Assembly: GCA_965279515.1 (NCBI GenBank)
Contig: CBDIID010000003.1
Coordinates: forward strand, 1,088,001 to 1,152,000
DNA from: Turneriella sp.
Lineage (GTDB): Bacteria; Spirochaetota; Leptospiria; Turneriellales; Turneriellaceae
DNA length: 64,000 nucleotides
Reading direction: 5' to 3'
Within the stretch, counting starts at the first letter, position 1, and every line of letters begins with the position of its first letter. Positions 1 through 64,000 of this stretch are shown here, piece by piece. The position numbers and the translations under genes are program-made. Below the pieces are notes generated by a model. The model was not told where the DNA came from, made no database searches, and saw only the letters and a list, made by a program, of their open reading frames with translations.

Positions 1-291
1 GGAGAGGCGGGTTTCCTGTTTCAGGAGATTAAATCGTTCAGAACGCGAACTGCCGAAAACCACAACGGTTTTCGTGCCAACCTTTTTTGCCGCAAAGCTC
101 GCTTCTTTATCGAGGCGAATCTTCGCTGTTTCGTTGAGAGCAAGCCCGGCATCGCGTGCCTTTGCGGGCAGCAGCAGCAATGCTTTGTCGACCAGTATCA
201 CTGCGACGAGAACGATTACCGGATAATAGAGCCAGCGCCGCGATGGCGGGCGACGGTTCCGGAGCGAAGTCGAGGGATCAGAACTGGACAT
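1..291 (-). CDS. Partial CDS running off the window start; DUF1574/SGNH-like partner of the MBOAT
   Basis: Manual translation from ATG 291 gives MSSSDPSTSLRNRRPPSRRWLYYPVIVLVAVILVDK...TVVVFGSSRS. It has an N-terminal TM helix and a GSSR block, overlaps the MBOAT stop, and has no stop codon down to position 1. Confidence 0.65.
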   Translation of the reverse strand, partial: MSSSDPSTSLRNRRPPSRRWLYYPVIVLVAVILVDKALLLLPAKARDAGLALNETAKIRLDKEASFAAKKVGTKTVVVFGSSRSERFNLLKQETRLS

Positions 292-1693
292 AGATGAAGG
301 CCTCATTGGGTATTTGTATGCGTGCAATCAGAAAGACAATCACGAACATCAGCAATGGCACCCAGATTTTGGCGCGGGGAATAAAATATCCGAGCAACGC
401 ATCGCGCCGCATCTCGAGGTATTGCACGAGCCATGTCAGTATGATCAGCGATAACACGAGCGAAACGGTGAGCGTCGCTGTTTTCCAGACAAAGACCTGT
501 GAGATGATGCTGAGCGCCGACTTAAAATCTGAAGCGCGGAAAAAAACAAAGGCAAAACTCCAGCCGACAACGACCCAGAGATTGCGCACCAGCCACCAAA
601 AGTTGTTCGCGGGCGACTTGCCTACTTTCAGGATTTTCTCCACACAGAGAAAAAGGCCGTGCAGCACACCCCACACCAGAAAGTTCAGCGTCTCGCCGTG
701 CCAGATACCCGAGAGCACCATGGCCGCGAATAAGTTGAAATACTGGCGTACAGCGCCGACGCGGTTACCCCCCAAAGGAAAATAAATATATTCCCGGATA
801 AAGGCAGAGAGCGTGATATGCCAACGTGTCCATAGCTCTGAAAAACTCGTCGAAAAATACGGGCTGCGAAAATTCACCGGCATATCGTAACCGAAAAGTT
901 TTGCCATACCGCGCGCCATGTCGATAAAGCCGGAGAAATCACAATAGATCTGCGCGCTATAGCCAAAGATTGCCAAGAGCGTATCGATGCTGCCGTACTC
1001 CGCCGGCGCCTTGAACACGGGATTAATGAGGTAGCCCAGTACGTCAGCGATAAACAGCTTCTTTATTAATCCGAGCGCGATCAGGTACAGACCGCGCGTC
1101 TGCCCCTCTTGCGACTCGACTTCATTGCCGATCTGGGCATAAAAATCCGAAGAGCGCAGAATCGGGCCCGAAATCAGGTGAGGGAAAAACAGCATAAAGA
1201 GAAAAAACTTTCCCGGTGCGACGTCACTGACTTGTGACGGCTGCAAAGACGGCCTCGTGCCGACAGCCGTCCCTGAGGCATCCATGCCTTTGGTTCTTGA
1301 GACATCCACCTGAAAGGCAATAAACTGGAAGGTGTAAAAGCTGATCGCCAGCGGCATGACGATCTTGAGCGTTGCGGGGTCAGCAATGCCTGCATGCGGC
1401 GCAACCAGCGCCACCGCCGAATTGAAATATTTAAAAAATACCAGGTGCAGTATATTCAGTGCAACCGCAAATACCAGTGTCGCGCGGGAGGCCGAAGCGG
1501 CGATGCGACGCGCGAGAAAATAGTTGATCGCAATGACAATCAGAAAATGCAGCAGAAACGCCGGGCTATAAAAACCGTAATAGAACAACGAAGCGGCGAT
1601 GAGAAAACCCACGCGCAGGCGCTGCGGCAGGTTCCAGTAGATCAGGAACGAAAAACTAAAGAAGGCAACAAAAATGAGCGAAAGAAAGTTCAC
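278..1693 (-). CDS. MBOAT family O-acyltransferase (AlgI/DltB-like)
   Basis: Motifs PLAISFYTFQ, FFPHLISGPI, YCDFSG, NFRSPY, WTRWHITLS and SGIWHG; multi-pass membrane protein. Confidence 0.93.
   Translation of the reverse strand: MNFLSLIFVAFFSFSFLIYWNLPQRLRVGFLIAASLFYYGFYSPAFLLHFLIVIAINYFLARRIAASASRATLVFAVALNILHLVFFKYFNSAVALVAPHAGIADPATLKIVMPLAISFYTFQFIAFQVDVSRTKGMDASGTAVGTRPSLQPSQVSDVAPGKFFLFMLFFPHLISGPILRSSDFYAQIGNEVESQEGQTRGLYLIALGLIKKLFIADVLGYLINPVFKAPAEYGSIDTLLAIFGYSAQIYCDFSGFIDMARGMAKLFGYDMPVNFRSPYFSTSFSELWTRWHITLSAFIREYIYFPLGGNRVGAVRQYFNLFAAMVLSGIWHGETLNFLVWGVLHGLFLCVEKILKVGKSPANNFWWLVRNLWVVVGWSFAFVFFRASDFKSALSIISQVFVWKTATLTVSLVLSLIILTWLVQYLEMRRDALLGYFIPRAKIWVPLLMFVIVFLIARIQIPNEAFIYVQF
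1236..1289 (-). repeat. Double-hairpin GGA-loop element, in frame inside the MBOAT
   Basis: Sense strand reads aggca-TGGA-tgcct ca gg gacggctg tc ggc-ACGAG-gcc gtctttg cagccgtc; 54 nt. Confidence 0.7.
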
Positions 1694-1734
1694 GAGATGT
1701 CATTGTGACCGACGGATTTAAAGGCGCAAGCGAA

Positions 1735-2625
1735 TTAGAACTCGAATACCGCGGCGAGGTAGGCGGCGTCGCGTCGGGGGATGACCGCCGTCTGCGCATA
1801 GCGGATTTTTTGTCCTGGCGATGCCCCTTCCGCCGCGCTGCCGTTATTGCCAGAAAAGTCGCGGCGGAAATTCTGTCCCGTTGTCCAGCCGATGATGTGA
1901 CCGATCATTGCCCCCGCGACGACGTCTGAAAACCAGTGCGAGTCGTTTTCGAGGACACTGAGCCCCATTGCCAGGGAAACCGGATAACCAATGATGGCAA
2001 TCCAGTGCTTTTTAGGGTAATATGCATAAAGCGCAGACACAAAAGTAATCGTCGACGATGTATGGCCCGAAGGCCAGAAAAAGCGCCCTTCGCTGCGACT
2101 GAAGTCAGTGTTGAAGAAACGGAAATCCGTAGCATTGTCGGTGCGGGTGAAATCCGACGGCGCATTCGGGTCGCCATCCTTGAGCGGGGCCTGGCGGCCG
2201 CTGACATATTTCATCAGCATGGTGATCAGCCCGGTTGTCGCAATCGCCTGTATCGTCGCCGACCCCGCGCCGATGACTTCGTTGTCTGATTCCTTGAGAC
2301 CCCAGAGATACATGACGACGGCAGGGGTAATCTGCCAGAACCAGCCGAGAAAAAGCCCGACCTTACCGAAATCGCGGCCAATCGGGTCCTTCCAGAAAAA
2401 TTTTTGCACCGCATTGTCGGCGCCGCTCTGGGCAATGACGTAGGTTGAGCCGATCGCCCCCAGATGCCAGAAGCTGTTCCAGCCTGCATACGAGTCATAG
2501 ACATTGCCCAAGACGTTGTGCCACGGGTGCAATCTTTTGCCCTGATTTTCAGCGGGGGGATTTTCCGCGGCGGCGACGACGGACAGCGAAAGCAGCAAAA
2601 CGCACGTGACTTTTTTCAAAAACAT
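1735..2625 (-). CDS. PAP2-family phosphatase with signal peptide
   Basis: Likely start MFLKKVTC at 2625. Motifs KYVSGRQAP, WPSGHT and HWFSDVVAG. Confidence 0.85.
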   Translation of the reverse strand: MFLKKVTCVLLLSLSVVAAAENPPAENQGKRLHPWHNVLGNVYDSYAGWNSFWHLGAIGSTYVIAQSGADNAVQKFFWKDPIGRDFGKVGLFLGWFWQITPAVVMYLWGLKESDNEVIGAGSATIQAIATTGLITMLMKYVSGRQAPLKDGDPNAPSDFTRTDNATDFRFFNTDFSRSEGRFFWPSGHTSSTITFVSALYAYYPKKHWIAIIGYPVSLAMGLSVLENDSHWFSDVVAGAMIGHIIGWTTGQNFRRDFSGNNGSAAEGASPGQKIRYAQTAVIPRRDAAYLAAVFEF

Positions 2626-2718
2626 ACGACCGGTTCGGCAGGCAGGCTGAAAAGCAAACGGCGGCCGAACATCCAAATATGCTGGACGGCGCCCGGCCAT
2701 GCTTCCGACACGGGAAAC

Positions 2719-3522
2719 ATGCTGAAAGTTATTGCATCCATCCTTCTGAGCCTGGCTCTTCTCGCCCCGGCAAATGCCGCCGACCCGGCCGCCGCGAAAT
2801 ATATCGAATATCTTCCCGGCACGATGCCGCTGATTCTTGAAGTACCGCATGACGGCATCGAGGCTTATCCCGGTGTCGCCGAACGCACAAATCCCAAAGG
2901 GTTTCCGGCATTCCGCAAAGGCAGGGATACGAACACCGCTGAACTTGCCCGCAAGCTACAGGCGGGCTTTTTCGAAAAAACAGGAAAAAAGCCCTATGTC
3001 GTCATCATGAAACTTGCCCGTAAGTGGGTGGATGTCAACCGCGAAGAAGAGCGCGGTGTGGAGAACGAGAAGATCGCAGAGGTCTACCGTCTCTACTATA
3101 CAAAACTGCACGAAGCCAAAAATGAAATTATCCAGAAACACGGGAAAGGCCTGATCCTCAATATCCATTCGAGCAACACCTGGCAGCATGACGTCTATTT
3201 CGGCAGTGGCGGCATGAAGGCCGTGAAGCCGCTCATCAAACGCTCTGGTTTCAACGCCTACAGCGGCGAATTCAGCATACAGCAAACGCTCTCCGACAAG
3301 GGCTATGAAATTCCCGGTTATAAAAATATTCCGTCAGAACAAGGGCCGACAGGTAATGTCAACCGCGCGCTGACGTGGGTTGATAAGGACAGCAAGCTCG
3401 ACGCGATCGAAATTGAAATCAATGGCAAAAAACACCTCGAAGAAGCGGAGAGCCTGACAAAGTTCTCGGAAGATTTTGGCGAAGCGGTACTGAAGTTCGT
3501 GAAGAAGTATTACACACCATGA
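2719..3522 (+). CDS. Secreted N-formylglutamate amidohydrolase-like protein
   Basis: Signal peptide MLKVIASILLSLALLAPANA. Motifs LILEVPHDG, ARKWVDVNR and LILNIHS. Confidence 0.7.
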   Translation: MLKVIASILLSLALLAPANAADPAAAKYIEYLPGTMPLILEVPHDGIEAYPGVAERTNPKGFPAFRKGRDTNTAELARKLQAGFFEKTGKKPYVVIMKLARKWVDVNREEERGVENEKIAEVYRLYYTKLHEAKNEIIQKHGKGLILNIHSSNTWQHDVYFGSGGMKAVKPLIKRSGFNAYSGEFSIQQTLSDKGYEIPGYKNIPSEQGPTGNVNRALTWVDKDSKLDAIEIEINGKKHLEEAESLTKFSEDFGEAVLKFVKKYYTP

Positions 3523-4478
3523 AAATTTTCATCACGGGCGCCTCGGGTTTCGTCGGCTCAGCGGTTGTCACACAACTTAAGAAGAAACATTCGCTCTTTG
3601 CGATGTCGCGTTCTGAAAAGAGCGACGCGGCGATCAAAAAGCTCGGCGCCAAACCCGTGCGCTCAGAGCTCGGCAAGGTTTCGCCTGCCGACCTCAAAGG
3701 CATCGATGTGATCGTGCACGCGGCGGCATTCGTCGAACAATGGGGTACTAAAGAAGATTTCTGGAAAGCGAACGTCACTGGCACCGAACAAATCATCGAA
3801 GCCGCGAAGGCGGCGAAAGTAAAACGTTTTATATTTATTGGAACCGAAGCCTGCCTGTTCCACGGGCAAGACATGATCAATATCGACGAGAGCTATCCCT
3901 ACCCCGAAAGTACACCTTTTCTTTATTCACTGACCAAGGGCGAAGCTGAGAAACGCGTGATCGCCGCAAATACCAAAACCTTTGCAACGCTGTCCATACG
4001 CCCGCGGCTCGTCTGGGGCACCGGTGACAAAACCATACTGCCCGTGCTCGTCGATATGATCCAAAAGAAAAAATTCATGTGGATGGACCACGGCGCCAAA
4101 AATACCGACACCACACACATTCTGAACCTGGTGCACGCGGTAGAGCTCGGCCTCAAAAAAGGCAAAGGCGGCGAAGTCTATTTTGTCACCGACGGCGAAA
4201 AAACGACCTTCCGCGAATTCCTCGGCCGATACCTTGCCACACAGGGAATCACCGCTCCGCAAAAATCCATCCCCGGTTCTGTGGCGCGTGGCGTCGCCGC
4301 CCTCGTCGAGGGGATCTGGAAATTGTTTCGGCTCAAGGGTGAACCGCCACTGACCCGCTTTGCCGCGGCGATTATGTCGCGTCATTGCACGATCCGCATC
4401 GATAAGATTCAGGCAGATATGGGTTATAAGCCGGTGCTTTCCGTGGCCCAGGGCCTTCAAAACATGCCCCGACTCTAG
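3519..4478 (+). CDS. NAD-dependent epimerase/dehydratase (3-beta-HSD-like extended SDR)
   Basis: Motifs TGASGFVG, HAAA and YSLTK. Confidence 0.9.
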   Translation: MKIFITGASGFVGSAVVTQLKKKHSLFAMSRSEKSDAAIKKLGAKPVRSELGKVSPADLKGIDVIVHAAAFVEQWGTKEDFWKANVTGTEQIIEAAKAAKVKRFIFIGTEACLFHGQDMINIDESYPYPESTPFLYSLTKGEAEKRVIAANTKTFATLSIRPRLVWGTGDKTILPVLVDMIQKKKFMWMDHGAKNTDTTHILNLVHAVELGLKKGKGGEVYFVTDGEKTTFREFLGRYLATQGITAPQKSIPGSVARGVAALVEGIWKLFRLKGEPPLTRFAAAIMSRHCTIRIDKIQADMGYKPVLSVAQGLQNMPRL

Positions 4479-4531
4479 ACCCTACGGTCCCGTGGCGGCT
4501 CTGCCGATAATCGACTATGCGATTATCCAAT

Positions 4532-4584
4532 GTTACACGAGGTAACTGGGGACGGCGGACAGGAGGTCCTCTTTTTGCCGTCCT
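4532..4584 (+). repeat. Double-hairpin GGA-loop element upstream of or within the 5' end of the spoIID-like gene
   Basis: gttac-ACGAG-gtaac tg gggacggc ggac-AGGAG-gtcc tcttttt gccgtcct; 53 nt. Confidence 0.7.
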
Positions 4585-4612
4585 GGCGGATTTACCGCGT
4601 AGCGGGCGGCTT

Positions 4613-5722
4613 TTGCACCTTGTTGCGGCGGCAATTTTATTGATCACGGCCTGCTCCCCGAGGGGAAAAGGCAGGTTTTCCTCTTATATATATAAATCCT
4701 CAGGCAGTACCTCCCTGCCCCACGATGCCGACGGCGGCATCATTGTGCGGGTGAAACTCTTTGCCGGTGAATCGTTGACCATCAAGGCCGACGACTATAC
4801 CTTCACCTCAGGCAAAACTACCCGCCGCGGTTCGGGTTCGATCACCATCACCGAAGAAGGTGTCTTGCAACCCAAGGGCTATTTTGTACTGGGTTCAAAA
4901 CGTTATCACGGCGCGCTCGAAGCCAAACGCGACAGCGGAGGTTGGCTCTACATCAACCATGTACCGATGGATGAATACTTAACATCCGTTGTAAGCCACG
5001 AGATGAGCCCGTCATGGCATAGCGAGGCGCTGAAGGCCCAGGCCGTTGTCGCGCGTACCTACCTGCTTCTCAAAATGAAAGAGCGCGCAAAGAAGCCATA
5101 CGACGTCGACACCACAACCAACTTCCAGGTCTATGGCGGTATCAAAAAGGGTGACACGGGTGCGCGCAACGCGGTGGCAGAAACGCATAATGAGGTTCTT
5201 TACCACGGCGACAAATTGGCGCAGACATTTTTTCACTCTTCGTGTGGTGGTACGCTTGCATCGGCCGAAGAGGTTTGGGGTAAATCGGTGCCCTACCTGG
5301 GTGTACAAAGCTCACCCTATTGCTCCAGCGCACCGGTCTACAAATGGTCGATTAAAATTCCCTTCACCGAAATCGGTCGTCGGCTCGCTGCCAGCGGCGT
5401 GCGCAGTGTCAGCGTGGCCGAGCGCAGCCCGTCAAAACGCGTGAAGACGCTCAACATCGTCACGGCCTCGGGCACCAAGAAAGTGCGCGCGGATAAATTC
5501 CGTACGGCACTGGGCGCGCTCAAGGTAAAATCGACCTTCTTCGGCGTCGCGCGCGACGGCAATGCAGTGATTCTCACCGGCCGCGGTTTTGGCCACGGCG
5601 TCGGCATGTGCCAGTGGGGCGCAAAAGTTCAGGCCGATGAGCGGGGCACGAGCTACCGCCGTATTCTCGACCATTATTTTCCGGGAACATCGCTGCGTGC
5701 CGTGAACGCACAGAGCGTCTAA
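4613..5722 (+). CDS. SpoIID/LytB-domain lytic transglycosylase, probable lipoprotein
   Basis: Motifs YLTSVVSHEM, EALKAQAVVARTY, FQVYGG and GHGVGMCQWGA. TTG at 4613 gives a lipobox (LITAC); the ORF is open from 4517. Confidence 0.88.
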   Translation: MHLVAAAILLITACSPRGKGRFSSYIYKSSGSTSLPHDADGGIIVRVKLFAGESLTIKADDYTFTSGKTTRRGSGSITITEEGVLQPKGYFVLGSKRYHGALEAKRDSGGWLYINHVPMDEYLTSVVSHEMSPSWHSEALKAQAVVARTYLLLKMKERAKKPYDVDTTTNFQVYGGIKKGDTGARNAVAETHNEVLYHGDKLAQTFFHSSCGGTLASAEEVWGKSVPYLGVQSSPYCSSAPVYKWSIKIPFTEIGRRLAASGVRSVSVAERSPSKRVKTLNIVTASGTKKVRADKFRTALGALKVKSTFFGVARDGNAVILTGRGFGHGVGMCQWGAKVQADERGTSYRRILDHYFPGTSLRAVNAQSV

Positions 5723-6339
5723 TGGCGAGAAAAGCAAAAACATCCCCCGACGTTTACCGCGGTCACATTCAGACGCCCTCGGCTGCCGCGCCCACACAAA
5801 GCGAATATACATCACCGCTGGCACGCACATCACTGCCGGCCGTGAGCTGGTATGAATTTATCGCCACAGGTTTTTTCTCAGGCTACCTGCCGAAAGCACC
5901 GGGTACCTGGGGTTCGATTTTCGCCATCCTCATCTTTTTCCTCACCGCGAGAATGATTCCGCATGAAGGTTTTTTTATGGTGGGATTTCTCCCGGTGTCG
6001 TGGTTTGCGATCGTGCTGGGCATCATCACCACGGTGCTGGGCATCTATACGTCGCAGCGTCTTGCCGACGAATGGCGCGAGAAGGACCCGGGTGAAATTG
6101 TCATCGACGAATTTGCCGGCATATTTTTTGCCTGTGCGCTGGTGACACCGACCCTTTTCTCACTGGCCGCTGCTTTTCTTTTGTTCCGCTTTTTCGATAT
6201 CGTCAAACCGGGCCCGATTACAAAACTGCAGAACCTGCCCGGCGGCCAAGGCATCGTGCTCGACGACGTGCTCGCGGGCATTTTTGCCGCGCCGCTGGCA
6301 TTCGCCGCAGAGCTCATTTACCGGAAAATTTCTGGTTAA
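5722..6339 (+). CDS. pgpA: Phosphatidylglycerophosphatase A
   Basis: Motifs APGTWGS, DPGEIVIDE, FRFFDIVKP and DDVLAG. Confidence 0.93.
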   Translation: MARKAKTSPDVYRGHIQTPSAAAPTQSEYTSPLARTSLPAVSWYEFIATGFFSGYLPKAPGTWGSIFAILIFFLTARMIPHEGFFMVGFLPVSWFAIVLGIITTVLGIYTSQRLADEWREKDPGEIVIDEFAGIFFACALVTPTLFSLAAAFLLFRFFDIVKPGPITKLQNLPGGQGIVLDDVLAGIFAAPLAFAAELIYRKISG

Positions 6340-6342
6340 GCC

Positions 6343-7212
6343 ATGGGAAAAAACCGGCTACAGGTTCTCTACAATGTTCTCGAAAAGGAATTCTCCGGTT
6401 CGGAAGAGGTATTCTTAAGCGCCGAGAAATCCCGCTTTGCGCTGCGTGAAAATTACCAAGCAATTCTGAAAACGATCACAGAGGCGACAGAAAAGCTCGA
6501 CCATTATCCCCAGGCGGCGGCCTTGAAACGCATTCGCCTCATCGAAACGCTGCTCAAAGATCTCTTGCTGCGCTATGAGACCGAACGCCGCCATTTTAAC
6601 GCGCTGGGCTTTCTGCTCGGGCGCCTGCGCTCAAACCTCGCGACCGAAATGCTTGAGCCGCGCCTCTACCAGAAGATACGCTCAGCGCTCGAACAGGAAG
6701 AAAACTTCGTGCGCCTCAGGGAAAAGTATCCCGATGCCGATGCGGTGATCACCGAACCCAAAGCGCCGCCAAAACCGCAAAAGCCGGTGAAGAAAGTACG
6801 GCTGATGCTGATCGCCGCTGCGAATTTACACTATGCGATACCCGTAACAAAAATCTGGAAAAAGACGCCCGCCGCAGGGCCTATCGCGGAGAAGCTTCTG
6901 AAGACGGGCTTCTCGCACATGCGCCTGCCCGTCGACGGCAAACCTGCGCGTGATTACGCACATGCGGTGGCCTACTCCGACTTCAAAGACGAACGCCGCC
7001 TGGTCTATTGCGATACTTATTTCATGCCTGTGGAAATCCCCCAGAAAATGCTGAAGCAGATGGTGGTCTTTGCCACCAGCAAAGTGGGAGATCAGGCGGA
7101 GCACCGGCCATACGTTACGTTTTATGGCCGTCACTTTTTTGTGTACGGCGCACGTTTGAGTTACACTGTTCGCACCGGTGGCCGCGTCAGATCAATCTCA
7201 CCTGGGCGTTGA
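6343..7212 (+). CDS. Hypothetical protein with a helical N-terminus
   Basis: 289-aa ORF tightly packed in the operon. Confidence 0.75.
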   Translation: MGKNRLQVLYNVLEKEFSGSEEVFLSAEKSRFALRENYQAILKTITEATEKLDHYPQAAALKRIRLIETLLKDLLLRYETERRHFNALGFLLGRLRSNLATEMLEPRLYQKIRSALEQEENFVRLREKYPDADAVITEPKAPPKPQKPVKKVRLMLIAAANLHYAIPVTKIWKKTPAAGPIAEKLLKTGFSHMRLPVDGKPARDYAHAVAYSDFKDERRLVYCDTYFMPVEIPQKMLKQMVVFATSKVGDQAEHRPYVTFYGRHFFVYGARLSYTVRTGGRVRSISPGR

Positions 7213-8329
7213 CGTTCTGCATCGCCTGATGCGCCTTTTCATGGAACATAAAACCGATGTGCTGCCAGTGATCGAGCGCGGCCGCATCGTCGGTGAGATC
7301 GACCGCCTTGCGATCATGGAAGCGCTCAGCGAGATCAGGCCCGAAGGTTACATGCTCGAGATCAAACCGCCGGGCTCTGCCGACGATTTTCTGCGGCGCC
7401 TCGACGCTGCGGGCGCCGACACGCTCGCTACCATCAACCGCAATTTTGAATTCAACGCGCTCTGGGGCCGCGCAGAAATTTTACAGGCGCAGGGTAAGAT
7501 TCCGCAGGTGAAAATCTGGACACCACAGACGGAACAACGCCGCGCAGAATCTGAGATGCCCGCGCCGGAGACGCAGCCGGCCCTGCGCAGCGCGCCTGCC
7601 GTTGCCTTGCGCGACGTGGAAGAACCGACCGGTTCTACTTTCACGATTGTCCGCGAAGCACCGAAGCCAACACCCATAGAAGCTGCCCCGCCTGCCCGCG
7701 TCGAAACCCGTCCCGTGGCAGAAAACCTGCACCGCGAAATTGAACGCGGCCGTCTGGCGATCAACACGCTTGCGGCTCTCGACCTGCCGCTCATGGCCTG
7801 CGACGGTGTCGGCAGCGAGATTTTTCATAACCGCGCCTTTGCGGAGATACGCATGCGCGACGCGATCAACCTCAAAAGCGAAGATCTCGTGCTACGGGCC
7901 AAAGATGCCATCACCGAAAGCGCGCTGAAGGGCGAACTCGACATCGAGAAGGCCGTGAAGATCAAAGCCGGCCCGCGCGGCTATGATGTGCTCTGTAAGG
8001 CCATCCGTAATTTTGACGACCCGACCTCGCGTGCCGTCGGCTACATATTCTGGCTGATCCCCCACGTGCTGCCAGGACCGCAGTTATACACCACGGACTC
8101 AGCGACCGGCGACTATGCCGGTAAAACCCTGCCTGAAATTCTTGCCGCCGAAGAATCGAAGGCGATGGCATGGGCGATGCGCGAGGCTGACGGCAATCAA
8201 TCCGACGCGGCACTATTGCTTGGCATACCGCGGCAGACATTCAACTACCGTTACCGCAAGCTCATGCGCGGGAGGCCCGTGCGCGAGCAGCAACCTAAAA
8301 TAAAAAAGGAAAAAAGTACCGGTGAGTAA
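7178..8329 (+). CDS. CBS-like domain protein with a C-terminal Fis-type HTH
   Basis: N-terminal LPVIERGRIVGEIDR (CBS-like). C-terminal AMREADGNQSDAALLLGIPRQTFNYR (HTH_8). Confidence 0.75.
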   Translation: MAASDQSHLGVDVLHRLMRLFMEHKTDVLPVIERGRIVGEIDRLAIMEALSEIRPEGYMLEIKPPGSADDFLRRLDAAGADTLATINRNFEFNALWGRAEILQAQGKIPQVKIWTPQTEQRRAESEMPAPETQPALRSAPAVALRDVEEPTGSTFTIVREAPKPTPIEAAPPARVETRPVAENLHREIERGRLAINTLAALDLPLMACDGVGSEIFHNRAFAEIRMRDAINLKSEDLVLRAKDAITESALKGELDIEKAVKIKAGPRGYDVLCKAIRNFDDPTSRAVGYIFWLIPHVLPGPQLYTTDSATGDYAGKTLPEILAAEESKAMAWAMREADGNQSDAALLLGIPRQTFNYRYRKLMRGRPVREQQPKIKKEKSTGE

Positions 8330-8334
8330 TACAC

Positions 8335-9279
8335 ATGCCCGCACCTGAAGAAAAGAAAAAATTCCCGCTGAAAAAGCGCATTTCACATGTGCTGGAATTC
8401 GGATTTACCATGTTATTCTTTGGCATCATTAATTTATTTCCGTTTTCTGCGTTGCATTCGGTGTCCAGATTCTTCCGCATTCTGCTATCGCCGTTTTTGA
8501 ACTCGGCGCGCCGCCGCATCCGTGCCCACGTCGCAGAGACGCTGAAAATTACTGACGAGAAGGAACTGAAGCGCTTCGTAAACAACAACCTCGACAACAC
8601 AATCCGCAGCTTTTTCGAATTGATGCAGGCGTGGAAGATGAAAAATAAAAAATTCATCGCCAAGTACGTCGAGTTCGGCGAAGATTCCCTCGAAATAGCC
8701 AACGACCGCACACAAGGTGTCGTGTTCGCTGAAGGCCATTTCGGCAATTGGGAGATCCCCATTCCGGCGTACGCCTCGATCGGCTTCAAGGTTTTTTTCT
8801 CCGCGCAGAAATTGTCGAATCCTTATGTCGACGCCTGGACACACCGTACCCGTATCGGCTATGGCGGCGGCGGCCCTATTTACCTCAGAGAGGCTGAAAA
8901 ATTTATTCCACTCTTGCGCCGCAAAGAACCGCTGGGCCTTGTTTCTGACCAGGATGCGGGACACGACGGTATTTTCGTAAATTTCATGGGGCGCATGGCG
9001 GCTACGCATACCGGACCGGCTTTGCTCGCCTACCTGGGCAAGGCCAAACTTGCTGTCGGCTTCTGCGTGCACCAGGGTAAGGGCAGGTACAAGTTTTATT
9101 CACGCATTCTCTACCGTTTCAAAAATAAATCCGACTTCGCTTCATCGTCTGAGGCAGCGGAAAAACTGACAAAACTCTGGGTGGGTGAGCTCGAAAAAGA
9201 GATTCGCAAGTATCCCGAGCAGTATTTCTGGGTACACCGCCGCTGGAAAACGCGGCCACCCGAAGAGCAGGCAGGCTGA
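8335..9279 (+). CDS. Lipid A late acyltransferase (LpxL/HtrB family)
   Basis: Motifs GHFGNWE, DQDAG and YPEQYFWVHRRWK. Confidence 0.9.
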   Translation: MPAPEEKKKFPLKKRISHVLEFGFTMLFFGIINLFPFSALHSVSRFFRILLSPFLNSARRRIRAHVAETLKITDEKELKRFVNNNLDNTIRSFFELMQAWKMKNKKFIAKYVEFGEDSLEIANDRTQGVVFAEGHFGNWEIPIPAYASIGFKVFFSAQKLSNPYVDAWTHRTRIGYGGGGPIYLREAEKFIPLLRRKEPLGLVSDQDAGHDGIFVNFMGRMAATHTGPALLAYLGKAKLAVGFCVHQGKGRYKFYSRILYRFKNKSDFASSSEAAEKLTKLWVGELEKEIRKYPEQYFWVHRRWKTRPPEEQAG

Positions 9280-10466
9280 TGTTCGGATACCTGTTCGCGC
9301 GCCTTTGGAAAAACCGCCTTTCCCGGCTGCTCTTTATCGGCGCCATTCTCTTTATTACCTTTGGTCTCATCTATAATGCACGCCAGGGCCTCTATCTCTC
9401 CCTTTCGCGTACATTTTCATCGCCTGACTGGAGCGACGTTGCCATGCATAGCGCGCGGCCGTTTGCGTTTGAAGAAAATGAATCCAAAGCCCAGAGCCTG
9501 ACTGAAACCGCGTGGAAAGAAATCCATGCGCTTGCGGTCAAAAAACTCGGCATCAAAGACGCGAAAGAAACGATTGCGCGGACTGTTACGCGGCGCCCCT
9601 ATTCAACCTTTCTCTACAAGAGCGCGGAAGAAAATATTTTCACGTTCTTTAATGCGCTGCAGGGAAATTGCGGTCACCTGATGACAGATCTTTCGATTAC
9701 CGAACGCGTCAATACCGTAGCTGATTTGGCGCGCGAGAACTCCGCCAGCGGCAAAATGCGCAAGGCAGAGAATCAGCACATTAAAGACCTGCTGAAAATC
9801 CATGCGACCTACGTCGAAGCAGCGCTGCAGAAAAAACCGGACTTTGTGCCGGCGATAGAACTCAGCGAAGAGGTCTTTCGCGCCTCATGCTCGGTTCGTG
9901 AAATCGCCCCGTTAATCGCGCGCGCCCTCGATTACCGCGAATACGCACTACAGAAACAGATTTTTAATGCCGACAGCGGGCGGCTCTATGAAAAAAATCC
10001 CGAGCTCTTCCACGTCAAAAGTACCGAAGCGTTTGCGAAAGACCCGGCATACCGCGAACTCTTTATCCGCTACTTCGAAACCACGAAATACCGCACGCCG
10101 TACGACCCGGCACAATTAAAAAATGTCCGGAACGCGTATAACACCCTGCAAAATCCGAAAACGCTGGAGACACTGATTGCTGCTCTTCTCGCCGAAGCGC
10201 AAAACAGCACGCCGCTGATCGCCAAAAAATGTCATTTCGAACTCTTTGCACTCGACTATCCCGGCATCACTGAGCGCCAGGATTATCTCTATGCGCTTGC
10301 TGAAACCGCCGTGCGCGGTGAAGAGTTCGGCCGCGCGGCAAACATTGTCGCCAACGCTCTGAAATCGCCTTATATTAAGAGCGAAACGACGCAGAAAGAT
10401 TTTGAGCGCCTGCGCTTTCATCTGAATCTCATAAGCTATGAAAGCGAAAATCTATCTCGATTTTAA
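9279..10466 (+). CDS. Hypothetical membrane-anchored helical protein
   Basis: N-terminal TM segment; overlaps both neighbours. Confidence 0.7.
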   Translation: MFGYLFARLWKNRLSRLLFIGAILFITFGLIYNARQGLYLSLSRTFSSPDWSDVAMHSARPFAFEENESKAQSLTETAWKEIHALAVKKLGIKDAKETIARTVTRRPYSTFLYKSAEENIFTFFNALQGNCGHLMTDLSITERVNTVADLARENSASGKMRKAENQHIKDLLKIHATYVEAALQKKPDFVPAIELSEEVFRASCSVREIAPLIARALDYREYALQKQIFNADSGRLYEKNPELFHVKSTEAFAKDPAYRELFIRYFETTKYRTPYDPAQLKNVRNAYNTLQNPKTLETLIAALLAEAQNSTPLIAKKCHFELFALDYPGITERQDYLYALAETAVRGEEFGRAANIVANALKSPYIKSETTQKDFERLRFHLNLISYESENLSRF

Positions 10467-11619
10467 TTCGACACACCCGCCCAACGAAGCCGCGCTGAAA
10501 TTGGCGCGGGATTTTTATTTCACGCACTTCGCCAACTCGTCCGGGTTATCGCTGGAATCTCAGGCAGTGAATAAACGTATCGAAGAGGCGCGGGAAGACA
10601 TCGCCTGCCTGTTTTCGGTAGAGCCACGGCAGATCGTCTTCACATCCTGCGCGACGGAATCAAACAACCTGCTCATCCGTGAATTCCATGCGAAGCGCAG
10701 AAATAAAAACTTTCGCGTCCTGAGTTCGCCCTTTGAACACCCTTCTGTCGCGGAATGCCTGAAACAATTGCCCGACACTGAAATTGTTTATCTTAGCTCA
10801 GATAAAACGGGAAAAACTGAGGTTCCGGACATCACGGAAACCAGCGAGGGAGATTTTGACCTCATCACGATGATGGCGGTGCAGAATGAGAGCGGCGTTG
10901 TGCTCCCGTTAAGCGAGCTCATCGCGTCGCTCCCCGAAAACCATCCCCCTGTGCTTGCGGATTTTTCACAGGCATTGCCAAAACTCGCAGCGGATGCTCC
11001 CGAAGCATTGCGGCCGGAATTCATCGCTGCGCTGGCGCGCAGGAATATTTTTCTGACAGCCACGGGGCACAAGGTCGGGGCAGGCTTCGGTGCGGGACTC
11101 ATCGTTACCCCGCCAGGCGGTGGTGTGCTGCGTGAGACGGCATTGCTCGCTGGCGGTAATCAGGAGTTCGGCCTGCGCGCCGGAAGCCACAATATTGAGG
11201 CAATTATTGCTTTTGCTGAAGCGCTGAAGCATAAGCTCGGCGCAAACCGCTATGGAAAGTGGCAGGAAGTTACCGCCCGCTTTGAGAATCTTCTCATGAC
11301 AGCGATTCGGCCGCTTCTGCCTCTATCGGTCATCGGCGATGCGCCGGCCGGGCGGGCGCCGGGAACAACGCTTTTGCTTTTGCCGGGCATCCCCATTGAT
11401 TTTCTCATTATGGCGCTGGATAAGGAAGGAATAACGGTCTCCACCGGTACCTCGTGTAAGTCGCGTTCGCGCTCGCCTTCGGCGGCGCTTTTGGCAATGG
11501 GCTATGGCGAGGCTGATGCCCTGAGCGTTGTGCGGTTCTCATACGACCAGAATCTTTCTGGTGCAGAAATGGAAAGCGTGGCCCAGGCGCTGGCCTCCGC
11601 TATTCAAAAGCTCGCCTGA
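10438..11619 (+). CDS. Cysteine desulfurase (NifS/IscS family)
   Basis: Motifs YLDFNST, EHPSV, TGHKVG (PLP lysine) and STGTSC (catalytic cysteine). Confidence 0.88.
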   Translation: MKAKIYLDFNSTHPPNEAALKLARDFYFTHFANSSGLSLESQAVNKRIEEAREDIACLFSVEPRQIVFTSCATESNNLLIREFHAKRRNKNFRVLSSPFEHPSVAECLKQLPDTEIVYLSSDKTGKTEVPDITETSEGDFDLITMMAVQNESGVVLPLSELIASLPENHPPVLADFSQALPKLAADAPEALRPEFIAALARRNIFLTATGHKVGAGFGAGLIVTPPGGGVLRETALLAGGNQEFGLRAGSHNIEAIIAFAEALKHKLGANRYGKWQEVTARFENLLMTAIRPLLPLSVIGDAPAGRAPGTTLLLLPGIPIDFLIMALDKEGITVSTGTSCKSRSRSPSAALLAMGYGEADALSVVRFSYDQNLSGAEMESVAQALASAIQKLA

Positions 11620-11670
11620 GATCAGGCGATCTCTGATTGTCAGTATGTCGCGGCGCGGCATTTTATCTTT

Positions 11671-13623
11671 ATGCGCCTTACCGTCCTGTTATTGCTCACC
11701 ACACTCATCGCCTGCGCTTCAGGCCCCGAAAAGGGACCTACCCCGGTGTTTGCTGACCTGATTGCAAACGCCACTGAGCTGCGCGAGAAAGGCAATACGG
11801 AAAAAGCACAGTATCAGAATCTCGTGGACGCCCTCGCGCGCATCAAAAAAGAAAATCCGCAATACAAAAGCGACGGCGGTAACACAAAGCTCGCTGCGGA
11901 TTTCATGACGAAATTCCCCGCCGTTTCGTGCGAACTGACAGTCACCGAACCGGATGAAAAATATTTCACCGTGACCGGTTTTGCCTCACCGCTGGTTCTC
12001 ACGGCGACTTGTCCCGTGGCTGCTCCCTTTACCTTTGAAGCCGACAGCCCCGACATCGCGCTCGCTCCCGAGGGTTTTGTTTATGCCGCCGGCAAAATGA
12101 CGGCGAAGATCCGCGTAAACTCTGCCACGACGGAACGCAAACGGAACAAGCTGCGTTTCTCGGCGCGCTATTATGCGGCCGATTTTCTCGCGGGCCTGCG
12201 CGCCGATTTTGACAGCGTCGAAACCAGCATCATTGCCCTCAACCCCGTGGAATATACAATCGCGAGCACACCGCTGGCGTCTCCCGATTCATACGATGCG
12301 GTGCGCCGCCGTTTCCGCAAAGCTGAGTACACCAGCTCGGCCGAGGCGGGAGGTTTAGGGAGCGAGGTCGCGCTTTCGGAAACCGGTCAGTTTACCATTG
12401 GCGGCACACATTCCGGAAAAAAATTCGATCTCACATACGGGCATCCCAATGGCACATTGCCCGACGGTATCGGCACCTCATTCACGACCGTGCGCGTGGA
12501 CGGCACCGATTACCGTTTCGAAGAGCAGCGCTCGAAACGCATGAAGGCTGACGACGGCGCCCTGGTCTGCGAGGCAAAGATCGCCAAGACGGGTATTACG
12601 GTGATCCAGACTCTGAAGCCCGAAGAAGATAAAGACCGCATCCGCACACGCATTAGTTATACGATCAAAAATAATTCCAAAAAGACACACAAGGTGGGCA
12701 TCCGCCTGATATTAGACACCTGGGCGGGAGCCAACGACGGCGTGCCGTTTCTGTTGCCGACCGGCGACACAAAACAACTCTACCGCAGCGAAGTCGAATT
12801 CACACCCAGCGCAGCGGTGATGTGGCAGATCTATGATACAGAGCGTGCAAAGGTCGGTAAGAATCTCGCGGTCGAACCCGCATTGCAGAACATTCTAATC
12901 GGTAAAGATCTTGTGCCGCCTGACCGCGTGGCGCTCGCTAACTGGCCGAATGCCGTCACGTCCCTGTGGGATTACGCCGTCTCTGGTGACCGCCGCATCA
13001 CCGGAGATTCGGCTGTCATTCTCTGGTGGCATCCCGCCGAAATTAAAGCAGGCTCGTCGCAGCTCATTGCCACGGAACTCGGCGCCTTCGCCGATAAGCG
13101 TGAGCCCGCGGTTTTTGTGACGAACCCGGATTCCGGCGATCTCCTGGTTTATCTCTGGCATTTCAACGCGGGCGACAAAGCCGAGCAGATTTCATACACC
13201 GTGCGCGCTGTGAACGGTAGCTTTACATACAATGTCGAGAAAGACACGGCCGAGCTGCAGCCGGGCGAGGCCTTCATCAAGGCGAATCCGGCGCAGATTC
13301 TCGCAGAAGGCACATCGACCGTCATTATCAGCGAAACCGTGAACGGTGCGACCAAAGAGTACAAATTTCCTATCGACAATCTCAAGATGTGGAAAAAATT
13401 CCGCGGTGCCCCGCTCGCCGAGCCGGCCAAACCCTTCCCGGTAAGTTATTTCGACGAACGCGATCTCGCACTCAAGGCCCGGCTGAAAAATGCCGGTGGC
13501 AAAGTGCTGCAGTCGATCAGCCTCGACAAAAAAGCCATCGACGGCGGATTTCAGTATACGGGAAATTTTGAAATTCCGTCCGACGCGGCTGCAGGCCGCT
13601 ACACGGTTGAGGTGGTAAAATGA
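11671..13623 (+). CDS. Large hypothetical lipoprotein, beta-rich
   Basis: Lipobox LTTLIAC; 650 aa. Confidence 0.75.
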   Translation: MRLTVLLLLTTLIACASGPEKGPTPVFADLIANATELREKGNTEKAQYQNLVDALARIKKENPQYKSDGGNTKLAADFMTKFPAVSCELTVTEPDEKYFTVTGFASPLVLTATCPVAAPFTFEADSPDIALAPEGFVYAAGKMTAKIRVNSATTERKRNKLRFSARYYAADFLAGLRADFDSVETSIIALNPVEYTIASTPLASPDSYDAVRRRFRKAEYTSSAEAGGLGSEVALSETGQFTIGGTHSGKKFDLTYGHPNGTLPDGIGTSFTTVRVDGTDYRFEEQRSKRMKADDGALVCEAKIAKTGITVIQTLKPEEDKDRIRTRISYTIKNNSKKTHKVGIRLILDTWAGANDGVPFLLPTGDTKQLYRSEVEFTPSAAVMWQIYDTERAKVGKNLAVEPALQNILIGKDLVPPDRVALANWPNAVTSLWDYAVSGDRRITGDSAVILWWHPAEIKAGSSQLIATELGAFADKREPAVFVTNPDSGDLLVYLWHFNAGDKAEQISYTVRAVNGSFTYNVEKDTAELQPGEAFIKANPAQILAEGTSTVIISETVNGATKEYKFPIDNLKMWKKFRGAPLAEPAKPFPVSYFDERDLALKARLKNAGGKVLQSISLDKKAIDGGFQYTGNFEIPSDAAAGRYTVEVVK

Positions 13624-14132
13624 AACAATTCACTGCGATCAGTCTCATGACGCTGGCGGCGCTGGGCCGGGGGATGCATGCTGAAGAAATACTCTCTACC
13701 CGCCCCGTCGTCATCTCGCCTAAACGCATCGAAACCGAAACCACGATTCCGGGTAAAGCCGCGAAAAGAACGGTAAAAACTGAGCCTAAAGAAGAACCTG
13801 CGGCGCCTGAAGCCGAAGAGAAAGAAACCGGCGTCACCATTGATGACAAAAGCGTCGTCCTGAAAATTTCATTCAAACCGGGTTCGATTCAGCTGTCAAA
13901 ACCGATTCGTAAACAGCTGATCGCGCTGGGCCTGAAGCCCGGTCAGAAAATACGCATCACCGGCTTTGGCGAAAGCAAGGGAAAAAAAGCCGCGCGGCTT
14001 GCAAACCTGCGTGCGCGCGTGGTCGCTTCGTTCCTGAATGAAGCCGTCGGCGAGATCCATACCAACCTGCAGTGGAGCGCTCAACCCCTGTCGGCTTATC
14101 CCGAAGGTGCGGTGATCGAGACGGTGAACTAA
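13620..14132 (+). CDS. Exported protein with an OmpA-like C-terminal domain
   Basis: ISFKPGS...IRITGFG...LANLRARVVASFL pattern. Confidence 0.6.
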   Translation: MKQFTAISLMTLAALGRGMHAEEILSTRPVVISPKRIETETTIPGKAAKRTVKTEPKEEPAAPEAEEKETGVTIDDKSVVLKISFKPGSIQLSKPIRKQLIALGLKPGQKIRITGFGESKGKKAARLANLRARVVASFLNEAVGEIHTNLQWSAQPLSAYPEGAVIETVN

Positions 14133-14134
14133 TT

Positions 14135-16252
14135 ATGCATATCTTTGCATCCATCGTTTTCAACCTGATGATCGCCACGGCGGCCTATGCCGCGCTCATG
14201 GCTATCCTGCATCTCGTCCGGCAAAAAAAGGCGCTGCTGACCCCGGCTACTTCACAGGGCATCTTCCTTTCCCATGCGCGCTCGGCCCTGGAACTACACC
14301 TGATTGCTGTTTCGATCTGCGTGGCGCTGCTGCTCTACATGCTGGTCTCCGCCGATTTCTCGATCGTCTATGTCGCCGAGCACGTCAACCTGCAGCTGCC
14401 GGTATTTTACCGCCTGACCTCGCTTTGGGCAGGCCAGGCAGGCTCGATGCTGTGGTGGAATTTTCTCGTGGTCTTGTTCTCTTATCTGGCGGTGCGGCAT
14501 ATGCGCAAAGCCGAGGCGGCGCTTGAGCCGTATATGATCGCCATCCTGATGACGACATCGTTGTTCTTTACGGCGATCGGCTGTTTTTCACCGACCTCAG
14601 ATCCCTTCCGTGTTTTCCAGGAAGGTGAAAAACTTTTTGCGCATCCCGAAGGCCGGGGATTAAACCCACTGCTGCAGCATTGGGCGATGATTATCCATCC
14701 GCCGATCCTGTACCTGGGTTACGTTTCATTCGCAGTCCCCTTCGCCATCGCGATGTCTGCACTACTCCACGGCAACCCTTCTCTCTCCTGGGTCAAATAT
14801 GTGCGCCGCTGGACGATCTTCAGCTGGTTCTTTTTGGGCACAGGAATTCTGCTCGGCGGTAAATGGGCCTATGAAGAACTCGGCTGGGGCGGCTACTGGG
14901 CGTGGGACCCCGTTGAAAACGCCTCGCTCATGCCCTGGCTTACGGCAACGGCATTTCTGCACTCGATCATTGTGCAGGAACGCCGCGGCATGCTCAAGGT
15001 CTGGAACATGGTCCTGGTCTCGATATCTTTCGTTATGACCATCGTTGGCACCGCGCTCACGCGCTCGGGCGTGGTGCAGTCGGTGCATGCATTTGCGCAG
15101 TCAAATTTGGGCTGGTTCTTTTTGGGATTTATCGTGCTGACGATGATCTTCTGCACTGTGGTGATTATCCGCCGCTTTGATATGTTAAAATCTTCCGCGC
15201 CGATTGAATCGCTGCTCAGCCGCGAAGTGGGTTTCCTCTTTAACAACGTGCTGCTGCTGGCGTCGCTCTTTATCGTTTTTTTCGGCACCATGTACCCGAC
15301 ACTCAGCGAATGGATCTCAGGCCACCGCGAGTCGGTGACTGCCGAATGGTTCAATAAGTTTATGGCGCCGATGGGCATTTTGATTCTTTTCCTCACAGGT
15401 TTGGGTCCGCTGCTCGCCTGGCGTAGTACCACAATCTCTGCGCTGATGAAGAATGCCCGCATTCCGGCGCTTGCCGGTTTCGCCGTAGCGGCATTCGCAT
15501 TCTTTATCGTTGGTGGCTTTTCCGCAGACTGGAACTCCTCCCGTATTATGGCCATCGTCACTTTCGGCGTAGCCGCCTTTGTTATCGCCGGTGTTTTTGA
15601 AGAATGGCTCACCGCCGCGTTCGCGCGCCGGAACTATTCACGCGAAAATATTCCACTCGCGATGCTGCTCGTGCTGTTCCAGAACAAACGCCGCTTTTTG
15701 GGCTACATGGTGCACATCGCGCTCGCCATACTGTTTTCCGGTTTTTCAGGCCTCGCCTTCGGCACCGAAGGACGACTCATCGTGCGGCCCGGCGAAGCGC
15801 AGGCATTTGCCGGGTATACGATCCACGTAGAGAACTACGAAGAAAAGGCGATGCCCGAAAACGCCCGCGTACCGCTCTATGGCACTCGTATTGTCACCCT
15901 GGGCATTTACCGCGACAACAAACTCATCGGCCGCGACACCACGGAAATCCGCACATACCCGATGTATAATTTCCGCGAAGGGAAATTTTCCGACTCGCAG
16001 AACACCTCTGAACCGGCGATTATTTCGACGCCGCTCACCGATGTCTACCTGCAACTCGGCGGCGACGAAAAAGGCCGGCTGGTGATGCAGGTTTGGATTA
16101 ACCCCCTGGTGCGCTGGGTTTGGGCCGGTTTCGCATTCTTTGTTGCTATGGGCCTGCTGCTGTTATTACCCATCGGCGAGAAAAAATTTCTGGGTTTCGG
16201 CGCCTTCCGCTGGTCGATTACCCCCGTAAATCAGGCCCCAAAATTGCTGTAA
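14135..16252 (+). CDS. ccmF: Cytochrome c biogenesis heme lyase
   Basis: Motifs GLNPLLQH, HPP, WGGYWAWDPVENAS and SVHAF; start set at ATG 14135. Confidence 0.93.
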   Translation: MHIFASIVFNLMIATAAYAALMAILHLVRQKKALLTPATSQGIFLSHARSALELHLIAVSICVALLLYMLVSADFSIVYVAEHVNLQLPVFYRLTSLWAGQAGSMLWWNFLVVLFSYLAVRHMRKAEAALEPYMIAILMTTSLFFTAIGCFSPTSDPFRVFQEGEKLFAHPEGRGLNPLLQHWAMIIHPPILYLGYVSFAVPFAIAMSALLHGNPSLSWVKYVRRWTIFSWFFLGTGILLGGKWAYEELGWGGYWAWDPVENASLMPWLTATAFLHSIIVQERRGMLKVWNMVLVSISFVMTIVGTALTRSGVVQSVHAFAQSNLGWFFLGFIVLTMIFCTVVIIRRFDMLKSSAPIESLLSREVGFLFNNVLLLASLFIVFFGTMYPTLSEWISGHRESVTAEWFNKFMAPMGILILFLTGLGPLLAWRSTTISALMKNARIPALAGFAVAAFAFFIVGGFSADWNSSRIMAIVTFGVAAFVIAGVFEEWLTAAFARRNYSRENIPLAMLLVLFQNKRRFLGYMVHIALAILFSGFSGLAFGTEGRLIVRPGEAQAFAGYTIHVENYEEKAMPENARVPLYGTRIVTLGIYRDNKLIGRDTTEIRTYPMYNFREGKFSDSQNTSEPAIISTPLTDVYLQLGGDEKGRLVMQVWINPLVRWVWAGFAFFVAMGLLLLLPIGEKKFLGFGAFRWSITPVNQAPKLL

Positions 16253-16258
16253 AATGGC

Positions 16259-18871
16259 ATGATCGCGGACGCAACGCATAAGCTGGGGCAGGATATTGAA
16301 TTCCTGCACGGCATGCTGTCCGAGGTCATCTTGCAGCGCGAGGGCGCGGCGTTTTTCAAAACCCTCAGTGAAGCGCTGGAGCTTTCGGGCAACTACCGCG
16401 ATCAGAAGAACGAGGCGGATTTCGCCCGGTTAACTGCGCTGATCGAAGCGCTCGACAATACCAGCGCCGGAAAATTGACACGCACGCTGAGCGCCTACCT
16501 GACTCTTGTCAACATTGCCGAAGAACACCATAAGGTAAGGCTCGGCCGTGCAGAGACGCAGGCTTCCTTATCATCGACGTTTGCCTCGCTGCTGAAATCG
16601 GGCATCCAGCCAGAGAGAATTTTCTCGGCCGTCATGGAGCTACATATTGATCTCGTCCTCACTGCGCATCCCACCGAGATCATGCGGCGCGGCCTGCTGC
16701 AAAAATACACCAACATCGCGCGGGCGCTCGAAATCCGCGATTACACCGACGTACCGGTTTCTGAGCAGGCGCTCAATAACGACGCCATCCGCCGCGAGAT
16801 ATATGGTATCTGGGAAACAGATGCCATCCGCAAGAAAAAGCCGACACCGACCGACGAGGCCTACGGTGGCCTTTTGGTATTCGAGCAGACACTCTGGACC
16901 GAACTGCCGCGCTATCTGCGCGAGCTCTCCGCTTCGCTCACGGAACATACGGGGCAAAAGTTACCGCTCACCGCTGCGCCCATACACTTCAGTTCGTGGA
17001 TGGGCGGCGACCGCGATGGCAATCCCAATGTAACCCATATGGTGACGCGGCGCGCCGTCTGGCTCGCTCAGTGGATGGCCGCCGTGCTCTATGAACGCGA
17101 GATCGATAAATTACGCTTCGAACTTTCTGTCACGCCGGCCAGCGACGAGCTGCAGAAGCTGACAGAAAATGCACACGAACCCTACCGGGTCTATCTCAAG
17201 AAGACGCATACCAAAATGACATCCACACGGCTGCGCCTTGAAGATTTGCTGCAGCACGGCATAACACAAATCCAGGATTATTACCGCAACACGGAAGAAC
17301 TCACTGAAGAACTTCTGGTTGTCTACCGCTCGCTGATCGCTGTGCACATGGAAGTCATCGCTGAGGGCCGTCTCGCCGATCTCATGCGCCGCCTCGCGGT
17401 GTTCGGTCTCTATCTCGTAAAGCTGGACATCCGCCAGGAATCGGCGCGGCACAAACAGACGATGGCCGAGGTTACACGCGCCCTGGGCATGGGTGACTAT
17501 GCGGAATACCCCGAGCATGAGAAGATCGCCTTTCTCTGCACCGAGCTCAAGGAACCCAGGCCCTTGGTGCCCACCGACCTCGAATGCACACCGGAAAGCA
17601 GTGAGGTGCTCGATACATTCCGGATGCTGGCGCAGATCCGCACCGAATCTCTCGGCGCCTATGTGATCTCGATGGCGAAACAGGCCTCTGACGTGTTACT
17701 CGTGCACCTTTTCCAGAAAGTCAGCGGCCGCAAAAAACACCTGCGCGTCGTGCCGCTCTTTGAGACGATTGAAGACCTGAAGAACGCGCCGCGTATCCTA
17801 AAAAACCTGCTGAACATTCCGGAATACCGGGCGCTGATCGGCGACAAACAGGAAATCATGATCGGTTACTCCGATAGCTCGAAAGATTCGGGCATACTCA
17901 CCGCCGCCTGGCATCTCTACCGCTGCCAGGAAGAAATTATCGAAGTGTGCCGTGAGGCGGGCGTTGAGGTCACACTCTTCCATGGCCGCGGCGGCACCAT
18001 CGGTCGCGGCGGTGGGCCGACACATCTCGCGATCATGTCGCAGCCGCCGGGTTCCGTCAAAGGCCGCATCCGTGTGACGGAACAGGGTGAGATGATCCAG
18101 GCAAAATTCGGCCTGCCCAGCGTCGCCCGCCGTACGCTTGAAATCTATACCACTGCAGTGCTGACAGCAAGCCTCGAGCCGCCACCGGGGCCGCCGCAAA
18201 GTTATCGCAACATCATGGATGAGTTAGCGGAAAATGCAGCCACTGCCTACCGCTCGCTGGTATACGGCAACGATAAATTTCTGGAGTACTTTCAGACCGC
18301 GACACCGGAACGCGAACTCGGCAACCTTAATATCGGTTCGCGCCCCGCCAAACGCCGCGCAGGCGGTATCGAGAGCCTCAGGGCAATCCCCTGGATCTTT
18401 GCCTGGACGCAGACCCGGGTACTGCTGCCCTCATGGCTCGGCGTTGGCGAAGCGCTGGAAAAAATCGGCAACAAGGGCGAGCTCCACACGATGCGGCGCG
18501 ACTGGTACTTTTTCCGTTCCTTCGTCGATCTGATCGAGATGGTGCTGACCAAAACCGACGCGCGGATTGCCTCGTATTATGATACGGCGCTCGTGCCGGA
18601 AGGTCTCGCCGTTATCGGCGCTGAAATCCAGGAGAAACTCAGGGATACCACAAAGCGGATACTCCACCTTTCGAATACGGATGCGCTGGTTGCGTATGAC
18701 CACAATCTGCAGCGTGAAATCCGCTTTAGGGCCATTTGGTTGAATCCCCTGAATATTCTACAGGTCGCTTTTCTCAAGCGCCTGCGCGAAAACAGTGAAA
18801 ATGAGGCCCTCAGGCGCGGACTTTTGCTGACGATTAACGGTATCGCAGCCGGACTAAAAAATACTGGCTAG
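16259..18871 (+). CDS. ppc: Phosphoenolpyruvate carboxylase
   Basis: Motifs VLTAHPT, GGDRDGNP, MIGYSDS, FHGRGG and LRAIPW; ends KNTG. Confidence 0.97.
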   Translation: MIADATHKLGQDIEFLHGMLSEVILQREGAAFFKTLSEALELSGNYRDQKNEADFARLTALIEALDNTSAGKLTRTLSAYLTLVNIAEEHHKVRLGRAETQASLSSTFASLLKSGIQPERIFSAVMELHIDLVLTAHPTEIMRRGLLQKYTNIARALEIRDYTDVPVSEQALNNDAIRREIYGIWETDAIRKKKPTPTDEAYGGLLVFEQTLWTELPRYLRELSASLTEHTGQKLPLTAAPIHFSSWMGGDRDGNPNVTHMVTRRAVWLAQWMAAVLYEREIDKLRFELSVTPASDELQKLTENAHEPYRVYLKKTHTKMTSTRLRLEDLLQHGITQIQDYYRNTEELTEELLVVYRSLIAVHMEVIAEGRLADLMRRLAVFGLYLVKLDIRQESARHKQTMAEVTRALGMGDYAEYPEHEKIAFLCTELKEPRPLVPTDLECTPESSEVLDTFRMLAQIRTESLGAYVISMAKQASDVLLVHLFQKVSGRKKHLRVVPLFETIEDLKNAPRILKNLLNIPEYRALIGDKQEIMIGYSDSSKDSGILTAAWHLYRCQEEIIEVCREAGVEVTLFHGRGGTIGRGGGPTHLAIMSQPPGSVKGRIRVTEQGEMIQAKFGLPSVARRTLEIYTTAVLTASLEPPPGPPQSYRNIMDELAENAATAYRSLVYGNDKFLEYFQTATPERELGNLNIGSRPAKRRAGGIESLRAIPWIFAWTQTRVLLPSWLGVGEALEKIGNKGELHTMRRDWYFFRSFVDLIEMVLTKTDARIASYYDTALVPEGLAVIGAEIQEKLRDTTKRILHLSNTDALVAYDHNLQREIRFRAIWLNPLNILQVAFLKRLRENSENEALRRGLLLTINGIAAGLKNTG

Positions 18872-18921
18872 CCAAAAAGATTCCGGATACTTTTGTTGAC
18901 GTTTCGCATTCTCGTTCGTCT

Positions 18922-20046
18922 ATGGGACATATGAAAGAATTTCTGCGCCTTCTGGTCTTTACAGGCGCTTTGGTAACGGGTACAAGTTCGCTCCTGGCGG
19001 CAGGCCCCGAGGCGGCACGGGTAGCCATCATTCAGTACGAAGATAAAACCGGCTCCAAAAATTTCGAATATATGCCCGGTTCGCTTCAGGAAGCCATTAC
19101 GAAATCGATGCATAAGAAGTTCGAGTTCATTGAGGTCGACGCTTCAAAAGTCGAACCCATCGCCGCTGAAATTCGCGCGAAAAATAAAGGCAAGATTACG
19201 CCAAAAGAAGCGGCAGAGATTTGCCGCCGGGCGGACATAGATATTCTGATCTACGGAAATTTTACTTTCGATAAGGCGAACAATGAGTTGGAAATCCATA
19301 CGGACATTTCCCTCGGCTCGGCGGAAAAATTCCGTACGCTGGAACCGGTGGAGAACCGCGTCGATGCAACAATCTTCGGTGCCGCGGAACGTGTCGCGGG
19401 TGGTATTGTTACGGAGATCACAAAGGTGGCTTTAGAACAGCAACAGGCTAAGGGTAAGGTGGCAGTCGAAAAAGATAAGAAAGGCAAAACCCAACTGGAA
19501 AAGACGGAGAAAACAAAGACCTGGGCAGAGCAGAATTGGATGATCACCGCTGCTGTAGGGCCCAGCCTGCCGCTCGTGAACCGAAGCAATGCCGACCCTA
19601 AGGTTGATGGAATGATTGATGTATTGGCAGCGCGGCGTTTCAGGGGTGGGTGGCACTTTGGCCTTATGGGCACATGGGGTGGTGTCCGCACGGTGAGCAA
19701 TACTTCCGGAGCAAAATCTGAAATGAACGTAGGCGCAGGTGCGTTTACCGCCGGATATTTCTGGGATCTTTCGGCACGTTGGCGCGCAACCAGCCTTGTC
19801 GGCGCCGGCTATTATTTCGGAGACTTCAACAGGTATGTCGATTGTGGTACGAGTTGCGGCACTTCGAGTTTTACTTCGGAAAACTTCAAGATCCGCAATC
19901 CCTTCGCACTGACGCGTTTAGGTATTCACTTTCTGATTTTTTCATTCTTATCTCTGGGCCTTGAAGCGGATTACCGGGTTTACTTTGATTCATCGAAACC
20001 GGTTCAGGCGGTTCATGGCACCCTTTCGATATCTGCGGTATTTTAG
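18922..20046 (+). CDS. Outer-membrane protein with a CsgG/TolB-N-like domain and C-terminal beta-barrel
   Basis: Signal peptide, VAIIQYEDKTG...DILIYGNF alpha/beta domain, amphipathic strands, terminal Phe. Confidence 0.6.
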   Translation: MGHMKEFLRLLVFTGALVTGTSSLLAAGPEAARVAIIQYEDKTGSKNFEYMPGSLQEAITKSMHKKFEFIEVDASKVEPIAAEIRAKNKGKITPKEAAEICRRADIDILIYGNFTFDKANNELEIHTDISLGSAEKFRTLEPVENRVDATIFGAAERVAGGIVTEITKVALEQQQAKGKVAVEKDKKGKTQLEKTEKTKTWAEQNWMITAAVGPSLPLVNRSNADPKVDGMIDVLAARRFRGGWHFGLMGTWGGVRTVSNTSGAKSEMNVGAGAFTAGYFWDLSARWRATSLVGAGYYFGDFNRYVDCGTSCGTSSFTSENFKIRNPFALTRLGIHFLIFSFLSLGLEADYRVYFDSSKPVQAVHGTLSISAVF

Positions 20047-20054
20047 GAGGACTG

Positions 20055-20732
20055 ATGTTAAGAATACACTCCTTAATAGCCATGGCAGTGCTTACCGCTC
20101 ACTGCAATAATTATGATCTTTTGGATAAACTGCAAAACCCGGGAACGGCTTCTACTTCTACATTCAAGGAAAGTTTTACCAATAACTATTATGTCTTTGT
20201 CAGTTCATGGACGACGCTCGGTGCTATGAACGGTTCGCCCTACAATTCTGAATGCAGCGGCTCTGTCGGCGATGGCAAAGCCGATTGCGCTTGTACGCGC
20301 GCCGCCATCGCTCGAGGTCTGCGCCGCAGTAGCACGCATGTCTTCAGGGCATGGCTTTCGACGGTAGGCACCAACGCAAAATGTCGTATTCAGGGATTAT
20401 CCAACGGCACCTGCGACCCTGGCGTTTCAGTTCCGTGGTTCAATACGAACGGACAAACAGTGGTGACCAGCTATGCAGGGTTTTTCGCCGGTACCATCGC
20501 TGCTAATATTCGATATGATGAATTTGGCGTCGATCAGGGTGTGCCTCAGGTCTGGACAGGCACCAGCGCGACCGGAACCTACAGCGGTACCAATTGCGCT
20601 GACTGGTTAGATCAGACTTCCGGTGGGTCTGGAACATATGGAGACAGAACTGTCACCACCGCGGTTTGGACGACCAGTACGACACTCGCATGTGATAATA
20701 GCCACCGTATCTATTGCGTCGCCGCACCATAA
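20055..20732 (+). CDS. Cys-rich lipoprotein, DUF1554/endostatin-like
   Basis: Lipobox ..TAHC. Motifs ADCAC, VWTGT, NCADW and HRIYCV. Confidence 0.7.
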   Translation: MLRIHSLIAMAVLTAHCNNYDLLDKLQNPGTASTSTFKESFTNNYYVFVSSWTTLGAMNGSPYNSECSGSVGDGKADCACTRAAIARGLRRSSTHVFRAWLSTVGTNAKCRIQGLSNGTCDPGVSVPWFNTNGQTVVTSYAGFFAGTIAANIRYDEFGVDQGVPQVWTGTSATGTYSGTNCADWLDQTSGGSGTYGDRTVTTAVWTTSTTLACDNSHRIYCVAAP

Positions 20733-20736
20733 ACAC

Positions 20737-21426
20737 ATGAAATCCCACCTGCTCACCTCTGCTCTTCTGTGTATATCGATGCTGCAATGCAACAATTACA
20801 GCCTCGCCGACAAGCTCGCGAATCCTGGCGTAAGCAACAGCACCTCGCAGGAACGCTTAATCGCATTCGTCGCCTCAGCGTCTTCGCTGGCAAATTTTAC
20901 CGGCTACATTGCCGGGGCTTATGCCAGCTGTGCCGGTTTTTCGGGTCAGGGAAGAGCCGACTGCGCCTGCCAAATAATGGCTGCCAATGCCGGGCTTTCC
21001 ATGCCTAAGAGCGGAAAATATATTTCATGGACTAGCATCACCAGCAACGACATGAGATGCCGAATTCAGGGCATATTCAACCAGACGACCTGCGCTTCGA
21101 TCCCGTCCGGTGGACCACTTTGGGTAAATACAAACGGTGTTTCCATTGCCAATGGTTATTCTGGTTTGTTTTCAGGCAATCTCATGTCCGCATTGAACCT
21201 GACTGAAAACAAGGGAGCCCCGCCCAGCACAGACGTCTGGACGGGAACAAATTCCGATGGCACGATTGCCGGCACGGGTGCCACCGCAACCTGTACAGAT
21301 TGGACAGGTGCGGGCAACGGCATTTCCGGGACAACAAATAGCTCTGGTGTAATATGGACGAATAACAGTAGCAGCTCATCATGCTCGAGTTCATCCTTAC
21401 CGGTTTATTGCTTTGCCCAACCTTAA
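20737..21426 (+). CDS. Paralogous DUF1554/endostatin-like lipoprotein
   Basis: Start MKSHLL at 20737, lipobox ..MLQC. Motifs ADCAC, VWTGT, TCTDW and PVYCF. Confidence 0.7.
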   Translation: MKSHLLTSALLCISMLQCNNYSLADKLANPGVSNSTSQERLIAFVASASSLANFTGYIAGAYASCAGFSGQGRADCACQIMAANAGLSMPKSGKYISWTSITSNDMRCRIQGIFNQTTCASIPSGGPLWVNTNGVSIANGYSGLFSGNLMSALNLTENKGAPPSTDVWTGTNSDGTIAGTGATATCTDWTGAGNGISGTTNSSGVIWTNNSSSSSCSSSSLPVYCFAQP

Positions 21427-21429
21427 CCC

Positions 21430-22473
21430 ATGACCCACCGCCCCCTCGGCACGACCGATATTGCCGTCAGCGCCATCTGCCTCGGCACGATGACATGGGG
21501 ATTACAAAATACAGAAGCCGAAGGCCACGAGCAGATGGATTATGCCCTCGGCGAAGGCGTCAATTTTTTTGATACCGCCGAGATGTATGCGATACCGCCC
21601 TCCCCCGAAACCTATGGCACCACCGAAACGATTATCGGTAGCTGGTTCGCGAAACGCAAGAACCGTGATAAAATTATTCTCGCCACCAAGATCGCTGGTA
21701 ACGGCCTCAAGTGGGCCCACAGCGCGAGCAACATCAACCGTGAAAGCCTCATCGCCTCGGTCGAAGGTTCACTCAAGCGCCTGCAAACCGACTATATCGA
21801 CCTCTACCAGCTGCACTGGCCCAACCGCGGTTCTTACCATTTCGGCCAGGCCTGGGATTACAAAATCAAGAAGTCGACCACTACAGAAGAAGAGATCGCA
21901 AACTTCGCCGAAGTGCTTGAAACGCTACAAGAACTGATGGCCGCGGGAAAAATCCGCCATATTGGCCTAAGCAATGAGACGGCCTGGGGCACGATGAAAT
22001 ATTTGCAACTTGCGGAAACAAAGGGCCTGCCCCGTGTTCAATCGATACAGAACGAATACAGCCTTTTGTACCGCCTGCACGAACCCGACCTCATGGAAGT
22101 TTCGCTGCGCGAAAATGTGGGATTGCTCGCGTGGTCACCGCTCGCTTCCGGCCTTATTACCGGTAAATATGCCAACGGCGCGCGGCCCAAGGGGACGCGC
22201 TGGACACTGTCTAATCGCTTTAACCAGCGCGACGTGCCGAATGCGCACGCTGCTGTGGAGCGCTACGCTGAAATTGCAAAAAAGCACAACCTCGATGTGG
22301 CACAGATGGCGCTCGCCTTCGTGCTTTCGCGGCCCTTCGTCACCGCGGCGATCATCGGGGCCACCAGTATGGAACAGCTGAAAACCAATATTGCTGCACA
22401 GCAGCTGACGCTCAGCCAGGAAGTTCTCGATGATATCGCCGCGGCAAGGCGTGATTTTCCGATTCCCTTCTAA
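21430..22473 (+). CDS. Aldo/keto reductase (Tas-like)
   Basis: Motifs CLGTMTWG, DTAEMY, LYQLHWP, GLSNET and QNEYSLL. Confidence 0.92.
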   Translation: MTHRPLGTTDIAVSAICLGTMTWGLQNTEAEGHEQMDYALGEGVNFFDTAEMYAIPPSPETYGTTETIIGSWFAKRKNRDKIILATKIAGNGLKWAHSASNINRESLIASVEGSLKRLQTDYIDLYQLHWPNRGSYHFGQAWDYKIKKSTTTEEEIANFAEVLETLQELMAAGKIRHIGLSNETAWGTMKYLQLAETKGLPRVQSIQNEYSLLYRLHEPDLMEVSLRENVGLLAWSPLASGLITGKYANGARPKGTRWTLSNRFNQRDVPNAHAAVERYAEIAKKHNLDVAQMALAFVLSRPFVTAAIIGATSMEQLKTNIAAQQLTLSQEVLDDIAAARRDFPIPF

Positions 22474-22528
22474 AAAATTTAGACAAATCCTTCCACCATC
22501 CGCATCTATCTGACAGAGGATATCGACG

Positions 22529-23026
22529 GTGGATTTCAACAACTGGGCCGAAACGATCCGCCCGAAACTCATCCGCCTCGCGGCGTCACAACTCAAGGAC
22601 GAACACGAGGCAGAAGATGTGGTGCAGGATACGCTGACCATTCTGTGGCGGCGCGGGCCCGGGGGAATTTCAAACCTCGACGCCTATGCGGCGCGTTCTG
22701 TGTGGCAGAACGCCTCGCAAAAGCGGGCACGGCGCCGCGACGCGCTGCCGCTCGAGACGGAAACTCTGCGGGCCGCGGGGTTTGACGAGCCGGTGGCGCG
22801 TGAGGTTGTTGAAGACCAGCTACAGACCTGGGATATCGAAGAAGCCATCGCCGGCCTCAGCGAAGAGCAGCAAAGCGTCGTGCGCCTGCACTATTATAGC
22901 GGCCTGAGCTTCAGGGAGATCGGCGGAGCCCTCAAAATTTCAATGAATACGGCCGCAAGCCGCTGTCGTTATGCCTTAGATCAGCTGCGGCATAAGCTCG
23001 CGGAGTACGGAGAAAAAGGAGAATAG
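22529..23026 (+). CDS. ECF sigma factor
   Basis: AEDVVQD (region 2) and LSFREIGGALKISMNTAASR (region 4). Confidence 0.9.
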   Translation: MDFNNWAETIRPKLIRLAASQLKDEHEAEDVVQDTLTILWRRGPGGISNLDAYAARSVWQNASQKRARRRDALPLETETLRAAGFDEPVAREVVEDQLQTWDIEEAIAGLSEEQQSVVRLHYYSGLSFREIGGALKISMNTAASRCRYALDQLRHKLAEYGEKGE

Positions 23027-23027
23027 A

Positions 23028-23357
23028 ATGGAAGATAAGAAAGAAGAGAACGCGGTGCGCTTCGGCGGGCACGCCGTGCCTGGCATCGCCGGTGTGATCG
23101 GTGGCGTCGCTTTTGCGGTACTTGTACCATGGGTATTGTTGTCACATGGCCAACTGCTCGGCACCACGGTCTTGACAACGCTGGTGATGATCGCAGTCAT
23201 CGGTGGCGGCGTGATCGCACTCACGGCGGCGTTTTTCAGCCTGGTGATGCCATCGAGCGTCAGCCACGAAAATAAATGGGACCAGTGGGAAAAATGGCAG
23301 AAAATGCAGAAGAAGATGAAGGATGACAAAAATCAGGGCGAGAACAAACCCGAATAA
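23028..23357 (+). CDS. Small two-TM protein coupled to the ECF sigma factor
   Basis: RBS AGGAG; starts 1 nt after the sigma stop; two hydrophobic helices. Confidence 0.75.
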   Translation: MEDKKEENAVRFGGHAVPGIAGVIGGVAFAVLVPWVLLSHGQLLGTTVLTTLVMIAVIGGGVIALTAAFFSLVMPSSVSHENKWDQWEKWQKMQKKMKDDKNQGENKPE

Positions 23358-23393
23358 AAAATCCGCAGGGAGGCTCGCCTCCCTGCGGGTTTG
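23358..23393. terminator. Intrinsic terminator between convergent genes
   Basis: aaa atccgcagggaggc tc gcctccctgcgggt tt. Confidence 0.75.
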
Positions 23394-23396
23394 TCA

Positions 23397-23846
23397 TTAA
23401 CCGGAAATAACCGAGTCGACCGAGAACTTGCCGCCGCCGTTGATGAGAATCGCAACGACGAGCCCAAGCGCAAGAATGAAAAACTCGATGCCCTCGCCCT
23501 TCTGAGCGCCGAACCAGTTCATGAAGAAACCGTTCTCCCAGTGGACCATGAACATGGCCGAGAGCAGAATTACACCGATCCACAGGCTCATGAGACGTGT
23601 ACCGGCACCCGCAAGCAACAGCACACCACCCACAGACTCACCCACGATGACGAGAAATGCGATAATCGCCGGCAGCCCCGCAGTCTTGGTGAAATACTGC
23701 ATCGTGCCTGAAAAACCATAACCGCCAAACCAGCCCAGAAGCTTTTGCGCACCGTGCGGCAGAATCATCGCCGCGAGGGTGAGGCGCAGGATTAACCCCG
23801 TCCAGTCTCCGTTCGTCGAGAGGATGTTTTGAATCAAATTTGTCAT
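23397..23846 (-). CDS. DoxX family membrane protein
   Basis: Motifs HGAQKLLGWFGG, GFFMNW and GEGIEF; AGGAG RBS. Confidence 0.92.
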   Translation of the reverse strand: MTNLIQNILSTNGDWTGLILRLTLAAMILPHGAQKLLGWFGGYGFSGTMQYFTKTAGLPAIIAFLVIVGESVGGVLLLAGAGTRLMSLWIGVILLSAMFMVHWENGFFMNWFGAQKGEGIEFFILALGLVVAILINGGGKFSVDSVISG

Positions 23847-23994
23847 AAAATCTCCTTAAAAGAATTTGTTATGACCTCTGAAAAACACCGTTTTCGGAAC
23901 TCTTCAGACGCCATACATAGCCCATTACAGCGGCCTACTGGCCGGGCGTTTTTCGAAAACGCAAGGCCGCTTTGCGGCCTTCTGGAAAAGGCTT

Positions 23995-24052
23995 TAGTTG
24001 ACTCATCAACCATTAGCCTGAAGATAATGCCAAATAGTTGACTCGTCAACTA
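23995..24052. promoter_or_regulatory. Tandem palindromic operators, likely bound by the adjacent MarR
   Basis: TAGTTGA-CTCA-TCAACCA (23995-24012) and TAGTTGA-CTCG-TCAACTA (24035-24052), 40 bp apart. Confidence 0.75.
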
Positions 24053-24072
24053 AAAGTTGTTATTTTGGTGTT

Positions 24073-24543
24073 ATGAAAAAGATGAGCCCTGCAGTGACGG
24101 TCTGGCGCGATATGCTGGCCTACCACAGTGAAGTCATGTTCCGCACCGAACGGGAACTGAAGGCCGCGGGGGCGATACCGCTCGCCGCGTATGACATCCT
24201 CATCGAACTCGAGACGGTACCTGAAAAAAAAATGCGGCTCTACGATCTCTCGGAAGCTTGCCTGTTAACGAAAAGCGGCGTCACGAAGATGGTCAACACG
24301 CTTGAAAAACAAAACTTGCTGCGCCGCGAACGCTGCCCCGATGACAAGCGCGGTTTCTTCGCCGCAATTACGGATAAGGGAGGTTTTGCGGTGCGCAAGG
24401 CCTGGCTCATCTATAAGAAATGCATCGAGAATTATTTTACCTCGGCGCTCAGCGAAGGGGAAATTGTTCAGCTCGGCAAGATCTTACCCAAGCTGCGGCA
24501 GAACCTGCCGAAAAACTTTATGCAGGAAGCCTGCAGCGAATAA
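24073..24543 (+). CDS. MarR family regulator
   Basis: Motifs YDILIEL, LTKSGVTKMVNTLE and CPDDKRG. Confidence 0.92.
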   Translation: MKKMSPAVTVWRDMLAYHSEVMFRTERELKAAGAIPLAAYDILIELETVPEKKMRLYDLSEACLLTKSGVTKMVNTLEKQNLLRRERCPDDKRGFFAAITDKGGFAVRKAWLIYKKCIENYFTSALSEGEIVQLGKILPKLRQNLPKNFMQEACSE

Positions 24544-24581
24544 ACAAATTGCCGCTGTAGCGCAGGCGGCGATAAAGGTGG

Positions 24582-25856
24582 ATGCAGCTCAAGTGGTACC
24601 ATGCGGCGATCGTCGTCATCACGGCTCTCGCCACCCTGCTGTTCTGGTCGTTTAACCGCGGCCCCGGGCAAATCGCACCGGGGGGCTACCGCAGCTTCAG
24701 CCGCGTCGGCAGCCAGGGCTTTGCGACTCCTGCCGAGCTCGAACGCATGCTCAACCGCAACCCCTCGCATAAGGCAATGCTCGAGGCCTACCGCGTGCAC
24801 GCGCAGTACCCCGATTTTTCGCGGCCGCTCGAGAAGACCATGGTTGACCTCATCGATCCGTGGAAGCATGTCGACGAACCGATGCCACTCATCGACGATG
24901 CGGCGCTGCGCAGCGAAGGCGGCGTCAAAAAGCGGATTGAAGATTTAAAGAAGTCTGGAAAAAAAGACGCGGACATCGAAGCAGATCTCAAAAAATATTA
25001 CGAATCGTTGCCGCGTTACCAGTTTTCAGCCAACCGCCACACGCTCACCTTTGGCGACGAGCTCATCGTCACGCTGAAGGTGACCGACGCCAACGGCGCA
25101 AGGCTTGCCTACACGTTGGGCGATGTCTATGTACTGGGTGACCCCCTCTTCACCAAATCACAGCTGGGTTCGCCCGACTTCAACGACACGGGGATTCCCC
25201 CCGATGGTGTTGCCGACGACGGCATCACCACCTTCAGCTGGAAAATTCCCGGCGAAGATAAAAAGTATTGGGGCAACCTGAAGCTTGTGGTGCAGATCAA
25301 AGCGAAGGGCGCTAAAGAGCCGATTGAAGTTACACATACATTTTTCGCGAGCCCGATCTCACCCGGTAAATTCACCGATAATATCACCGAGCGCCTCGAA
25401 AACGGCAGTCTGGTCATCGACGCCATCGTGGATGTAAAACGGGAATGCAAGTTTGTCTTTCAGGCAAATCTCTACGATTACAGGGGAAATCCTACACACT
25501 GGGTGACAGTAAATTCTGTTCTCGAGCCCGGTTTCAGAACTGTATCCTTTATCTTCTTCGGCAAGATCTTTCATGACAATGGTTATTCGGGCAAGTTTAC
25601 GATGCGCGATCTCAGGGGCACCTGCGAGAACCTACCCTTCCCCGCGCGCTGGATCGGCGACCCGGCGAAGGTCGACGCGATTGCGAATGCCAACCCGCTC
25701 GATGAGCCGGTGCTGTATTACATGCCGTATACGACGAAGACGTACACCACAACGCGGGAATATACGCTGAAAGACTTCAGTAATGCCGAATGGACTTCGC
25801 CGGAAAAAGAGATGCGGATCAGAGATATGGGAGAAGCAGCGAGAGGGGAAAATTAA
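24582..25856 (+). CDS. Membrane-anchored protein with a choice-of-anchor X-like acidic motif
   Basis: N-terminal TM segment; FNDTGIPPDGVADDGITT motif. Confidence 0.6.
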   Translation: MQLKWYHAAIVVITALATLLFWSFNRGPGQIAPGGYRSFSRVGSQGFATPAELERMLNRNPSHKAMLEAYRVHAQYPDFSRPLEKTMVDLIDPWKHVDEPMPLIDDAALRSEGGVKKRIEDLKKSGKKDADIEADLKKYYESLPRYQFSANRHTLTFGDELIVTLKVTDANGARLAYTLGDVYVLGDPLFTKSQLGSPDFNDTGIPPDGVADDGITTFSWKIPGEDKKYWGNLKLVVQIKAKGAKEPIEVTHTFFASPISPGKFTDNITERLENGSLVIDAIVDVKRECKFVFQANLYDYRGNPTHWVTVNSVLEPGFRTVSFIFFGKIFHDNGYSGKFTMRDLRGTCENLPFPARWIGDPAKVDAIANANPLDEPVLYYMPYTTKTYTTTREYTLKDFSNAEWTSPEKEMRIRDMGEAARGEN

Positions 25857-25890
25857 TCCCTTGCCCCGGATTTAAATCCGGAGCAAGGGA
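25857..25890. terminator. Hairpin/terminator between convergent genes
   Basis: tcccttgc c ccggattt aaatccgg a gcaaggga. Confidence 0.7.
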
Positions 25891-25899
25891 AATGGAAAC

Positions 25900-26715
25900 T
25901 TACCTACAGCCTAAGCCCAAACTATAGCACGCATTGTACTCCAGCTTGGCGGCGTTGTTGATCGAGTTTGAATCATCGCCGGTGTGAACACGGTAATAAC
26001 CGTTCTTACCGCTATCCCAGTTACTGCCCGAAGCGCGGCCGCTCCAGATGTAGTGGTATGAGTAGCGCGATCCACTGAGGCAATTCGAGTAGCTGCCCGT
26101 TGTATTGGTACCGCAGGTACTGTGGTATGACACCGCGCCGTCGTCTTCGCCGGGAAGAATCACCGAAGCGCCTGTCCAGGTTGCTTTGTACCCGGCCATC
26201 GCATAGATGCCGATGCCCTTCATGTTATTATGGTTGTACGAACCGCGTGCGTTGCCGGTTTTGAGGGCGTCGACCATGCTGTTCGATTCCCAGAATGCGG
26301 CATTCGCCAGTTCAGAACCGCCGGCGGCGCTCGAAGACGCCCAGATGCGGCGGATGTTGTAAGCCGTTGCGGATTTATCGATAAAATATTCAGAAGCATA
26401 GCAGCCTGCGCTGTGGCAGATGATCGTGCACCAGTTTGCGCCTTTGCATTTTGCTTCAAGCACTTGGTAGAGTTTAGATTGAGCACGGCACGTACCCCAT
26501 GTACGCGGATCAGAAGCACCGTCGTAACCGACAAAGTACTTTGTCGCTGCTGTGGTGATGTTCTTCGATGCGCCCCAATAGTTGTTCACATCTGCGGAAT
26601 ATCCGCCTGCGCTATCGCAGTGGCTGCCCGAGCGGCCATGGACAAAGATCACCGATTCGGCAGCGCTCAGCGCTGACGCTGTAAGAAAGGTCAGGATTAT
26701 ACCTGTTTTAATCAT
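25900..26715 (-). CDS. Secreted Cys-rich alpha/beta-hydrolase (lipase-like)
   Basis: Signal peptide, IFVHG oxyanion block, CHSAG nucleophile, DDGAV. Confidence 0.7.
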   Translation of the reverse strand: MIKTGIILTFLTASALSAAESVIFVHGRSGSHCDSAGGYSADVNNYWGASKNITTAATKYFVGYDGASDPRTWGTCRAQSKLYQVLEAKCKGANWCTIICHSAGCYASEYFIDKSATAYNIRRIWASSSAAGGSELANAAFWESNSMVDALKTGNARGSYNHNNMKGIGIYAMAGYKATWTGASVILPGEDDGAVSYHSTCGTNTTGSYSNCLSGSRYSYHYIWSGRASGSNWDSGKNGYYRVHTGDDSNSINNAAKLEYNACYSLGLGCR

Positions 26716-26848
26716 TTTATTCGTGCTTACTCCTTCACGCAAAACTTGGTTTTAAATTCTGATCAGAAACTATCCAATCAGTTGTAGTATACCGTCTCCA
26801 TGCAGAGCGGTACGCCAAAAAAAGGGTAAACGAATGTGTGTTAATCGA

Positions 26849-26990
26849 GCTTCTTTATGACACAAATGTCATAAAGAAGCGGAGCAAGCGGACGGAACCG
26901 AAAAAGCAAAAAGCAGCGAAGCGCTTTAGCAGCCGCTTGCTTGCAAGCGGCGAGGCTTTTTGCTTTTTCGGAAATCTTCCGTCGGCTTGC
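26849..26990. repeat. Large nested intergenic palindrome
   Basis: A 14-bp perfect hairpin at 26849-26880, then a multibranched stem with a 17-bp perfect arm (26898-26914 pairs with 26955-26971). Confidence 0.8.
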
Positions 26991-26995
26991 GCAGA

Positions 26996-27352
26996 TCAAT
27001 CCGTAAAATAAACCCGCGCCATTTCATAATCGTCGACAGTGGTGAAGAAGGATTTCAATTTTGTAACTTCAAAAATATGATTCACGATGGGCCTGGGCTC
27101 GGTAAAAACCACGCGCGCGTCTTCGTGTTTGCGGATCGCGAGAATAAAATTCACCAGCGCGCCGATGCCCGAAGAATCGATCGTCTCGAGCTCTTCGATG
27201 TCCATGATGATGCGCACGCGCTCTTTGGCCAGCAGCGGCTCAAGCTCGGCGCGAATCGCTTTAGCGGTAAAAAGATTCAGAATGCCGCTGAGAAAACAGA
27301 CCGTGTAACCCTTGTCAGGGATTTCATTAATCAATACCTTGCAGCGATCCAT
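26996..27352 (-). CDS. STAS-domain anti-sigma factor antagonist
   Basis: IDSSGIGAL motif. Confidence 0.9.
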   Translation of the reverse strand: MDRCKVLINEIPDKGYTVCFLSGILNLFTAKAIRAELEPLLAKERVRIIMDIEELETIDSSGIGALVNFILAIRKHEDARVVFTEPRPIVNHIFEVTKLKSFFTTVDDYEMARVYFTD

Positions 27353-27394
27353 CGGTGAGTTATTTTGCAGATGCCCGATGACACGTCGCGTGAA

Positions 27395-28339
27395 TTAAAG
27401 CGCCGAAAATTCCTTCCGCATCTGCTGCCGCTCAGCCACCGTCGGCAGATAACCGCGTCCACCCTCGATATTATCCTTTAGGTGTAGTAGCTTGCGCGTT
27501 GCAGGTATGGCAAACTGCACCTGCGGGTTCGAAAAAATGAATTTTAAAAAGTATTGCGCCCAGGAGGTGATGCCCTTCTCCACCGCCCAGGCTGGTACGG
27601 CCTTGCCGCGCACCTGACGGAAGAGCGCGCCTTGGCCAAAAGGCTCATTCGCAATCACGGCAACCCCGCGCTCGGCTGCCGTCCTGAGTAGAGACGCATG
27701 ATGATGCGTCTCTACTTCGGCGGATGTCTCACCGAGCGAATATGGTATCTGCAGAAAGTCGAGTTTCTCGGCGCGGAGGATTTTTTCGAGTTCGGGAAAA
27801 GCCGACGTCATATAATGCGTCAGGCCAATATATTTGTAAACACCGCGTTCCTTATTTTCGCGCAGGGTTTTCAGCTGCGTGCGCCAGTCGACGAGGTTGT
27901 GGATCTGCATCAGTTCAATTTTTTTGCGCCTGAACTGAGTCAGGGAATCCTGCATCTGGCGCAGGCCCGCTTCACGCCCGGAAATCCAAACCTTGGTCGC
28001 CATAAAGAGATTGGCATTGATGCCCAGATCGGCCGAGACTGCCCCCGTGACTGCTTCGGCATTGCCATACATCGGCGATGAATCGATGAGACGACCGCCT
28101 GCCGCATAAAACGCCTGCAAAACTTCTTTAACTTGTGGGATCTCCCCTGAGGCTAAGCCCACGTCGAAGGTTGAATAGGTGCCGAGACCGAGCCGGGGCA
28201 AAATTTCATCCGTCGCGGGTATTTTGGCTTTAAAAAGCGTTTCTACTTTACTTTCCTTAGCCCAGAGCGGCCCCAACATCAGCGGCAGCGAGGCTGTCGC
28301 GGTTTGTTTCAGGAACTCCCACCGCGTCAGGCCCGGCAT
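27395..28339 (-). CDS. Aldo/keto reductase
   Basis: Motifs LGLGT, IDSSPMYG, ATKVW, MQIHNL and AIPAT. Confidence 0.9.
   Translation of the reverse strand: MPGLTRWEFLKQTATASLPLMLGPLWAKESKVETLFKAKIPATDEILPRLGLGTYSTFDVGLASGEIPQVKEVLQAFYAAGGRLIDSSPMYGNAEAVTGAVSADLGINANLFMATKVWISGREAGLRQMQDSLTQFRRKKIELMQIHNLVDWRTQLKTLRENKERGVYKYIGLTHYMTSAFPELEKILRAEKLDFLQIPYSLGETSAEVETHHHASLLRTAAERGVAVIANEPFGQGALFRQVRGKAVPAWAVEKGITSWAQYFLKFIFSNPQVQFAIPATRKLLHLKDNIEGGRGYLPTVAERQQMRKEFSAL
27687..27716. repeat. GTAG-type REP palindrome in frame inside the aldo/keto reductase
   Basis: AGTAGAGACGCAT-GATG-ATGCGTCTCTACT, a perfect 13-bp inverted repeat. Confidence 0.8.
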
Positions 28340-28418
28340 GCGTCAAAACGTCCCTACCCGACGCGGGGACAGCCGATTTTTTTTGCAACCGGGAAACAGG
28401 CCCCTGCATCTCAAAGTC

Positions 28419-29447
28419 ATGAAGAACAATGTTAGTTATAGCCCAACCGGGCAAGAAAGTGGCCCTGTTTTTACTGAGGCCGAGAAGACAACGGGCCGCT
28501 CCAAATTCGGATCGTGGTTCGCCGGCGATAAGATGTTTATTTTGATGCATTTTATCCCCCTTGCGGCGATTTATACCGGCGTGACATGGCAGTCCGTCGT
28601 CTTGGGCATCTCGCTCTATTTTATCCGTATGTTCTTTATTACCGCGGGTTACCACCGCTACTTCGCGCACAAATCGTTCGAAACCAGCCGCTTTTTCCAG
28701 TTTATTCTCGCATTCGGCGCTGAAACATCGGGCCAAAAGGGCGTGCTGTGGTGGTCAGGCCACCACCGCGGCCACCACAAACACAGCGATACCGATGCAG
28801 ATATTCACTCGATGAAAAAGCTGGGCTTTTACCAATCCCACATCGGCTGGATCTTCGACAAAAAGAATAAGCGCGTGCCGCTCGAGGATATCCAGGATTT
28901 TGCGAAATACCCCGAAATCCGTTTTATCTCCAAACATGACTGGATCGCCCCCTGGACGCTGGGCGTCATCTCAACGCTCATTGCCGGCTGGCCTGGACTC
29001 TGGATCGGCTTTTTTGCGAGCACACTTCTCACCTACCACTCGACCTTTACCATCAACTCACTCACACATAAGTGGGGTAACCAGCGCTACAAAACCGGCG
29101 ACGAATCGCGCAACCACTGGCTGCTGGCACTCACAACGCTCGGCGAAGGCTGGCATAACAACCACCACTACTACCAGGCATCGGCGCGCCAGGGTTTTTT
29201 CTGGTGGGAGATCGACATCACCTACTACATTCTGCGGATCTTAAGTCTCTTCGGCCTTGTCTGGAATTTCAAGACGGTGCCAAAGGCGATCAAGGCAAGA
29301 ACGATCCGTGCACAGGAGGTGCAGGGGGCGTCGCAGCCAGGGATGGCGTCCGCGACGACTCGTGGACAGCAAGCTTTAGAAGCAGCGAAAAACAAAATGG
29401 CAAATGCGCCAGCGAAGGGGCTTGGGTCTCTTGTCACAGATCCTTAA
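28419..29447 (+). CDS. Acyl-CoA (delta-9) fatty acid desaturase
   Basis: His boxes HRYFAH, HRGHH and HNNHH; GEGWHNNHH. Confidence 0.93.
   Translation: MKNNVSYSPTGQESGPVFTEAEKTTGRSKFGSWFAGDKMFILMHFIPLAAIYTGVTWQSVVLGISLYFIRMFFITAGYHRYFAHKSFETSRFFQFILAFGAETSGQKGVLWWSGHHRGHHKHSDTDADIHSMKKLGFYQSHIGWIFDKKNKRVPLEDIQDFAKYPEIRFISKHDWIAPWTLGVISTLIAGWPGLWIGFFASTLLTYHSTFTINSLTHKWGNQRYKTGDESRNHWLLALTTLGEGWHNNHHYYQASARQGFFWWEIDITYYILRILSLFGLVWNFKTVPKAIKARTIRAQEVQGASQPGMASATTRGQQALEAAKNKMANAPAKGLGSLVTDP
29309..29361 (+). repeat. Double-hairpin GGA-loop element in frame in the desaturase C-terminus
   Basis: tgcac-AGGAG-gtgca ggggg cgtcgc a gcca-GGGA-tggc gtcc gcgacg actc; 53 nt. Confidence 0.65.
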
Positions 29448-29457
29448 ATTCCTGCAG

Positions 29458-29484
29458 GTGGGGCGCGCGACCGTGCGCGCCTCA
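29458..29484. repeat. REP-like GC hairpin after the desaturase
   Basis: gtggggcgcgc gaccgt gcgcgcctca; no adjacent U-tract. Confidence 0.45.
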
Positions 29485-29547
29485 ATCGCAACTACACGAA
29501 ATCTTTTAATCACTTGCCGACAGAGCGGCTTTTAATGTCCGTTATTC

Positions 29548-30156
29548 ATGAGACAACTTCTGCTCGCATCCTTGCTTGCCGCCACCTGCGCTTCGGCAAT
29601 TTCCGCTGACCGCAACTATGCCGATGTGCGCCTCGGCGGCATGAGCCCCAGGGACCCTGCGCGGTTTGGCTTTTTAGGCGGACTGACTTTCGGCGGCTAC
29701 TTCGATAAACTGGTTTCTATTTCGGGGAGCGTCGACTATTATCAGACCTCGTACGATACCCCCTCAAGCACACAGCCGAACAGCTACGCGTTTAATCCCA
29801 CTGCGATTGATAAATCGCTGACGATCCGATTGGTAATGTTCATGCTCAATGCGCGTATCGATATCCCCTACCAGATCGGCGGCCTGATCACGCCTTTTGT
29901 TCAGGTTGGCGCAGGTTATGAGCTGGCTTACGTCAATACCACATCGTTTGGCGATTTCGGACTCGTCATCGGCACAGGTGGCCGGATGCCCCTCGGCGAA
30001 AATACCAGGCTCATATTGAACGCGGCGTATAACCTGAGCGCAGTTTCAAAACTCAGTAATGACGGCACGAATGAGAAGATCAATGTCAGCGGTATGATGA
30101 TTCAGCTCGGCATCAGTTTTGATTTAGGCGCGAGGCCGGCACCAGCGACGCCCTAA
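29548..30156 (+). CDS. Outer-membrane beta-barrel protein
   Basis: Signal peptide, PFVQVGAGY, about 8 amphipathic strands. Confidence 0.75.
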   Translation: MRQLLLASLLAATCASAISADRNYADVRLGGMSPRDPARFGFLGGLTFGGYFDKLVSISGSVDYYQTSYDTPSSTQPNSYAFNPTAIDKSLTIRLVMFMLNARIDIPYQIGGLITPFVQVGAGYELAYVNTTSFGDFGLVIGTGGRMPLGENTRLILNAAYNLSAVSKLSNDGTNEKINVSGMMIQLGISFDLGARPAPATP

Positions 30157-30286
30157 GCAGGCGAAGCGGAAGATCGCGTTGCGGCGGCAGCATCGAGAAC
30201 GATTCTCAATTATCCGCAGTCCCTGATTTTCCGGATTCTTTCCCGTAACTTACTTTACACTCCCCGAAAAACTCCGATAATTACCC

Positions 30287-32377
30287 ATGGAAATAGCACA
30301 GGTTGCGCTGTACTCAGCCGCATTCGTCATCTCTTTCGCTTATGCCGGCTATGCCGTCATGAAATTCTGGAAACTCGCCCACCTTGGCCAGGCCCAGGAA
30401 ATCAAATCGAGCTTCGCCTCTAAAGTCAAAAGCATGATCGTCAACGTGCTTCTGCAAAAGAAGCTGATGAAAAAGCCCGTGCGCGGTATTTTCCATATCT
30501 TCATCTTCTACGGCTTTCTCGTTTATGGCGGCCACACCACAAGCCAGCTCATTGGCGGCTTCTTCGGCCCATACAACATGCCGCTTGTGCATGTCACGGG
30601 ATACGAATTCTCGATTCCCGAGCTAATCGGAAAGGTTATTCCACACTTCGCTTTTATCTATGACTACGCGCTCGACGTCTTCTCTCTTTTAGTGCTCGGC
30701 GGCCTCGCTTTCTTTGCATTGCGCCGCTGGGTTTACCGCGCCTACGAGCTCGACCGCCCCTCAGGCCAGTCGATGATCGTGATCGGTATGATCTCGACGC
30801 TCATGCTGTCGACGCTGGTCGCTGAAGGTTCGCATGTTATCCGCGACGCACATTTCCACGTATCTCCAATCCGCCTTGCCGTAGCGAATATGCTCAGCGC
30901 ATGGGGGGTTAATCCCGCTAATGCCGGCTACTGGTATATCGGTGGCTGGTGGACGCACATTCTGACAGTATTCGCTTTTATGGCCTTCGTGCCCAACTCA
31001 AAGCATGCCCACCTCATCTGGGCGCCGGTCAACTTCTGGTTTGAAAAAGAAACGCCGAAGGGCCAGCTGTCTTTCCTCGACACTGAAAACGCGAAAGTCT
31101 GGGGCGCTGCCAACGTGCAGGATTTCACCTGGAAAGACCACATGAATGGCCTCAGCTGCATCGAGTGCGGCCGCTGTACGATTGAATGCCCCGCGAACCG
31201 TACGGGCAAGGTTCTCAACCCGAAGAGTATCATGACAGACCTCAAGCATGCGCTCATGGAGCAGATGCACAAGGTACAGGCGGCGAAAAAAGCCGGTAAA
31301 ACCGACGAAGAGATTACGGCGATGCCTGAACTCCGCGTGATTGATAATTATACTTCACAGGAAGCATTGTGGGCCTGTACGACATGTTATGCCTGCGTCG
31401 AAGCCTGCCCCGTGGGCAACAACCAGGTCGATGCCATCATCGGCATGCGCCGTGCACTCGTGCTTTCAGAGGGGTCGCTGCCTGCTGAACTGCAGACCGC
31501 GCTCACCAACATGGAAAACCAATCGAACCCATGGGGTGTTGGCTCGCATAAGCGCGAAGAGTGGGCAGACGGCCTCAATATCAAGACGATGGCGAAGTGG
31601 GCTGAAGAAGGCCAAAAGCCGGATGTCCTCTTTTGGGTCGGCTGCGCCGGCGCGTTCGATGACCGCAATAAAAAGATCGCGCAGTCGATTGCCGGCCTCA
31701 TGAACAAGGCAGACGTCAAGTTCGGCATCCTCGGTACTGAAGAGAATTGCACGGGCGATTCTGCGCGCCGCGCAGGTAATGAATACCTCTACCAGACTCT
31801 CGCCGGCATGAACATCCAGACGATGAACAATTATGGCGTGCAGAAGATTGTCACGGGTTGCCCGCATTGCTTCAACACGCTCAAGAACGAATACCCTCAG
31901 ATGGGTGGCAATTACGAAGTGGAGCACCACACAACATACCTCGATAAGCTGCTCAAAGAAAACAAGATCCAGGTAGATCAATCGAAGGCGAAAGAACTCG
32001 GCCTTGTCACCTACCACGATTCTTGTTATCTCGGCCGCTATAACGACAATTACTCGGCGCCGCGCTCGATTCTCGAGAAAGCGACCGGCGGCCGCGTCGT
32101 CGAAGCGATTGACAACAAGACGCGTGGCCTGTGCTGCGGTGCCGGCGGCGCGCAGATGTGGAAAGAAGAAGAGAAATCCACGGATGCAACGGGTGTAAAA
32201 GCCGAACGCGTAAACATCAAGCGCACGAAACAGCTCGTGGATACGGAAGCTAAAACTGTAGCCAGCGCCTGCCCGTTCTGCATCACCATGGTTGCCGACG
32301 GTGTCAAAGCGATGGAGAAAGAAGAATCGGTGAAGACGCTCGATATCGCGGAGATATTGGCTCAGACGGTAAAATAA
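30287..32377 (+). CDS. Membrane Fe-S oxidoreductase with CCG domains (FadF/GlpC/HdrD-like)
   Basis: Motifs CIECGRCTIECP, CTTCYACVEACP, YHDSC, CCGAGG and ACPFC. Confidence 0.92.
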   Translation: MEIAQVALYSAAFVISFAYAGYAVMKFWKLAHLGQAQEIKSSFASKVKSMIVNVLLQKKLMKKPVRGIFHIFIFYGFLVYGGHTTSQLIGGFFGPYNMPLVHVTGYEFSIPELIGKVIPHFAFIYDYALDVFSLLVLGGLAFFALRRWVYRAYELDRPSGQSMIVIGMISTLMLSTLVAEGSHVIRDAHFHVSPIRLAVANMLSAWGVNPANAGYWYIGGWWTHILTVFAFMAFVPNSKHAHLIWAPVNFWFEKETPKGQLSFLDTENAKVWGAANVQDFTWKDHMNGLSCIECGRCTIECPANRTGKVLNPKSIMTDLKHALMEQMHKVQAAKKAGKTDEEITAMPELRVIDNYTSQEALWACTTCYACVEACPVGNNQVDAIIGMRRALVLSEGSLPAELQTALTNMENQSNPWGVGSHKREEWADGLNIKTMAKWAEEGQKPDVLFWVGCAGAFDDRNKKIAQSIAGLMNKADVKFGILGTEENCTGDSARRAGNEYLYQTLAGMNIQTMNNYGVQKIVTGCPHCFNTLKNEYPQMGGNYEVEHHTTYLDKLLKENKIQVDQSKAKELGLVTYHDSCYLGRYNDNYSAPRSILEKATGGRVVEAIDNKTRGLCCGAGGAQMWKEEEKSTDATGVKAERVNIKRTKQLVDTEAKTVASACPFCITMVADGVKAMEKEESVKTLDIAEILAQTVK

Positions 32378-32431
32378 GCGCCGTGGCATAGTTAAACTTG
32401 ACGGCAACGTCAAGTTTGCCTTTTTGCCGGA

Positions 32432-33247
32432 ATGAAAGATCTCAAAAATAAAGTCGCCGTCGTCACCGGCGCGGGTTCAGGCATTGGCAAACAGCTCGCA
32501 CACCAGCTTGCGCGCGCCGGGACAGAGCTTGTACTCGCCGATGTCGCGGAGAAAAAACTGCAGCAAACTGTCGGTGAACTCCATGGCCAGACGAAGATAA
32601 CGTCGCATGTCGTCGACGTCGCGCGCAAGGACCAGGTCTATGCGATGGCCGACGCGGCGCTGAAGGCGCACGGACAGGTGGATATCGTCATCAACAATGC
32701 CGGTGTCACGGCTCTGCAAGCCCTCGACGAAGTTTCGTATGAAGATTTCGAATGGGTGATGAATGTCAACTTTTGGGGTGTGGTCTATGGCACACTGGCG
32801 TTCATGAAACACCTCAAGGACCGCCCCGAGGCCTCGGTCGTGAATATCTCGAGCGTCAATGGTTTTATCCCCTTCCCCAACAATGGTCCTTACAACTGCT
32901 CAAAATATGCCGTGTATGGTTTCAACGAAACCCTGCACCAGGAACTCGCGGGCACCGGTGTTGTCGTCACGTCGGTGCATCCCGGCGGCATCAAAACTGA
33001 TATCATACGCAATGCGAAGGTGCTGGCGTCCCCTGGTGGCGGCGATAAGATGCAGATTACGGAGCGTTTTGACGGCATGGCCCGGACATCCGCCGAAGAT
33101 GCGGCAAAGGCAATCATCGGCGCGATAAAAGGTAAGAAGAAAAAGCTGCTGATCGGCATCGATGCCTATGCGATGGATTTGGCCAAGCGCCTCGTGCCCG
33201 AAGAATTCGTCGGTTTCGTCGGCATGATGACGAAACGGTTTGGCTAA
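32432..33247 (+). CDS. Short-chain dehydrogenase/reductase
   Basis: Motifs TGAGSGIG, NNAG and YNCSK. Confidence 0.93.
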   Translation: MKDLKNKVAVVTGAGSGIGKQLAHQLARAGTELVLADVAEKKLQQTVGELHGQTKITSHVVDVARKDQVYAMADAALKAHGQVDIVINNAGVTALQALDEVSYEDFEWVMNVNFWGVVYGTLAFMKHLKDRPEASVVNISSVNGFIPFPNNGPYNCSKYAVYGFNETLHQELAGTGVVVTSVHPGGIKTDIIRNAKVLASPGGGDKMQITERFDGMARTSAEDAAKAIIGAIKGKKKKLLIGIDAYAMDLAKRLVPEEFVGFVGMMTKRFG

Positions 33248-33304
33248 AAGTCCTGATTTTCAGAACTTACTTTACAGTCGGCGGGTCTCCCGTTTGGCTG
33301 CGGA

Positions 33305-34798
33305 ATGAACCGCCGCCTGCAACTCATTCTGTTAAGCCTCCTGGTCATCGCCGCAGCGCTGATGACCATCGGCGGTAAAAAACGTTCGGGCAAAAAACTT
33401 TCCCAAAAGGAAATCGCGCAGCCGATCACCTTCCCTAAAACCTTTCTCTGGGGCACAGCGACCGCCGCCGAACAGCTCGAGGCGACGCAGGTTAGCGATT
33501 GGGCGGAATTCATACGCAAGAACTATACGGGCGAAGGTAAACCGGTCGCCGGCGCAGGCATCAAGGACCTCCATCTCTGGAGTGAAAATATCATCCGCGA
33601 AAAAACGGCGCACAACAGCCGCTATAAAGAAGATATCCAGCTCATGAAAGACCTCGGCGCCAATGCCTACCGTTTTTCCATCGCCTGGGATCGCCTCTTT
33701 CCGCGCGAAAACACGACAACGCCAGACGCAAGCGCCGTGGCGTTTTATGATGCGCTGTTCGCCGAGCTTGCGCGCCAAAATATCGAACCGTCCGTTACAC
33801 TCTTTCACTTCAGCTCACCCGCATGGTTTTTCGGCGAAAAAAATGGCAAGCGCGGCTGGGAGCGCGACGATGCGCAGGAACATTTCGCCCGCTTCGTGAA
33901 TTTCGTCGTCGGCCGTTGGGGAAAAAATGTCACTGTCTGGTGCACGCTGAATGAGCCGATGGTCTATATCTACTCGGGCTATATGCAGGGAATTTTCCCG
34001 CCACTGGAAAAACGCGCCAATGAAACCGCCGTTGCACCTGTGATGGAGGCCCTGCTCAAAGCGCATGCAGCTGCGTATGCGACGATCAAAAAGGCAAACC
34101 CCAAGGCCCTCGTGGGCGTCACCCAGCACACGCGTGAATTTTCACCTTACCGTAACCATGCAATTCTCGACCGCATCATCGCGGGTAAGGTTGAGCAGGC
34201 CTTCATCTGGGATTTTACCGATGCGATCCGCAGCGGTGTGCTCAAAGTGACAAATACCGATATCGAAAAGGCTATCCCCGGCCTGGGCGGTACGCAGGAT
34301 TTCATCGGCGTGAACTATTATGGCCGCTTCTACATCAAATCGAATATCATGGCGCCGACAAAATTCGAAGTGAAAAACCATGACGAAACCGACACTTCGG
34401 AAATCAAAAACGAACTCGGCTGGTCCGATTTCCCCCTCGGCATGAAGAATATCCTCCTCTCGGCTAAGTCAAAATATAACCTGCCGATCTATATTATGGA
34501 ATCGGGCACGGCAGAAAAAGCGGCGGATGACGTTCTGCGCCAACGCCTCATCATTACGCACCTCGCTGAAACCGCGGCGGCGATGCGCGACGGCGCCGAT
34601 GTGCGCGGCTATTTCCACTGGTCGCTGATCGACAATTTTGAATGGGCAGAAGGTTTTGATGCGCGCTTTGGGCTCGTCGCCGTCGATTATAAGAATAATT
34701 TCGCCCGCAAAAAACGTAAGAGCTTTAATACGCTGAGCGAAATCATCGGCCGGGGCATTTCGCCGGCCAGCTACGCTGCGGCAGCCGCGGCTTATTAA
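33305..34798 (+). CDS. Glycoside hydrolase family 1 with an N-terminal anchor
   Basis: Motifs FLWGTATAA, YRFSIAW, TLNEP, IMESG and DNFEW. Confidence 0.92.
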   Translation: MNRRLQLILLSLLVIAAALMTIGGKKRSGKKLSQKEIAQPITFPKTFLWGTATAAEQLEATQVSDWAEFIRKNYTGEGKPVAGAGIKDLHLWSENIIREKTAHNSRYKEDIQLMKDLGANAYRFSIAWDRLFPRENTTTPDASAVAFYDALFAELARQNIEPSVTLFHFSSPAWFFGEKNGKRGWERDDAQEHFARFVNFVVGRWGKNVTVWCTLNEPMVYIYSGYMQGIFPPLEKRANETAVAPVMEALLKAHAAAYATIKKANPKALVGVTQHTREFSPYRNHAILDRIIAGKVEQAFIWDFTDAIRSGVLKVTNTDIEKAIPGLGGTQDFIGVNYYGRFYIKSNIMAPTKFEVKNHDETDTSEIKNELGWSDFPLGMKNILLSAKSKYNLPIYIMESGTAEKAADDVLRQRLIITHLAETAAAMRDGADVRGYFHWSLIDNFEWAEGFDARFGLVAVDYKNNFARKKRKSFNTLSEIIGRGISPASYAAAAAAY

Positions 34799-34810
34799 AA
34801 GGCCTTTCCC

Positions 34811-37800
34811 CTACGCCGACATCGCACCGGGGCCAAGCGTGGCCGCCCAGAACTTTCCGTTGGGCACGCGGCCGTCGGCGTCGCGCGAATATTCGGCTTT
34901 CAGGCCGATGACATAATACATGTCGACCTCGCCTTTATTCTTGGCGCTGATTTTACCGCGGTATTCGCAGCGAAAATATTCTTTAATGAGTTCATAGGTC
35001 AAACCACTGATGTTGATCTTGCCCGTTGTGCCGCTCGACTCCATACGGCTCGCGGTATTGACGGTGTCGCCCCAGACATCGTAGGCGAATTTACGCTCGC
35101 CGATCACACCCGCGATCAGGGGCCCCGAATGGATGCCGAGGCGCAGTTCCCAGTAGGGCTCGCCCAGAGATTTTTTGATATCGCGCATCTGCGCCATAAA
35201 ATCGCGAATCTCCATCGCGGCGAGCACGCAGTCGATCGCATGCGTCTCTGTTACCTTGGGGATTCCCCCCGCGCACATATAGCTGTCGCCGATCGTCTTG
35301 AGTTTTTCCAGGCGATGCCGTTCGGTAATTTTATCGAACTGGACAAAGCACGCATCGAGTTCTTTGATGAGCTCGTTCGGTGACATAAATTCGGCGATTT
35401 TGGTGAAACCCTGGAAATCGGTAAAGAGCACGCTGACCGCGTCGAATTGCACGGGTTCGGCAAAGCCTTTTTCCTTGAGTTCAATAGCTACATCTTTGGG
35501 CAGAATATTCAGCAGCAGCTTTTCGGATTTCTCGCGTTCTTCCTGCACCTGCCTGAAAAGCCGCGAACTATAGATAACTCCTGTGATCTGCTCGGCGAGA
35601 ATGGACAGGCGCGAGATGTCGTCACGCGAGAGCCCGATTTTACCCTTGCTTCCCGAAAAATCAAGGATACCGACCGGTTCGTTGTTCAGCACCAGCGGTA
35701 GCAGCAAAAAAGACTGGAGGTTATATTTTTGCATAATCTCGTATTCTTCGGGAGAGCTTGCATCGATGACGCGCTGCGCCCGGGTATTCGGCACAAAGAA
35801 AGCGCGTTTGTTCCGAATCACCTGCGCATGGGCGCCCCTGGCAGTGCCTATCGGGATCTCAATTTTTTCGACGGCCCGGCGTTCGGCCTCGGGTAAAGAA
35901 TCGTCACTGCATAATGAAAGCAACTGCAGCCGGCTTTTATCCTGCGACACGCCGTAGAGCGCGTGCCAGTCCATACCGAAAGACTCTGTAACATAGTCTT
36001 GAACCTTCTTCATGATTATTGTCAGATCGAATTCTTCGTTAAGGCTGCGGAGAAGGCGGTTCAGTTTCTCTGTTTCATCTTTCTGCCGTTCCGTTTCACG
36101 CTGCGAAACGAGCGCCTTGTCTTTTTCGGTTTGCAGATTGTGCAACGTCGTATCGATGCGCGTCGCAATCGGCCGAATCAGAACGAATGTGGCGAGAAAG
36201 GCGAAGAGCAGAAGCGGCGTGGCAACCAGGAAAATGTGGAGTAACCGCTGCGGCAACGGGATATCCCCCGCTAAGGTAGACCAGACGAAGGCGAGAAAAA
36301 ACACAACACACCCCACGGCAAAGGGAGACAGCAGTGCGCTGATGCGCAGCGACTCGGTTTTCAGCGTTTTGCCGCCATAGCGCATTACCGCAAAAGCCAA
36401 GATAACAGTCGGTATAATCGATAGGTTACCGATCGGGTAAAACTCTATACCCATCGTCGCCGGCAGATTACCAATGAGCAGCAACCCGCCGACGGCAAGA
36501 TAAAGTACGGAGATATCACCTAAACGATTCGGCCCCGCAGTACCGCGGTATCTCCACCAGTCGCGCAAGACAACCGCGATCGCGAGAAATCCGACCAGAC
36601 CATAAAGCTGAATGACAGGGCCTGCCTGTGAGATGCGCCCCCACGGGTATTCAAAATAACCGGTAAAAAGCCAAGGCGTCATGGCCATCACGCTCAGGCC
36701 CACCGACAAAACATCGAGCACGCGGCGAAAGCCGGGCGCCGGCCGGTCAAGGCTCAGATATGCAAAACGTATCTGAACTGCCGGGGCAAGACCAAAGACC
36801 ATGTAACACAACTGTTCGATGCGGTGCGCGATCACAGGTTCGATGCCTAAGGCGCCGACGATGACGGACAGGAGCAGGAAACCGTAGATGTAGAGCGAAA
36901 AAGCACCGTACTGGTTCACGGGTTTTGTTGGGTTCGTGCCGCCGATGAGAATACCCAGCGCGACTACAAAGAATACGGACCCTACCGGAATCAGCAGCCA
37001 CGGATACCAGTTCAGTTTCGCGTAGCCAGCGGGTGAAAAACGAAACAACACGGCGCAGGTCAGACCCAGCAGCACAACACCCGCAATCAGGTTCAGTATG
37101 TAGAAGAGCGCATTTTTTTCGAAGAAAAGGTCCCTGAGATTTTTGAAATCCGAATTAAAGACCGCGTAAGCCATGATGCACATCGGAATAAACGAAAACG
37201 TCGCGCCGGGAAACAGGGGATAGCCCGCAAAACTCGGCAAATTGGAAATCGTCAGAACCAACAGGAGCGAATGGCCGACGAAGAGCAGGTGCTTGCCTGC
37301 AAAACTGTAACGTTTCCAGTAGAGATAAAATACCGGAAACCCGATTGTTATGAAAGACAGAGTCGAACCTGCCCCCCAAAGCTTCAGCGGCAATGCGGCT
37401 ACCGGAAATTTACCAAAGCTGTAATAGAGAAATTCGCCTGTAAATGCGCGCCCCGAAACGACGCTGGCCAGCGCCACGAGGGTCACTATCCAGTTCACTG
37501 TCGTACCGACGGCGATCGCGCGCCGGAATTTTTTATCGAGTATATAATAGATCAAATGTGACGAAGCGGGCGATAGAAACAAAACCGCGCCGTAGAGATA
37601 CGTGTTCCAGCGCAACAGGACACCGGTGTCAGCTATCAACGCGCGCAGCGAAATCACGAGTCCCAGCGCCGCGAATGATATGCAGGTGACCCCGAAAGAG
37701 ATATAATAACCCACACGCTCGCGCCGCGTCGCACGGAGGAGACTGATGATGCCGAGCGTTAGACCGACGACACAAGTGACGAGCCCTGGCACCGCATACG

Positions 37801-37867
37801 GCAGCATGTCCCAAAAGTAGAGATCAGAAGTGATTGAAGACGGAAAGAACGGCAAGGCTTCGCGCAT
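34811..37867 (-). CDS. Class III adenylate/guanylate cyclase with a duplicated multi-TM sensor and GAF domain
   Basis: Motifs LFTDFQGFT, KTIGDSYM and YDVWGDTVNTASRMES; start uncertain. Confidence 0.92.
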   Translation of the reverse strand: MREALPFFPSSITSDLYFWDMLPYAVPGLVTCVVGLTLGIISLLRATRRERVGYYISFGVTCISFAALGLVISLRALIADTGVLLRWNTYLYGAVLFLSPASSHLIYYILDKKFRRAIAVGTTVNWIVTLVALASVVSGRAFTGEFLYYSFGKFPVAALPLKLWGAGSTLSFITIGFPVFYLYWKRYSFAGKHLLFVGHSLLLVLTISNLPSFAGYPLFPGATFSFIPMCIMAYAVFNSDFKNLRDLFFEKNALFYILNLIAGVVLLGLTCAVLFRFSPAGYAKLNWYPWLLIPVGSVFFVVALGILIGGTNPTKPVNQYGAFSLYIYGFLLLSVIVGALGIEPVIAHRIEQLCYMVFGLAPAVQIRFAYLSLDRPAPGFRRVLDVLSVGLSVMAMTPWLFTGYFEYPWGRISQAGPVIQLYGLVGFLAIAVVLRDWWRYRGTAGPNRLGDISVLYLAVGGLLLIGNLPATMGIEFYPIGNLSIIPTVILAFAVMRYGGKTLKTESLRISALLSPFAVGCVVFFLAFVWSTLAGDIPLPQRLLHIFLVATPLLLFAFLATFVLIRPIATRIDTTLHNLQTEKDKALVSQRETERQKDETEKLNRLLRSLNEEFDLTIIMKKVQDYVTESFGMDWHALYGVSQDKSRLQLLSLCSDDSLPEAERRAVEKIEIPIGTARGAHAQVIRNKRAFFVPNTRAQRVIDASSPEEYEIMQKYNLQSFLLLPLVLNNEPVGILDFSGSKGKIGLSRDDISRLSILAEQITGVIYSSRLFRQVQEEREKSEKLLLNILPKDVAIELKEKGFAEPVQFDAVSVLFTDFQGFTKIAEFMSPNELIKELDACFVQFDKITERHRLEKLKTIGDSYMCAGGIPKVTETHAIDCVLAAMEIRDFMAQMRDIKKSLGEPYWELRLGIHSGPLIAGVIGERKFAYDVWGDTVNTASRMESSGTTGKINISGLTYELIKEYFRCEYRGKISAKNKGEVDMYYVIGLKAEYSRDADGRVPNGKFWAATLGPGAMSA

Positions 37868-37936
37868 AGCGGACTTCCCCGGCGCGACACTTAGAATCAA
37901 TTTCTAATCGAACGCCACCACCCCCCGAACAGGGGG

Positions 37937-38878
37937 TTAAAATTCACCCACGAACACGACCTCGCGCTCGAGCCGGATACCCGTCGTTTCGAAAACTTTG
38001 GTTTCAATGAGCCGTGCCAGCGCCTGTACGTCGGCAGCCCTGGCGCCGCCGTTGTTCACAATAAAATTGCAATGCTCCGCGGAAATTTCCGCACCGCCCT
38101 CTTTTACGCCGCGCAGGCCCGCCTCGTCGATGAGCTGCCATGCCTTCTTTTCAGAAATATATTTCGCCGGGTTCTTGAAGATACTGCCGGCAGAGCGGCG
38201 GTTCTTCGGCTGCGAAGCGATTCGGCGGTTTTTATAATCGGCGATTCTGGCCTCGATGAGGTTGAGATCGCCTTTCGCGAGCTCCAGTGTCGCGCCCGTG
38301 ACCCAGATCGCCGGATCGCCCTTAAAAAGACTGTTGCGGTACGTGAACGCACAGTCGGCATTTTTCAGTGTCTCGACATTCCCCGAGCGCACGATCTCGA
38401 CTTGCACAACCGAGTCTTTGAGTTCATGGCCGTAACAGCCCGCATTCTGGATGATCGAACCGCCGAAATGCCCGGGTATCGTTGTCAGAAACTCAACGCC
38501 CTCAAAGCCCAGGGCAGATATTCTCTTGCCACTCAAAGGCGCCCGCGCGCTCGCAGGTACAAAGACCGCGAGGCGCTCTTGGGATTCACTGCGTATCTGA
38601 AGTTCTTCGCCGAGCTGCGGGTGAATCACCACACCGCGAAAACCGCCATCGGCAATCAAAAGATTTGAACCGCCGCCGAGAAGCAATACCGGCAAGCCGC
38701 GCTCGCGGATGAAACTTTGTAAACTTGCCATCTGCTCCGCGTGCGCCGGCGTAACAAAGATATCAGCGGGACCACCCAGGCGAAACGTTGTGTATTCATG
38801 CAGCGGGTAATCCGCATGGAAATCTATCTTTTGTGATATGAGAAAAGCCTTGAGCTCATCGTAGCCCATCGGCATCAA
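37937..38878 (-). CDS. murB: UDP-N-acetylenolpyruvoylglucosamine reductase
   Basis: Motifs GGGSNLL, NAGCYG, SAGSIFKNP and HCNFIVN. Confidence 0.95.
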   Translation of the reverse strand: MMPMGYDELKAFLISQKIDFHADYPLHEYTTFRLGGPADIFVTPAHAEQMASLQSFIRERGLPVLLLGGGSNLLIADGGFRGVVIHPQLGEELQIRSESQERLAVFVPASARAPLSGKRISALGFEGVEFLTTIPGHFGGSIIQNAGCYGHELKDSVVQVEIVRSGNVETLKNADCAFTYRNSLFKGDPAIWVTGATLELAKGDLNLIEARIADYKNRRIASQPKNRRSAGSIFKNPAKYISEKKAWQLIDEAGLRGVKEGGAEISAEHCNFIVNNGGARAADVQALARLIETKVFETTGIRLEREVVFVGEF

Positions 38879-40524
38879 CCGATGATGGAGCGTGACTTCT
38901 TGAAAAGTAAAACTTCTTCTTTGCGCCGCGTAGTATCCCAGCGCAAAAGATCGCCCATCGCGCCCGCGACCGAGGTCAGCGCCGAATCAGAAATAAAGCC
39001 CATGTTGCCCAGGCCACAGCGGCGCTTCAGGAAATCCGTCAGCGTCAACGCCATCTCTTGCTCCACCGCATAATAGATTTCGGCATAGATGAACTGGTAT
39101 TCATTTTCGATCGGGCGCAACAGCGACTTGTCCTTGATGACATAGTCAAGCACGCGTTCATAGAGCGCGCCATAGATCTCAATCAGGTGATCGATCAGCT
39201 GCGGCGAATAGACATGATCCCAGCGCACGTGCGCGTCCGCGATGAAGGTCGCCAGGCGAGGGCCCACCGCACCGCCCACGACCGGTGTCTTATGCGACAC
39301 AGAACGGCGGCGCGGGAAACCGAATTTCTTTTCGATCAGGTCGACCGTTTCTTCGGCGAGCGCGCGCGATGTCGTCCACTTGCCGCCGAACACCGACACA
39401 AGACCGTCGATGTTCTCTTCTTTCGCATGGTAAATGATTTCGTGCTTGCGCGAGGCCTTATACGTGCTGGTCACCGAACTTTCTGCCACCAGCGGCCGCA
39501 GACCCGCATACGTGTTCACGACGTCGGCAAGCGTCTTCTTCTGGGGAAAATATTCGTTATAGACGTCGATAAATTTCTGCGCGTCATCCTGCGTGACCGT
39601 CAGATCGTCGGGGCTGCCCTTGAACTCGGTGTCGGTTGTGCCGAGCAGCGAATAGTTACGCCACGGAATCAGGAAGATATGCTCTTTGCTACGCGTCTCG
39701 ATGCCGATAGTCGTGTTCTTGTGGAAGCGCGGGAAAAGCAGGTGGATGCCCTTACTGCGCGTGAGCTTGCGGATGGGATTCTGGTGCAGCTTCGAGAGCA
39801 CAATATCGCCCCACGGCCCGGATGCATTGACCGTCACCTTCGCACGGATCGGAAAATCTTTGCCACCGATCATGTCATGCGCAATGACGCCGACCGCCCT
39901 TTTACCCGCAGAAGTCTCTTCGAGAATAAAATCGGAACACGCGACGTAGTTCGCCACGATTGCACCCCGCGAAGCCGCCGAAAGTATATACTCGAGGTTC
40001 GAGCGGTTCGGGTGCCGGTTGAGCGCGTCATAATAATGGTACGCACCCCTGAGGCCATTCGGGTTCAGACCCGGTTCGATCTGCAGCGCCTTCTCTTTCG
40101 TCAGCCAGCGTTTGCGGTCGAGGTGCTTATCAGGATCTTCGATGTAATTTCGGTCCCAGGCCAGCATGTCATAGACCGTCAACCCCATGCCGATCATCCA
40201 GCGCGGGGTCGGCGTATAATCATAGAACGGGATCATGAACGGCAGCGGAAAAACCTGGTGCGGCATGTTGATCTCGAGGTATCGCCGCTCGCGCAATGAC
40301 TCACGCACCACGGGGATATCCCCCTGGGCCAAATAGCGCAGGCCGCCGTGTATCAGCTTCGAGGTCGCGGCGCTTGTTGCGTGGCCAAAATCTTTGCGTT
40401 CGATGAGCGCGACCGACAGGCCACGCAAAACAGCATCCCATGCGATTGAGGCGCCTGAAACGCCTCCGCCGATCACCAGAAGATCAAAGATCTGGTTTTG
40501 AAATCTCTGTAAATCGCGTTTCAT
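38875..40524 (-). CDS. glpD: FAD-dependent glycerol-3-phosphate dehydrogenase
   Basis: Motifs IGGGVSG, TSKLIHGGLRYL, YAGLRPL and GGKWTT; start MKRDLQ at 40524. Confidence 0.9.
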   Translation of the reverse strand: MKRDLQRFQNQIFDLLVIGGGVSGASIAWDAVLRGLSVALIERKDFGHATSAATSKLIHGGLRYLAQGDIPVVRESLRERRYLEINMPHQVFPLPFMIPFYDYTPTPRWMIGMGLTVYDMLAWDRNYIEDPDKHLDRKRWLTKEKALQIEPGLNPNGLRGAYHYYDALNRHPNRSNLEYILSAASRGAIVANYVACSDFILEETSAGKRAVGVIAHDMIGGKDFPIRAKVTVNASGPWGDIVLSKLHQNPIRKLTRSKGIHLLFPRFHKNTTIGIETRSKEHIFLIPWRNYSLLGTTDTEFKGSPDDLTVTQDDAQKFIDVYNEYFPQKKTLADVVNTYAGLRPLVAESSVTSTYKASRKHEIIYHAKEENIDGLVSVFGGKWTTSRALAEETVDLIEKKFGFPRRRSVSHKTPVVGGAVGPRLATFIADAHVRWDHVYSPQLIDHLIEIYGALYERVLDYVIKDKSLLRPIENEYQFIYAEIYYAVEQEMALTLTDFLKRRCGLGNMGFISDSALTSVAGAMGDLLRWDTTRRKEEVLLFKKSRSIIG

Positions 40525-40536
40525 GCGTTTATTACT

Positions 40537-40620
40537 TGGTCGTCGAGTGACCCGGGTCTCGATACGTTGCCTGCGGCAACACACCGGCGACAGAGACTCG
40601 CTAAAGCCTCGTCGCGACCA
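40537..40620. repeat. Nested intergenic palindrome between glpD and gltX
   Basis: Arms tggtcg/cgacca, cgag/ctcg and cgggtctc/gagactcg; inner gttgcc-tgc-ggcaac; gctaaagc mini-hairpin. Confidence 0.6.
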
Positions 40621-40751
40621 CCGGGCCGTATCTAGACGCAACCCCACAGAAAAAATGAACGAGACATGTCGTAAACTAATTGTGTTTTTCGTACATGCGT
40701 TGACCGGCTGTCTTCGAATACCGGATTTGACCGCTGCCAAACCGGCATACC

Positions 40752-42338
40752 ATGAAAGAAGTACGCACACGCTTTGCCCCATCCCCCACCGGGTATCTCC
40801 ACGTCGGCGGTGCGCGTACCGCACTGTTTAACTATCTTTATGCCCGTGCGCAGAAGGGCAAGTTCATTCTACGCATCGAAGACACCGACCAGGCGCGCTC
40901 GACCGAAGAAAGCTATAAACAGGTTCTGGATTCGCTGAAATGGCTCGGTTATGAGTGGGACGAAGGCCCTGAGGTCGGTGGCCCGCATGGTCCTTACAAA
41001 CAATCCGAACGGCTCGACACCTATAAAGAATACGGGCAAAAGCTGATCGCCGAAAAGAAGGCTTACCCCTGCTTCTGCACCGCGGATGAACTCGAGCGGA
41101 AAAAAAAGCAGCGCGAGGCGATGGGCCTCCCCTATGTCTATGACGGCAAATGCCGCAGCCTGACAGACGCCGAAGTGGCTGAAAAGAAGGCCGCGGGCCT
41201 GGGTTTCACAATGCGTTTTCGTACACCCGCCCGCGAGGTGGTTGTCGAAGATATGGTACAAGGAACCGTGCGTTTTGACACGGCGCTGATCGGCGATTTT
41301 ATCATCGTCAAATCCGATGGTTATGCGTCCTATAACTACGCCGTTGTCGTCGACGACCATATGATGGACATCACGCATGTCATCCGCGGCGTCGGCCACC
41401 TTTCGAATACGCCGCGCCAGATCATGATCTACCAGGCCTTCGGCTGGGAAGAGCCCAAGTGGGCGCATGTCAGTGAAATCGTCGGTTCTGACCATAAGAA
41501 ACTTTCGAAGCGCCATGGCGCGACGCCGATCACCGCATTCCGCGACCTGGGTTATACCGCGCGCGCTTTCAATAACTACATGGCCCTGCTGGGCTGGTCA
41601 TCTCCCGATGGCCGCGAATATATGCCCATCGAAGAACAAAAAACCCTCTTTGATGTGGCGCGTTGCTCAAAATCGCCGGCGATGTTCGACGTCTTTGATC
41701 TCGCCAAAGCCGCCGAGGTGGATTTAGCGCAGGCAACAATTTCAGAACTCGAAACATTTCTTTTTCCGAAATCGAAACTCAACTGGCTTTCGAACCAGCA
41801 TATCCGCGCCACGGGCGAAGATGAATTCATCCGCGAAATTCTGCCGTTTGTGCGCAGCGCAAAAGTAGTGCCCGATGCCGAGTGCAACGAAAAAAACGAA
41901 CGTTTGCGGGAAATCTTACTCTCGCTGCGCGTATACTTAGATACCTTGGGACAGATTAAGAACTACCTCGCTGACTTCTACCTGCCGTTTACCCCCAACC
42001 CTGCCGATTATGTCGCATCCGAATATTTTACCCCGGAAAATTTTTCGTCGCTGGCAGGGGGGTTCTTACGTCTAATAGAGCAGATGGACGGCGGTAACGG
42101 AGGCGACACATTAGTACCCGACAAAATCAAGGAAGCTATCAATCAGGTGGGCAAGGAAGCCGGCGTGAAAGGCAAGCCGCTATTTATGGGCTTGAGGCTG
42201 GCTTCGACAGGGCGACTCGAGGGTTTGGAATTACCGATTTATCTGGCATTATTGGGCAAGCGCCGCGTGACGGAAAGGCTTGCGAAAATGATTTCGCTGA
42301 AGGGCACGGTGGCAGGGATGGCGGGACGTCAACCGTGA
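40752..42338 (+). CDS. gltX: Glutamate--tRNA ligase
   Basis: Motifs RFAPSPTGYLHVGG, RIEDTD and KLSKRHG. Confidence 0.96.
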   Translation: MKEVRTRFAPSPTGYLHVGGARTALFNYLYARAQKGKFILRIEDTDQARSTEESYKQVLDSLKWLGYEWDEGPEVGGPHGPYKQSERLDTYKEYGQKLIAEKKAYPCFCTADELERKKKQREAMGLPYVYDGKCRSLTDAEVAEKKAAGLGFTMRFRTPAREVVVEDMVQGTVRFDTALIGDFIIVKSDGYASYNYAVVVDDHMMDITHVIRGVGHLSNTPRQIMIYQAFGWEEPKWAHVSEIVGSDHKKLSKRHGATPITAFRDLGYTARAFNNYMALLGWSSPDGREYMPIEEQKTLFDVARCSKSPAMFDVFDLAKAAEVDLAQATISELETFLFPKSKLNWLSNQHIRATGEDEFIREILPFVRSAKVVPDAECNEKNERLREILLSLRVYLDTLGQIKNYLADFYLPFTPNPADYVASEYFTPENFSSLAGGFLRLIEQMDGGNGGDTLVPDKIKEAINQVGKEAGVKGKPLFMGLRLASTGRLEGLELPIYLALLGKRRVTERLAKMISLKGTVAGMAGRQP

Positions 42339-42961
42339 AGGTAAAAGTGACGCTTGCCCAGTTTGACACCAATTCTCCGGCGGGTAAGATGGAGATCCTG
42401 TTCTGCAACTGGCCGGGAAAACAACGCTTTGAAAAAGGTGTGTGCTTTATTCCTGCAGACCTCTCGGCAGTCGCGCATGTGCGCGGTTATATTGAATCGG
42501 TGGCGCACACATTTGGCCTCTCCGAGCAGAGCGTCTTCGAGCTGACACTGGTCGCCGACGAACTTGTGGCAAACGCAATTCTCGCGAGTTATGCGAAGAA
42601 CGGCGCTGAAAACATTGTACTCAAATGGACGATGCGCGATAATATCTTTACGCTGAGCGTACTCGATTATGGCGGCGGTTTCCGTATTTCCGAAGTTTTC
42701 GCGGAAATCCCCCGCGGTAATGATCTCGCGAGTTTCCTGCGAAGCCTCAAGGAATACCGCGAAGCGCGCAAAGCGGTCATTCCCTTAAACGGTGCGCTGA
42801 TCGAACACCTGCGTTTCGGCCGGGGACTCAGAATCATCTCTAACCTCGTGCGTAAACTCGATATCGAGTTCCACGACGCCGACGGCTCAACGATGACGGC
42901 TCCCAACGATACGACCGTGGGCTCGATTGTTACCGTCGAATACGTCGCCGAAGCCGCCTAA
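42335..42961 (+). CDS. RsbW-like anti-sigma factor/Ser kinase (HATPase_c)
   Basis: Motifs DELVANAI, DYGGGF and GRGLRII. Confidence 0.82.
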   Translation: MKVKVTLAQFDTNSPAGKMEILFCNWPGKQRFEKGVCFIPADLSAVAHVRGYIESVAHTFGLSEQSVFELTLVADELVANAILASYAKNGAENIVLKWTMRDNIFTLSVLDYGGGFRISEVFAEIPRGNDLASFLRSLKEYREARKAVIPLNGALIEHLRFGRGLRIISNLVRKLDIEFHDADGSTMTAPNDTTVGSIVTVEYVAEAA

Positions 42962-43020
42962 CCCAACGAATTCGGTTTCCGGGGCGTTTAACGAAACTGC
43001 CCTGACGGTGAATTATCCCC

Positions 43021-43683
43021 ATGGCGCTTCCCGATGCAGTTCAGACGAAGCTAAAGACTATCCTGGCTAAAAAATCGCAACGCGGGGGTGAATTCTGCCT
43101 GCCTTTCGATGCTGCCGCGCTCCCCTTCCGTATCCGCGAAACCTTTCCCGGCTATGAAAAATATGCCCTCGAGATCGGCTGCGGCTGGGGTGAGTTCACA
43201 CGCGCCTCGGCTGCGGCTGCACCCAAGACCCTGATTGTCGCTGTCGAAAAAAAACTCGCGCGGGTCCTGAGTTCCGGTAGAACGCAGAAGCGGGAAAATA
43301 TCCCCAACATCCGTTATGTGATTCTCGACGTTGCCTGGTTTTTCGACGGTGTTTTCGCGCCTGAAAGTTTCGACAGCATCACGATCAATTTTCCCGACCC
43401 GTGGCCCAAGGTGAGGCACCACAAGCACCGTTTTATTTCACCGGATTTTGCCGCAACGCTCTCTGCAATTGCACGGCGCGGTTGCCGGCTGATGTTTGCC
43501 ACTGATAATTATCTCTACACGCGGGAAGCCGCGGCAACTTTTGAGCAGAGCGCGGCGTGGATAAATACCGAGGGCGCATATCTCGCGCGCAGCTTTGTGG
43601 CAAACCGCCCCGTAAGTTTTTTTGAGGAGATTCACCGGCGCGAAGGTGCGCCTATTTATTTTCTCGAATACGCGAAGATGTAA
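43021..43683 (+). CDS. trmB: tRNA (guanine-N7)-methyltransferase
   Basis: Motifs LEIGCGWG, NFPDPWPKVRHHKHR and ATD. Confidence 0.92.
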   Translation: MALPDAVQTKLKTILAKKSQRGGEFCLPFDAAALPFRIRETFPGYEKYALEIGCGWGEFTRASAAAAPKTLIVAVEKKLARVLSSGRTQKRENIPNIRYVILDVAWFFDGVFAPESFDSITINFPDPWPKVRHHKHRFISPDFAATLSAIARRGCRLMFATDNYLYTREAAATFEQSAAWINTEGAYLARSFVANRPVSFFEEIHRREGAPIYFLEYAKM

Positions 43684-45337
43684 ATTTTTCCCAGGCATAG
43701 GGCCAGAGCGCCGCAAACATCAGCAGGTAGAAAACGACCATACCAAACCGGGAAAAAAGTGTCTTGCGTTTTGTGAGCGGTATTTCGGCGGCAAAGATCT
43801 CGGCCCGCTCCTGCCCCGTCGGTCGGCCGATGGCATCACCGCGGTAATCCACGGCATAACTCACGCCGCTCATCGCGCCGCGCAGCATCGGAATGCCGTT
43901 TTCGACAGCGCGCATGGCAGCCGCACCTGCATGCTGGTAACCTTCGACACCGTCGCCGAACCAGGCGTCGCTCGACAAATTCACAATGATATCGGCATCG
44001 CGCGTGCGTGCATCCGTGGGGAAAAGTGCTTCATAACATAAGAGGGGCTTGACCGTCAGAACACGGCTGCGCTCGGGCAGCGGGTAACGCCGCCGGATTT
44101 CTGCGGGGTCGGCGAGTATTGCAAGGTCGGCAGCCAGGCGCTCCCTCGCCGGCAGGCGTCCCGGCGCCTGGGCCAGACGGACAGTAAATTCGTTACCTTC
44201 AACGCCGGATGAAAACCTGCCCGCATCCGGAAAAATCTTCCGCAGCGCCGGAATAGCGGTTTCGAGCGGCAAATATTCACCCCAGGGCACAAGGCGCCGT
44301 TTCAAATACGGCGCTTCTGCCTGCGGCCTCACCGCCATCTCGGAATACAGTTTTCCATTCTGATAACGCATGCCCTGGAACAGCAATGCGGTACCAGTCG
44401 TACGCGACAGATATTCCAACACGCCGTCGAAACTGGCAGAATAAATCGGCGTGTTCGCCGCCGTTTTTTCAGCCGCATGAAAAGGCATCGAAGCTTCGGG
44501 CCAGAGAATAATTTCACTCTGCGGGTGCATGACCAAACCTTCGACGGATTGATTGAACAGGCGGTTGATGGCGTCGGTGGCAAAAGCCGCGTCGCTGCGC
44601 CTGGCTTCGGGCGCCGCGCCGATATTTGTTTGCACGACGAGCGCGTGCAGCCGCGCACCGCTATCCGCTACGGGCAAATAGCGCATCACAACGCCGGCAG
44701 AGAAAAGAATCAGCAGGATGGCCAGCTCCGGAAAAAGCTCTTTGGCACAGAGAGAGAATCGCTGCGCTTTCAGCAGAACCAGGCAACGAAACAGAATCCA
44801 TCCGCCGAAACAGGCGATGAAACTGATGCCGTAAACAGAACACAGCGCCGCCCATTGCCGCAGGTGGGGCTCGCCCGAGAGGGTATTTCCCCAGGCCCAG
44901 ACAAAGAGCTCCGGATTGAGCGCGTCGATGACTGCAAGCACGGCCGCGAGCGCCAGCCCTGCCCTGACGCCGCGCCATTCGCCGCGAAACATGACACGGC
45001 GCATGATAAAGAAAAACACCGGCTTGGTCTGAAAAAGCACGGCGTAAAAAAATGTCAGCAGTAATGTCAGGGCAATATTTTCGCCGGTGTAACGGTGGAT
45101 CGTGCCGATAATCCAGCCGAAAGTAATGGTTGCCAAAGCCAGGGCGAAGACGAGGCCCGAAAAAAGAATTTTCCGCAGAGGGACATCCGCCTGCTCATGC
45201 GCCGCCAGCAGGATAAAAAACACGCCGGCAAAGGCCAGCGGCCAGATGTCAAACGGCGACAGGCCCAGGAAAACGCTGAGCGCATGCAGTGCGGCGAATG
45301 CCGACTGCCGCACATAAAAATTGTGGATCAGCGCCAA
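43652..45337 (-). CDS. lnt: Apolipoprotein N-acyltransferase
   Basis: Motifs WPEA, KRRLVPWGEY, LCYE, DAWFG and RAVE. Confidence 0.9.
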   Translation of the reverse strand: MALIHNFYVRQSAFAALHALSVFLGLSPFDIWPLAFAGVFFILLAAHEQADVPLRKILFSGLVFALALATITFGWIIGTIHRYTGENIALTLLLTFFYAVLFQTKPVFFFIMRRVMFRGEWRGVRAGLALAAVLAVIDALNPELFVWAWGNTLSGEPHLRQWAALCSVYGISFIACFGGWILFRCLVLLKAQRFSLCAKELFPELAILLILFSAGVVMRYLPVADSGARLHALVVQTNIGAAPEARRSDAAFATDAINRLFNQSVEGLVMHPQSEIILWPEASMPFHAAEKTAANTPIYSASFDGVLEYLSRTTGTALLFQGMRYQNGKLYSEMAVRPQAEAPYLKRRLVPWGEYLPLETAIPALRKIFPDAGRFSSGVEGNEFTVRLAQAPGRLPARERLAADLAILADPAEIRRRYPLPERSRVLTVKPLLCYEALFPTDARTRDADIIVNLSSDAWFGDGVEGYQHAGAAAMRAVENGIPMLRGAMSGVSYAVDYRGDAIGRPTGQERAEIFAAEIPLTKRKTLFSRFGMVVFYLLMFAALWPYAWEKFTSSRIRENK

Positions 45338-45343
45338 GCCGGT

Positions 45344-46366
45344 CTATTTGAGATGGTTCTGCCGCAGGTATTCTTCGTATTGCATGCGCCGTTCATAAGC
45401 CTCGGCCTCTTCTTTGCCGAGCATATTTACCCTCAGGTCCGCGAGTTTCTTTTTCTTGTCCGCTTCTGACAGCGAGGGATTTTCCGCAGCAAGCTTCTGC
45501 GCCGCGGTCTCGTAGCTGTCTACGCGGGCGCGCTCCTGCTGAATTTCCTTATCGACCTGGGCCATACGTTTCGCCGCTTCGGCGCCGAAAAATTTCTCGC
45601 GCATCGTCTGTGTCTCAACGGCGGCATTGCCTTTGCGGGCCATCTCGTCGCTGCGCAGCAAAACCTCGGTTTCATAGCGCGTATATGCGGGCTCCTGTTC
45701 GTTGAAGGCCGTATTATAGTCCCCTAAGGTTTTTTGGCGTATTTCATAATATTTCTTTACCCGCTCATCTGCCGGCAGCGCCGCCGAGGTTTTATAGAAT
45801 TCACTCAGCGCATCCTGCGATGCAGTACGCGCCTCTTCATAACCAAAGATGAGCTGCGCATCGGCGTCTGAGAAGAATTCACGGCGTTTTTTCTTCATGA
45901 ACTCAAGCCGTTCGGCCAGCGGCATCTTGTCAGAAACCTGCAGGCGGCGCATGGCATCTTCGTAGCGCATATAGTTGCGGAATAGCGCTATCATTTTCTC
46001 GTTATCAGGCTTGGGGTATTGCTCGCGGAGGAAATTCTCGATACGGATATTACATTCGTCAAAATTCATATTCTCTCCGCACCGCGTGCGCAGCTTCCAC
46101 AGCTCGGCGACGAGCGAAAGCCGGCCGGTACGCGCCATCTCCATGAGCTGGCTGAAAGAGTACATGCCCTCTTCAGTGAAGAGTTTCTTATTCTGGTCTA
46201 TGAACTCGCGGTATTCGCCCGATTGGGGGTTGGAAGCCTGCGCGGCGCGCTTCGCCTGATCCCTGAGTATTTTTGCTTTTTTGTCTTCTTCGCTGTCCGG
46301 CCAGAAGATCCAGAGCAAGACCAGTAACAGTACCGGGAGAATATATATAAGCTTGCGCTTGTCCAT
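45344..46366 (-). CDS. Lipase chaperone (foldase)-like protein
   Basis: N-terminal TM anchor, then helical repeats RREFFSDADAQLIFGYEE and REKFFGAEAAKRMAQVD. Confidence 0.75.
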   Translation of the reverse strand: MDKRKLIYILPVLLLVLLWIFWPDSEEDKKAKILRDQAKRAAQASNPQSGEYREFIDQNKKLFTEEGMYSFSQLMEMARTGRLSLVAELWKLRTRCGENMNFDECNIRIENFLREQYPKPDNEKMIALFRNYMRYEDAMRRLQVSDKMPLAERLEFMKKKRREFFSDADAQLIFGYEEARTASQDALSEFYKTSAALPADERVKKYYEIRQKTLGDYNTAFNEQEPAYTRYETEVLLRSDEMARKGNAAVETQTMREKFFGAEAAKRMAQVDKEIQQERARVDSYETAAQKLAAENPSLSEADKKKKLADLRVNMLGKEEAEAYERRMQYEEYLRQNHLK

Positions 46367-46422
46367 GCGTGGAAGTGCGATTCCACACGGCCACGTCAAC
46401 CTATTAGGGTTCCCGTACGACG

Positions 46423-48354
46423 TCAGGAAGTCATCAAAGATTCGAGTTTTTTAACGGCGCGGTTATCCGGATCAAATGCCTGCGCCTTTTTGAGCAGCTC
46501 TTCGGCTTTTTCGCGCTTCTCGAGGCGACGGTAAATATCTGACAGATTGACAATGCCGTGGAAACTCATCGGCTCGCGCAGAATCAGCCGTTCGCCATAG
46601 TCTGCCGCACGCTTGAGCAGGCTCTTGTCCCCGCCGGCGCAGTATTTCAGCGCCCGCGATGTCAGGTAAATCATGCCGAGATCAGAAGGATCATAGATAC
46701 AATATTCTTCGCCGAGCGCCGCCGCACGGGCAAAATTCTTCAGCCGCGAATTGAGCAGCGCAAGCTCGTAGACTACCTTGGGGTCGTGCGGATCCTCTTC
46801 GTAGAGGCGGTCGAGCTCCTGGATTGCACCCTGGTAATCCTTATTCGCGGCATGTTTGCGGATAATCGAAAGGTCCGCGCGGCTGACGGGCTCATGCCCC
46901 GTGCCGTCGTACGAGATGCGCACGAGGGAAAGATCATCGGTGATGTCGCCCTTGAGCATCAGCTCTTCGCGGAAACGCTCCAGGTCACCCCCGACCTTTG
47001 CGATGATGCGCAGGAACATCGTCTCATCGCTGTTGATCATCGAATTGCCCATATCATCGCGACCCAGTGAAATATCGTCGCGACCGTCCGAACCCGCGAA
47101 GATCTGATCGCCCTTGAGCAGGCGGAACGTTTTGACGCGGAATAGTTCTTCGTTTTCAGGCATGCCCAGCTTGCGCAGCGTCAGTTCATCTTCGATGAAT
47201 GTGGCTTCGCCTTTACGCAGCAGCACAATCCACGGGTGCTCTGCGTTGATATAGTAGAGGTAACCGCTGTCTTCGTCGATCAGGCCGATGACGGCAGACA
47301 CCAGCATGCGCCCGTCGAACGAGGTCATGACGTGGTGGAGTTCGTCGTAACAGTCGCGTAGCCACTGCTCGGGAAACATAAAACGGCTCATCTCGTCGTT
47401 CTGCGTCCGGTGCAGGAATGACTTAAAGACTGTACCCAAAACCAGTGCGCCGCCGGCGCCCTGGATAGACTTACCCATCGCATCGCCGTTCATGAAGGCC
47501 ACATAGCGCTTGGTACGCAGTATGACTGTATTCGACGAGCTGATATCGCCGCCGATTTCAGATTGCCACTGCTTGAACTGGAACTTCTTTTTCTGTTCGG
47601 TCAGAAATTCGACGCGGATGCGCGACGGCTCGGCTTCGTTCATCGCCAGGGGATGCAAGAGCTGTGATGTCAGGAAATAATCCCCGTCCTGCTGGGTCTT
47701 GAGTTCGTTGATGCGTTTGATCTGCGCCTCGATCTCGATGTTCTTGAGTTCGATCTTTTTTGTTTTCATGAAAGAATCAAAACGCACACGATCGAGCATG
47801 AACGCAACAGCGATCGTAATAACATAAGATAAGAGCAGGTTATTCATCGAATACGCTGTTGCCGGTGTCGTCAGATTAGGTTTATAGACCAGGACTGCTG
47901 TCAGGAAAATCGCGGCAGAAATAATCTGCGCTCCAAGAAACTGGCGAAAAGCCAATGGCGCTGCAATCGGAAGCATGACCACGATCTGCAACCCCGAAAC
48001 GTAGTTCGGATCATCCGCGATGCGACCTGTAAACCAGGATGTGGCAAAGAGAACGTATCCGAGCTCGAGCTTGAGCGCAAACGCTCCCTGCCGGTACACG
48101 GCCGGAATAAACAACGCTAAAAATATTACCAGGGCAATGGCGCTTAGCCCGAGGCGAAAATACAAGAGTTCAGGAAATTCCGGATGCAGTTTTTTATCGG
48201 TATTGAATGCGAAATCCAGCCACGCGACGCCGCAAAGCACTGTCGCAATGCGCGTAAAACGCTGGAGTTGCCGGTCCATATCGGCGGTAAATTCCGCACG
48301 ATAGATCGCTCTGTCCGGATTCCTGCGAAAGAAATTCCGAAACCTATTCCACAT
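46423..48354 (-). CDS. Membrane PP2C/SpoIIE (RsbU-like) phosphatase with C-terminal TPR
   Basis: Motifs EIGGD, GDAMGKS, NAEHP, SDG and DDLSL; several TM segments. Confidence 0.88.
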   Translation of the reverse strand: MWNRFRNFFRRNPDRAIYRAEFTADMDRQLQRFTRIATVLCGVAWLDFAFNTDKKLHPEFPELLYFRLGLSAIALVIFLALFIPAVYRQGAFALKLELGYVLFATSWFTGRIADDPNYVSGLQIVVMLPIAAPLAFRQFLGAQIISAAIFLTAVLVYKPNLTTPATAYSMNNLLLSYVITIAVAFMLDRVRFDSFMKTKKIELKNIEIEAQIKRINELKTQQDGDYFLTSQLLHPLAMNEAEPSRIRVEFLTEQKKKFQFKQWQSEIGGDISSSNTVILRTKRYVAFMNGDAMGKSIQGAGGALVLGTVFKSFLHRTQNDEMSRFMFPEQWLRDCYDELHHVMTSFDGRMLVSAVIGLIDEDSGYLYYINAEHPWIVLLRKGEATFIEDELTLRKLGMPENEELFRVKTFRLLKGDQIFAGSDGRDDISLGRDDMGNSMINSDETMFLRIIAKVGGDLERFREELMLKGDITDDLSLVRISYDGTGHEPVSRADLSIIRKHAANKDYQGAIQELDRLYEEDPHDPKVVYELALLNSRLKNFARAAALGEEYCIYDPSDLGMIYLTSRALKYCAGGDKSLLKRAADYGERLILREPMSFHGIVNLSDIYRRLEKREKAEELLKKAQAFDPDNRAVKKLESLMTS

Positions 48355-48416
48355 GGGGACTTATTACCTTTGCCTTTTGTTGAGTCAACGCTATCCCGAA
48401 AAAACTGACATCTTTG

Positions 48417-50591
48417 TCAGCGGGCAGACAGCGTCCCCTGCCCCGTACCGCCAATGATTTCGCGCGGCTTAGAGCCAATCTGCGGCCCGATCATTGCGCG
48501 CGCTTCAAAGGCCTCGATAAGGCGAGCCGCCTTGTTGTAGCCGATTCTGAGCCTGCGCTGCAGGTAGCTTGCCGACGCCTTCTGGCTTTCGACAATAATC
48601 TGCCACGCTTCATCAAAGAGCTCCTCGTCGCCGTCTTCGAGCTCACCCATTTTCCCTTTCGGGTCTTCGAGCGTGATATAGACCGGCTTCGCCAGCTTTT
48701 TTGCATAGGCGACGACATCTTCGACCTCATTGTCTTCGATGAGCGGCACCTGCGCGCGAATCAGCTGTCCTTTGGACGGATGGCGGAACAGCATGTCGCC
48801 CTGACCCAATAATTGTTCTGCGCCGTTACCGTCGAGAATCGTGCGCGAATCTGTTTTTTGCGCTACCTGTAAGGCAATCCGTGCCGGGCAGTTCGCCTTG
48901 ATGAGGGCGGTGATGACGTCGACCGATGGGCGCTGCGTTGCGAGAATCAGGTGAATACCGACCGCGCGGGCCTTTTGCGCGAGGCGAATAATCGACGATT
49001 CGACTTCTTTACCGGCGACCATCATCAGGTCACCGAGCTCGTCGATGAGAATCACAATGTAAGGCATCACAGGGTAGTCGGATGTCCCCTTTTGCGCCTT
49101 TACCTTTTCGTTGAACGAACGGATATCGCGTGCGCGCATATCGGCGAGATCTTCGTAGCGGCGCTCCATCTCTTCGACGGCCCAGTTGAGCGCGAGAATC
49201 GCCTTATTCGGCTCGGTGATCACGGGGTGCAGCAGGTGCGGAATATCGTTATACGCCGAGAGCTCCACCAGCTTCGGGTCGACGAGCAGAAAGCGCACCT
49301 CTTCGGGCGTCTTGTTCATGATGAGGCTAGAGATAAAGGAATTCACAGCGACCGATTTTCCCGAACCCGTCGCTCCCGCGATGAGCAGGTGCGGCATGCG
49401 TGTCAGATCTTCGATCAGCAGATTACCGGCAATGTCGCGGCCCAAAGGCAACGGCAGCTGGCCGCCGAACTCTTTATAACCGGCGTCGTTGAGTACGTCG
49501 CCCAGCAGAACCTTGATGCGCTGTTTATTCGGAATTTCAATTCCCACGGTCGAGCGGCCCGGTATCGGCGCCTCGATGCGCACACGCATCGCCTCGAGTG
49601 CCATCGCCAGCTCATCGGTGAGTGCGAGAATACGGTTCACCTTGATACCCGCAGCCATCTTGAGTTCGTAGCGCGTGATGATCGGCCCGCGCTGAATGCC
49701 TACCACGTGGCCTTCGATCGAAAACTGCTCGAGCGTCTCTTCGAGCTTTTCGATGACACTCTGTGCCTCGGCGGGATTCGTAAACTCAAGCGCGCGCTTC
49801 TGTGTCTTGAGTAACGGAAATAATAACTCGCGCTGCCTGTTGATCGTCAATACGGGCGTTACGGAAGCGCGGTCGCCGCCTGTTACCGCGGTGGCGTTTT
49901 CAGCGGGTTTTTCTGCAATTTTCTCTACGGTTTTCTTTGGAACAATTTGCGGCTGAGCTGCTTTAGCGGGCACAGGTTCTAATTCGATATCGTCGAAGGT
50001 ATCATTTGTTTCCACACGGGATACAAAATCCCCGGCTGTCCGGATATTTTCTTTTGCAAGCGCCTCAATCGTTTCTTCGGGCGCCGACCAGGCACCCGGT
50101 GCGGGGCGGCCATGATCGTCGAATAAATTGTCGATATCAAATTCATCGCCACCGCCGTAATCTGCCGTGGAATGGGTGAGTTCATAGAGCCCTGTCGCGG
50201 CCACGACGCGGGGGGCAGCCGGGGCAACATATTCCACCGGCGCAGGGGTAACTTCCTGTTCTGCCGGTATGTAAGCATTCTTTTCGACTCTCGGTCTTTC
50301 CGTCGCCATGCCGCGCGGCGCTGCAGGTGCTTCCATGTCGAGGGGGGTCAGCTGGAAGGCAAAATCGCTCTCTTCACTCTGGCCCGCGACATGTGTGGGG
50401 CGTATTTCAGCCTCGGCCTGGCGCAGCGTCCTGAGCTTTTCACCGAGGCGGCTCTGCCACGCATCGTCGCCATTGCCCGTAGTATTCACCGGCGGCATAT
50501 CGACACGGATCTTCTGTATCCACGGCGGACGCATTTTAGGCGCTTCGGCTGATGCGCCGCCCGCAGGAGATGACTTGAGCCATTTGAGCAT
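48417..50591 (-). CDS. ftsK: FtsK/SpoIIIE DNA translocase
   Basis: Motifs PHLLIAGATGSGKS, IDELGDLM and ATQRPS; gamma domain LQRRLRIGYNKAARL. Confidence 0.93.
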   Translation of the reverse strand: MLKWLKSSPAGGASAEAPKMRPPWIQKIRVDMPPVNTTGNGDDAWQSRLGEKLRTLRQAEAEIRPTHVAGQSEESDFAFQLTPLDMEAPAAPRGMATERPRVEKNAYIPAEQEVTPAPVEYVAPAAPRVVAATGLYELTHSTADYGGGDEFDIDNLFDDHGRPAPGAWSAPEETIEALAKENIRTAGDFVSRVETNDTFDDIELEPVPAKAAQPQIVPKKTVEKIAEKPAENATAVTGGDRASVTPVLTINRQRELLFPLLKTQKRALEFTNPAEAQSVIEKLEETLEQFSIEGHVVGIQRGPIITRYELKMAAGIKVNRILALTDELAMALEAMRVRIEAPIPGRSTVGIEIPNKQRIKVLLGDVLNDAGYKEFGGQLPLPLGRDIAGNLLIEDLTRMPHLLIAGATGSGKSVAVNSFISSLIMNKTPEEVRFLLVDPKLVELSAYNDIPHLLHPVITEPNKAILALNWAVEEMERRYEDLADMRARDIRSFNEKVKAQKGTSDYPVMPYIVILIDELGDLMMVAGKEVESSIIRLAQKARAVGIHLILATQRPSVDVITALIKANCPARIALQVAQKTDSRTILDGNGAEQLLGQGDMLFRHPSKGQLIRAQVPLIEDNEVEDVVAYAKKLAKPVYITLEDPKGKMGELEDGDEELFDEAWQIIVESQKASASYLQRRLRIGYNKAARLIEAFEARAMIGPQIGSKPREIIGGTGQGTLSAR

Positions 50592-50721
50592 GTTTGGGCC
50601 GGGCCTGTATTGCTATTATCGACAACTGTGGAAATCTGCTAAACCGGTGTTTTTGGCCTAAATTCCGGTTTACGCGGCCGAAAGAAAACGGGATCTGAGG
50701 GTTCCGGGCATATTGTCTACG

Positions 50722-51504
50722 ATGTCTCACCCGATCAAAAAGAAGCCCCGATCTCTGTCGCTGGTCATACCCGTCTACAACGAAGAACGCCATTTATTGG
50801 AATTCCTGCGGGCCATAGATACGGTTAAATTCAAGGTCAGAAAAGAGCTGATTTTTATCAACGACGGCTCGAAAGACGCAACATCAGAGATTATACGCGC
50901 CCATAAGTTTAAATCCCCAACTCTGTTCATCGACGAAAAAGTTAATATGGGTAAGGGTGCGGCTATCCGTAAGGGTATAGCCGCGGCGAGCGGAGACATC
51001 ATCGGCATCCAGGACGCGGATTTCGAGTACCAGATCAGCGACATCCATAAAATTCTCGGCATGCTCGAGGACGGGCAATGCGATGTCGTCTATGGCTCGC
51101 GCTTCTCCAAACTCAATCCTCAGGTTCACCGTACCTTCCATTATCTGGTAAATCGCATTTTGACGATGGTTAGTAACATTTTTTCAGGTCTTTATGTGAG
51201 CGACATGGAAACATGCTACAAATTTTTTCGCCGCGAGATATTACAAAACATTCATCTGAAGTCGCGGCGTTTCGGCTTTGAACCTGAAATTACGGCGAAA
51301 ATCGCCCGCCTCAAAATACGCGTTAAAGAAACCCCCATATCCTATTTTCCCCGAAACTATATGGAGGGGAAAAAAATCACCTGGAAAGATGGAGTTGCCG
51401 CTCTCTGGCATCTGATCTATTTCAATTTTTTTGCCAGCAAAAGGAAGTTCTTCAAACCCGACATGCCATCCGCTTATTTAACGGAAAAAGCACAATGGCT
51501 TTAA
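50722..51504 (+). CDS. GT2 glycosyltransferase (DPM1/GtrB-like)
   Basis: Motifs VIPVYNE, NDGSKD, DADFEY and DMETCYK. Confidence 0.92.
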   Translation: MSHPIKKKPRSLSLVIPVYNEERHLLEFLRAIDTVKFKVRKELIFINDGSKDATSEIIRAHKFKSPTLFIDEKVNMGKGAAIRKGIAAASGDIIGIQDADFEYQISDIHKILGMLEDGQCDVVYGSRFSKLNPQVHRTFHYLVNRILTMVSNIFSGLYVSDMETCYKFFRREILQNIHLKSRRFGFEPEITAKIARLKIRVKETPISYFPRNYMEGKKITWKDGVAALWHLIYFNFFASKRKFFKPDMPSAYLTEKAQWL

Positions 51505-51506
51505 AA

Positions 51507-52847
51507 TCAGCTGAATCGGAAATACCGGTAGAACATGAAAACTTCGCTGTAAACCAGCACGGCGATATGTAAGGCAAAAGCTGCGGCAAAATAAAACCGC
51601 CCCCGCCACAAGCCCGCAAGCGCTAGAACCACAAAACCCACCGCCGGAAACATGTAGCGGCCCTGCATGCCGGAAATGATCTCCGCCCCGACCGGATTCC
51701 AGGAAAGATACAGAAACAGGTGTACTGAAAGCATACACAGCAGGGCCGCTGCCAGATATAAAATCCGTGCACGAGAAGTCAGAATGTTGCGAACACCATC
51801 AGAAAGCGTGACGTAGAAAAAAACCGCCAGCGAAAGAAAGGCAATATACCAAGGTATAAAGACGTCGAGCCAACCCAGCTGCGTCGTCAAACCCACGGGA
51901 ATGAATGGAAACTTTACTATCGCCGATTTCAGCCAGATTAATAAAAACTTTCCGGGATGGTGTGTTATGAAGGACATTTGTGCGACGGGATCCACGAAAT
52001 CGAGCATCTTGAAGTAATTGCGCTGGGTGAACCAGAATGCAACCACTGTAGAGACGATAAAAAGCAATCCACCGATCCAGAATAATTTCCTGTTAGCGGT
52101 GCGCTTTTCACCTTTTCCCCACAACAACAACAAGGCCAGCATGAGCGGTGCATAGGCAGCTTTAAGGAAGCCCGCGCAGAATACCAGAGCAGCAATCCAG
52201 ATACGTTCACGACTGCCTGCAAGCGGGTCGAGCATGTTTTTGGTAAGCATGACCGCTAAGAGCAGATATACCAGGTTGAGAAAATAATCGGCTGAGAACG
52301 ATGCGTGAATGAAAAGCGACATCGGCAGAGTCAGAAAAATGAGGAAAGATTTTTTTGCGATCGGCAATTCCGCCAGACAGAAACAGCCGACCAGAATATA
52401 GAGCGCCAGCATTAAGAGCCGGACGAGATAGTATTGCACCAAAAAATTACCGGTCAAAAACGCGACAGCCTTATAGGCGATCACCTGCGGCAAGTATGCC
52501 ACGGGAATATGGATGGCAGTATTATTGAAATCCAGAAAAATTTTCTTTTCCGGAACTGTCTTTGCCCCCTGCGCATTCTTCAGATCATTCCAGATCACTC
52601 CGGGGGTAATAGTGTTTTCGGGCCGTTTGGGTAGCTGCTCATAATGGCGCATAATCTCCAGAACTTGACTGGAGACAAAACCACCGGCGGCGGAGGCCTG
52701 TTTGACAGGAAAAAATCCCCCGCCGGCAATCTGCATCACCCGGTGTACATGGTTAAATTCATCGGGCACCTGGAACGGAGGTGAAGCGATGATGTTGGCA
52801 AGGCCGAAAAAAATGGCGACAATCAAAAAGAGACGCTTTTCAGACAT
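51507..52847 (-). CDS. DUF2142-like multi-TM protein (putative GT-C)
   Basis: Motifs PPFQVPDEFNH, YLPQ, GWLD and GMQGRY. Confidence 0.8.
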   Translation of the reverse strand: MSEKRLFLIVAIFFGLANIIASPPFQVPDEFNHVHRVMQIAGGGFFPVKQASAAGGFVSSQVLEIMRHYEQLPKRPENTITPGVIWNDLKNAQGAKTVPEKKIFLDFNNTAIHIPVAYLPQVIAYKAVAFLTGNFLVQYYLVRLLMLALYILVGCFCLAELPIAKKSFLIFLTLPMSLFIHASFSADYFLNLVYLLLAVMLTKNMLDPLAGSRERIWIAALVFCAGFLKAAYAPLMLALLLLWGKGEKRTANRKLFWIGGLLFIVSTVVAFWFTQRNYFKMLDFVDPVAQMSFITHHPGKFLLIWLKSAIVKFPFIPVGLTTQLGWLDVFIPWYIAFLSLAVFFYVTLSDGVRNILTSRARILYLAAALLCMLSVHLFLYLSWNPVGAEIISGMQGRYMFPAVGFVVLALAGLWRGRFYFAAAFALHIAVLVYSEVFMFYRYFRFS

Positions 52848-52864
52848 TGAGTTTTACGGACAAC

Positions 52865-52891
52865 GACTGCGGGATCGGAGATCCCGCAGTC
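52865..52891. repeat. Perfect 11-bp hairpin after rlpA
   Basis: gactgcgggat-cggag-atcccgcagtc; no U-tract. Confidence 0.6.
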
Positions 52892-52901
52892 CGAAGCAAA
52901 T

Positions 52902-53771
52902 TTAGCTGACTTTACCGCGGTACATGACCTCGACGCCGTCTTCGTTGAGCTTTTTAAGGAAGTCTTTTGCCTGTTTTCTCGACTTGAAATCGCCGATGCA
53001 GACAAAATGCCATTTGCCATTCGTGGCGATAAAGCTCTTCTGTGGGTAAGCTTCGAGAATTTCGTCACGGTGGCGTTCTGCATTCACCTTTTTCTTAAAC
53101 GCGCCGACCTGAACCGTGAAGCCTTTGGGCTTTTTGCCGTCGAGGAACTCGAGTTTCTCTTTGGCAGACTTGATTTTAGGATCCTGGCCATCATCTTCAC
53201 CGGACGCGATGCTCTCGCCTTCTACCGGTTCAATGATTTCTTCTTCGCCTTTCCCTTTTTTCGCTGCCTTTTTCTTGCCTTTTACGGGCCCACCGGCTTT
53301 CGCGAGGAAGTTATCCTCACCCACCTGTACGAGTTCGAGCTGAACCTTTGTGGTTCCTTTCTCGGCAAAGCCGAGTTCGCGCGCCGCGGCATAACTCACG
53401 TCCATGATGCGGCCTTCGACATACGGCCCGCGGTCGTTGACCTTGACCATCGCCTTCTTGCCGTTATCGACGTTTTTGACGAGCACCAGCGAATTCATCG
53501 GGAAATCGCGGTGTGCCGCTGTCATCTTGTTCATATCGAACATTTCGCCCGAAGCCGTGGGGCGTCCCTGCAGCTCTTTGCCATACCACGACGCATAACC
53601 TTCGCTCATCACCGCCTGTGTACGCTCTTCGGCGGGCATGCCGTCCTGCAGCACGGGATCATCACCCGTGGCCTTAGCCTGTTGGGCCGGGTCGGCAGAA
53701 CTGGTTTTTGCCTGCGGTGCGCGGCAGGCAATCAATGCGAAAAATGCCAGGAACAAAATGGAGACTTTCAT
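52902..53771 (-). CDS. rlpA: Septal ring lytic transglycosylase lipoprotein with SPOR domain
   Basis: Lipobox LIAC. Motifs ASWYG, TAAH and VNDRGP; QVGAF (SPOR). Confidence 0.93.
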   Translation of the reverse strand: MKVSILFLAFFALIACRAPQAKTSSADPAQQAKATGDDPVLQDGMPAEERTQAVMSEGYASWYGKELQGRPTASGEMFDMNKMTAAHRDFPMNSLVLVKNVDNGKKAMVKVNDRGPYVEGRIMDVSYAAARELGFAEKGTTKVQLELVQVGEDNFLAKAGGPVKGKKKAAKKGKGEEEIIEPVEGESIASGEDDGQDPKIKSAKEKLEFLDGKKPKGFTVQVGAFKKKVNAERHRDEILEAYPQKSFIATNGKWHFVCIGDFKSRKQAKDFLKKLNEDGVEVMYRGKVS

Positions 53772-53860
53772 ATTTCATTTTCGTATGTTTGAGGCGAAAC
53801 GCTTGAGTAATATTTTGTTTTCCGCGGGTGGCCCTGCCCTATGTTGCCGGCTCGGTAACG

Positions 53861-54589
53861 ATGAGGCGTTTCTTCTTTATAGTGGGATTTCTCCCTGCGG
53901 CAATCTATGGCAATGCCATGACAGACACGGAACATGTCGAGGCCAAGACGGCGCGCACCATGACCGCCCGCCTTGCGGCCGGCTACTCCTACTCTTATTT
54001 TGACGATACGGCGAGCCTCAGGCAAGATAATGCCCTGCTCTACAGCGACGGGGTCAATTCGGCGCGTGTCGGCAGCCAGATCGTCGGGGGCCTCGCCAAC
54101 ACCAAGGGCAAATTCAATGCTGTGCTCTCAGCGGGTTATGACCGTTACCTCTTGTCCTGGCTTGAGGCTTTCACGTTCACTACCTACGAATCCAATGTCA
54201 TCGCCTCTGTGCAGGGCAAGTTCATCACCGGTGCGGGGGCAAAAGTTGTGTTTGTGAAAACCCCGCAATTGTTGCTCGATTTCTCGCTGGCGCCGACCTA
54301 TGTGCAGACCGAATACACGAACCTGCCCCTACGTGAAGATTTCAGCCTCTCCGCGCGCGCGCGCATGCGCTGGCGTATTCTGGCTGGTCTCAATCTCGCA
54401 ATCCCCTACTTCATGGTCGTCGATGTGCGCGACACGCGCGACCAATGGCATTCGCTCGAGCCGGCACTCACCTATACTTTCGCCGAAAATGCCGATGTCA
54501 GCACAGGTTACCGCTACCGTTATAATGTGCTCAACCAGGCGTATGCGGGCACAATCTACCTGACGGTGGCCGCGCGGTTTAAGAATTAA
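53861..54589 (+). CDS. DUF481-like outer-membrane beta-barrel
   Basis: Signal peptide, amphipathic strands, GAGAK and SARAR. Confidence 0.6.
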   Translation: MRRFFFIVGFLPAAIYGNAMTDTEHVEAKTARTMTARLAAGYSYSYFDDTASLRQDNALLYSDGVNSARVGSQIVGGLANTKGKFNAVLSAGYDRYLLSWLEAFTFTTYESNVIASVQGKFITGAGAKVVFVKTPQLLLDFSLAPTYVQTEYTNLPLREDFSLSARARMRWRILAGLNLAIPYFMVVDVRDTRDQWHSLEPALTYTFAENADVSTGYRYRYNVLNQAYAGTIYLTVAARFKN

Positions 54590-55793
54590 GTTTTTCGATA
54601 AGTATCTTGGCCGCTTGTTTTGCCGGCTCAAACGCGGTCAGGCGCGCGGCGATTTTTTTGAGTTCTGCCTTTTGAGCAGCGCGGTATGCCGGATCATTTA
54701 GAATTTTCCCGAGTTCCGTGGCAATATTCTTTGCCGTCAGTTGGTATTGTAAATATTCAGGCACGATGAATTTTCCCGCAAGAACATTGACCATGCCGAT
54801 GTAGGGAATCCGTATAATGCCCTTGAAGATTGCATAAGATAACCAAGACGAGCGGTAGAGAATCAGGTGGGGCACGCCAAAAAGCGCACACTCGAGGGTG
54901 ACCGTACCTGAGCAGGCAATCGCCGCGGTCGCCGCACTCAAAACATAACGCGCACTGAAATCGGTGAGATAGGTATCCGGCGGCAAATCATAAGCAGAGA
55001 GCAGTTTATGAATTCTCTCATTCGCCGCTGGCAGCACGAATGTGAATCCCGTATTCTGTTTTTGAAACTCGCGTACGCCATCGAGAATGCGCTGCGTGTG
55101 GTGCTGTATCTCCGCAGGCCGCGAGCCGGGCATGATGGCGATAACGGGTCGTTTGTTCTTAAAGACGTCTTTCAACGACGGGGATGTCTTTAAGGGATTC
55201 CCGCTCCGCGCGATTTTGGCTTTAAAATCGGCGGTTTCAGCCGTGAGCGGGTGGCCAATATAGTGTGCCTCAACGCCGATCTGGCGGTAGATCTCCGGCT
55301 CAAAATCATAGAGGCAGAGTACGCGCTCGAAACGGTCGCGGATCTTAAATACACGGTTATACTTCCACGCCCAGACTGTCGGCGACACAATCATCGTCGA
55401 ACGGATACCGCGTTCTTTTAGCTTCTTGGCGAGCAGTATGTTAAAACCCGGAAAATCGATGAGCCAGGCTTCTTTTGTGCCGCTTTCCACAGCCTTTTCG
55501 ACCAGTTGTTTGACAATTTTACTCAGACGACGGTAGTTCTTCGCGGCCTCCCAAAAGCCGATGGTCGCGAGTTTTTCCGCCGGATAAAAAATGTCCATCC
55601 CCGCATCGGCCATGCGCTTGCCGCCGCAGCCCCAGAGCATAAGTTTCTGTTTTTTGAGAACTTCGCGCACGATCGCGCCGCCGAGAATATCGCCCGACTC
55701 TTCGCCGGCGACGACAAGCACGGGGGGGTTACGCGCTTTCTTCGATTTCGTATTCGCTGAAGAGGGTTTTTTGGTTCGAGTAGATCGCTTCAT
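54579..55793 (-). CDS. lpxB: Lipid-A-disaccharide synthase
   Basis: Motifs AGEESGD, IDFPGFN, SPTVWAW, PGSR and SGTVTLE. Confidence 0.94.
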   Translation of the reverse strand: MKRSTRTKKPSSANTKSKKARNPPVLVVAGEESGDILGGAIVREVLKKQKLMLWGCGGKRMADAGMDIFYPAEKLATIGFWEAAKNYRRLSKIVKQLVEKAVESGTKEAWLIDFPGFNILLAKKLKERGIRSTMIVSPTVWAWKYNRVFKIRDRFERVLCLYDFEPEIYRQIGVEAHYIGHPLTAETADFKAKIARSGNPLKTSPSLKDVFKNKRPVIAIMPGSRPAEIQHHTQRILDGVREFQKQNTGFTFVLPAANERIHKLLSAYDLPPDTYLTDFSARYVLSAATAAIACSGTVTLECALFGVPHLILYRSSWLSYAIFKGIIRIPYIGMVNVLAGKFIVPEYLQYQLTAKNIATELGKILNDPAYRAAQKAELKKIAARLTAFEPAKQAAKILIEKLNS

Positions 55794-57216
55794 TTTCCTC
55801 GAGGCGTACAGGGTATTTGCCATCGAAACAGGCAGTACAGTACGAAGCTTTTGCGGCATCTCCGCCTTCACCCCCTCCGGGGGTCTCTGCGGCGCCGCGC
55901 TGCATGCCTTCCTGTGAGAGATAGGCCAGCGAATCGACGCGCAGGTATTTGATGATTTCTTCGAGTGTATGTGTCGCGGCGATGAGTTCTGAATGCTGCG
56001 GAATATCGATGCCGTAATAACAGGGGTGCCGGGTCGGTGCGCTGGCGATGCGGATATGGATTTCTTTGGCCCCCGCATTACGCAGCATCTTGACGATTTT
56101 ACGCGTCGTTGTGCCGCGCATGATGCTGTCGTCGATGACGATCACACGCTTATCTTTCACGACCGAGCTAATAGCGTTGTATTTGATTTTGGCACCGAAG
56201 TCGCGGATTTTCTGGTCGGGCTCGATGAATGTGCGCCCGACATAGTGTGAGCGGATGAGGCCCATATGGTAAGGAATTCCGCTTTTTCTGGAATAGCCCA
56301 GCGCCGCCACGGACGACGAATCGGGCACGGGCATCACGAGGTCGGCGACGGCGGGCGATTCTTCGGCAAGAATTTCACCCATGCGCATGCGCGTATTGTA
56401 GACCGATTTACCGAAAACAAACGAATCGGGGCGCGCAAAGTAGACATATTCAAAGATACAGAGATTCTGTGCAGATTTACCAAACGGAAAAAGCGATGTC
56501 ATACCGCGCTCGGTGGCGATGACAAGCTCGCCGGGCTCAACGTCGCGCACATACGTCGCGTCGATAATATCGAGCGCACAGGTTTCGGAAGCAAAGACGA
56601 CACCGCCGTCCTTTTCGCCCATGACGAGCGGGCGAAAACCATTCGGGTCGCGCAGGGCATAGAGTGTATTGCCGGTTAGTAATACAAGAGAGTATGCGCC
56701 GCGGATCTGCTTCACCGCCTCAATCAGGGCGTCGGTAAAATTGTCGGCGCGCGACCGTGCAATGAGATGGCTGATGACTTCGGTGTCGATGGTTGTCTGG
56801 AAGAGCGACCCCAGATCTTCAAGACCCTTGCGGATCGTGGCGGCGTTCGTCAAATTGCCGTTATGCGCGAGCGCCATTGTGCCGAGGCGCGACTCGAACC
56901 GAATCGGTTGCGCGTTGCGTAAAAAACTTGCGCCGGTCGTCGAATAGCGGTTGTGCGCAATGGCGTGCCGGCCCGTGAGCTGTTTGATTTTCTGCGGCGT
57001 GAAGACATCCGCGACCTTGCCCATGCCGGCATAGCGGTAGAGGCGCTCGCCGTCAGAGCTGACAATGCCCGCGCTTTCCTGGCCGCGGTGCTGCAAGGCA
57101 TAAGCGCCGAGGTAGGCGTGGTTTGCTGCTTCTTCGACGTTGTACACGCCGACGATGCCGCATTCTTCTTTGGGATAGTAGCGGGAATGAGGGGGGCTCG
57201 CCTTTTTGTTGCTCAC
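55729..57216 (-). CDS. purF: Amidophosphoribosyltransferase
   Basis: Motifs EECGIVG, QHRGQ, VIDDSIMRGTT and CTACF. Confidence 0.97.
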   Translation of the reverse strand: MSNKKASPPHSRYYPKEECGIVGVYNVEEAANHAYLGAYALQHRGQESAGIVSSDGERLYRYAGMGKVADVFTPQKIKQLTGRHAIAHNRYSTTGASFLRNAQPIRFESRLGTMALAHNGNLTNAATIRKGLEDLGSLFQTTIDTEVISHLIARSRADNFTDALIEAVKQIRGAYSLVLLTGNTLYALRDPNGFRPLVMGEKDGGVVFASETCALDIIDATYVRDVEPGELVIATERGMTSLFPFGKSAQNLCIFEYVYFARPDSFVFGKSVYNTRMRMGEILAEESPAVADLVMPVPDSSSVAALGYSRKSGIPYHMGLIRSHYVGRTFIEPDQKIRDFGAKIKYNAISSVVKDKRVIVIDDSIMRGTTTRKIVKMLRNAGAKEIHIRIASAPTRHPCYYGIDIPQHSELIAATHTLEEIIKYLRVDSLAYLSQEGMQRGAAETPGGGEGGDAAKASYCTACFDGKYPVRLEENEAIYSNQKTLFSEYEIEESA

Positions 57217-57272
57217 CGTTGCTGGTAATATACCCGTTTTGACTCAGGTGGCAAAGAAAAATCGCAGTCCCG

Positions 57273-59093
57273 CTATTCGGCGTATGAAGCCGTGGCGCGG
57301 CCGACCTCGCTCATTTTCGCCTCTTTCTTAAGACGCGCCAGCAGCGCCGAAATATCTTCCGGTTTTTCGGGTTTCTCGCCCGGTTTCAGTTCGACAATCG
57401 CCGCACTGATCGACAGAATGGGGAACTTCTTCACGGTGTTCTCGCGGTCGGTGGATGTATAGTGTTTTTGCCGCCGCTCCTCGGGCGAGAAAAAAGGCTT
57501 CACCTCGTGATCGAAGGCACTTTGCAGTTCATCGACAAGTCGTAATACCTCATCGGCGGCCCTGACCGTTGATTCATAGCCGAGAAAAAAATCATCGCCG
57601 CCGATATGGCCTACAAGAAATTCCGGCGGTACAAGGCGCCGCAGAATTTCCACAAATAGCATAATCGCGCGGTCCCCCTGGCGAAAACCAAAGCGGTCGT
57701 TGAACGGCTTAAAGTGGTCGAAGTCAAAATAGACAAAATAACAGAATAAACCGTCACGCAGCAAAGTTTCACTGATAAAGTTGTGGATAACAGTGTTTCC
57801 CGGAAGCCGGGTCAGCGGGTTCATATCGCGGGCCAGTGCCAGGTTTTTCTCGTGGATGACATTTAGTAGGGATTTTGCATTCAAAAATCCGAAATATTCG
57901 GTATTCTGAACAATGATGACACCTTCAGATTCGGGATGCGCGAGAAAAATCTCGAGAATTTTGTCCTGCGGCGTGTGGATGTCGGTGGTGGGAGACGGCG
58001 TTATGAAGGCGCGGAGTCCTTTCGTTACAGATTTATTGGAAAGCAGTTCGCGGCCATAGGGCGAGTAGACATATTGTTTGATCGTCTTTTCGTGAACGAT
58101 ACCCAGCGGCACGCGGTTGGTATCGAGAACCGGAAAAAAATTATAAAATTGCTGGTCGTGGAATTTATCGAGCAGTACGCGCACATCGTCATCGATGCCG
58201 ATGGTTTCGATCGGCAGAATTTCACGCTGTATCAGCTCAACGTCATTAAGCCGACGCCGCTGGCCTGCGGCCGCAGTCTGGCGTATCGCCTCATAATTAA
58301 AAAGCAGTTCGGCCATATCGAGCGTGGGCTTCTGTACATAATACCCCTGTATGAGATCGAAGCCAATGTCCTTGACGACGCGGAACTCCGCCTCGGTCTC
58401 AATCCCCTCGGCGATGGTCGTGACACCCTGCATGCGGCAGAGCGCCACAAGATGGGCGCAGATATTTTTTTTGCGCGAGTCGGCCTCGATACGTGAAATA
58501 AGAAAACGGTCAAACTTCAGGAACCCCGGGTCGGCATGGTAGAACAGCTCCATGCCCGCGAAACCCGAACCGAAATCGTCGAGCGCGATCTTAATCCCCC
58601 GCTCTTTCATGTTGCGGGAGAAACCGCCGAGTATTTCATGCGAGTCGATCGGGTATTTCTCATTAATTTCAAAACAAATCTGCCCGGGGCGCAGGTCAAA
58701 ATTCATCATCAGGCTTTCGGTCACACCGGGCCGGTAATCGGGCATCTCAAGAATACGCGGATCATAATTGTAAAAGAGTATCAATTTGTCGTGCACGGCG
58801 ATGCGCTTGAATTTCGCGATCGCTTTTTCCCGAAGTTTAACATCCACAATGAAGAGCAGGTCTTCGGCGAATGCCGCATCAAAAAGCGCATGCGGCTTAT
58901 CATAGCCCAAATGTTCGTAGCCGCGCAGCAAGGCTTCGACCCCAAAACTGACCCCGGTCACGGGGTGCACAATAGGTTGAAAGGCAAAATCAATCTGGTC
59001 GAGCCGTTTCAGCCAATCAGCTACCGCATCGGCATGCAGCGAAACAGAGCCCCGGTAATTGTTTTCCTCAAGGCTTTGAGTCGCGCTGGCCAT
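57273..59093 (-). CDS. EAL-CBS-GGDEF c-di-GMP signalling protein
   Basis: EAL motifs EAL, DDFGSG, EGIE and QGY; then NPLTRLPGN, DFDHFKPFND and GGDDF. Confidence 0.92.
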   Translation of the reverse strand: MASATQSLEENNYRGSVSLHADAVADWLKRLDQIDFAFQPIVHPVTGVSFGVEALLRGYEHLGYDKPHALFDAAFAEDLLFIVDVKLREKAIAKFKRIAVHDKLILFYNYDPRILEMPDYRPGVTESLMMNFDLRPGQICFEINEKYPIDSHEILGGFSRNMKERGIKIALDDFGSGFAGMELFYHADPGFLKFDRFLISRIEADSRKKNICAHLVALCRMQGVTTIAEGIETEAEFRVVKDIGFDLIQGYYVQKPTLDMAELLFNYEAIRQTAAAGQRRRLNDVELIQREILPIETIGIDDDVRVLLDKFHDQQFYNFFPVLDTNRVPLGIVHEKTIKQYVYSPYGRELLSNKSVTKGLRAFITPSPTTDIHTPQDKILEIFLAHPESEGVIIVQNTEYFGFLNAKSLLNVIHEKNLALARDMNPLTRLPGNTVIHNFISETLLRDGLFCYFVYFDFDHFKPFNDRFGFRQGDRAIMLFVEILRRLVPPEFLVGHIGGDDFFLGYESTVRAADEVLRLVDELQSAFDHEVKPFFSPEERRQKHYTSTDRENTVKKFPILSISAAIVELKPGEKPEKPEDISALLARLKKEAKMSEVGRATASYAE

Positions 59094-59098
59094 GTTCA

Positions 59099-59704
59099 CT
59101 AATTTTCCAGCAATTGGCGCAGATTGTTTAAGGTCTGGTAAGGCAAGTGCCCCACCATACCGGATACCGCCCAACCCGGAAGACTACCACCTGGCTCGGA
59201 ATGCATGGAATAGGTGATTTCAACGGCACCCGGTGACAGTTCGGTGAATTTCCAGTACCCCTTTAACTGTGAAATGCGGACACGCCCCGGAGTCGGTGGT
59301 ATCGCATCGGGAACAGCTTCCATGGTGACCGAAATCAACGGAGGCGTGGCCGATTTGCGGAACATAAACCGCACTACCGCTTCACGCTCAGCGATCGGCC
59401 ATGGTGTCGCCTGCACCGAGAAAACAATGCCGCTCGTTGCCGAGAATTTTGCAATTTGTTTTGATTCCTTGCAGTCCTTCATCCAGGCGGTGTAGCCTGG
59501 AATATTCTGCATCACCGCCATCACCTTATCTAGCGTTGTTTTTGCTGTCATAACGGCCTTAAATTCTTTATATTCAGAGCCGGCCACAGGTCGTGTTTCA
59601 ATGGTGATGCCGTTCTTTTGGAACGCCCTTTTCCATGTGCCATCCCCGTACAGGAATGGCGTCAGGATAAAAACGGCTATACAGATTAGCTGTCGGGTCG
59701 GCAC
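59099..59704 (-). CDS. Exported START-domain lipid-binding protein
   Basis: Motifs KEFKA, PWPIAERE and EPGGSLPGW; signal peptide. Confidence 0.85.
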   Translation of the reverse strand: MPTRQLICIAVFILTPFLYGDGTWKRAFQKNGITIETRPVAGSEYKEFKAVMTAKTTLDKVMAVMQNIPGYTAWMKDCKESKQIAKFSATSGIVFSVQATPWPIAEREAVVRFMFRKSATPPLISVTMEAVPDAIPPTPGRVRISQLKGYWKFTELSPGAVEITYSMHSEPGGSLPGWAVSGMVGHLPYQTLNNLRQLLEN

Positions 59705-59723
59705 AGGTCTGTTTTGATTCTAT

Positions 59724-59743
59724 ATTTAGCCAATCAACTAATT
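59724..59743. promoter_or_regulatory. ATTTAG-N8-CTAAWT operator, copy 1
   Basis: ATTTAG CCAATCAA CTAATT. Confidence 0.6.
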
Positions 59744-59794
59744 ATTATGTCGCTCAATCCAGCTGCTGACCTTTGAGGCATAAAAGGAGGATAA

Positions 59795-60142
59795 ATGGAA
59801 TTTTCTAAGCGCGAATCCGGTTCGATTACAATTTTCGATATCAGTGGCGAAATCGACGTCTATAATGCGGGCTCGCTCAAAAACACCCTGCTACAGGAAA
59901 TCGAAGCTGGAAAAAACCGCATCGTTCTGAACATGAAGCGCGTCTCTTACATCGACTCAACGGGCATCGGTGTTCTGCTTTGGGCATTGCAGGCCGTGAA
60001 ACAAAAACAGGGCGGACTTAACCTGTTCTCCATCTCAGAAAGCATACGCAAGGTGTTTACACTGACAGGCCTTTTGAAGTTCCTTGAAATTTACGACGAT
60101 GAAGACACCGCCAAAGCGGCGCTCACGCCAGATTCGCCGTAA
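59795..60142 (+). CDS. STAS-domain anti-sigma factor antagonist
   Basis: Motifs GEIDVY and YIDSTGIG; AGGAGG RBS. Confidence 0.93.
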   Translation: MEFSKRESGSITIFDISGEIDVYNAGSLKNTLLQEIEAGKNRIVLNMKRVSYIDSTGIGVLLWALQAVKQKQGGLNLFSISESIRKVFTLTGLLKFLEIYDDEDTAKAALTPDSP

Positions 60143-60413
60143 GTTTATCAAGCTTATGCAGATGGTAGGCCATTTCATGGATGCGAATGCGCTTTTCTAT
60201 TTCTGGTAAACCTTCGAGAGCTTCGAGAAATACACGTTGCTCCTGTAAGGGCCAATGATCGAATAATCTGCAATGGACCGCCGCGAGGATGGTATCCTGA
60301 AACGAATCATCGAGCAATGATTCGCGGATTGTTTTAGCCCGCGTGACGGAAATTCCGGCCATAATTTTTATTTTTTCGCTGCAGCGCAGGTATTCAAGGT
60401 AATCCCGATTCAT
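60123..60413 (-). CDS. Small hypothetical protein downstream of the ParA gene
   Basis: GGAGG RBS before ATG 60413; overlaps the ParA gene end. Confidence 0.6.
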   Translation of the reverse strand: MNRDYLEYLRCSEKIKIMAGISVTRAKTIRESLLDDSFQDTILAAVHCRLFDHWPLQEQRVFLEALEGLPEIEKRIRIHEMAYHLHKLDKLTANLA

Positions 60414-61182
60414 GTTGTTCCTCCGTTGTCTCAGGCGCAATGCCTGTTTTGGCGCAGATCTCGCGCCATAAGATCATATAGGCTTCCGCGGGCGCAGATA
60501 GTTTTGCACGGGCGTTCACGGGTTTACGCCGGATGCCCATTTTTTCGATCTCGCCGCTGAAAGGAATGTAGTTTCTGCAGATTTGCGGATTGGATGCCCA
60601 GAGAATTTCCATGCTTTCGTGGTGCAGCTTTTTACGCGCCTGAACCATAGAAAAGAACGGAATGATGGCGGCCTGATCGATTTCATTCTCAGCATAAAAT
60701 TGCCCGATCTGCTGCAGTGTTCTCAGCGACAGTGTCGTGGGAATTACAGGGACCAGTAAAAAGTCAGAGGCTTTGAAGATGTTCTCCGAAAGCAGCAAAA
60801 TACCGGGCGGGCTGTCCAGGAAAACAACGTCGAAATTTTCACGCAGCGGCTTCAGCGCCTCGCGTATACGGCGCCGCGATTTTTTCATGTCGTCGAGCGC
60901 GATGTCGATATTCCTGAATTCAAAATCAGCCGGTATGAGTGATAGGCGCGGGTATTCTGTTTGGCGGATGATTTCGGAAATGTCATCTTTGCCCTTCACG
61001 ACCCTTTTGACCGAGCTCGTTTCCGGTTCGACCGCCCTGAGATAATAACCGGCGGCGCCTTGCGGGTCAAGATCCCAAATCAGCGTTTTCAACCCCCCTT
61101 TGGAGGCGAGATAAGCCAGGTTGACCGCCGTTGCGGTTTTCCCGACTCCCCCTTTCAGGTTGTAGACGCCCAAAGTCAGCAT
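60394..61182 (-). CDS. Orphan ParA/Soj-family ATPase
   Basis: Motifs KGGVGKT, DLDPQG and DSPP. Confidence 0.92.
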   Translation of the reverse strand: MLTLGVYNLKGGVGKTATAVNLAYLASKGGLKTLIWDLDPQGAAGYYLRAVEPETSSVKRVVKGKDDISEIIRQTEYPRLSLIPADFEFRNIDIALDDMKKSRRRIREALKPLRENFDVVFLDSPPGILLLSENIFKASDFLLVPVIPTTLSLRTLQQIGQFYAENEIDQAAIIPFFSMVQARKKLHHESMEILWASNPQICRNYIPFSGEIEKMGIRRKPVNARAKLSAPAEAYMILWREICAKTGIAPETTEEQHESGLP

Positions 61183-61502
61183 TATTTCTCTTTTTTCTTC
61201 GGTTTCTCTTTTTTCCGGGATTTTTGCGATTCTGCGTGCTTTTTAAGCTGCTTTTTTACATGCTTATGAAGATGGCGCAGTTCTTCTGCGGTTACCGCTT
61301 CGTTCGCCTTGGCGGCTTCAAACTGCTGCCGGGCACTATCCAGATGTGTTTTGGCCACCGAGTAGGCTTCGAGCGCCGTTTCCAGGTTCTTGCGGACTTC
61401 AAGGCTAACGGCGACATCAGAAACCCCTTCAGCCATGGTGCGCAAACGTTCTACTTTTTCCCTGGCCTTCTCTGCCAGGTCACTTTTTTCTTTTTCCTTC
61501 AT
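61182..61502 (-). CDS. Small coiled-coil protein with a Lys-rich tail
   Basis: Stop overlaps the ParA start (TAATG); GAGG RBS. Confidence 0.7.
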   Translation of the reverse strand: MKEKEKSDLAEKAREKVERLRTMAEGVSDVAVSLEVRKNLETALEAYSVAKTHLDSARQQFEAAKANEAVTAEELRHLHKHVKKQLKKHAESQKSRKKEKPKKKEK

Positions 61503-61610
61503 ATTCCCTCACTTAAACAACAAAAAAGCCCAATACCGGCCTATCTGTAAAGCTTTAAATATGTCATTTCGGAAATTAACTAATTATAAAGCGATGCATC
61601 AATCGCTCTT

Positions 61611-61630
61611 ATTTAGTTAATTAGCTAAAT
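61611..61630. promoter_or_regulatory. ATTTAG-N8-CTAAWT operator, copy 2
   Basis: ATTTAG TTAATTAG CTAAAT, a near-perfect palindrome; weaker copy at 61566-61585. Confidence 0.65.
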
Positions 61631-61693
61631 TTACAATTTACAAGATGACTACACTTCAGTTATGTCCCCCAAAATAACCCGAATGGAGAAACA

Positions 61694-62563
61694 ATGAAAA
61701 ACACCTCTGAAGCAACGAAATACTCTCTAAAAACCCTGCTTTTCATGGCACTCGTCGTTGGAGCGATCTTTACGACCACAACGATGGCCCAAACTGCCCC
61801 GGCAAAACCAGCCGTCGCCCCCGCTGCTGCGGCCCCTGCAGCCGCAACCCCAGGCGCGCCAGCCACCGGTGAAGCTGCCCCCCTGGGCAGCGAAGGCAAT
61901 AAAGAAGCTGCCTCATTCGCCGAAGCGGGTGATATCAACATCTTCCATAGCAAAGATCCTGCGCTGTGGATTCTCATCGCCCTGTTCTTTATCGCCCTCG
62001 CCATCGGCGCCGAGCGCCTTTGGGTGCTTCTGAACAGCAAATCGGCCAACGCTGACCTTGTGCGCCTCGTCACAGAGCGACTCAGCAAGAACCCCGGGAC
62101 CGGCGAAGACCTCGCGGCCGAAGTGGCGACCCCCAAATTCGGCGTCGAAGGCCGCATCGTGGCCGTGACACTGAAGGGCTGGCAGCACGACGAAGATACG
62201 ATTCAATCATATGCCAATGCAGCGATGGTCGCTGAACGCCGCTACCTCAGCTCACGCCTGCCGATTCTTTCGACCCTCGGTAACAACGCTCCGTTTATCG
62301 GCCTTTTGGGCACGGTTTTAGGTATCATGAAAGCCTTCCGCGATCTCGCCGGCGCAGCCGATGCAGGTCCGCAGGTCGTGATGAAAGGTATCTCTGAAGC
62401 GCTGGTCGCCACGGCGATGGGCCTCGGCGTCGCGATTCCCTGCGTGATGCTCTTCAACTACTTCTCTTCGGTCATCAAACGCAAAATGTCAAACGCCGAA
62501 GAAGTTACCAACATTATCGTGGCGCTGCGCCGGGCAACACGCTCGGGCAACAAGGTAGTCTAA
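61694..62563 (+). CDS. exbB: ExbB/TolQ proton channel
   Basis: Motifs APFIGLLGTVLGIM and ALVATAMGLGVAIP. Confidence 0.88.
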   Translation: MKNTSEATKYSLKTLLFMALVVGAIFTTTTMAQTAPAKPAVAPAAAAPAAATPGAPATGEAAPLGSEGNKEAASFAEAGDINIFHSKDPALWILIALFFIALAIGAERLWVLLNSKSANADLVRLVTERLSKNPGTGEDLAAEVATPKFGVEGRIVAVTLKGWQHDEDTIQSYANAAMVAERRYLSSRLPILSTLGNNAPFIGLLGTVLGIMKAFRDLAGAADAGPQVVMKGISEALVATAMGLGVAIPCVMLFNYFSSVIKRKMSNAEEVTNIIVALRRATRSGNKVV

Positions 62564-62564
62564 A

Positions 62565-62993
62565 ATGGCCGCGAAAGTAGGCGATTCAGGCGGCGACGAG
62601 GTTATCGGCGACATCAATGTCGTACCCCTCGTCGACATCATGCTCGTGCTCGTGATCATTCTGATGGTCACAGCCGAGTTCACGAAATACCGCACGGTAC
62701 CCATCCAGCTGCCCAAAGTCAATGCAGTGGCGATGAAACGTGAACCGCATAAAGTGGCGATCACTATCAAGCCCGACGGGAAAGTTTTTCTCGGCGATAA
62801 GCCGATCAAGAATCTCGAAGAGCTGGGGCCTCGCCTCACCGCCGCCAAAAAAGCGCAACCCGATGTTGCGGTGATTCTGCGCATGGAAAAAGACACGAAA
62901 TACAGCGACATGCTGAAGGTTCTCGATGACGTAAAACTCTCGGGCATCAGCAAGGTCGGTCTCGCCGTCGACTCGGCAAAAAAAGGTAAGTAG
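62565..62993 (+). CDS. exbD: ExbD/TolR
   Basis: INVVPLVDIMLVLVIILMVT motif. Confidence 0.9.
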   Translation: MAAKVGDSGGDEVIGDINVVPLVDIMLVLVIILMVTAEFTKYRTVPIQLPKVNAVAMKREPHKVAITIKPDGKVFLGDKPIKNLEELGPRLTAAKKAQPDVAVILRMEKDTKYSDMLKVLDDVKLSGISKVGLAVDSAKKGK

Positions 62994-62998
62994 GATTT

Positions 62999-63742
62999 AT
63001 GGCTGCGGATGTAATTAACCCCCCTCCCAGCCTCCCCCCTAATAGGGGGGAGGTGCCGAAGGCGGTGGGGGGTAAGCGCAGTTCGCGCCGCGGCGTCGTA
63101 ACCTTCGACGGCATTCGCCTCGGCAACGGCACGCTGCTCTACCCCGGCCTTTCGAACACATTTGAGAATTATGAGCTCATTCCCTGGATCAGCCGGCACA
63201 AAGCTGTCTGGCTCGGCGCTATCTTGCTCATACTGTCGTTAGGTTACACGTTCATCAATATCAACTGGGGCCCGTCAGACGACGAACTCGACAAGATCGC
63301 TGTCGGCGTCGACTTTGGCGACGTGGTACAGCCATTCAAAAAGAAACCGGCGAAACCGCGTGAAGAAGTCGACGAAGTTTTCGGCAATGAATTCATCAAA
63401 GACAAAAAGGTAGACCCCGACAAAGAAGATCCGCGTATCTCGACGGCCGCAAACTCTGCTGTTGCCGGTGGCAACGGTGGTGTCGATCTCTCACCCGAAA
63501 TCAGGCCTCCTTATACTGCTGAGGCCAGATCGTCTGGCATCGAAGGCACAGTGACGCTTGAAATCGTCATCGACGAAACCGGCAAAGTATTGCGCGCACG
63601 CGCCGTCGGTAAAAAGCTCGGCATGGGGCTCGATGAGGCGGCGATGAAGACCTACCGCCAGAAAAAATTCAGCCCTTACGTGGTTCAGGGTAAAGCCGTA
63701 CCGATCAAGAGTTATATCCGCGTAAAGTTCGCTCTGGAATGA
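62999..63742 (+). CDS. tonB: Energy transducer TonB
   Basis: TM helix, then TonB C-domain PYTAEARSSGIEGTVTLEIVIDETGKV. Confidence 0.85.
   Translation: MAADVINPPPSLPPNRGEVPKAVGGKRSSRRGVVTFDGIRLGNGTLLYPGLSNTFENYELIPWISRHKAVWLGAILLILSLGYTFININWGPSDDELDKIAVGVDFGDVVQPFKKKPAKPREEVDEVFGNEFIKDKKVDPDKEDPRISTAANSAVAGGNGGVDLSPEIRPPYTAEARSSGIEGTVTLEIVIDETGKVLRARAVGKKLGMGLDEAAMKTYRQKKFSPYVVQGKAVPIKSYIRVKFALE
63018..63073. repeat. C/G-tract branched palindrome in frame in the TonB N-terminus
   Basis: acccccctcc cag cctcccccct-aat-aggggggagg t gcc-gaa-ggc ggtggggggt. Confidence 0.7.
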
Positions 63743-63748
63743 CCTAGG

Positions 63749-63787
63749 ATGAGGATTACATGCGACATAAGCAGGGTTAATCCTCAT
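63749..63787. terminator. Hairpin after tonB (possible terminator or processing site)
   Basis: 10-bp arms atgaggatta ... taatcctcat, followed by tatttct. Confidence 0.45.
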
Positions 63788-63796
63788 TATTTCTAC

Positions 63797-63816
63797 ATTT
63801 AGCCAATTACCTAATT
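63797..63816. promoter_or_regulatory. ATTTAG-N8-CTAAWT operator, copy 3
   Basis: ATTTAG CCAATTAC CTAATT. Confidence 0.6.
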
Positions 63817-63859
63817 AATGATTTACAGTTTGAGTGCGTTGCAAAAAAGGAGAACAGAC

Positions 63860-64000
63860 ATGCTGCGAAACAGCCAAAAGTCAAATTTAAAGGGGTTAAC
63901 CGGGGCCATCGCGCTTGCGTTAGCTCTCTATTCCATTCAGGGCGACCTTTTCGCCGCCCCTAAAAAGGCAGCGCCAGCCGCCACAGCAGTCGCCGGCCCC
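63860..64000 (+). CDS. Partial exported protein running off the window end
   Basis: AGGAG RBS; MLRNSQKSNLKGLTGAIALALALYSIQGDLFAAPKKAAPAA... reads as a signal peptide. Confidence 0.7.
   Translation, partial: MLRNSQKSNLKGLTGAIALALALYSIQGDLFAAPKKAAPAATAVAGP

Follow-up and report, generated by a model that had tools for sequence, protein, structure and literature searches.

A dispersed 57-nt twin-hairpin insertion element with predicted CsrA-binding loops in Turneriella

Analysis of a Turneriella chromosome revealed a dispersed insertion element of 57 nt, with a short form of 54 nt, that carries no gene of its own. We propose that it likely moves as a single strand in folded form, and that an enzyme supplied in trans likely joins it in behind a CC dinucleotide. 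The leading, if tentative, candidate for this enzyme is the integron-like tyrosine recombinase of the genus, represented by C3:2926093-2927193, and the loops of the element, when transcribed, are predicted to bind CsrA. To this reading as a whole we assign a probability of about 0.5. Each unit consists of a 5-bp hairpin followed by an arm with a bulge, and a C-A(N)GGAX-G loop caps each of the two. The three copies in the window (the whole 64-kb stretch of DNA that was analysed) are real members of this dispersed family, and are arranged with their host genes as follows.

278..1693, minus strand: host gene 1, MBOAT-family acyltransferase, 471 aa compared to 450-452 aa in most close homologues
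1236..1292, minus strand: copy 1 (57-nt unit), inserted in frame into the MBOAT gene; model score 43.7 bits
1289-1276, minus strand: hairpin 1 of copy 1, loop 1285-1280
1271-1236, minus strand: arm of copy 1, inner hairpin loop 1258-1254
4517..5722, plus strand: host gene 2, SpoIID-domain protein of 401 aa; orthologues share the start codon
4527..4583, plus strand: copy 2, 57-nt unit, CC at both ends; 38.8 bits
4537-4541 and 4561-4565, plus strand: loops of copy 2
28419..29447, plus strand: host gene 3, fatty-acid desaturase, ~342 aa; start as chosen by the gene caller
29308..29361, plus strand: copy 3 (54-nt form), inserted in frame into the desaturase gene; 50.6 bits
29314-29318 and 29339-29344, plus strand: loops of copy 3

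All three window copies are in frame and in sense orientation. The sequence-only reading had described them as units of 53-54 nt with a G-run and GGA/GAG loops. The sequences were found where it had placed them and fold as drawn, with z-scores of -3.2, -3.0 and -1.7, except that the predicted minimum-energy fold of copy 2 puts the inner hairpin in a shifted register. The units are longer than described, with 57 nt in copies 1 and 2 and 54 nt in copy 3, and what was taken for a G-run consists of a spacer of 2 nt and the GG with which the arm begins. The loops are better described as A(N)GGAX with a C-G closing pair, of which ACGAG is a recurrent variant that is one base shorter and lacks GGA.

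Copy 1 adds 19 residues to the MBOAT protein, near aa 134-152, and a net 57 nt is skipped at its site in the fragmentary contigs of runs X5 and X8. Copy 2 enters the SpoIID-domain gene in frame at codon 4, shortly after the conserved ATG and ahead of a putative lipoprotein-like signal segment; the site of this copy shows a clean 57-nt gap in five of nine orthologues among those listed. Copy 3 occupies the variable C-terminal tail of the desaturase and is shared, in diverged form, with the orthologue in genome G001 (45.9 bits); eight other orthologue loci gave no match to it, and no clean empty site was found.

Beyond the window, a structure descriptor detected 42 elements in the genome, whereas five surrogate chromosomes generated by a Markov model gave 0, 0, 1, 0 and 0. 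A covariance model yielded at least 99 matches at E<=1 in this Turneriella-like genome (150 scored of 1191 candidates), and 25-62 copies occur in each of 13 congeners. The copies show no replication-strand bias (53/46) and also form head-to-tail arrays with a period of 55-60 nt; their clustering is marginal (11 vs 6.4, p 0.05), the genes between neighbouring copies being ordinary host genes. Viral contigs gave 0 and 1 pattern matches, the single match being unconvincing. In a literature search whose coverage mostly excluded subscription papers, we found no description of Turneriella palindromic repeats, of CsrA-linked repeats like these, of an integron or attC site in Turneriella, or of a link between cassettes, CsrA and attC.

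The stems vary in sequence yet stay paired, whereas the loop cores are invariant. The hairpins are 93% paired, a value reached by none of 500 shuffles, and same-site copies, which may represent independent insertions or conversions rather than descendants of one copy, display 13 compensated double changes in 117 pairs compared to ~1.5 expected, antisense sites included. Both results uphold the proposal that structure is conserved. The model alignment put the arm helix out of register (46% paired); a structure-anchored parse of 44 copies, which is biased towards pairing, gave 75-98% Watson-Crick pairing at the individual base pairs. Once circularised, 58 of the 66 canonical copies fold as rods. 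In a loop parse that demanded C-G closure for hairpin 1 only, GGA is held by 320 of 382 loops, 256 of the 382 read ANGGAN, and 43 are of the ACGAG-like kind without GGA; the two commonest second loops are AYGGAY.

Among the 191 copies tried, 70 have syntenic flanks and 53 a measurable indel, 19 of these being exactly 57 or 54 nt. The inserts are absent from orthologous sites, which are mostly 57 or 54 nt shorter where cleanly measurable, and these empty sites support the earlier suggestion of a small mobile family that adds peptides to proteins. Of the 20 clean empty sites, 9 have CC at the junction, compared to a background of 6.2% (p 1e-6), and 15 have C at position -2; 11 of the 20 lack CC at the computed junction, some of them through a one-base register error. 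In addition, CC lies on the left flank of 80 of the 191 copies as well as at the element's own end, and at one locus (L134) a newer copy is inserted at the 5' CC of an older copy. Junction similarity beyond CC is weak (p ~0.01 on each side, n=36, one array copy included). Clean single insertions have no long target duplication, and longer repeats are mostly array remnants. Occupancy of single sites is patchy across the genus tree, with 4, 2 and 3 changes, and remnants are present at old sites. A DDE-derived MITE was rejected, since the unit ends are not inverted repeats and only the 2-nt CC core recurs.

Approximately half of the copies lie in frame within genes, adding 18-19 residues to hosts that include conserved enzymes (MurA-like, Ham1-like), and coding copies are depleted overall. 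They use all six reading frames and encode differing peptides. Indel lengths are multiples of three in 13 of 16 coding and 8 of 13 other copies (p 0.4). Coding copies comprise 40 in sense and 21 in antisense orientation, compared to 21 and 24 between co-directional genes. The sense orientation first ascribed to the family is therefore a bias, not a strict rule, as both orientations occur among coding copies.

Integron attC sites keep their structure while their sequence varies. The element does likewise, and its hairpins recur in the integron-like cassette arrays of the genus; however, it has a CC core and no cargo, and lacks the R''/R' AAC...GTT boxes that are seen at the array sites. Cyanobacterial SDRs have sizes of 21-27 nt. 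According to PMC4390886, SDR5 is also a very small mobile module precisely inserted into a short site, but its target is the 8-bp HIP1 palindrome instead of a CC dinucleotide. The element behaves like Rickettsia palindromic elements, in that it is inserted in frame in unrelated genes and absent from orthologues; nearly half of those palindromic repeats are in frame in unrelated genes and translated (PMC10969869). They are ~150 bp long with a conserved peptide, whereas the 57/54-nt element uses six frames, keeps its structure rather than a peptide and bears CsrA-type loops.

The closest known family, which the sequence-only reading did not name, is TwoAYGGAY (Rfam RF01731; PMC2864571; bioRxiv 10.64898/2026.09.22.753630). 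The element resembles its core: in both, a short hairpin precedes a longer one with a 3' bulge, and each hairpin has an ANGGAX loop. One copy aligns to positions 45-113 of the RF01731 model in the same topology. TwoAYGGAY is described as a multi-copy, suspectedly mobile family of variable copy number and a proposed CsrA ligand, with 1,693 of 16,086 Pseudomonas matches in annotated CDS. The best TwoAYGGAY score in our genome is 24.4 bits against a gathering threshold of 43 bits (150 of 191 candidates scored). Rfam scans gave nothing at gathering level in the window and nothing at E<=10 over positions 1000-30000, with no TwoAYGGAY match for copy 3, and no match at the cassette and metagenome loci. 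Compared to TwoAYGGAY, the element is 57 nt instead of 168 nt and has no extensions, is in frame in genes in about half of its copies, possesses defined ends, empty sites and a CC core, and tolerates any N and one-base deletions in its loops. It also lacks the basal stem (flank pairing 73 vs 64 shuffled, p 0.07), its flanks being host sequence in empty sites. The loops further fit the CsrA/RsmE rules, sharing with CsrB/RsmZ-type hairpins (PMC4005645) an A(N)GGAX loop on a C-G-closed stem and two sites per unit, so that CsrA binding is predicted; the element, however, is known as dispersed mobile DNA in both orientations in genes rather than as a stand-alone transcript.

Two weak matches aside, the 57-nt element adjoins none of 27 recombinase or nuclease loci. 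An IS110-type element was discarded, PF02371 not being found in the search of genome G000, and GIY-YIG and DUF559 genes show no linkage to the element. The same hairpins flank the inverted-gene cassettes of the genus's integron-like arrays, and 86 of 116 solitary hairpins of the A(N)GGAX loop type sit in these arrays, which make up 3.1% of the chromosome. Hairpin-bearing cassette ends are 0.5, 5.4 and 5.4 kb from the tyrosine recombinase in G013, G002 and G005, respectively; in the present Turneriella genome the recombinase is far from the arrays. It scores 161 against the cut-off of 265 for integron integrase (TIGR02249). Outside the genus, 5 of the 7 genomes that encode the recombinase carry the element, compared to 2 of the 10 that lack it (p 0.06), a comparison confounded by kinship; a stricter, after-the-fact cut-off (5/7 vs 0/10) is given no weight. 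Cassettes cross over at a GTT/AAC core rather than at CC, and such a hairpin is absent from 41 of the 65 distinct single cassettes, indicating that the recombinase does not need the hairpin.

We propose that cuts after CC at both ends would free a unit, and that this unit would close up as a rod with one of the loops at either end. The two G residues at the arm's foot could pair with the unit's own terminal CC or with the target CC, allowing strand exchange at the 2-nt core without longer duplication. The mobiliser would read the fold rather than the sequence, so that only copies with intact stems would propagate or refresh older copies. As 57 and 54 nt preserve the reading frame, inserts in tolerant loops and termini persist as peptides of 18-19 residues. 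Sense copies are predicted to place paired CsrA sites ~25 nt apart on mRNAs, and any regulation would probably be a by-product.

Three observations point to an RNA-level role instead, against this explanation: cassette hairpin loops lie on the sense strand of the cargo gene in 16 of 20 cases, on the loop strand G-T is more frequent than A-C (28 to 5), and sense orientation prevails two to one among coding copies (40:21). They favour a reading that we consider rather unlikely, namely that the element is selected as a portable pair of CsrA sites and spreads via a protected RNA, a CsrA dimer binding both loops on mRNAs to control stability or translation, or the scattered copies jointly acting as a sponge in a lineage that has no CsrB-type RNAs. 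The loop variation mirrors the RsmE rules given in PMC4005645 (N and X free, N dispensable, C-G closing pair), and the first hairpin is within two mismatches of RUACARGGAUGU (consensus from PMC8668096) in 32 of 124 copies with six-base loops. CsrA is encoded in 31 of 31 genomes, but every element-poor relative also has it, and its distribution does not discriminate. Antisense copies, however, are as intact as sense copies and reach equal model scores (GGA in 51/62 and 80/92, p 0.61), and antisense sites also show compensated changes. Moreover, the GGA-less loops (43 of 382) and the absence of enrichment 5' of own-strand start codons (14 sense, 20 antisense) disagree with such selection, and the sole reverse transcriptase found, a 511-aa protein, has no copy beside it.

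A REP/REPIN-like element, moved in trans by a dinucleotide-cleaving HUH transposase of the Y1 or Y2 type, seems decidedly improbable. HUH chemistry accommodates a 2-nt core, pairing of a hairpin foot with the target and tandem arrays, all compatible with the element, and of the 14 genomes of the genus, 12 carry Y1 genes. The RAYT/HUH partner suggested by the sequence-only reading was not borne out, as none of the 23 Y1-transposase loci in these 14 genomes is flanked by the element, apart from one weak match (E 0.065); the palindromes found on either side of these loci are AT-centred and unrelated to it. In Pseudomonas, TwoAYGGAY is placed upstream of REP arrays by the preprint (bioRxiv 10.64898/2026.09.22.753630), in favour of a HUH enzyme. 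Spread and homogenisation without a dedicated enzyme, through replication slippage, template switching at hairpins, gene conversion and CC microhomology, would suit the 55-60-nt arrays, the weak junction similarity beyond CC and the remnants at old sites, but is very unlikely, failing on dispersal to unlinked sites with fixed ends and size and on loops that stay constant while the stems vary.

TwoAYGGAY has lacked an explanation since 2010, and the 2026 preprint suspects mobility and leaves the link to regulation open (PMC2864571; bioRxiv 10.64898/2026.09.22.753630). With exact ends, empty sites and a CC core in a minimal version, mobility and CsrA binding become testable on a 57-nt substrate. 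Through the insertion element proteins, conserved enzymes among them, gain 18-19 residues, and its coding stems undergo compensated double changes even though these alter amino acids. Its hairpins also sit at the ends of inverted integron-like cassettes, which connects it to the question of how cassettes originate. In a speculative extension that we regard as unlikely, the twin A(N)GGAX hairpin would be the working tag of an undescribed gene-capture and mobility system, bracketing captured inverted genes in the cassette arrays inside a terminal stem (the TwoAYGGAY topology plus cargo); the 57-nt unit would be the smallest parasite of this system, relying on its machinery for insertion at CC and on CsrA as a co-factor. 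If so, the 'RNAs' assigned to TwoAYGGAY in bacteria at large would represent mobile elements or empty cassettes, and one way in which integron-like cassettes arise could be put to the test.

The three twin-hairpin sequences lie where the sequence-only reading had placed them, and the two-hairpin fold was reproduced for each.

1236-1292, minus strand: copy 1, in an MBOAT gene
4527-4583, plus strand: copy 2, in a SpoIID-domain gene
29308-29361, plus strand: copy 3, in a desaturase gene

Copy 1 corresponds to a 19-residue insert absent from 35/35 best homologues; in that loop, a few of them have other, shorter inserts. The closest named homologues of this MBOAT protein carry the label Turneriella. 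At this site, 11 genus orthologues show a clean 57-nt gap (six), other short inserts (four) or an apparent remnant (one, genome G008). Copy 2 is a 57-nt insert directly behind the conserved ATG, with a clean gap in five of the nine orthologues shown. Standing opposite 57-nt gaps in relatives, copies 1 and 2 are extra relative to orthologues, as had been proposed. Copy 3 is common only to the present genome and G001, the desaturase tail being unalignable in other orthologues. The MBOAT gene of relatives also carries a second, independent 19-residue family insert elsewhere (P0006, P0010; L018:2560-2632).

An anatomy parse covering 191 of 197 copies revealed a 57-nt unit. Two unpaired bases come before hairpin 1 (5 bp, 6-nt loop) and two after it; then a 9-bp arm runs into a hairpin of 4 bp whose loop is again 6 nt, with a 5-nt bulge on the 3' side. 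The bulge is shorter in the 54-nt form. The loops read A(N)GGAX in 320/382, and 43/382 miss one G, such as the ACGAG noticed earlier. The stems are free to vary yet remain paired, with a mean identity of 62% among 44 canonical copies. In the 96-copy model alignment, where the arm is misregistered and 46% paired, pairing in the two hairpins amounts to 93%, and their covariation score was reached by 0/500 shuffles that ignore kinship, in agreement with the predicted structural conservation. Seven likely orthologous pairs of copies at shared sites, 72-89% identical, were compared: over 117 pairs, 13 double changes are compensated against ~1.5 expected, in addition to 5 double breaks, 6 single breaks and 4 wobbles. 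At a MurA-like site, each of the three changes in the stems is compensated and alters the amino-acid sequence (MurA, RdgB, FliW, purC and flagellin are presumptive gene labels).

A descriptor of small hairpin, spacer and bulged arm has 42 matches in the genome, compared to 0-1 in any of five Markov surrogates. The covariance model, built from 24 copies, matched at least 99 at E<=1, a floor because only 150 of 1191 candidates were scored. With 25-62 matches (E<=0.001) in each of the 13 congeners as well, the family is dispersed, as had been suspected. Further relatives beyond the genus have 1-4 matches in 7/17 genomes, and a phylum sample has one each in 3/150 (up to 32 candidates scored per genome). 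A strict pattern over 185,579 species genomes matched two records, titled Leptospiraceae and Turneriella. Among 16 metagenome matches, 10 lie among genes close to those of the present genome, four in GC-rich contigs of distant taxa, and two are chance-like. By eye, the GC-rich contigs L302, L303, L305 and L309 from distant bacteria have the same minimal layout, some within reading frames and in tandem.

The empty-site survey of 191 copies, in which copies of the present genome were compared against only 1.6 of the 4.4 Mb of G011, found syntenic flanks in another genome for 70, measurable indels for 53 and an indel of exactly 57 or 54 nt for 19. Among 20 clean sites (indels of 51, 54, 57 or 60 nt), CC is at the junction in nine, against a genome background of 6.2%, and C at -2 in 15. 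The left flank of filled sites is CC in 80/191 copies, and the unit's own end tends to be CC. Arrays of the element have a period of 55-60 nt, and occupancy of single sites is patchy over the genus tree: the Ham1-family site (L286-L299) is occupied in 6/14 genomes with four changes, and two MurA-like sites are filled in 2/13 and 3/13. The Ham1-family copy is antisense, just ahead of the conserved (A/S)EDSG motif, tandem in three genomes and a one-residue remnant in G001. tRNA gene ends directly adjoin copies in G002, G087 and G042 (L130:499-567; L247:1501-1574; L248), and at L247 ten bases of the tRNA end recur after the element.

We consider insertion to be enzyme-driven at a CC core (probability about 0.8). 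The unit would be excised by cuts after CC at both ends and freed as a rod-shaped circle; when circularised, 58/66 copies fold as rods. The GG of the arm may pair with the target CC, and the mobiliser would recognise the fold rather than the sequence.

A candidate for this enzyme emerged from integron-like cassette arrays (coordinates on C3 of the present genome, G000).

C3:92000-171500 and C3:3734000-3805000 (L345-L347): cassette arrays; also L332
C3:2926093-2927193 (L324): 366-aa non-Xer tyrosine recombinase, isolated here, adjoining arrays in G002, G005 and G013

Hairpins are common to element and cassettes: 86/116 solitary hairpins with the element's loop set lie in the two arrays, which make up 3.1% of the chromosome, 84 of the 86 on one strand and with ACGAG and AGGAG variants among them. 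Of the 108 inter-site segments in the arrays, 87 have terminal inverted repeats specific to their cassette and 47 have a hairpin close to an end; about a third of cassettes carry a pair of A(N)GGAX hairpins, one within either end. Among 65 distinct single cassettes, the gene is on the minus strand in 40/41 hairpin-free ones, compared to the plus, loop-bearing strand in 16/20 callable hairpin-bearing ones (p 4e-10). Many hairpin cassettes share a terminal repeat, also present in G013. A gene-less 194-nt cassette occurs ~10 times (e.g. C3:111115, 3735531, 3746366). Hairpin cassette ends are present in 7/13 congeners, 0.5-5.4 kb from the recombinase in three and 40 kb in a fourth. The recombinase, which scores below the integron-integrase cut-off, is present in 11/13 congeners, and outside the genus the element occurs in 5/7 genomes with it against 2/10 without (p 0.06). 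As the enzyme that inserts the element it is a candidate of low probability: cassette cores are GTT/AAC, most cassettes are without hairpins, and the hairpins follow the cargo's sense strand, all of which speak against it.

Among other mobilisers, a RAYT/HUH partner is not supported, the element being absent from all 23 Y1-transposase loci of the genus; no IS110 was found in the genome, and the reverse transcriptase, GIY-YIG and DUF559 genes, one of each, have no linkage to the element. Next to the lone 511-aa reverse transcriptase (L163:775-2310) lies an eroded cassette site that includes a GGA hairpin. Small TnpA-like Y1 genes without TnpB occur in 12/14 genus genomes (L070:1440-1910; L141-L162), flanked by AT-centred perfect palindromes, and thereby resemble RAYTs that have repeats of their own. 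Two other C/G-run palindrome families have 25 and 26 hairpins, some within genes.

C3 285654, 2295294, 13855 and 2626347: C/G-run palindromes, examples

Among 95 parsed copies in the present genome, 45 are wholly within genes as called by our own gene caller, against 88% coding sequence. Coding copies are read in all six frames, surviving in frame in both orientations. The proposed sense orientation holds in part: 40 coding copies are in sense and 21 in antisense orientation (p 0.02, with array copies counted singly), but copies between co-directional genes are 21 and 24, and antisense copies are equally good in model score and GGA retention. Copies also precede flagellin-like genes, in opposite orientation to them (C3:3509541-3509593 and 3984732-3984950), the gene by the latter having its own GGA hairpins near the start.

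The element falls outside the TwoAYGGAY motif (RF01731; bioRxiv 10.64898/2026.09.22.753630; PMC2864571; PMC4333381), though working like it: its best match is 24.4 bits against a cut-off of 43 and it lacks the basal stem. For one copy, an alignment to the motif's two-hairpin core reaches 22.3 bits, and two of six weak RF01731 matches are solitary array hairpins. In the literature covered, which also included passages of PMC10969869, PMC4390886, PMC8668096, PMC4005645 and PMC2884548, no description of the 57-nt element or the cassette hairpins was found.

Sense transcripts of the element would probably bind CsrA, and its retention as host-selected regulation appears doubtful. Altogether, the 57-nt element is real and mobile and represents a minimal form of the TwoAYGGAY/coding-palindrome kind; its core is defined, and its link to inverted gene cassettes was unexpected.
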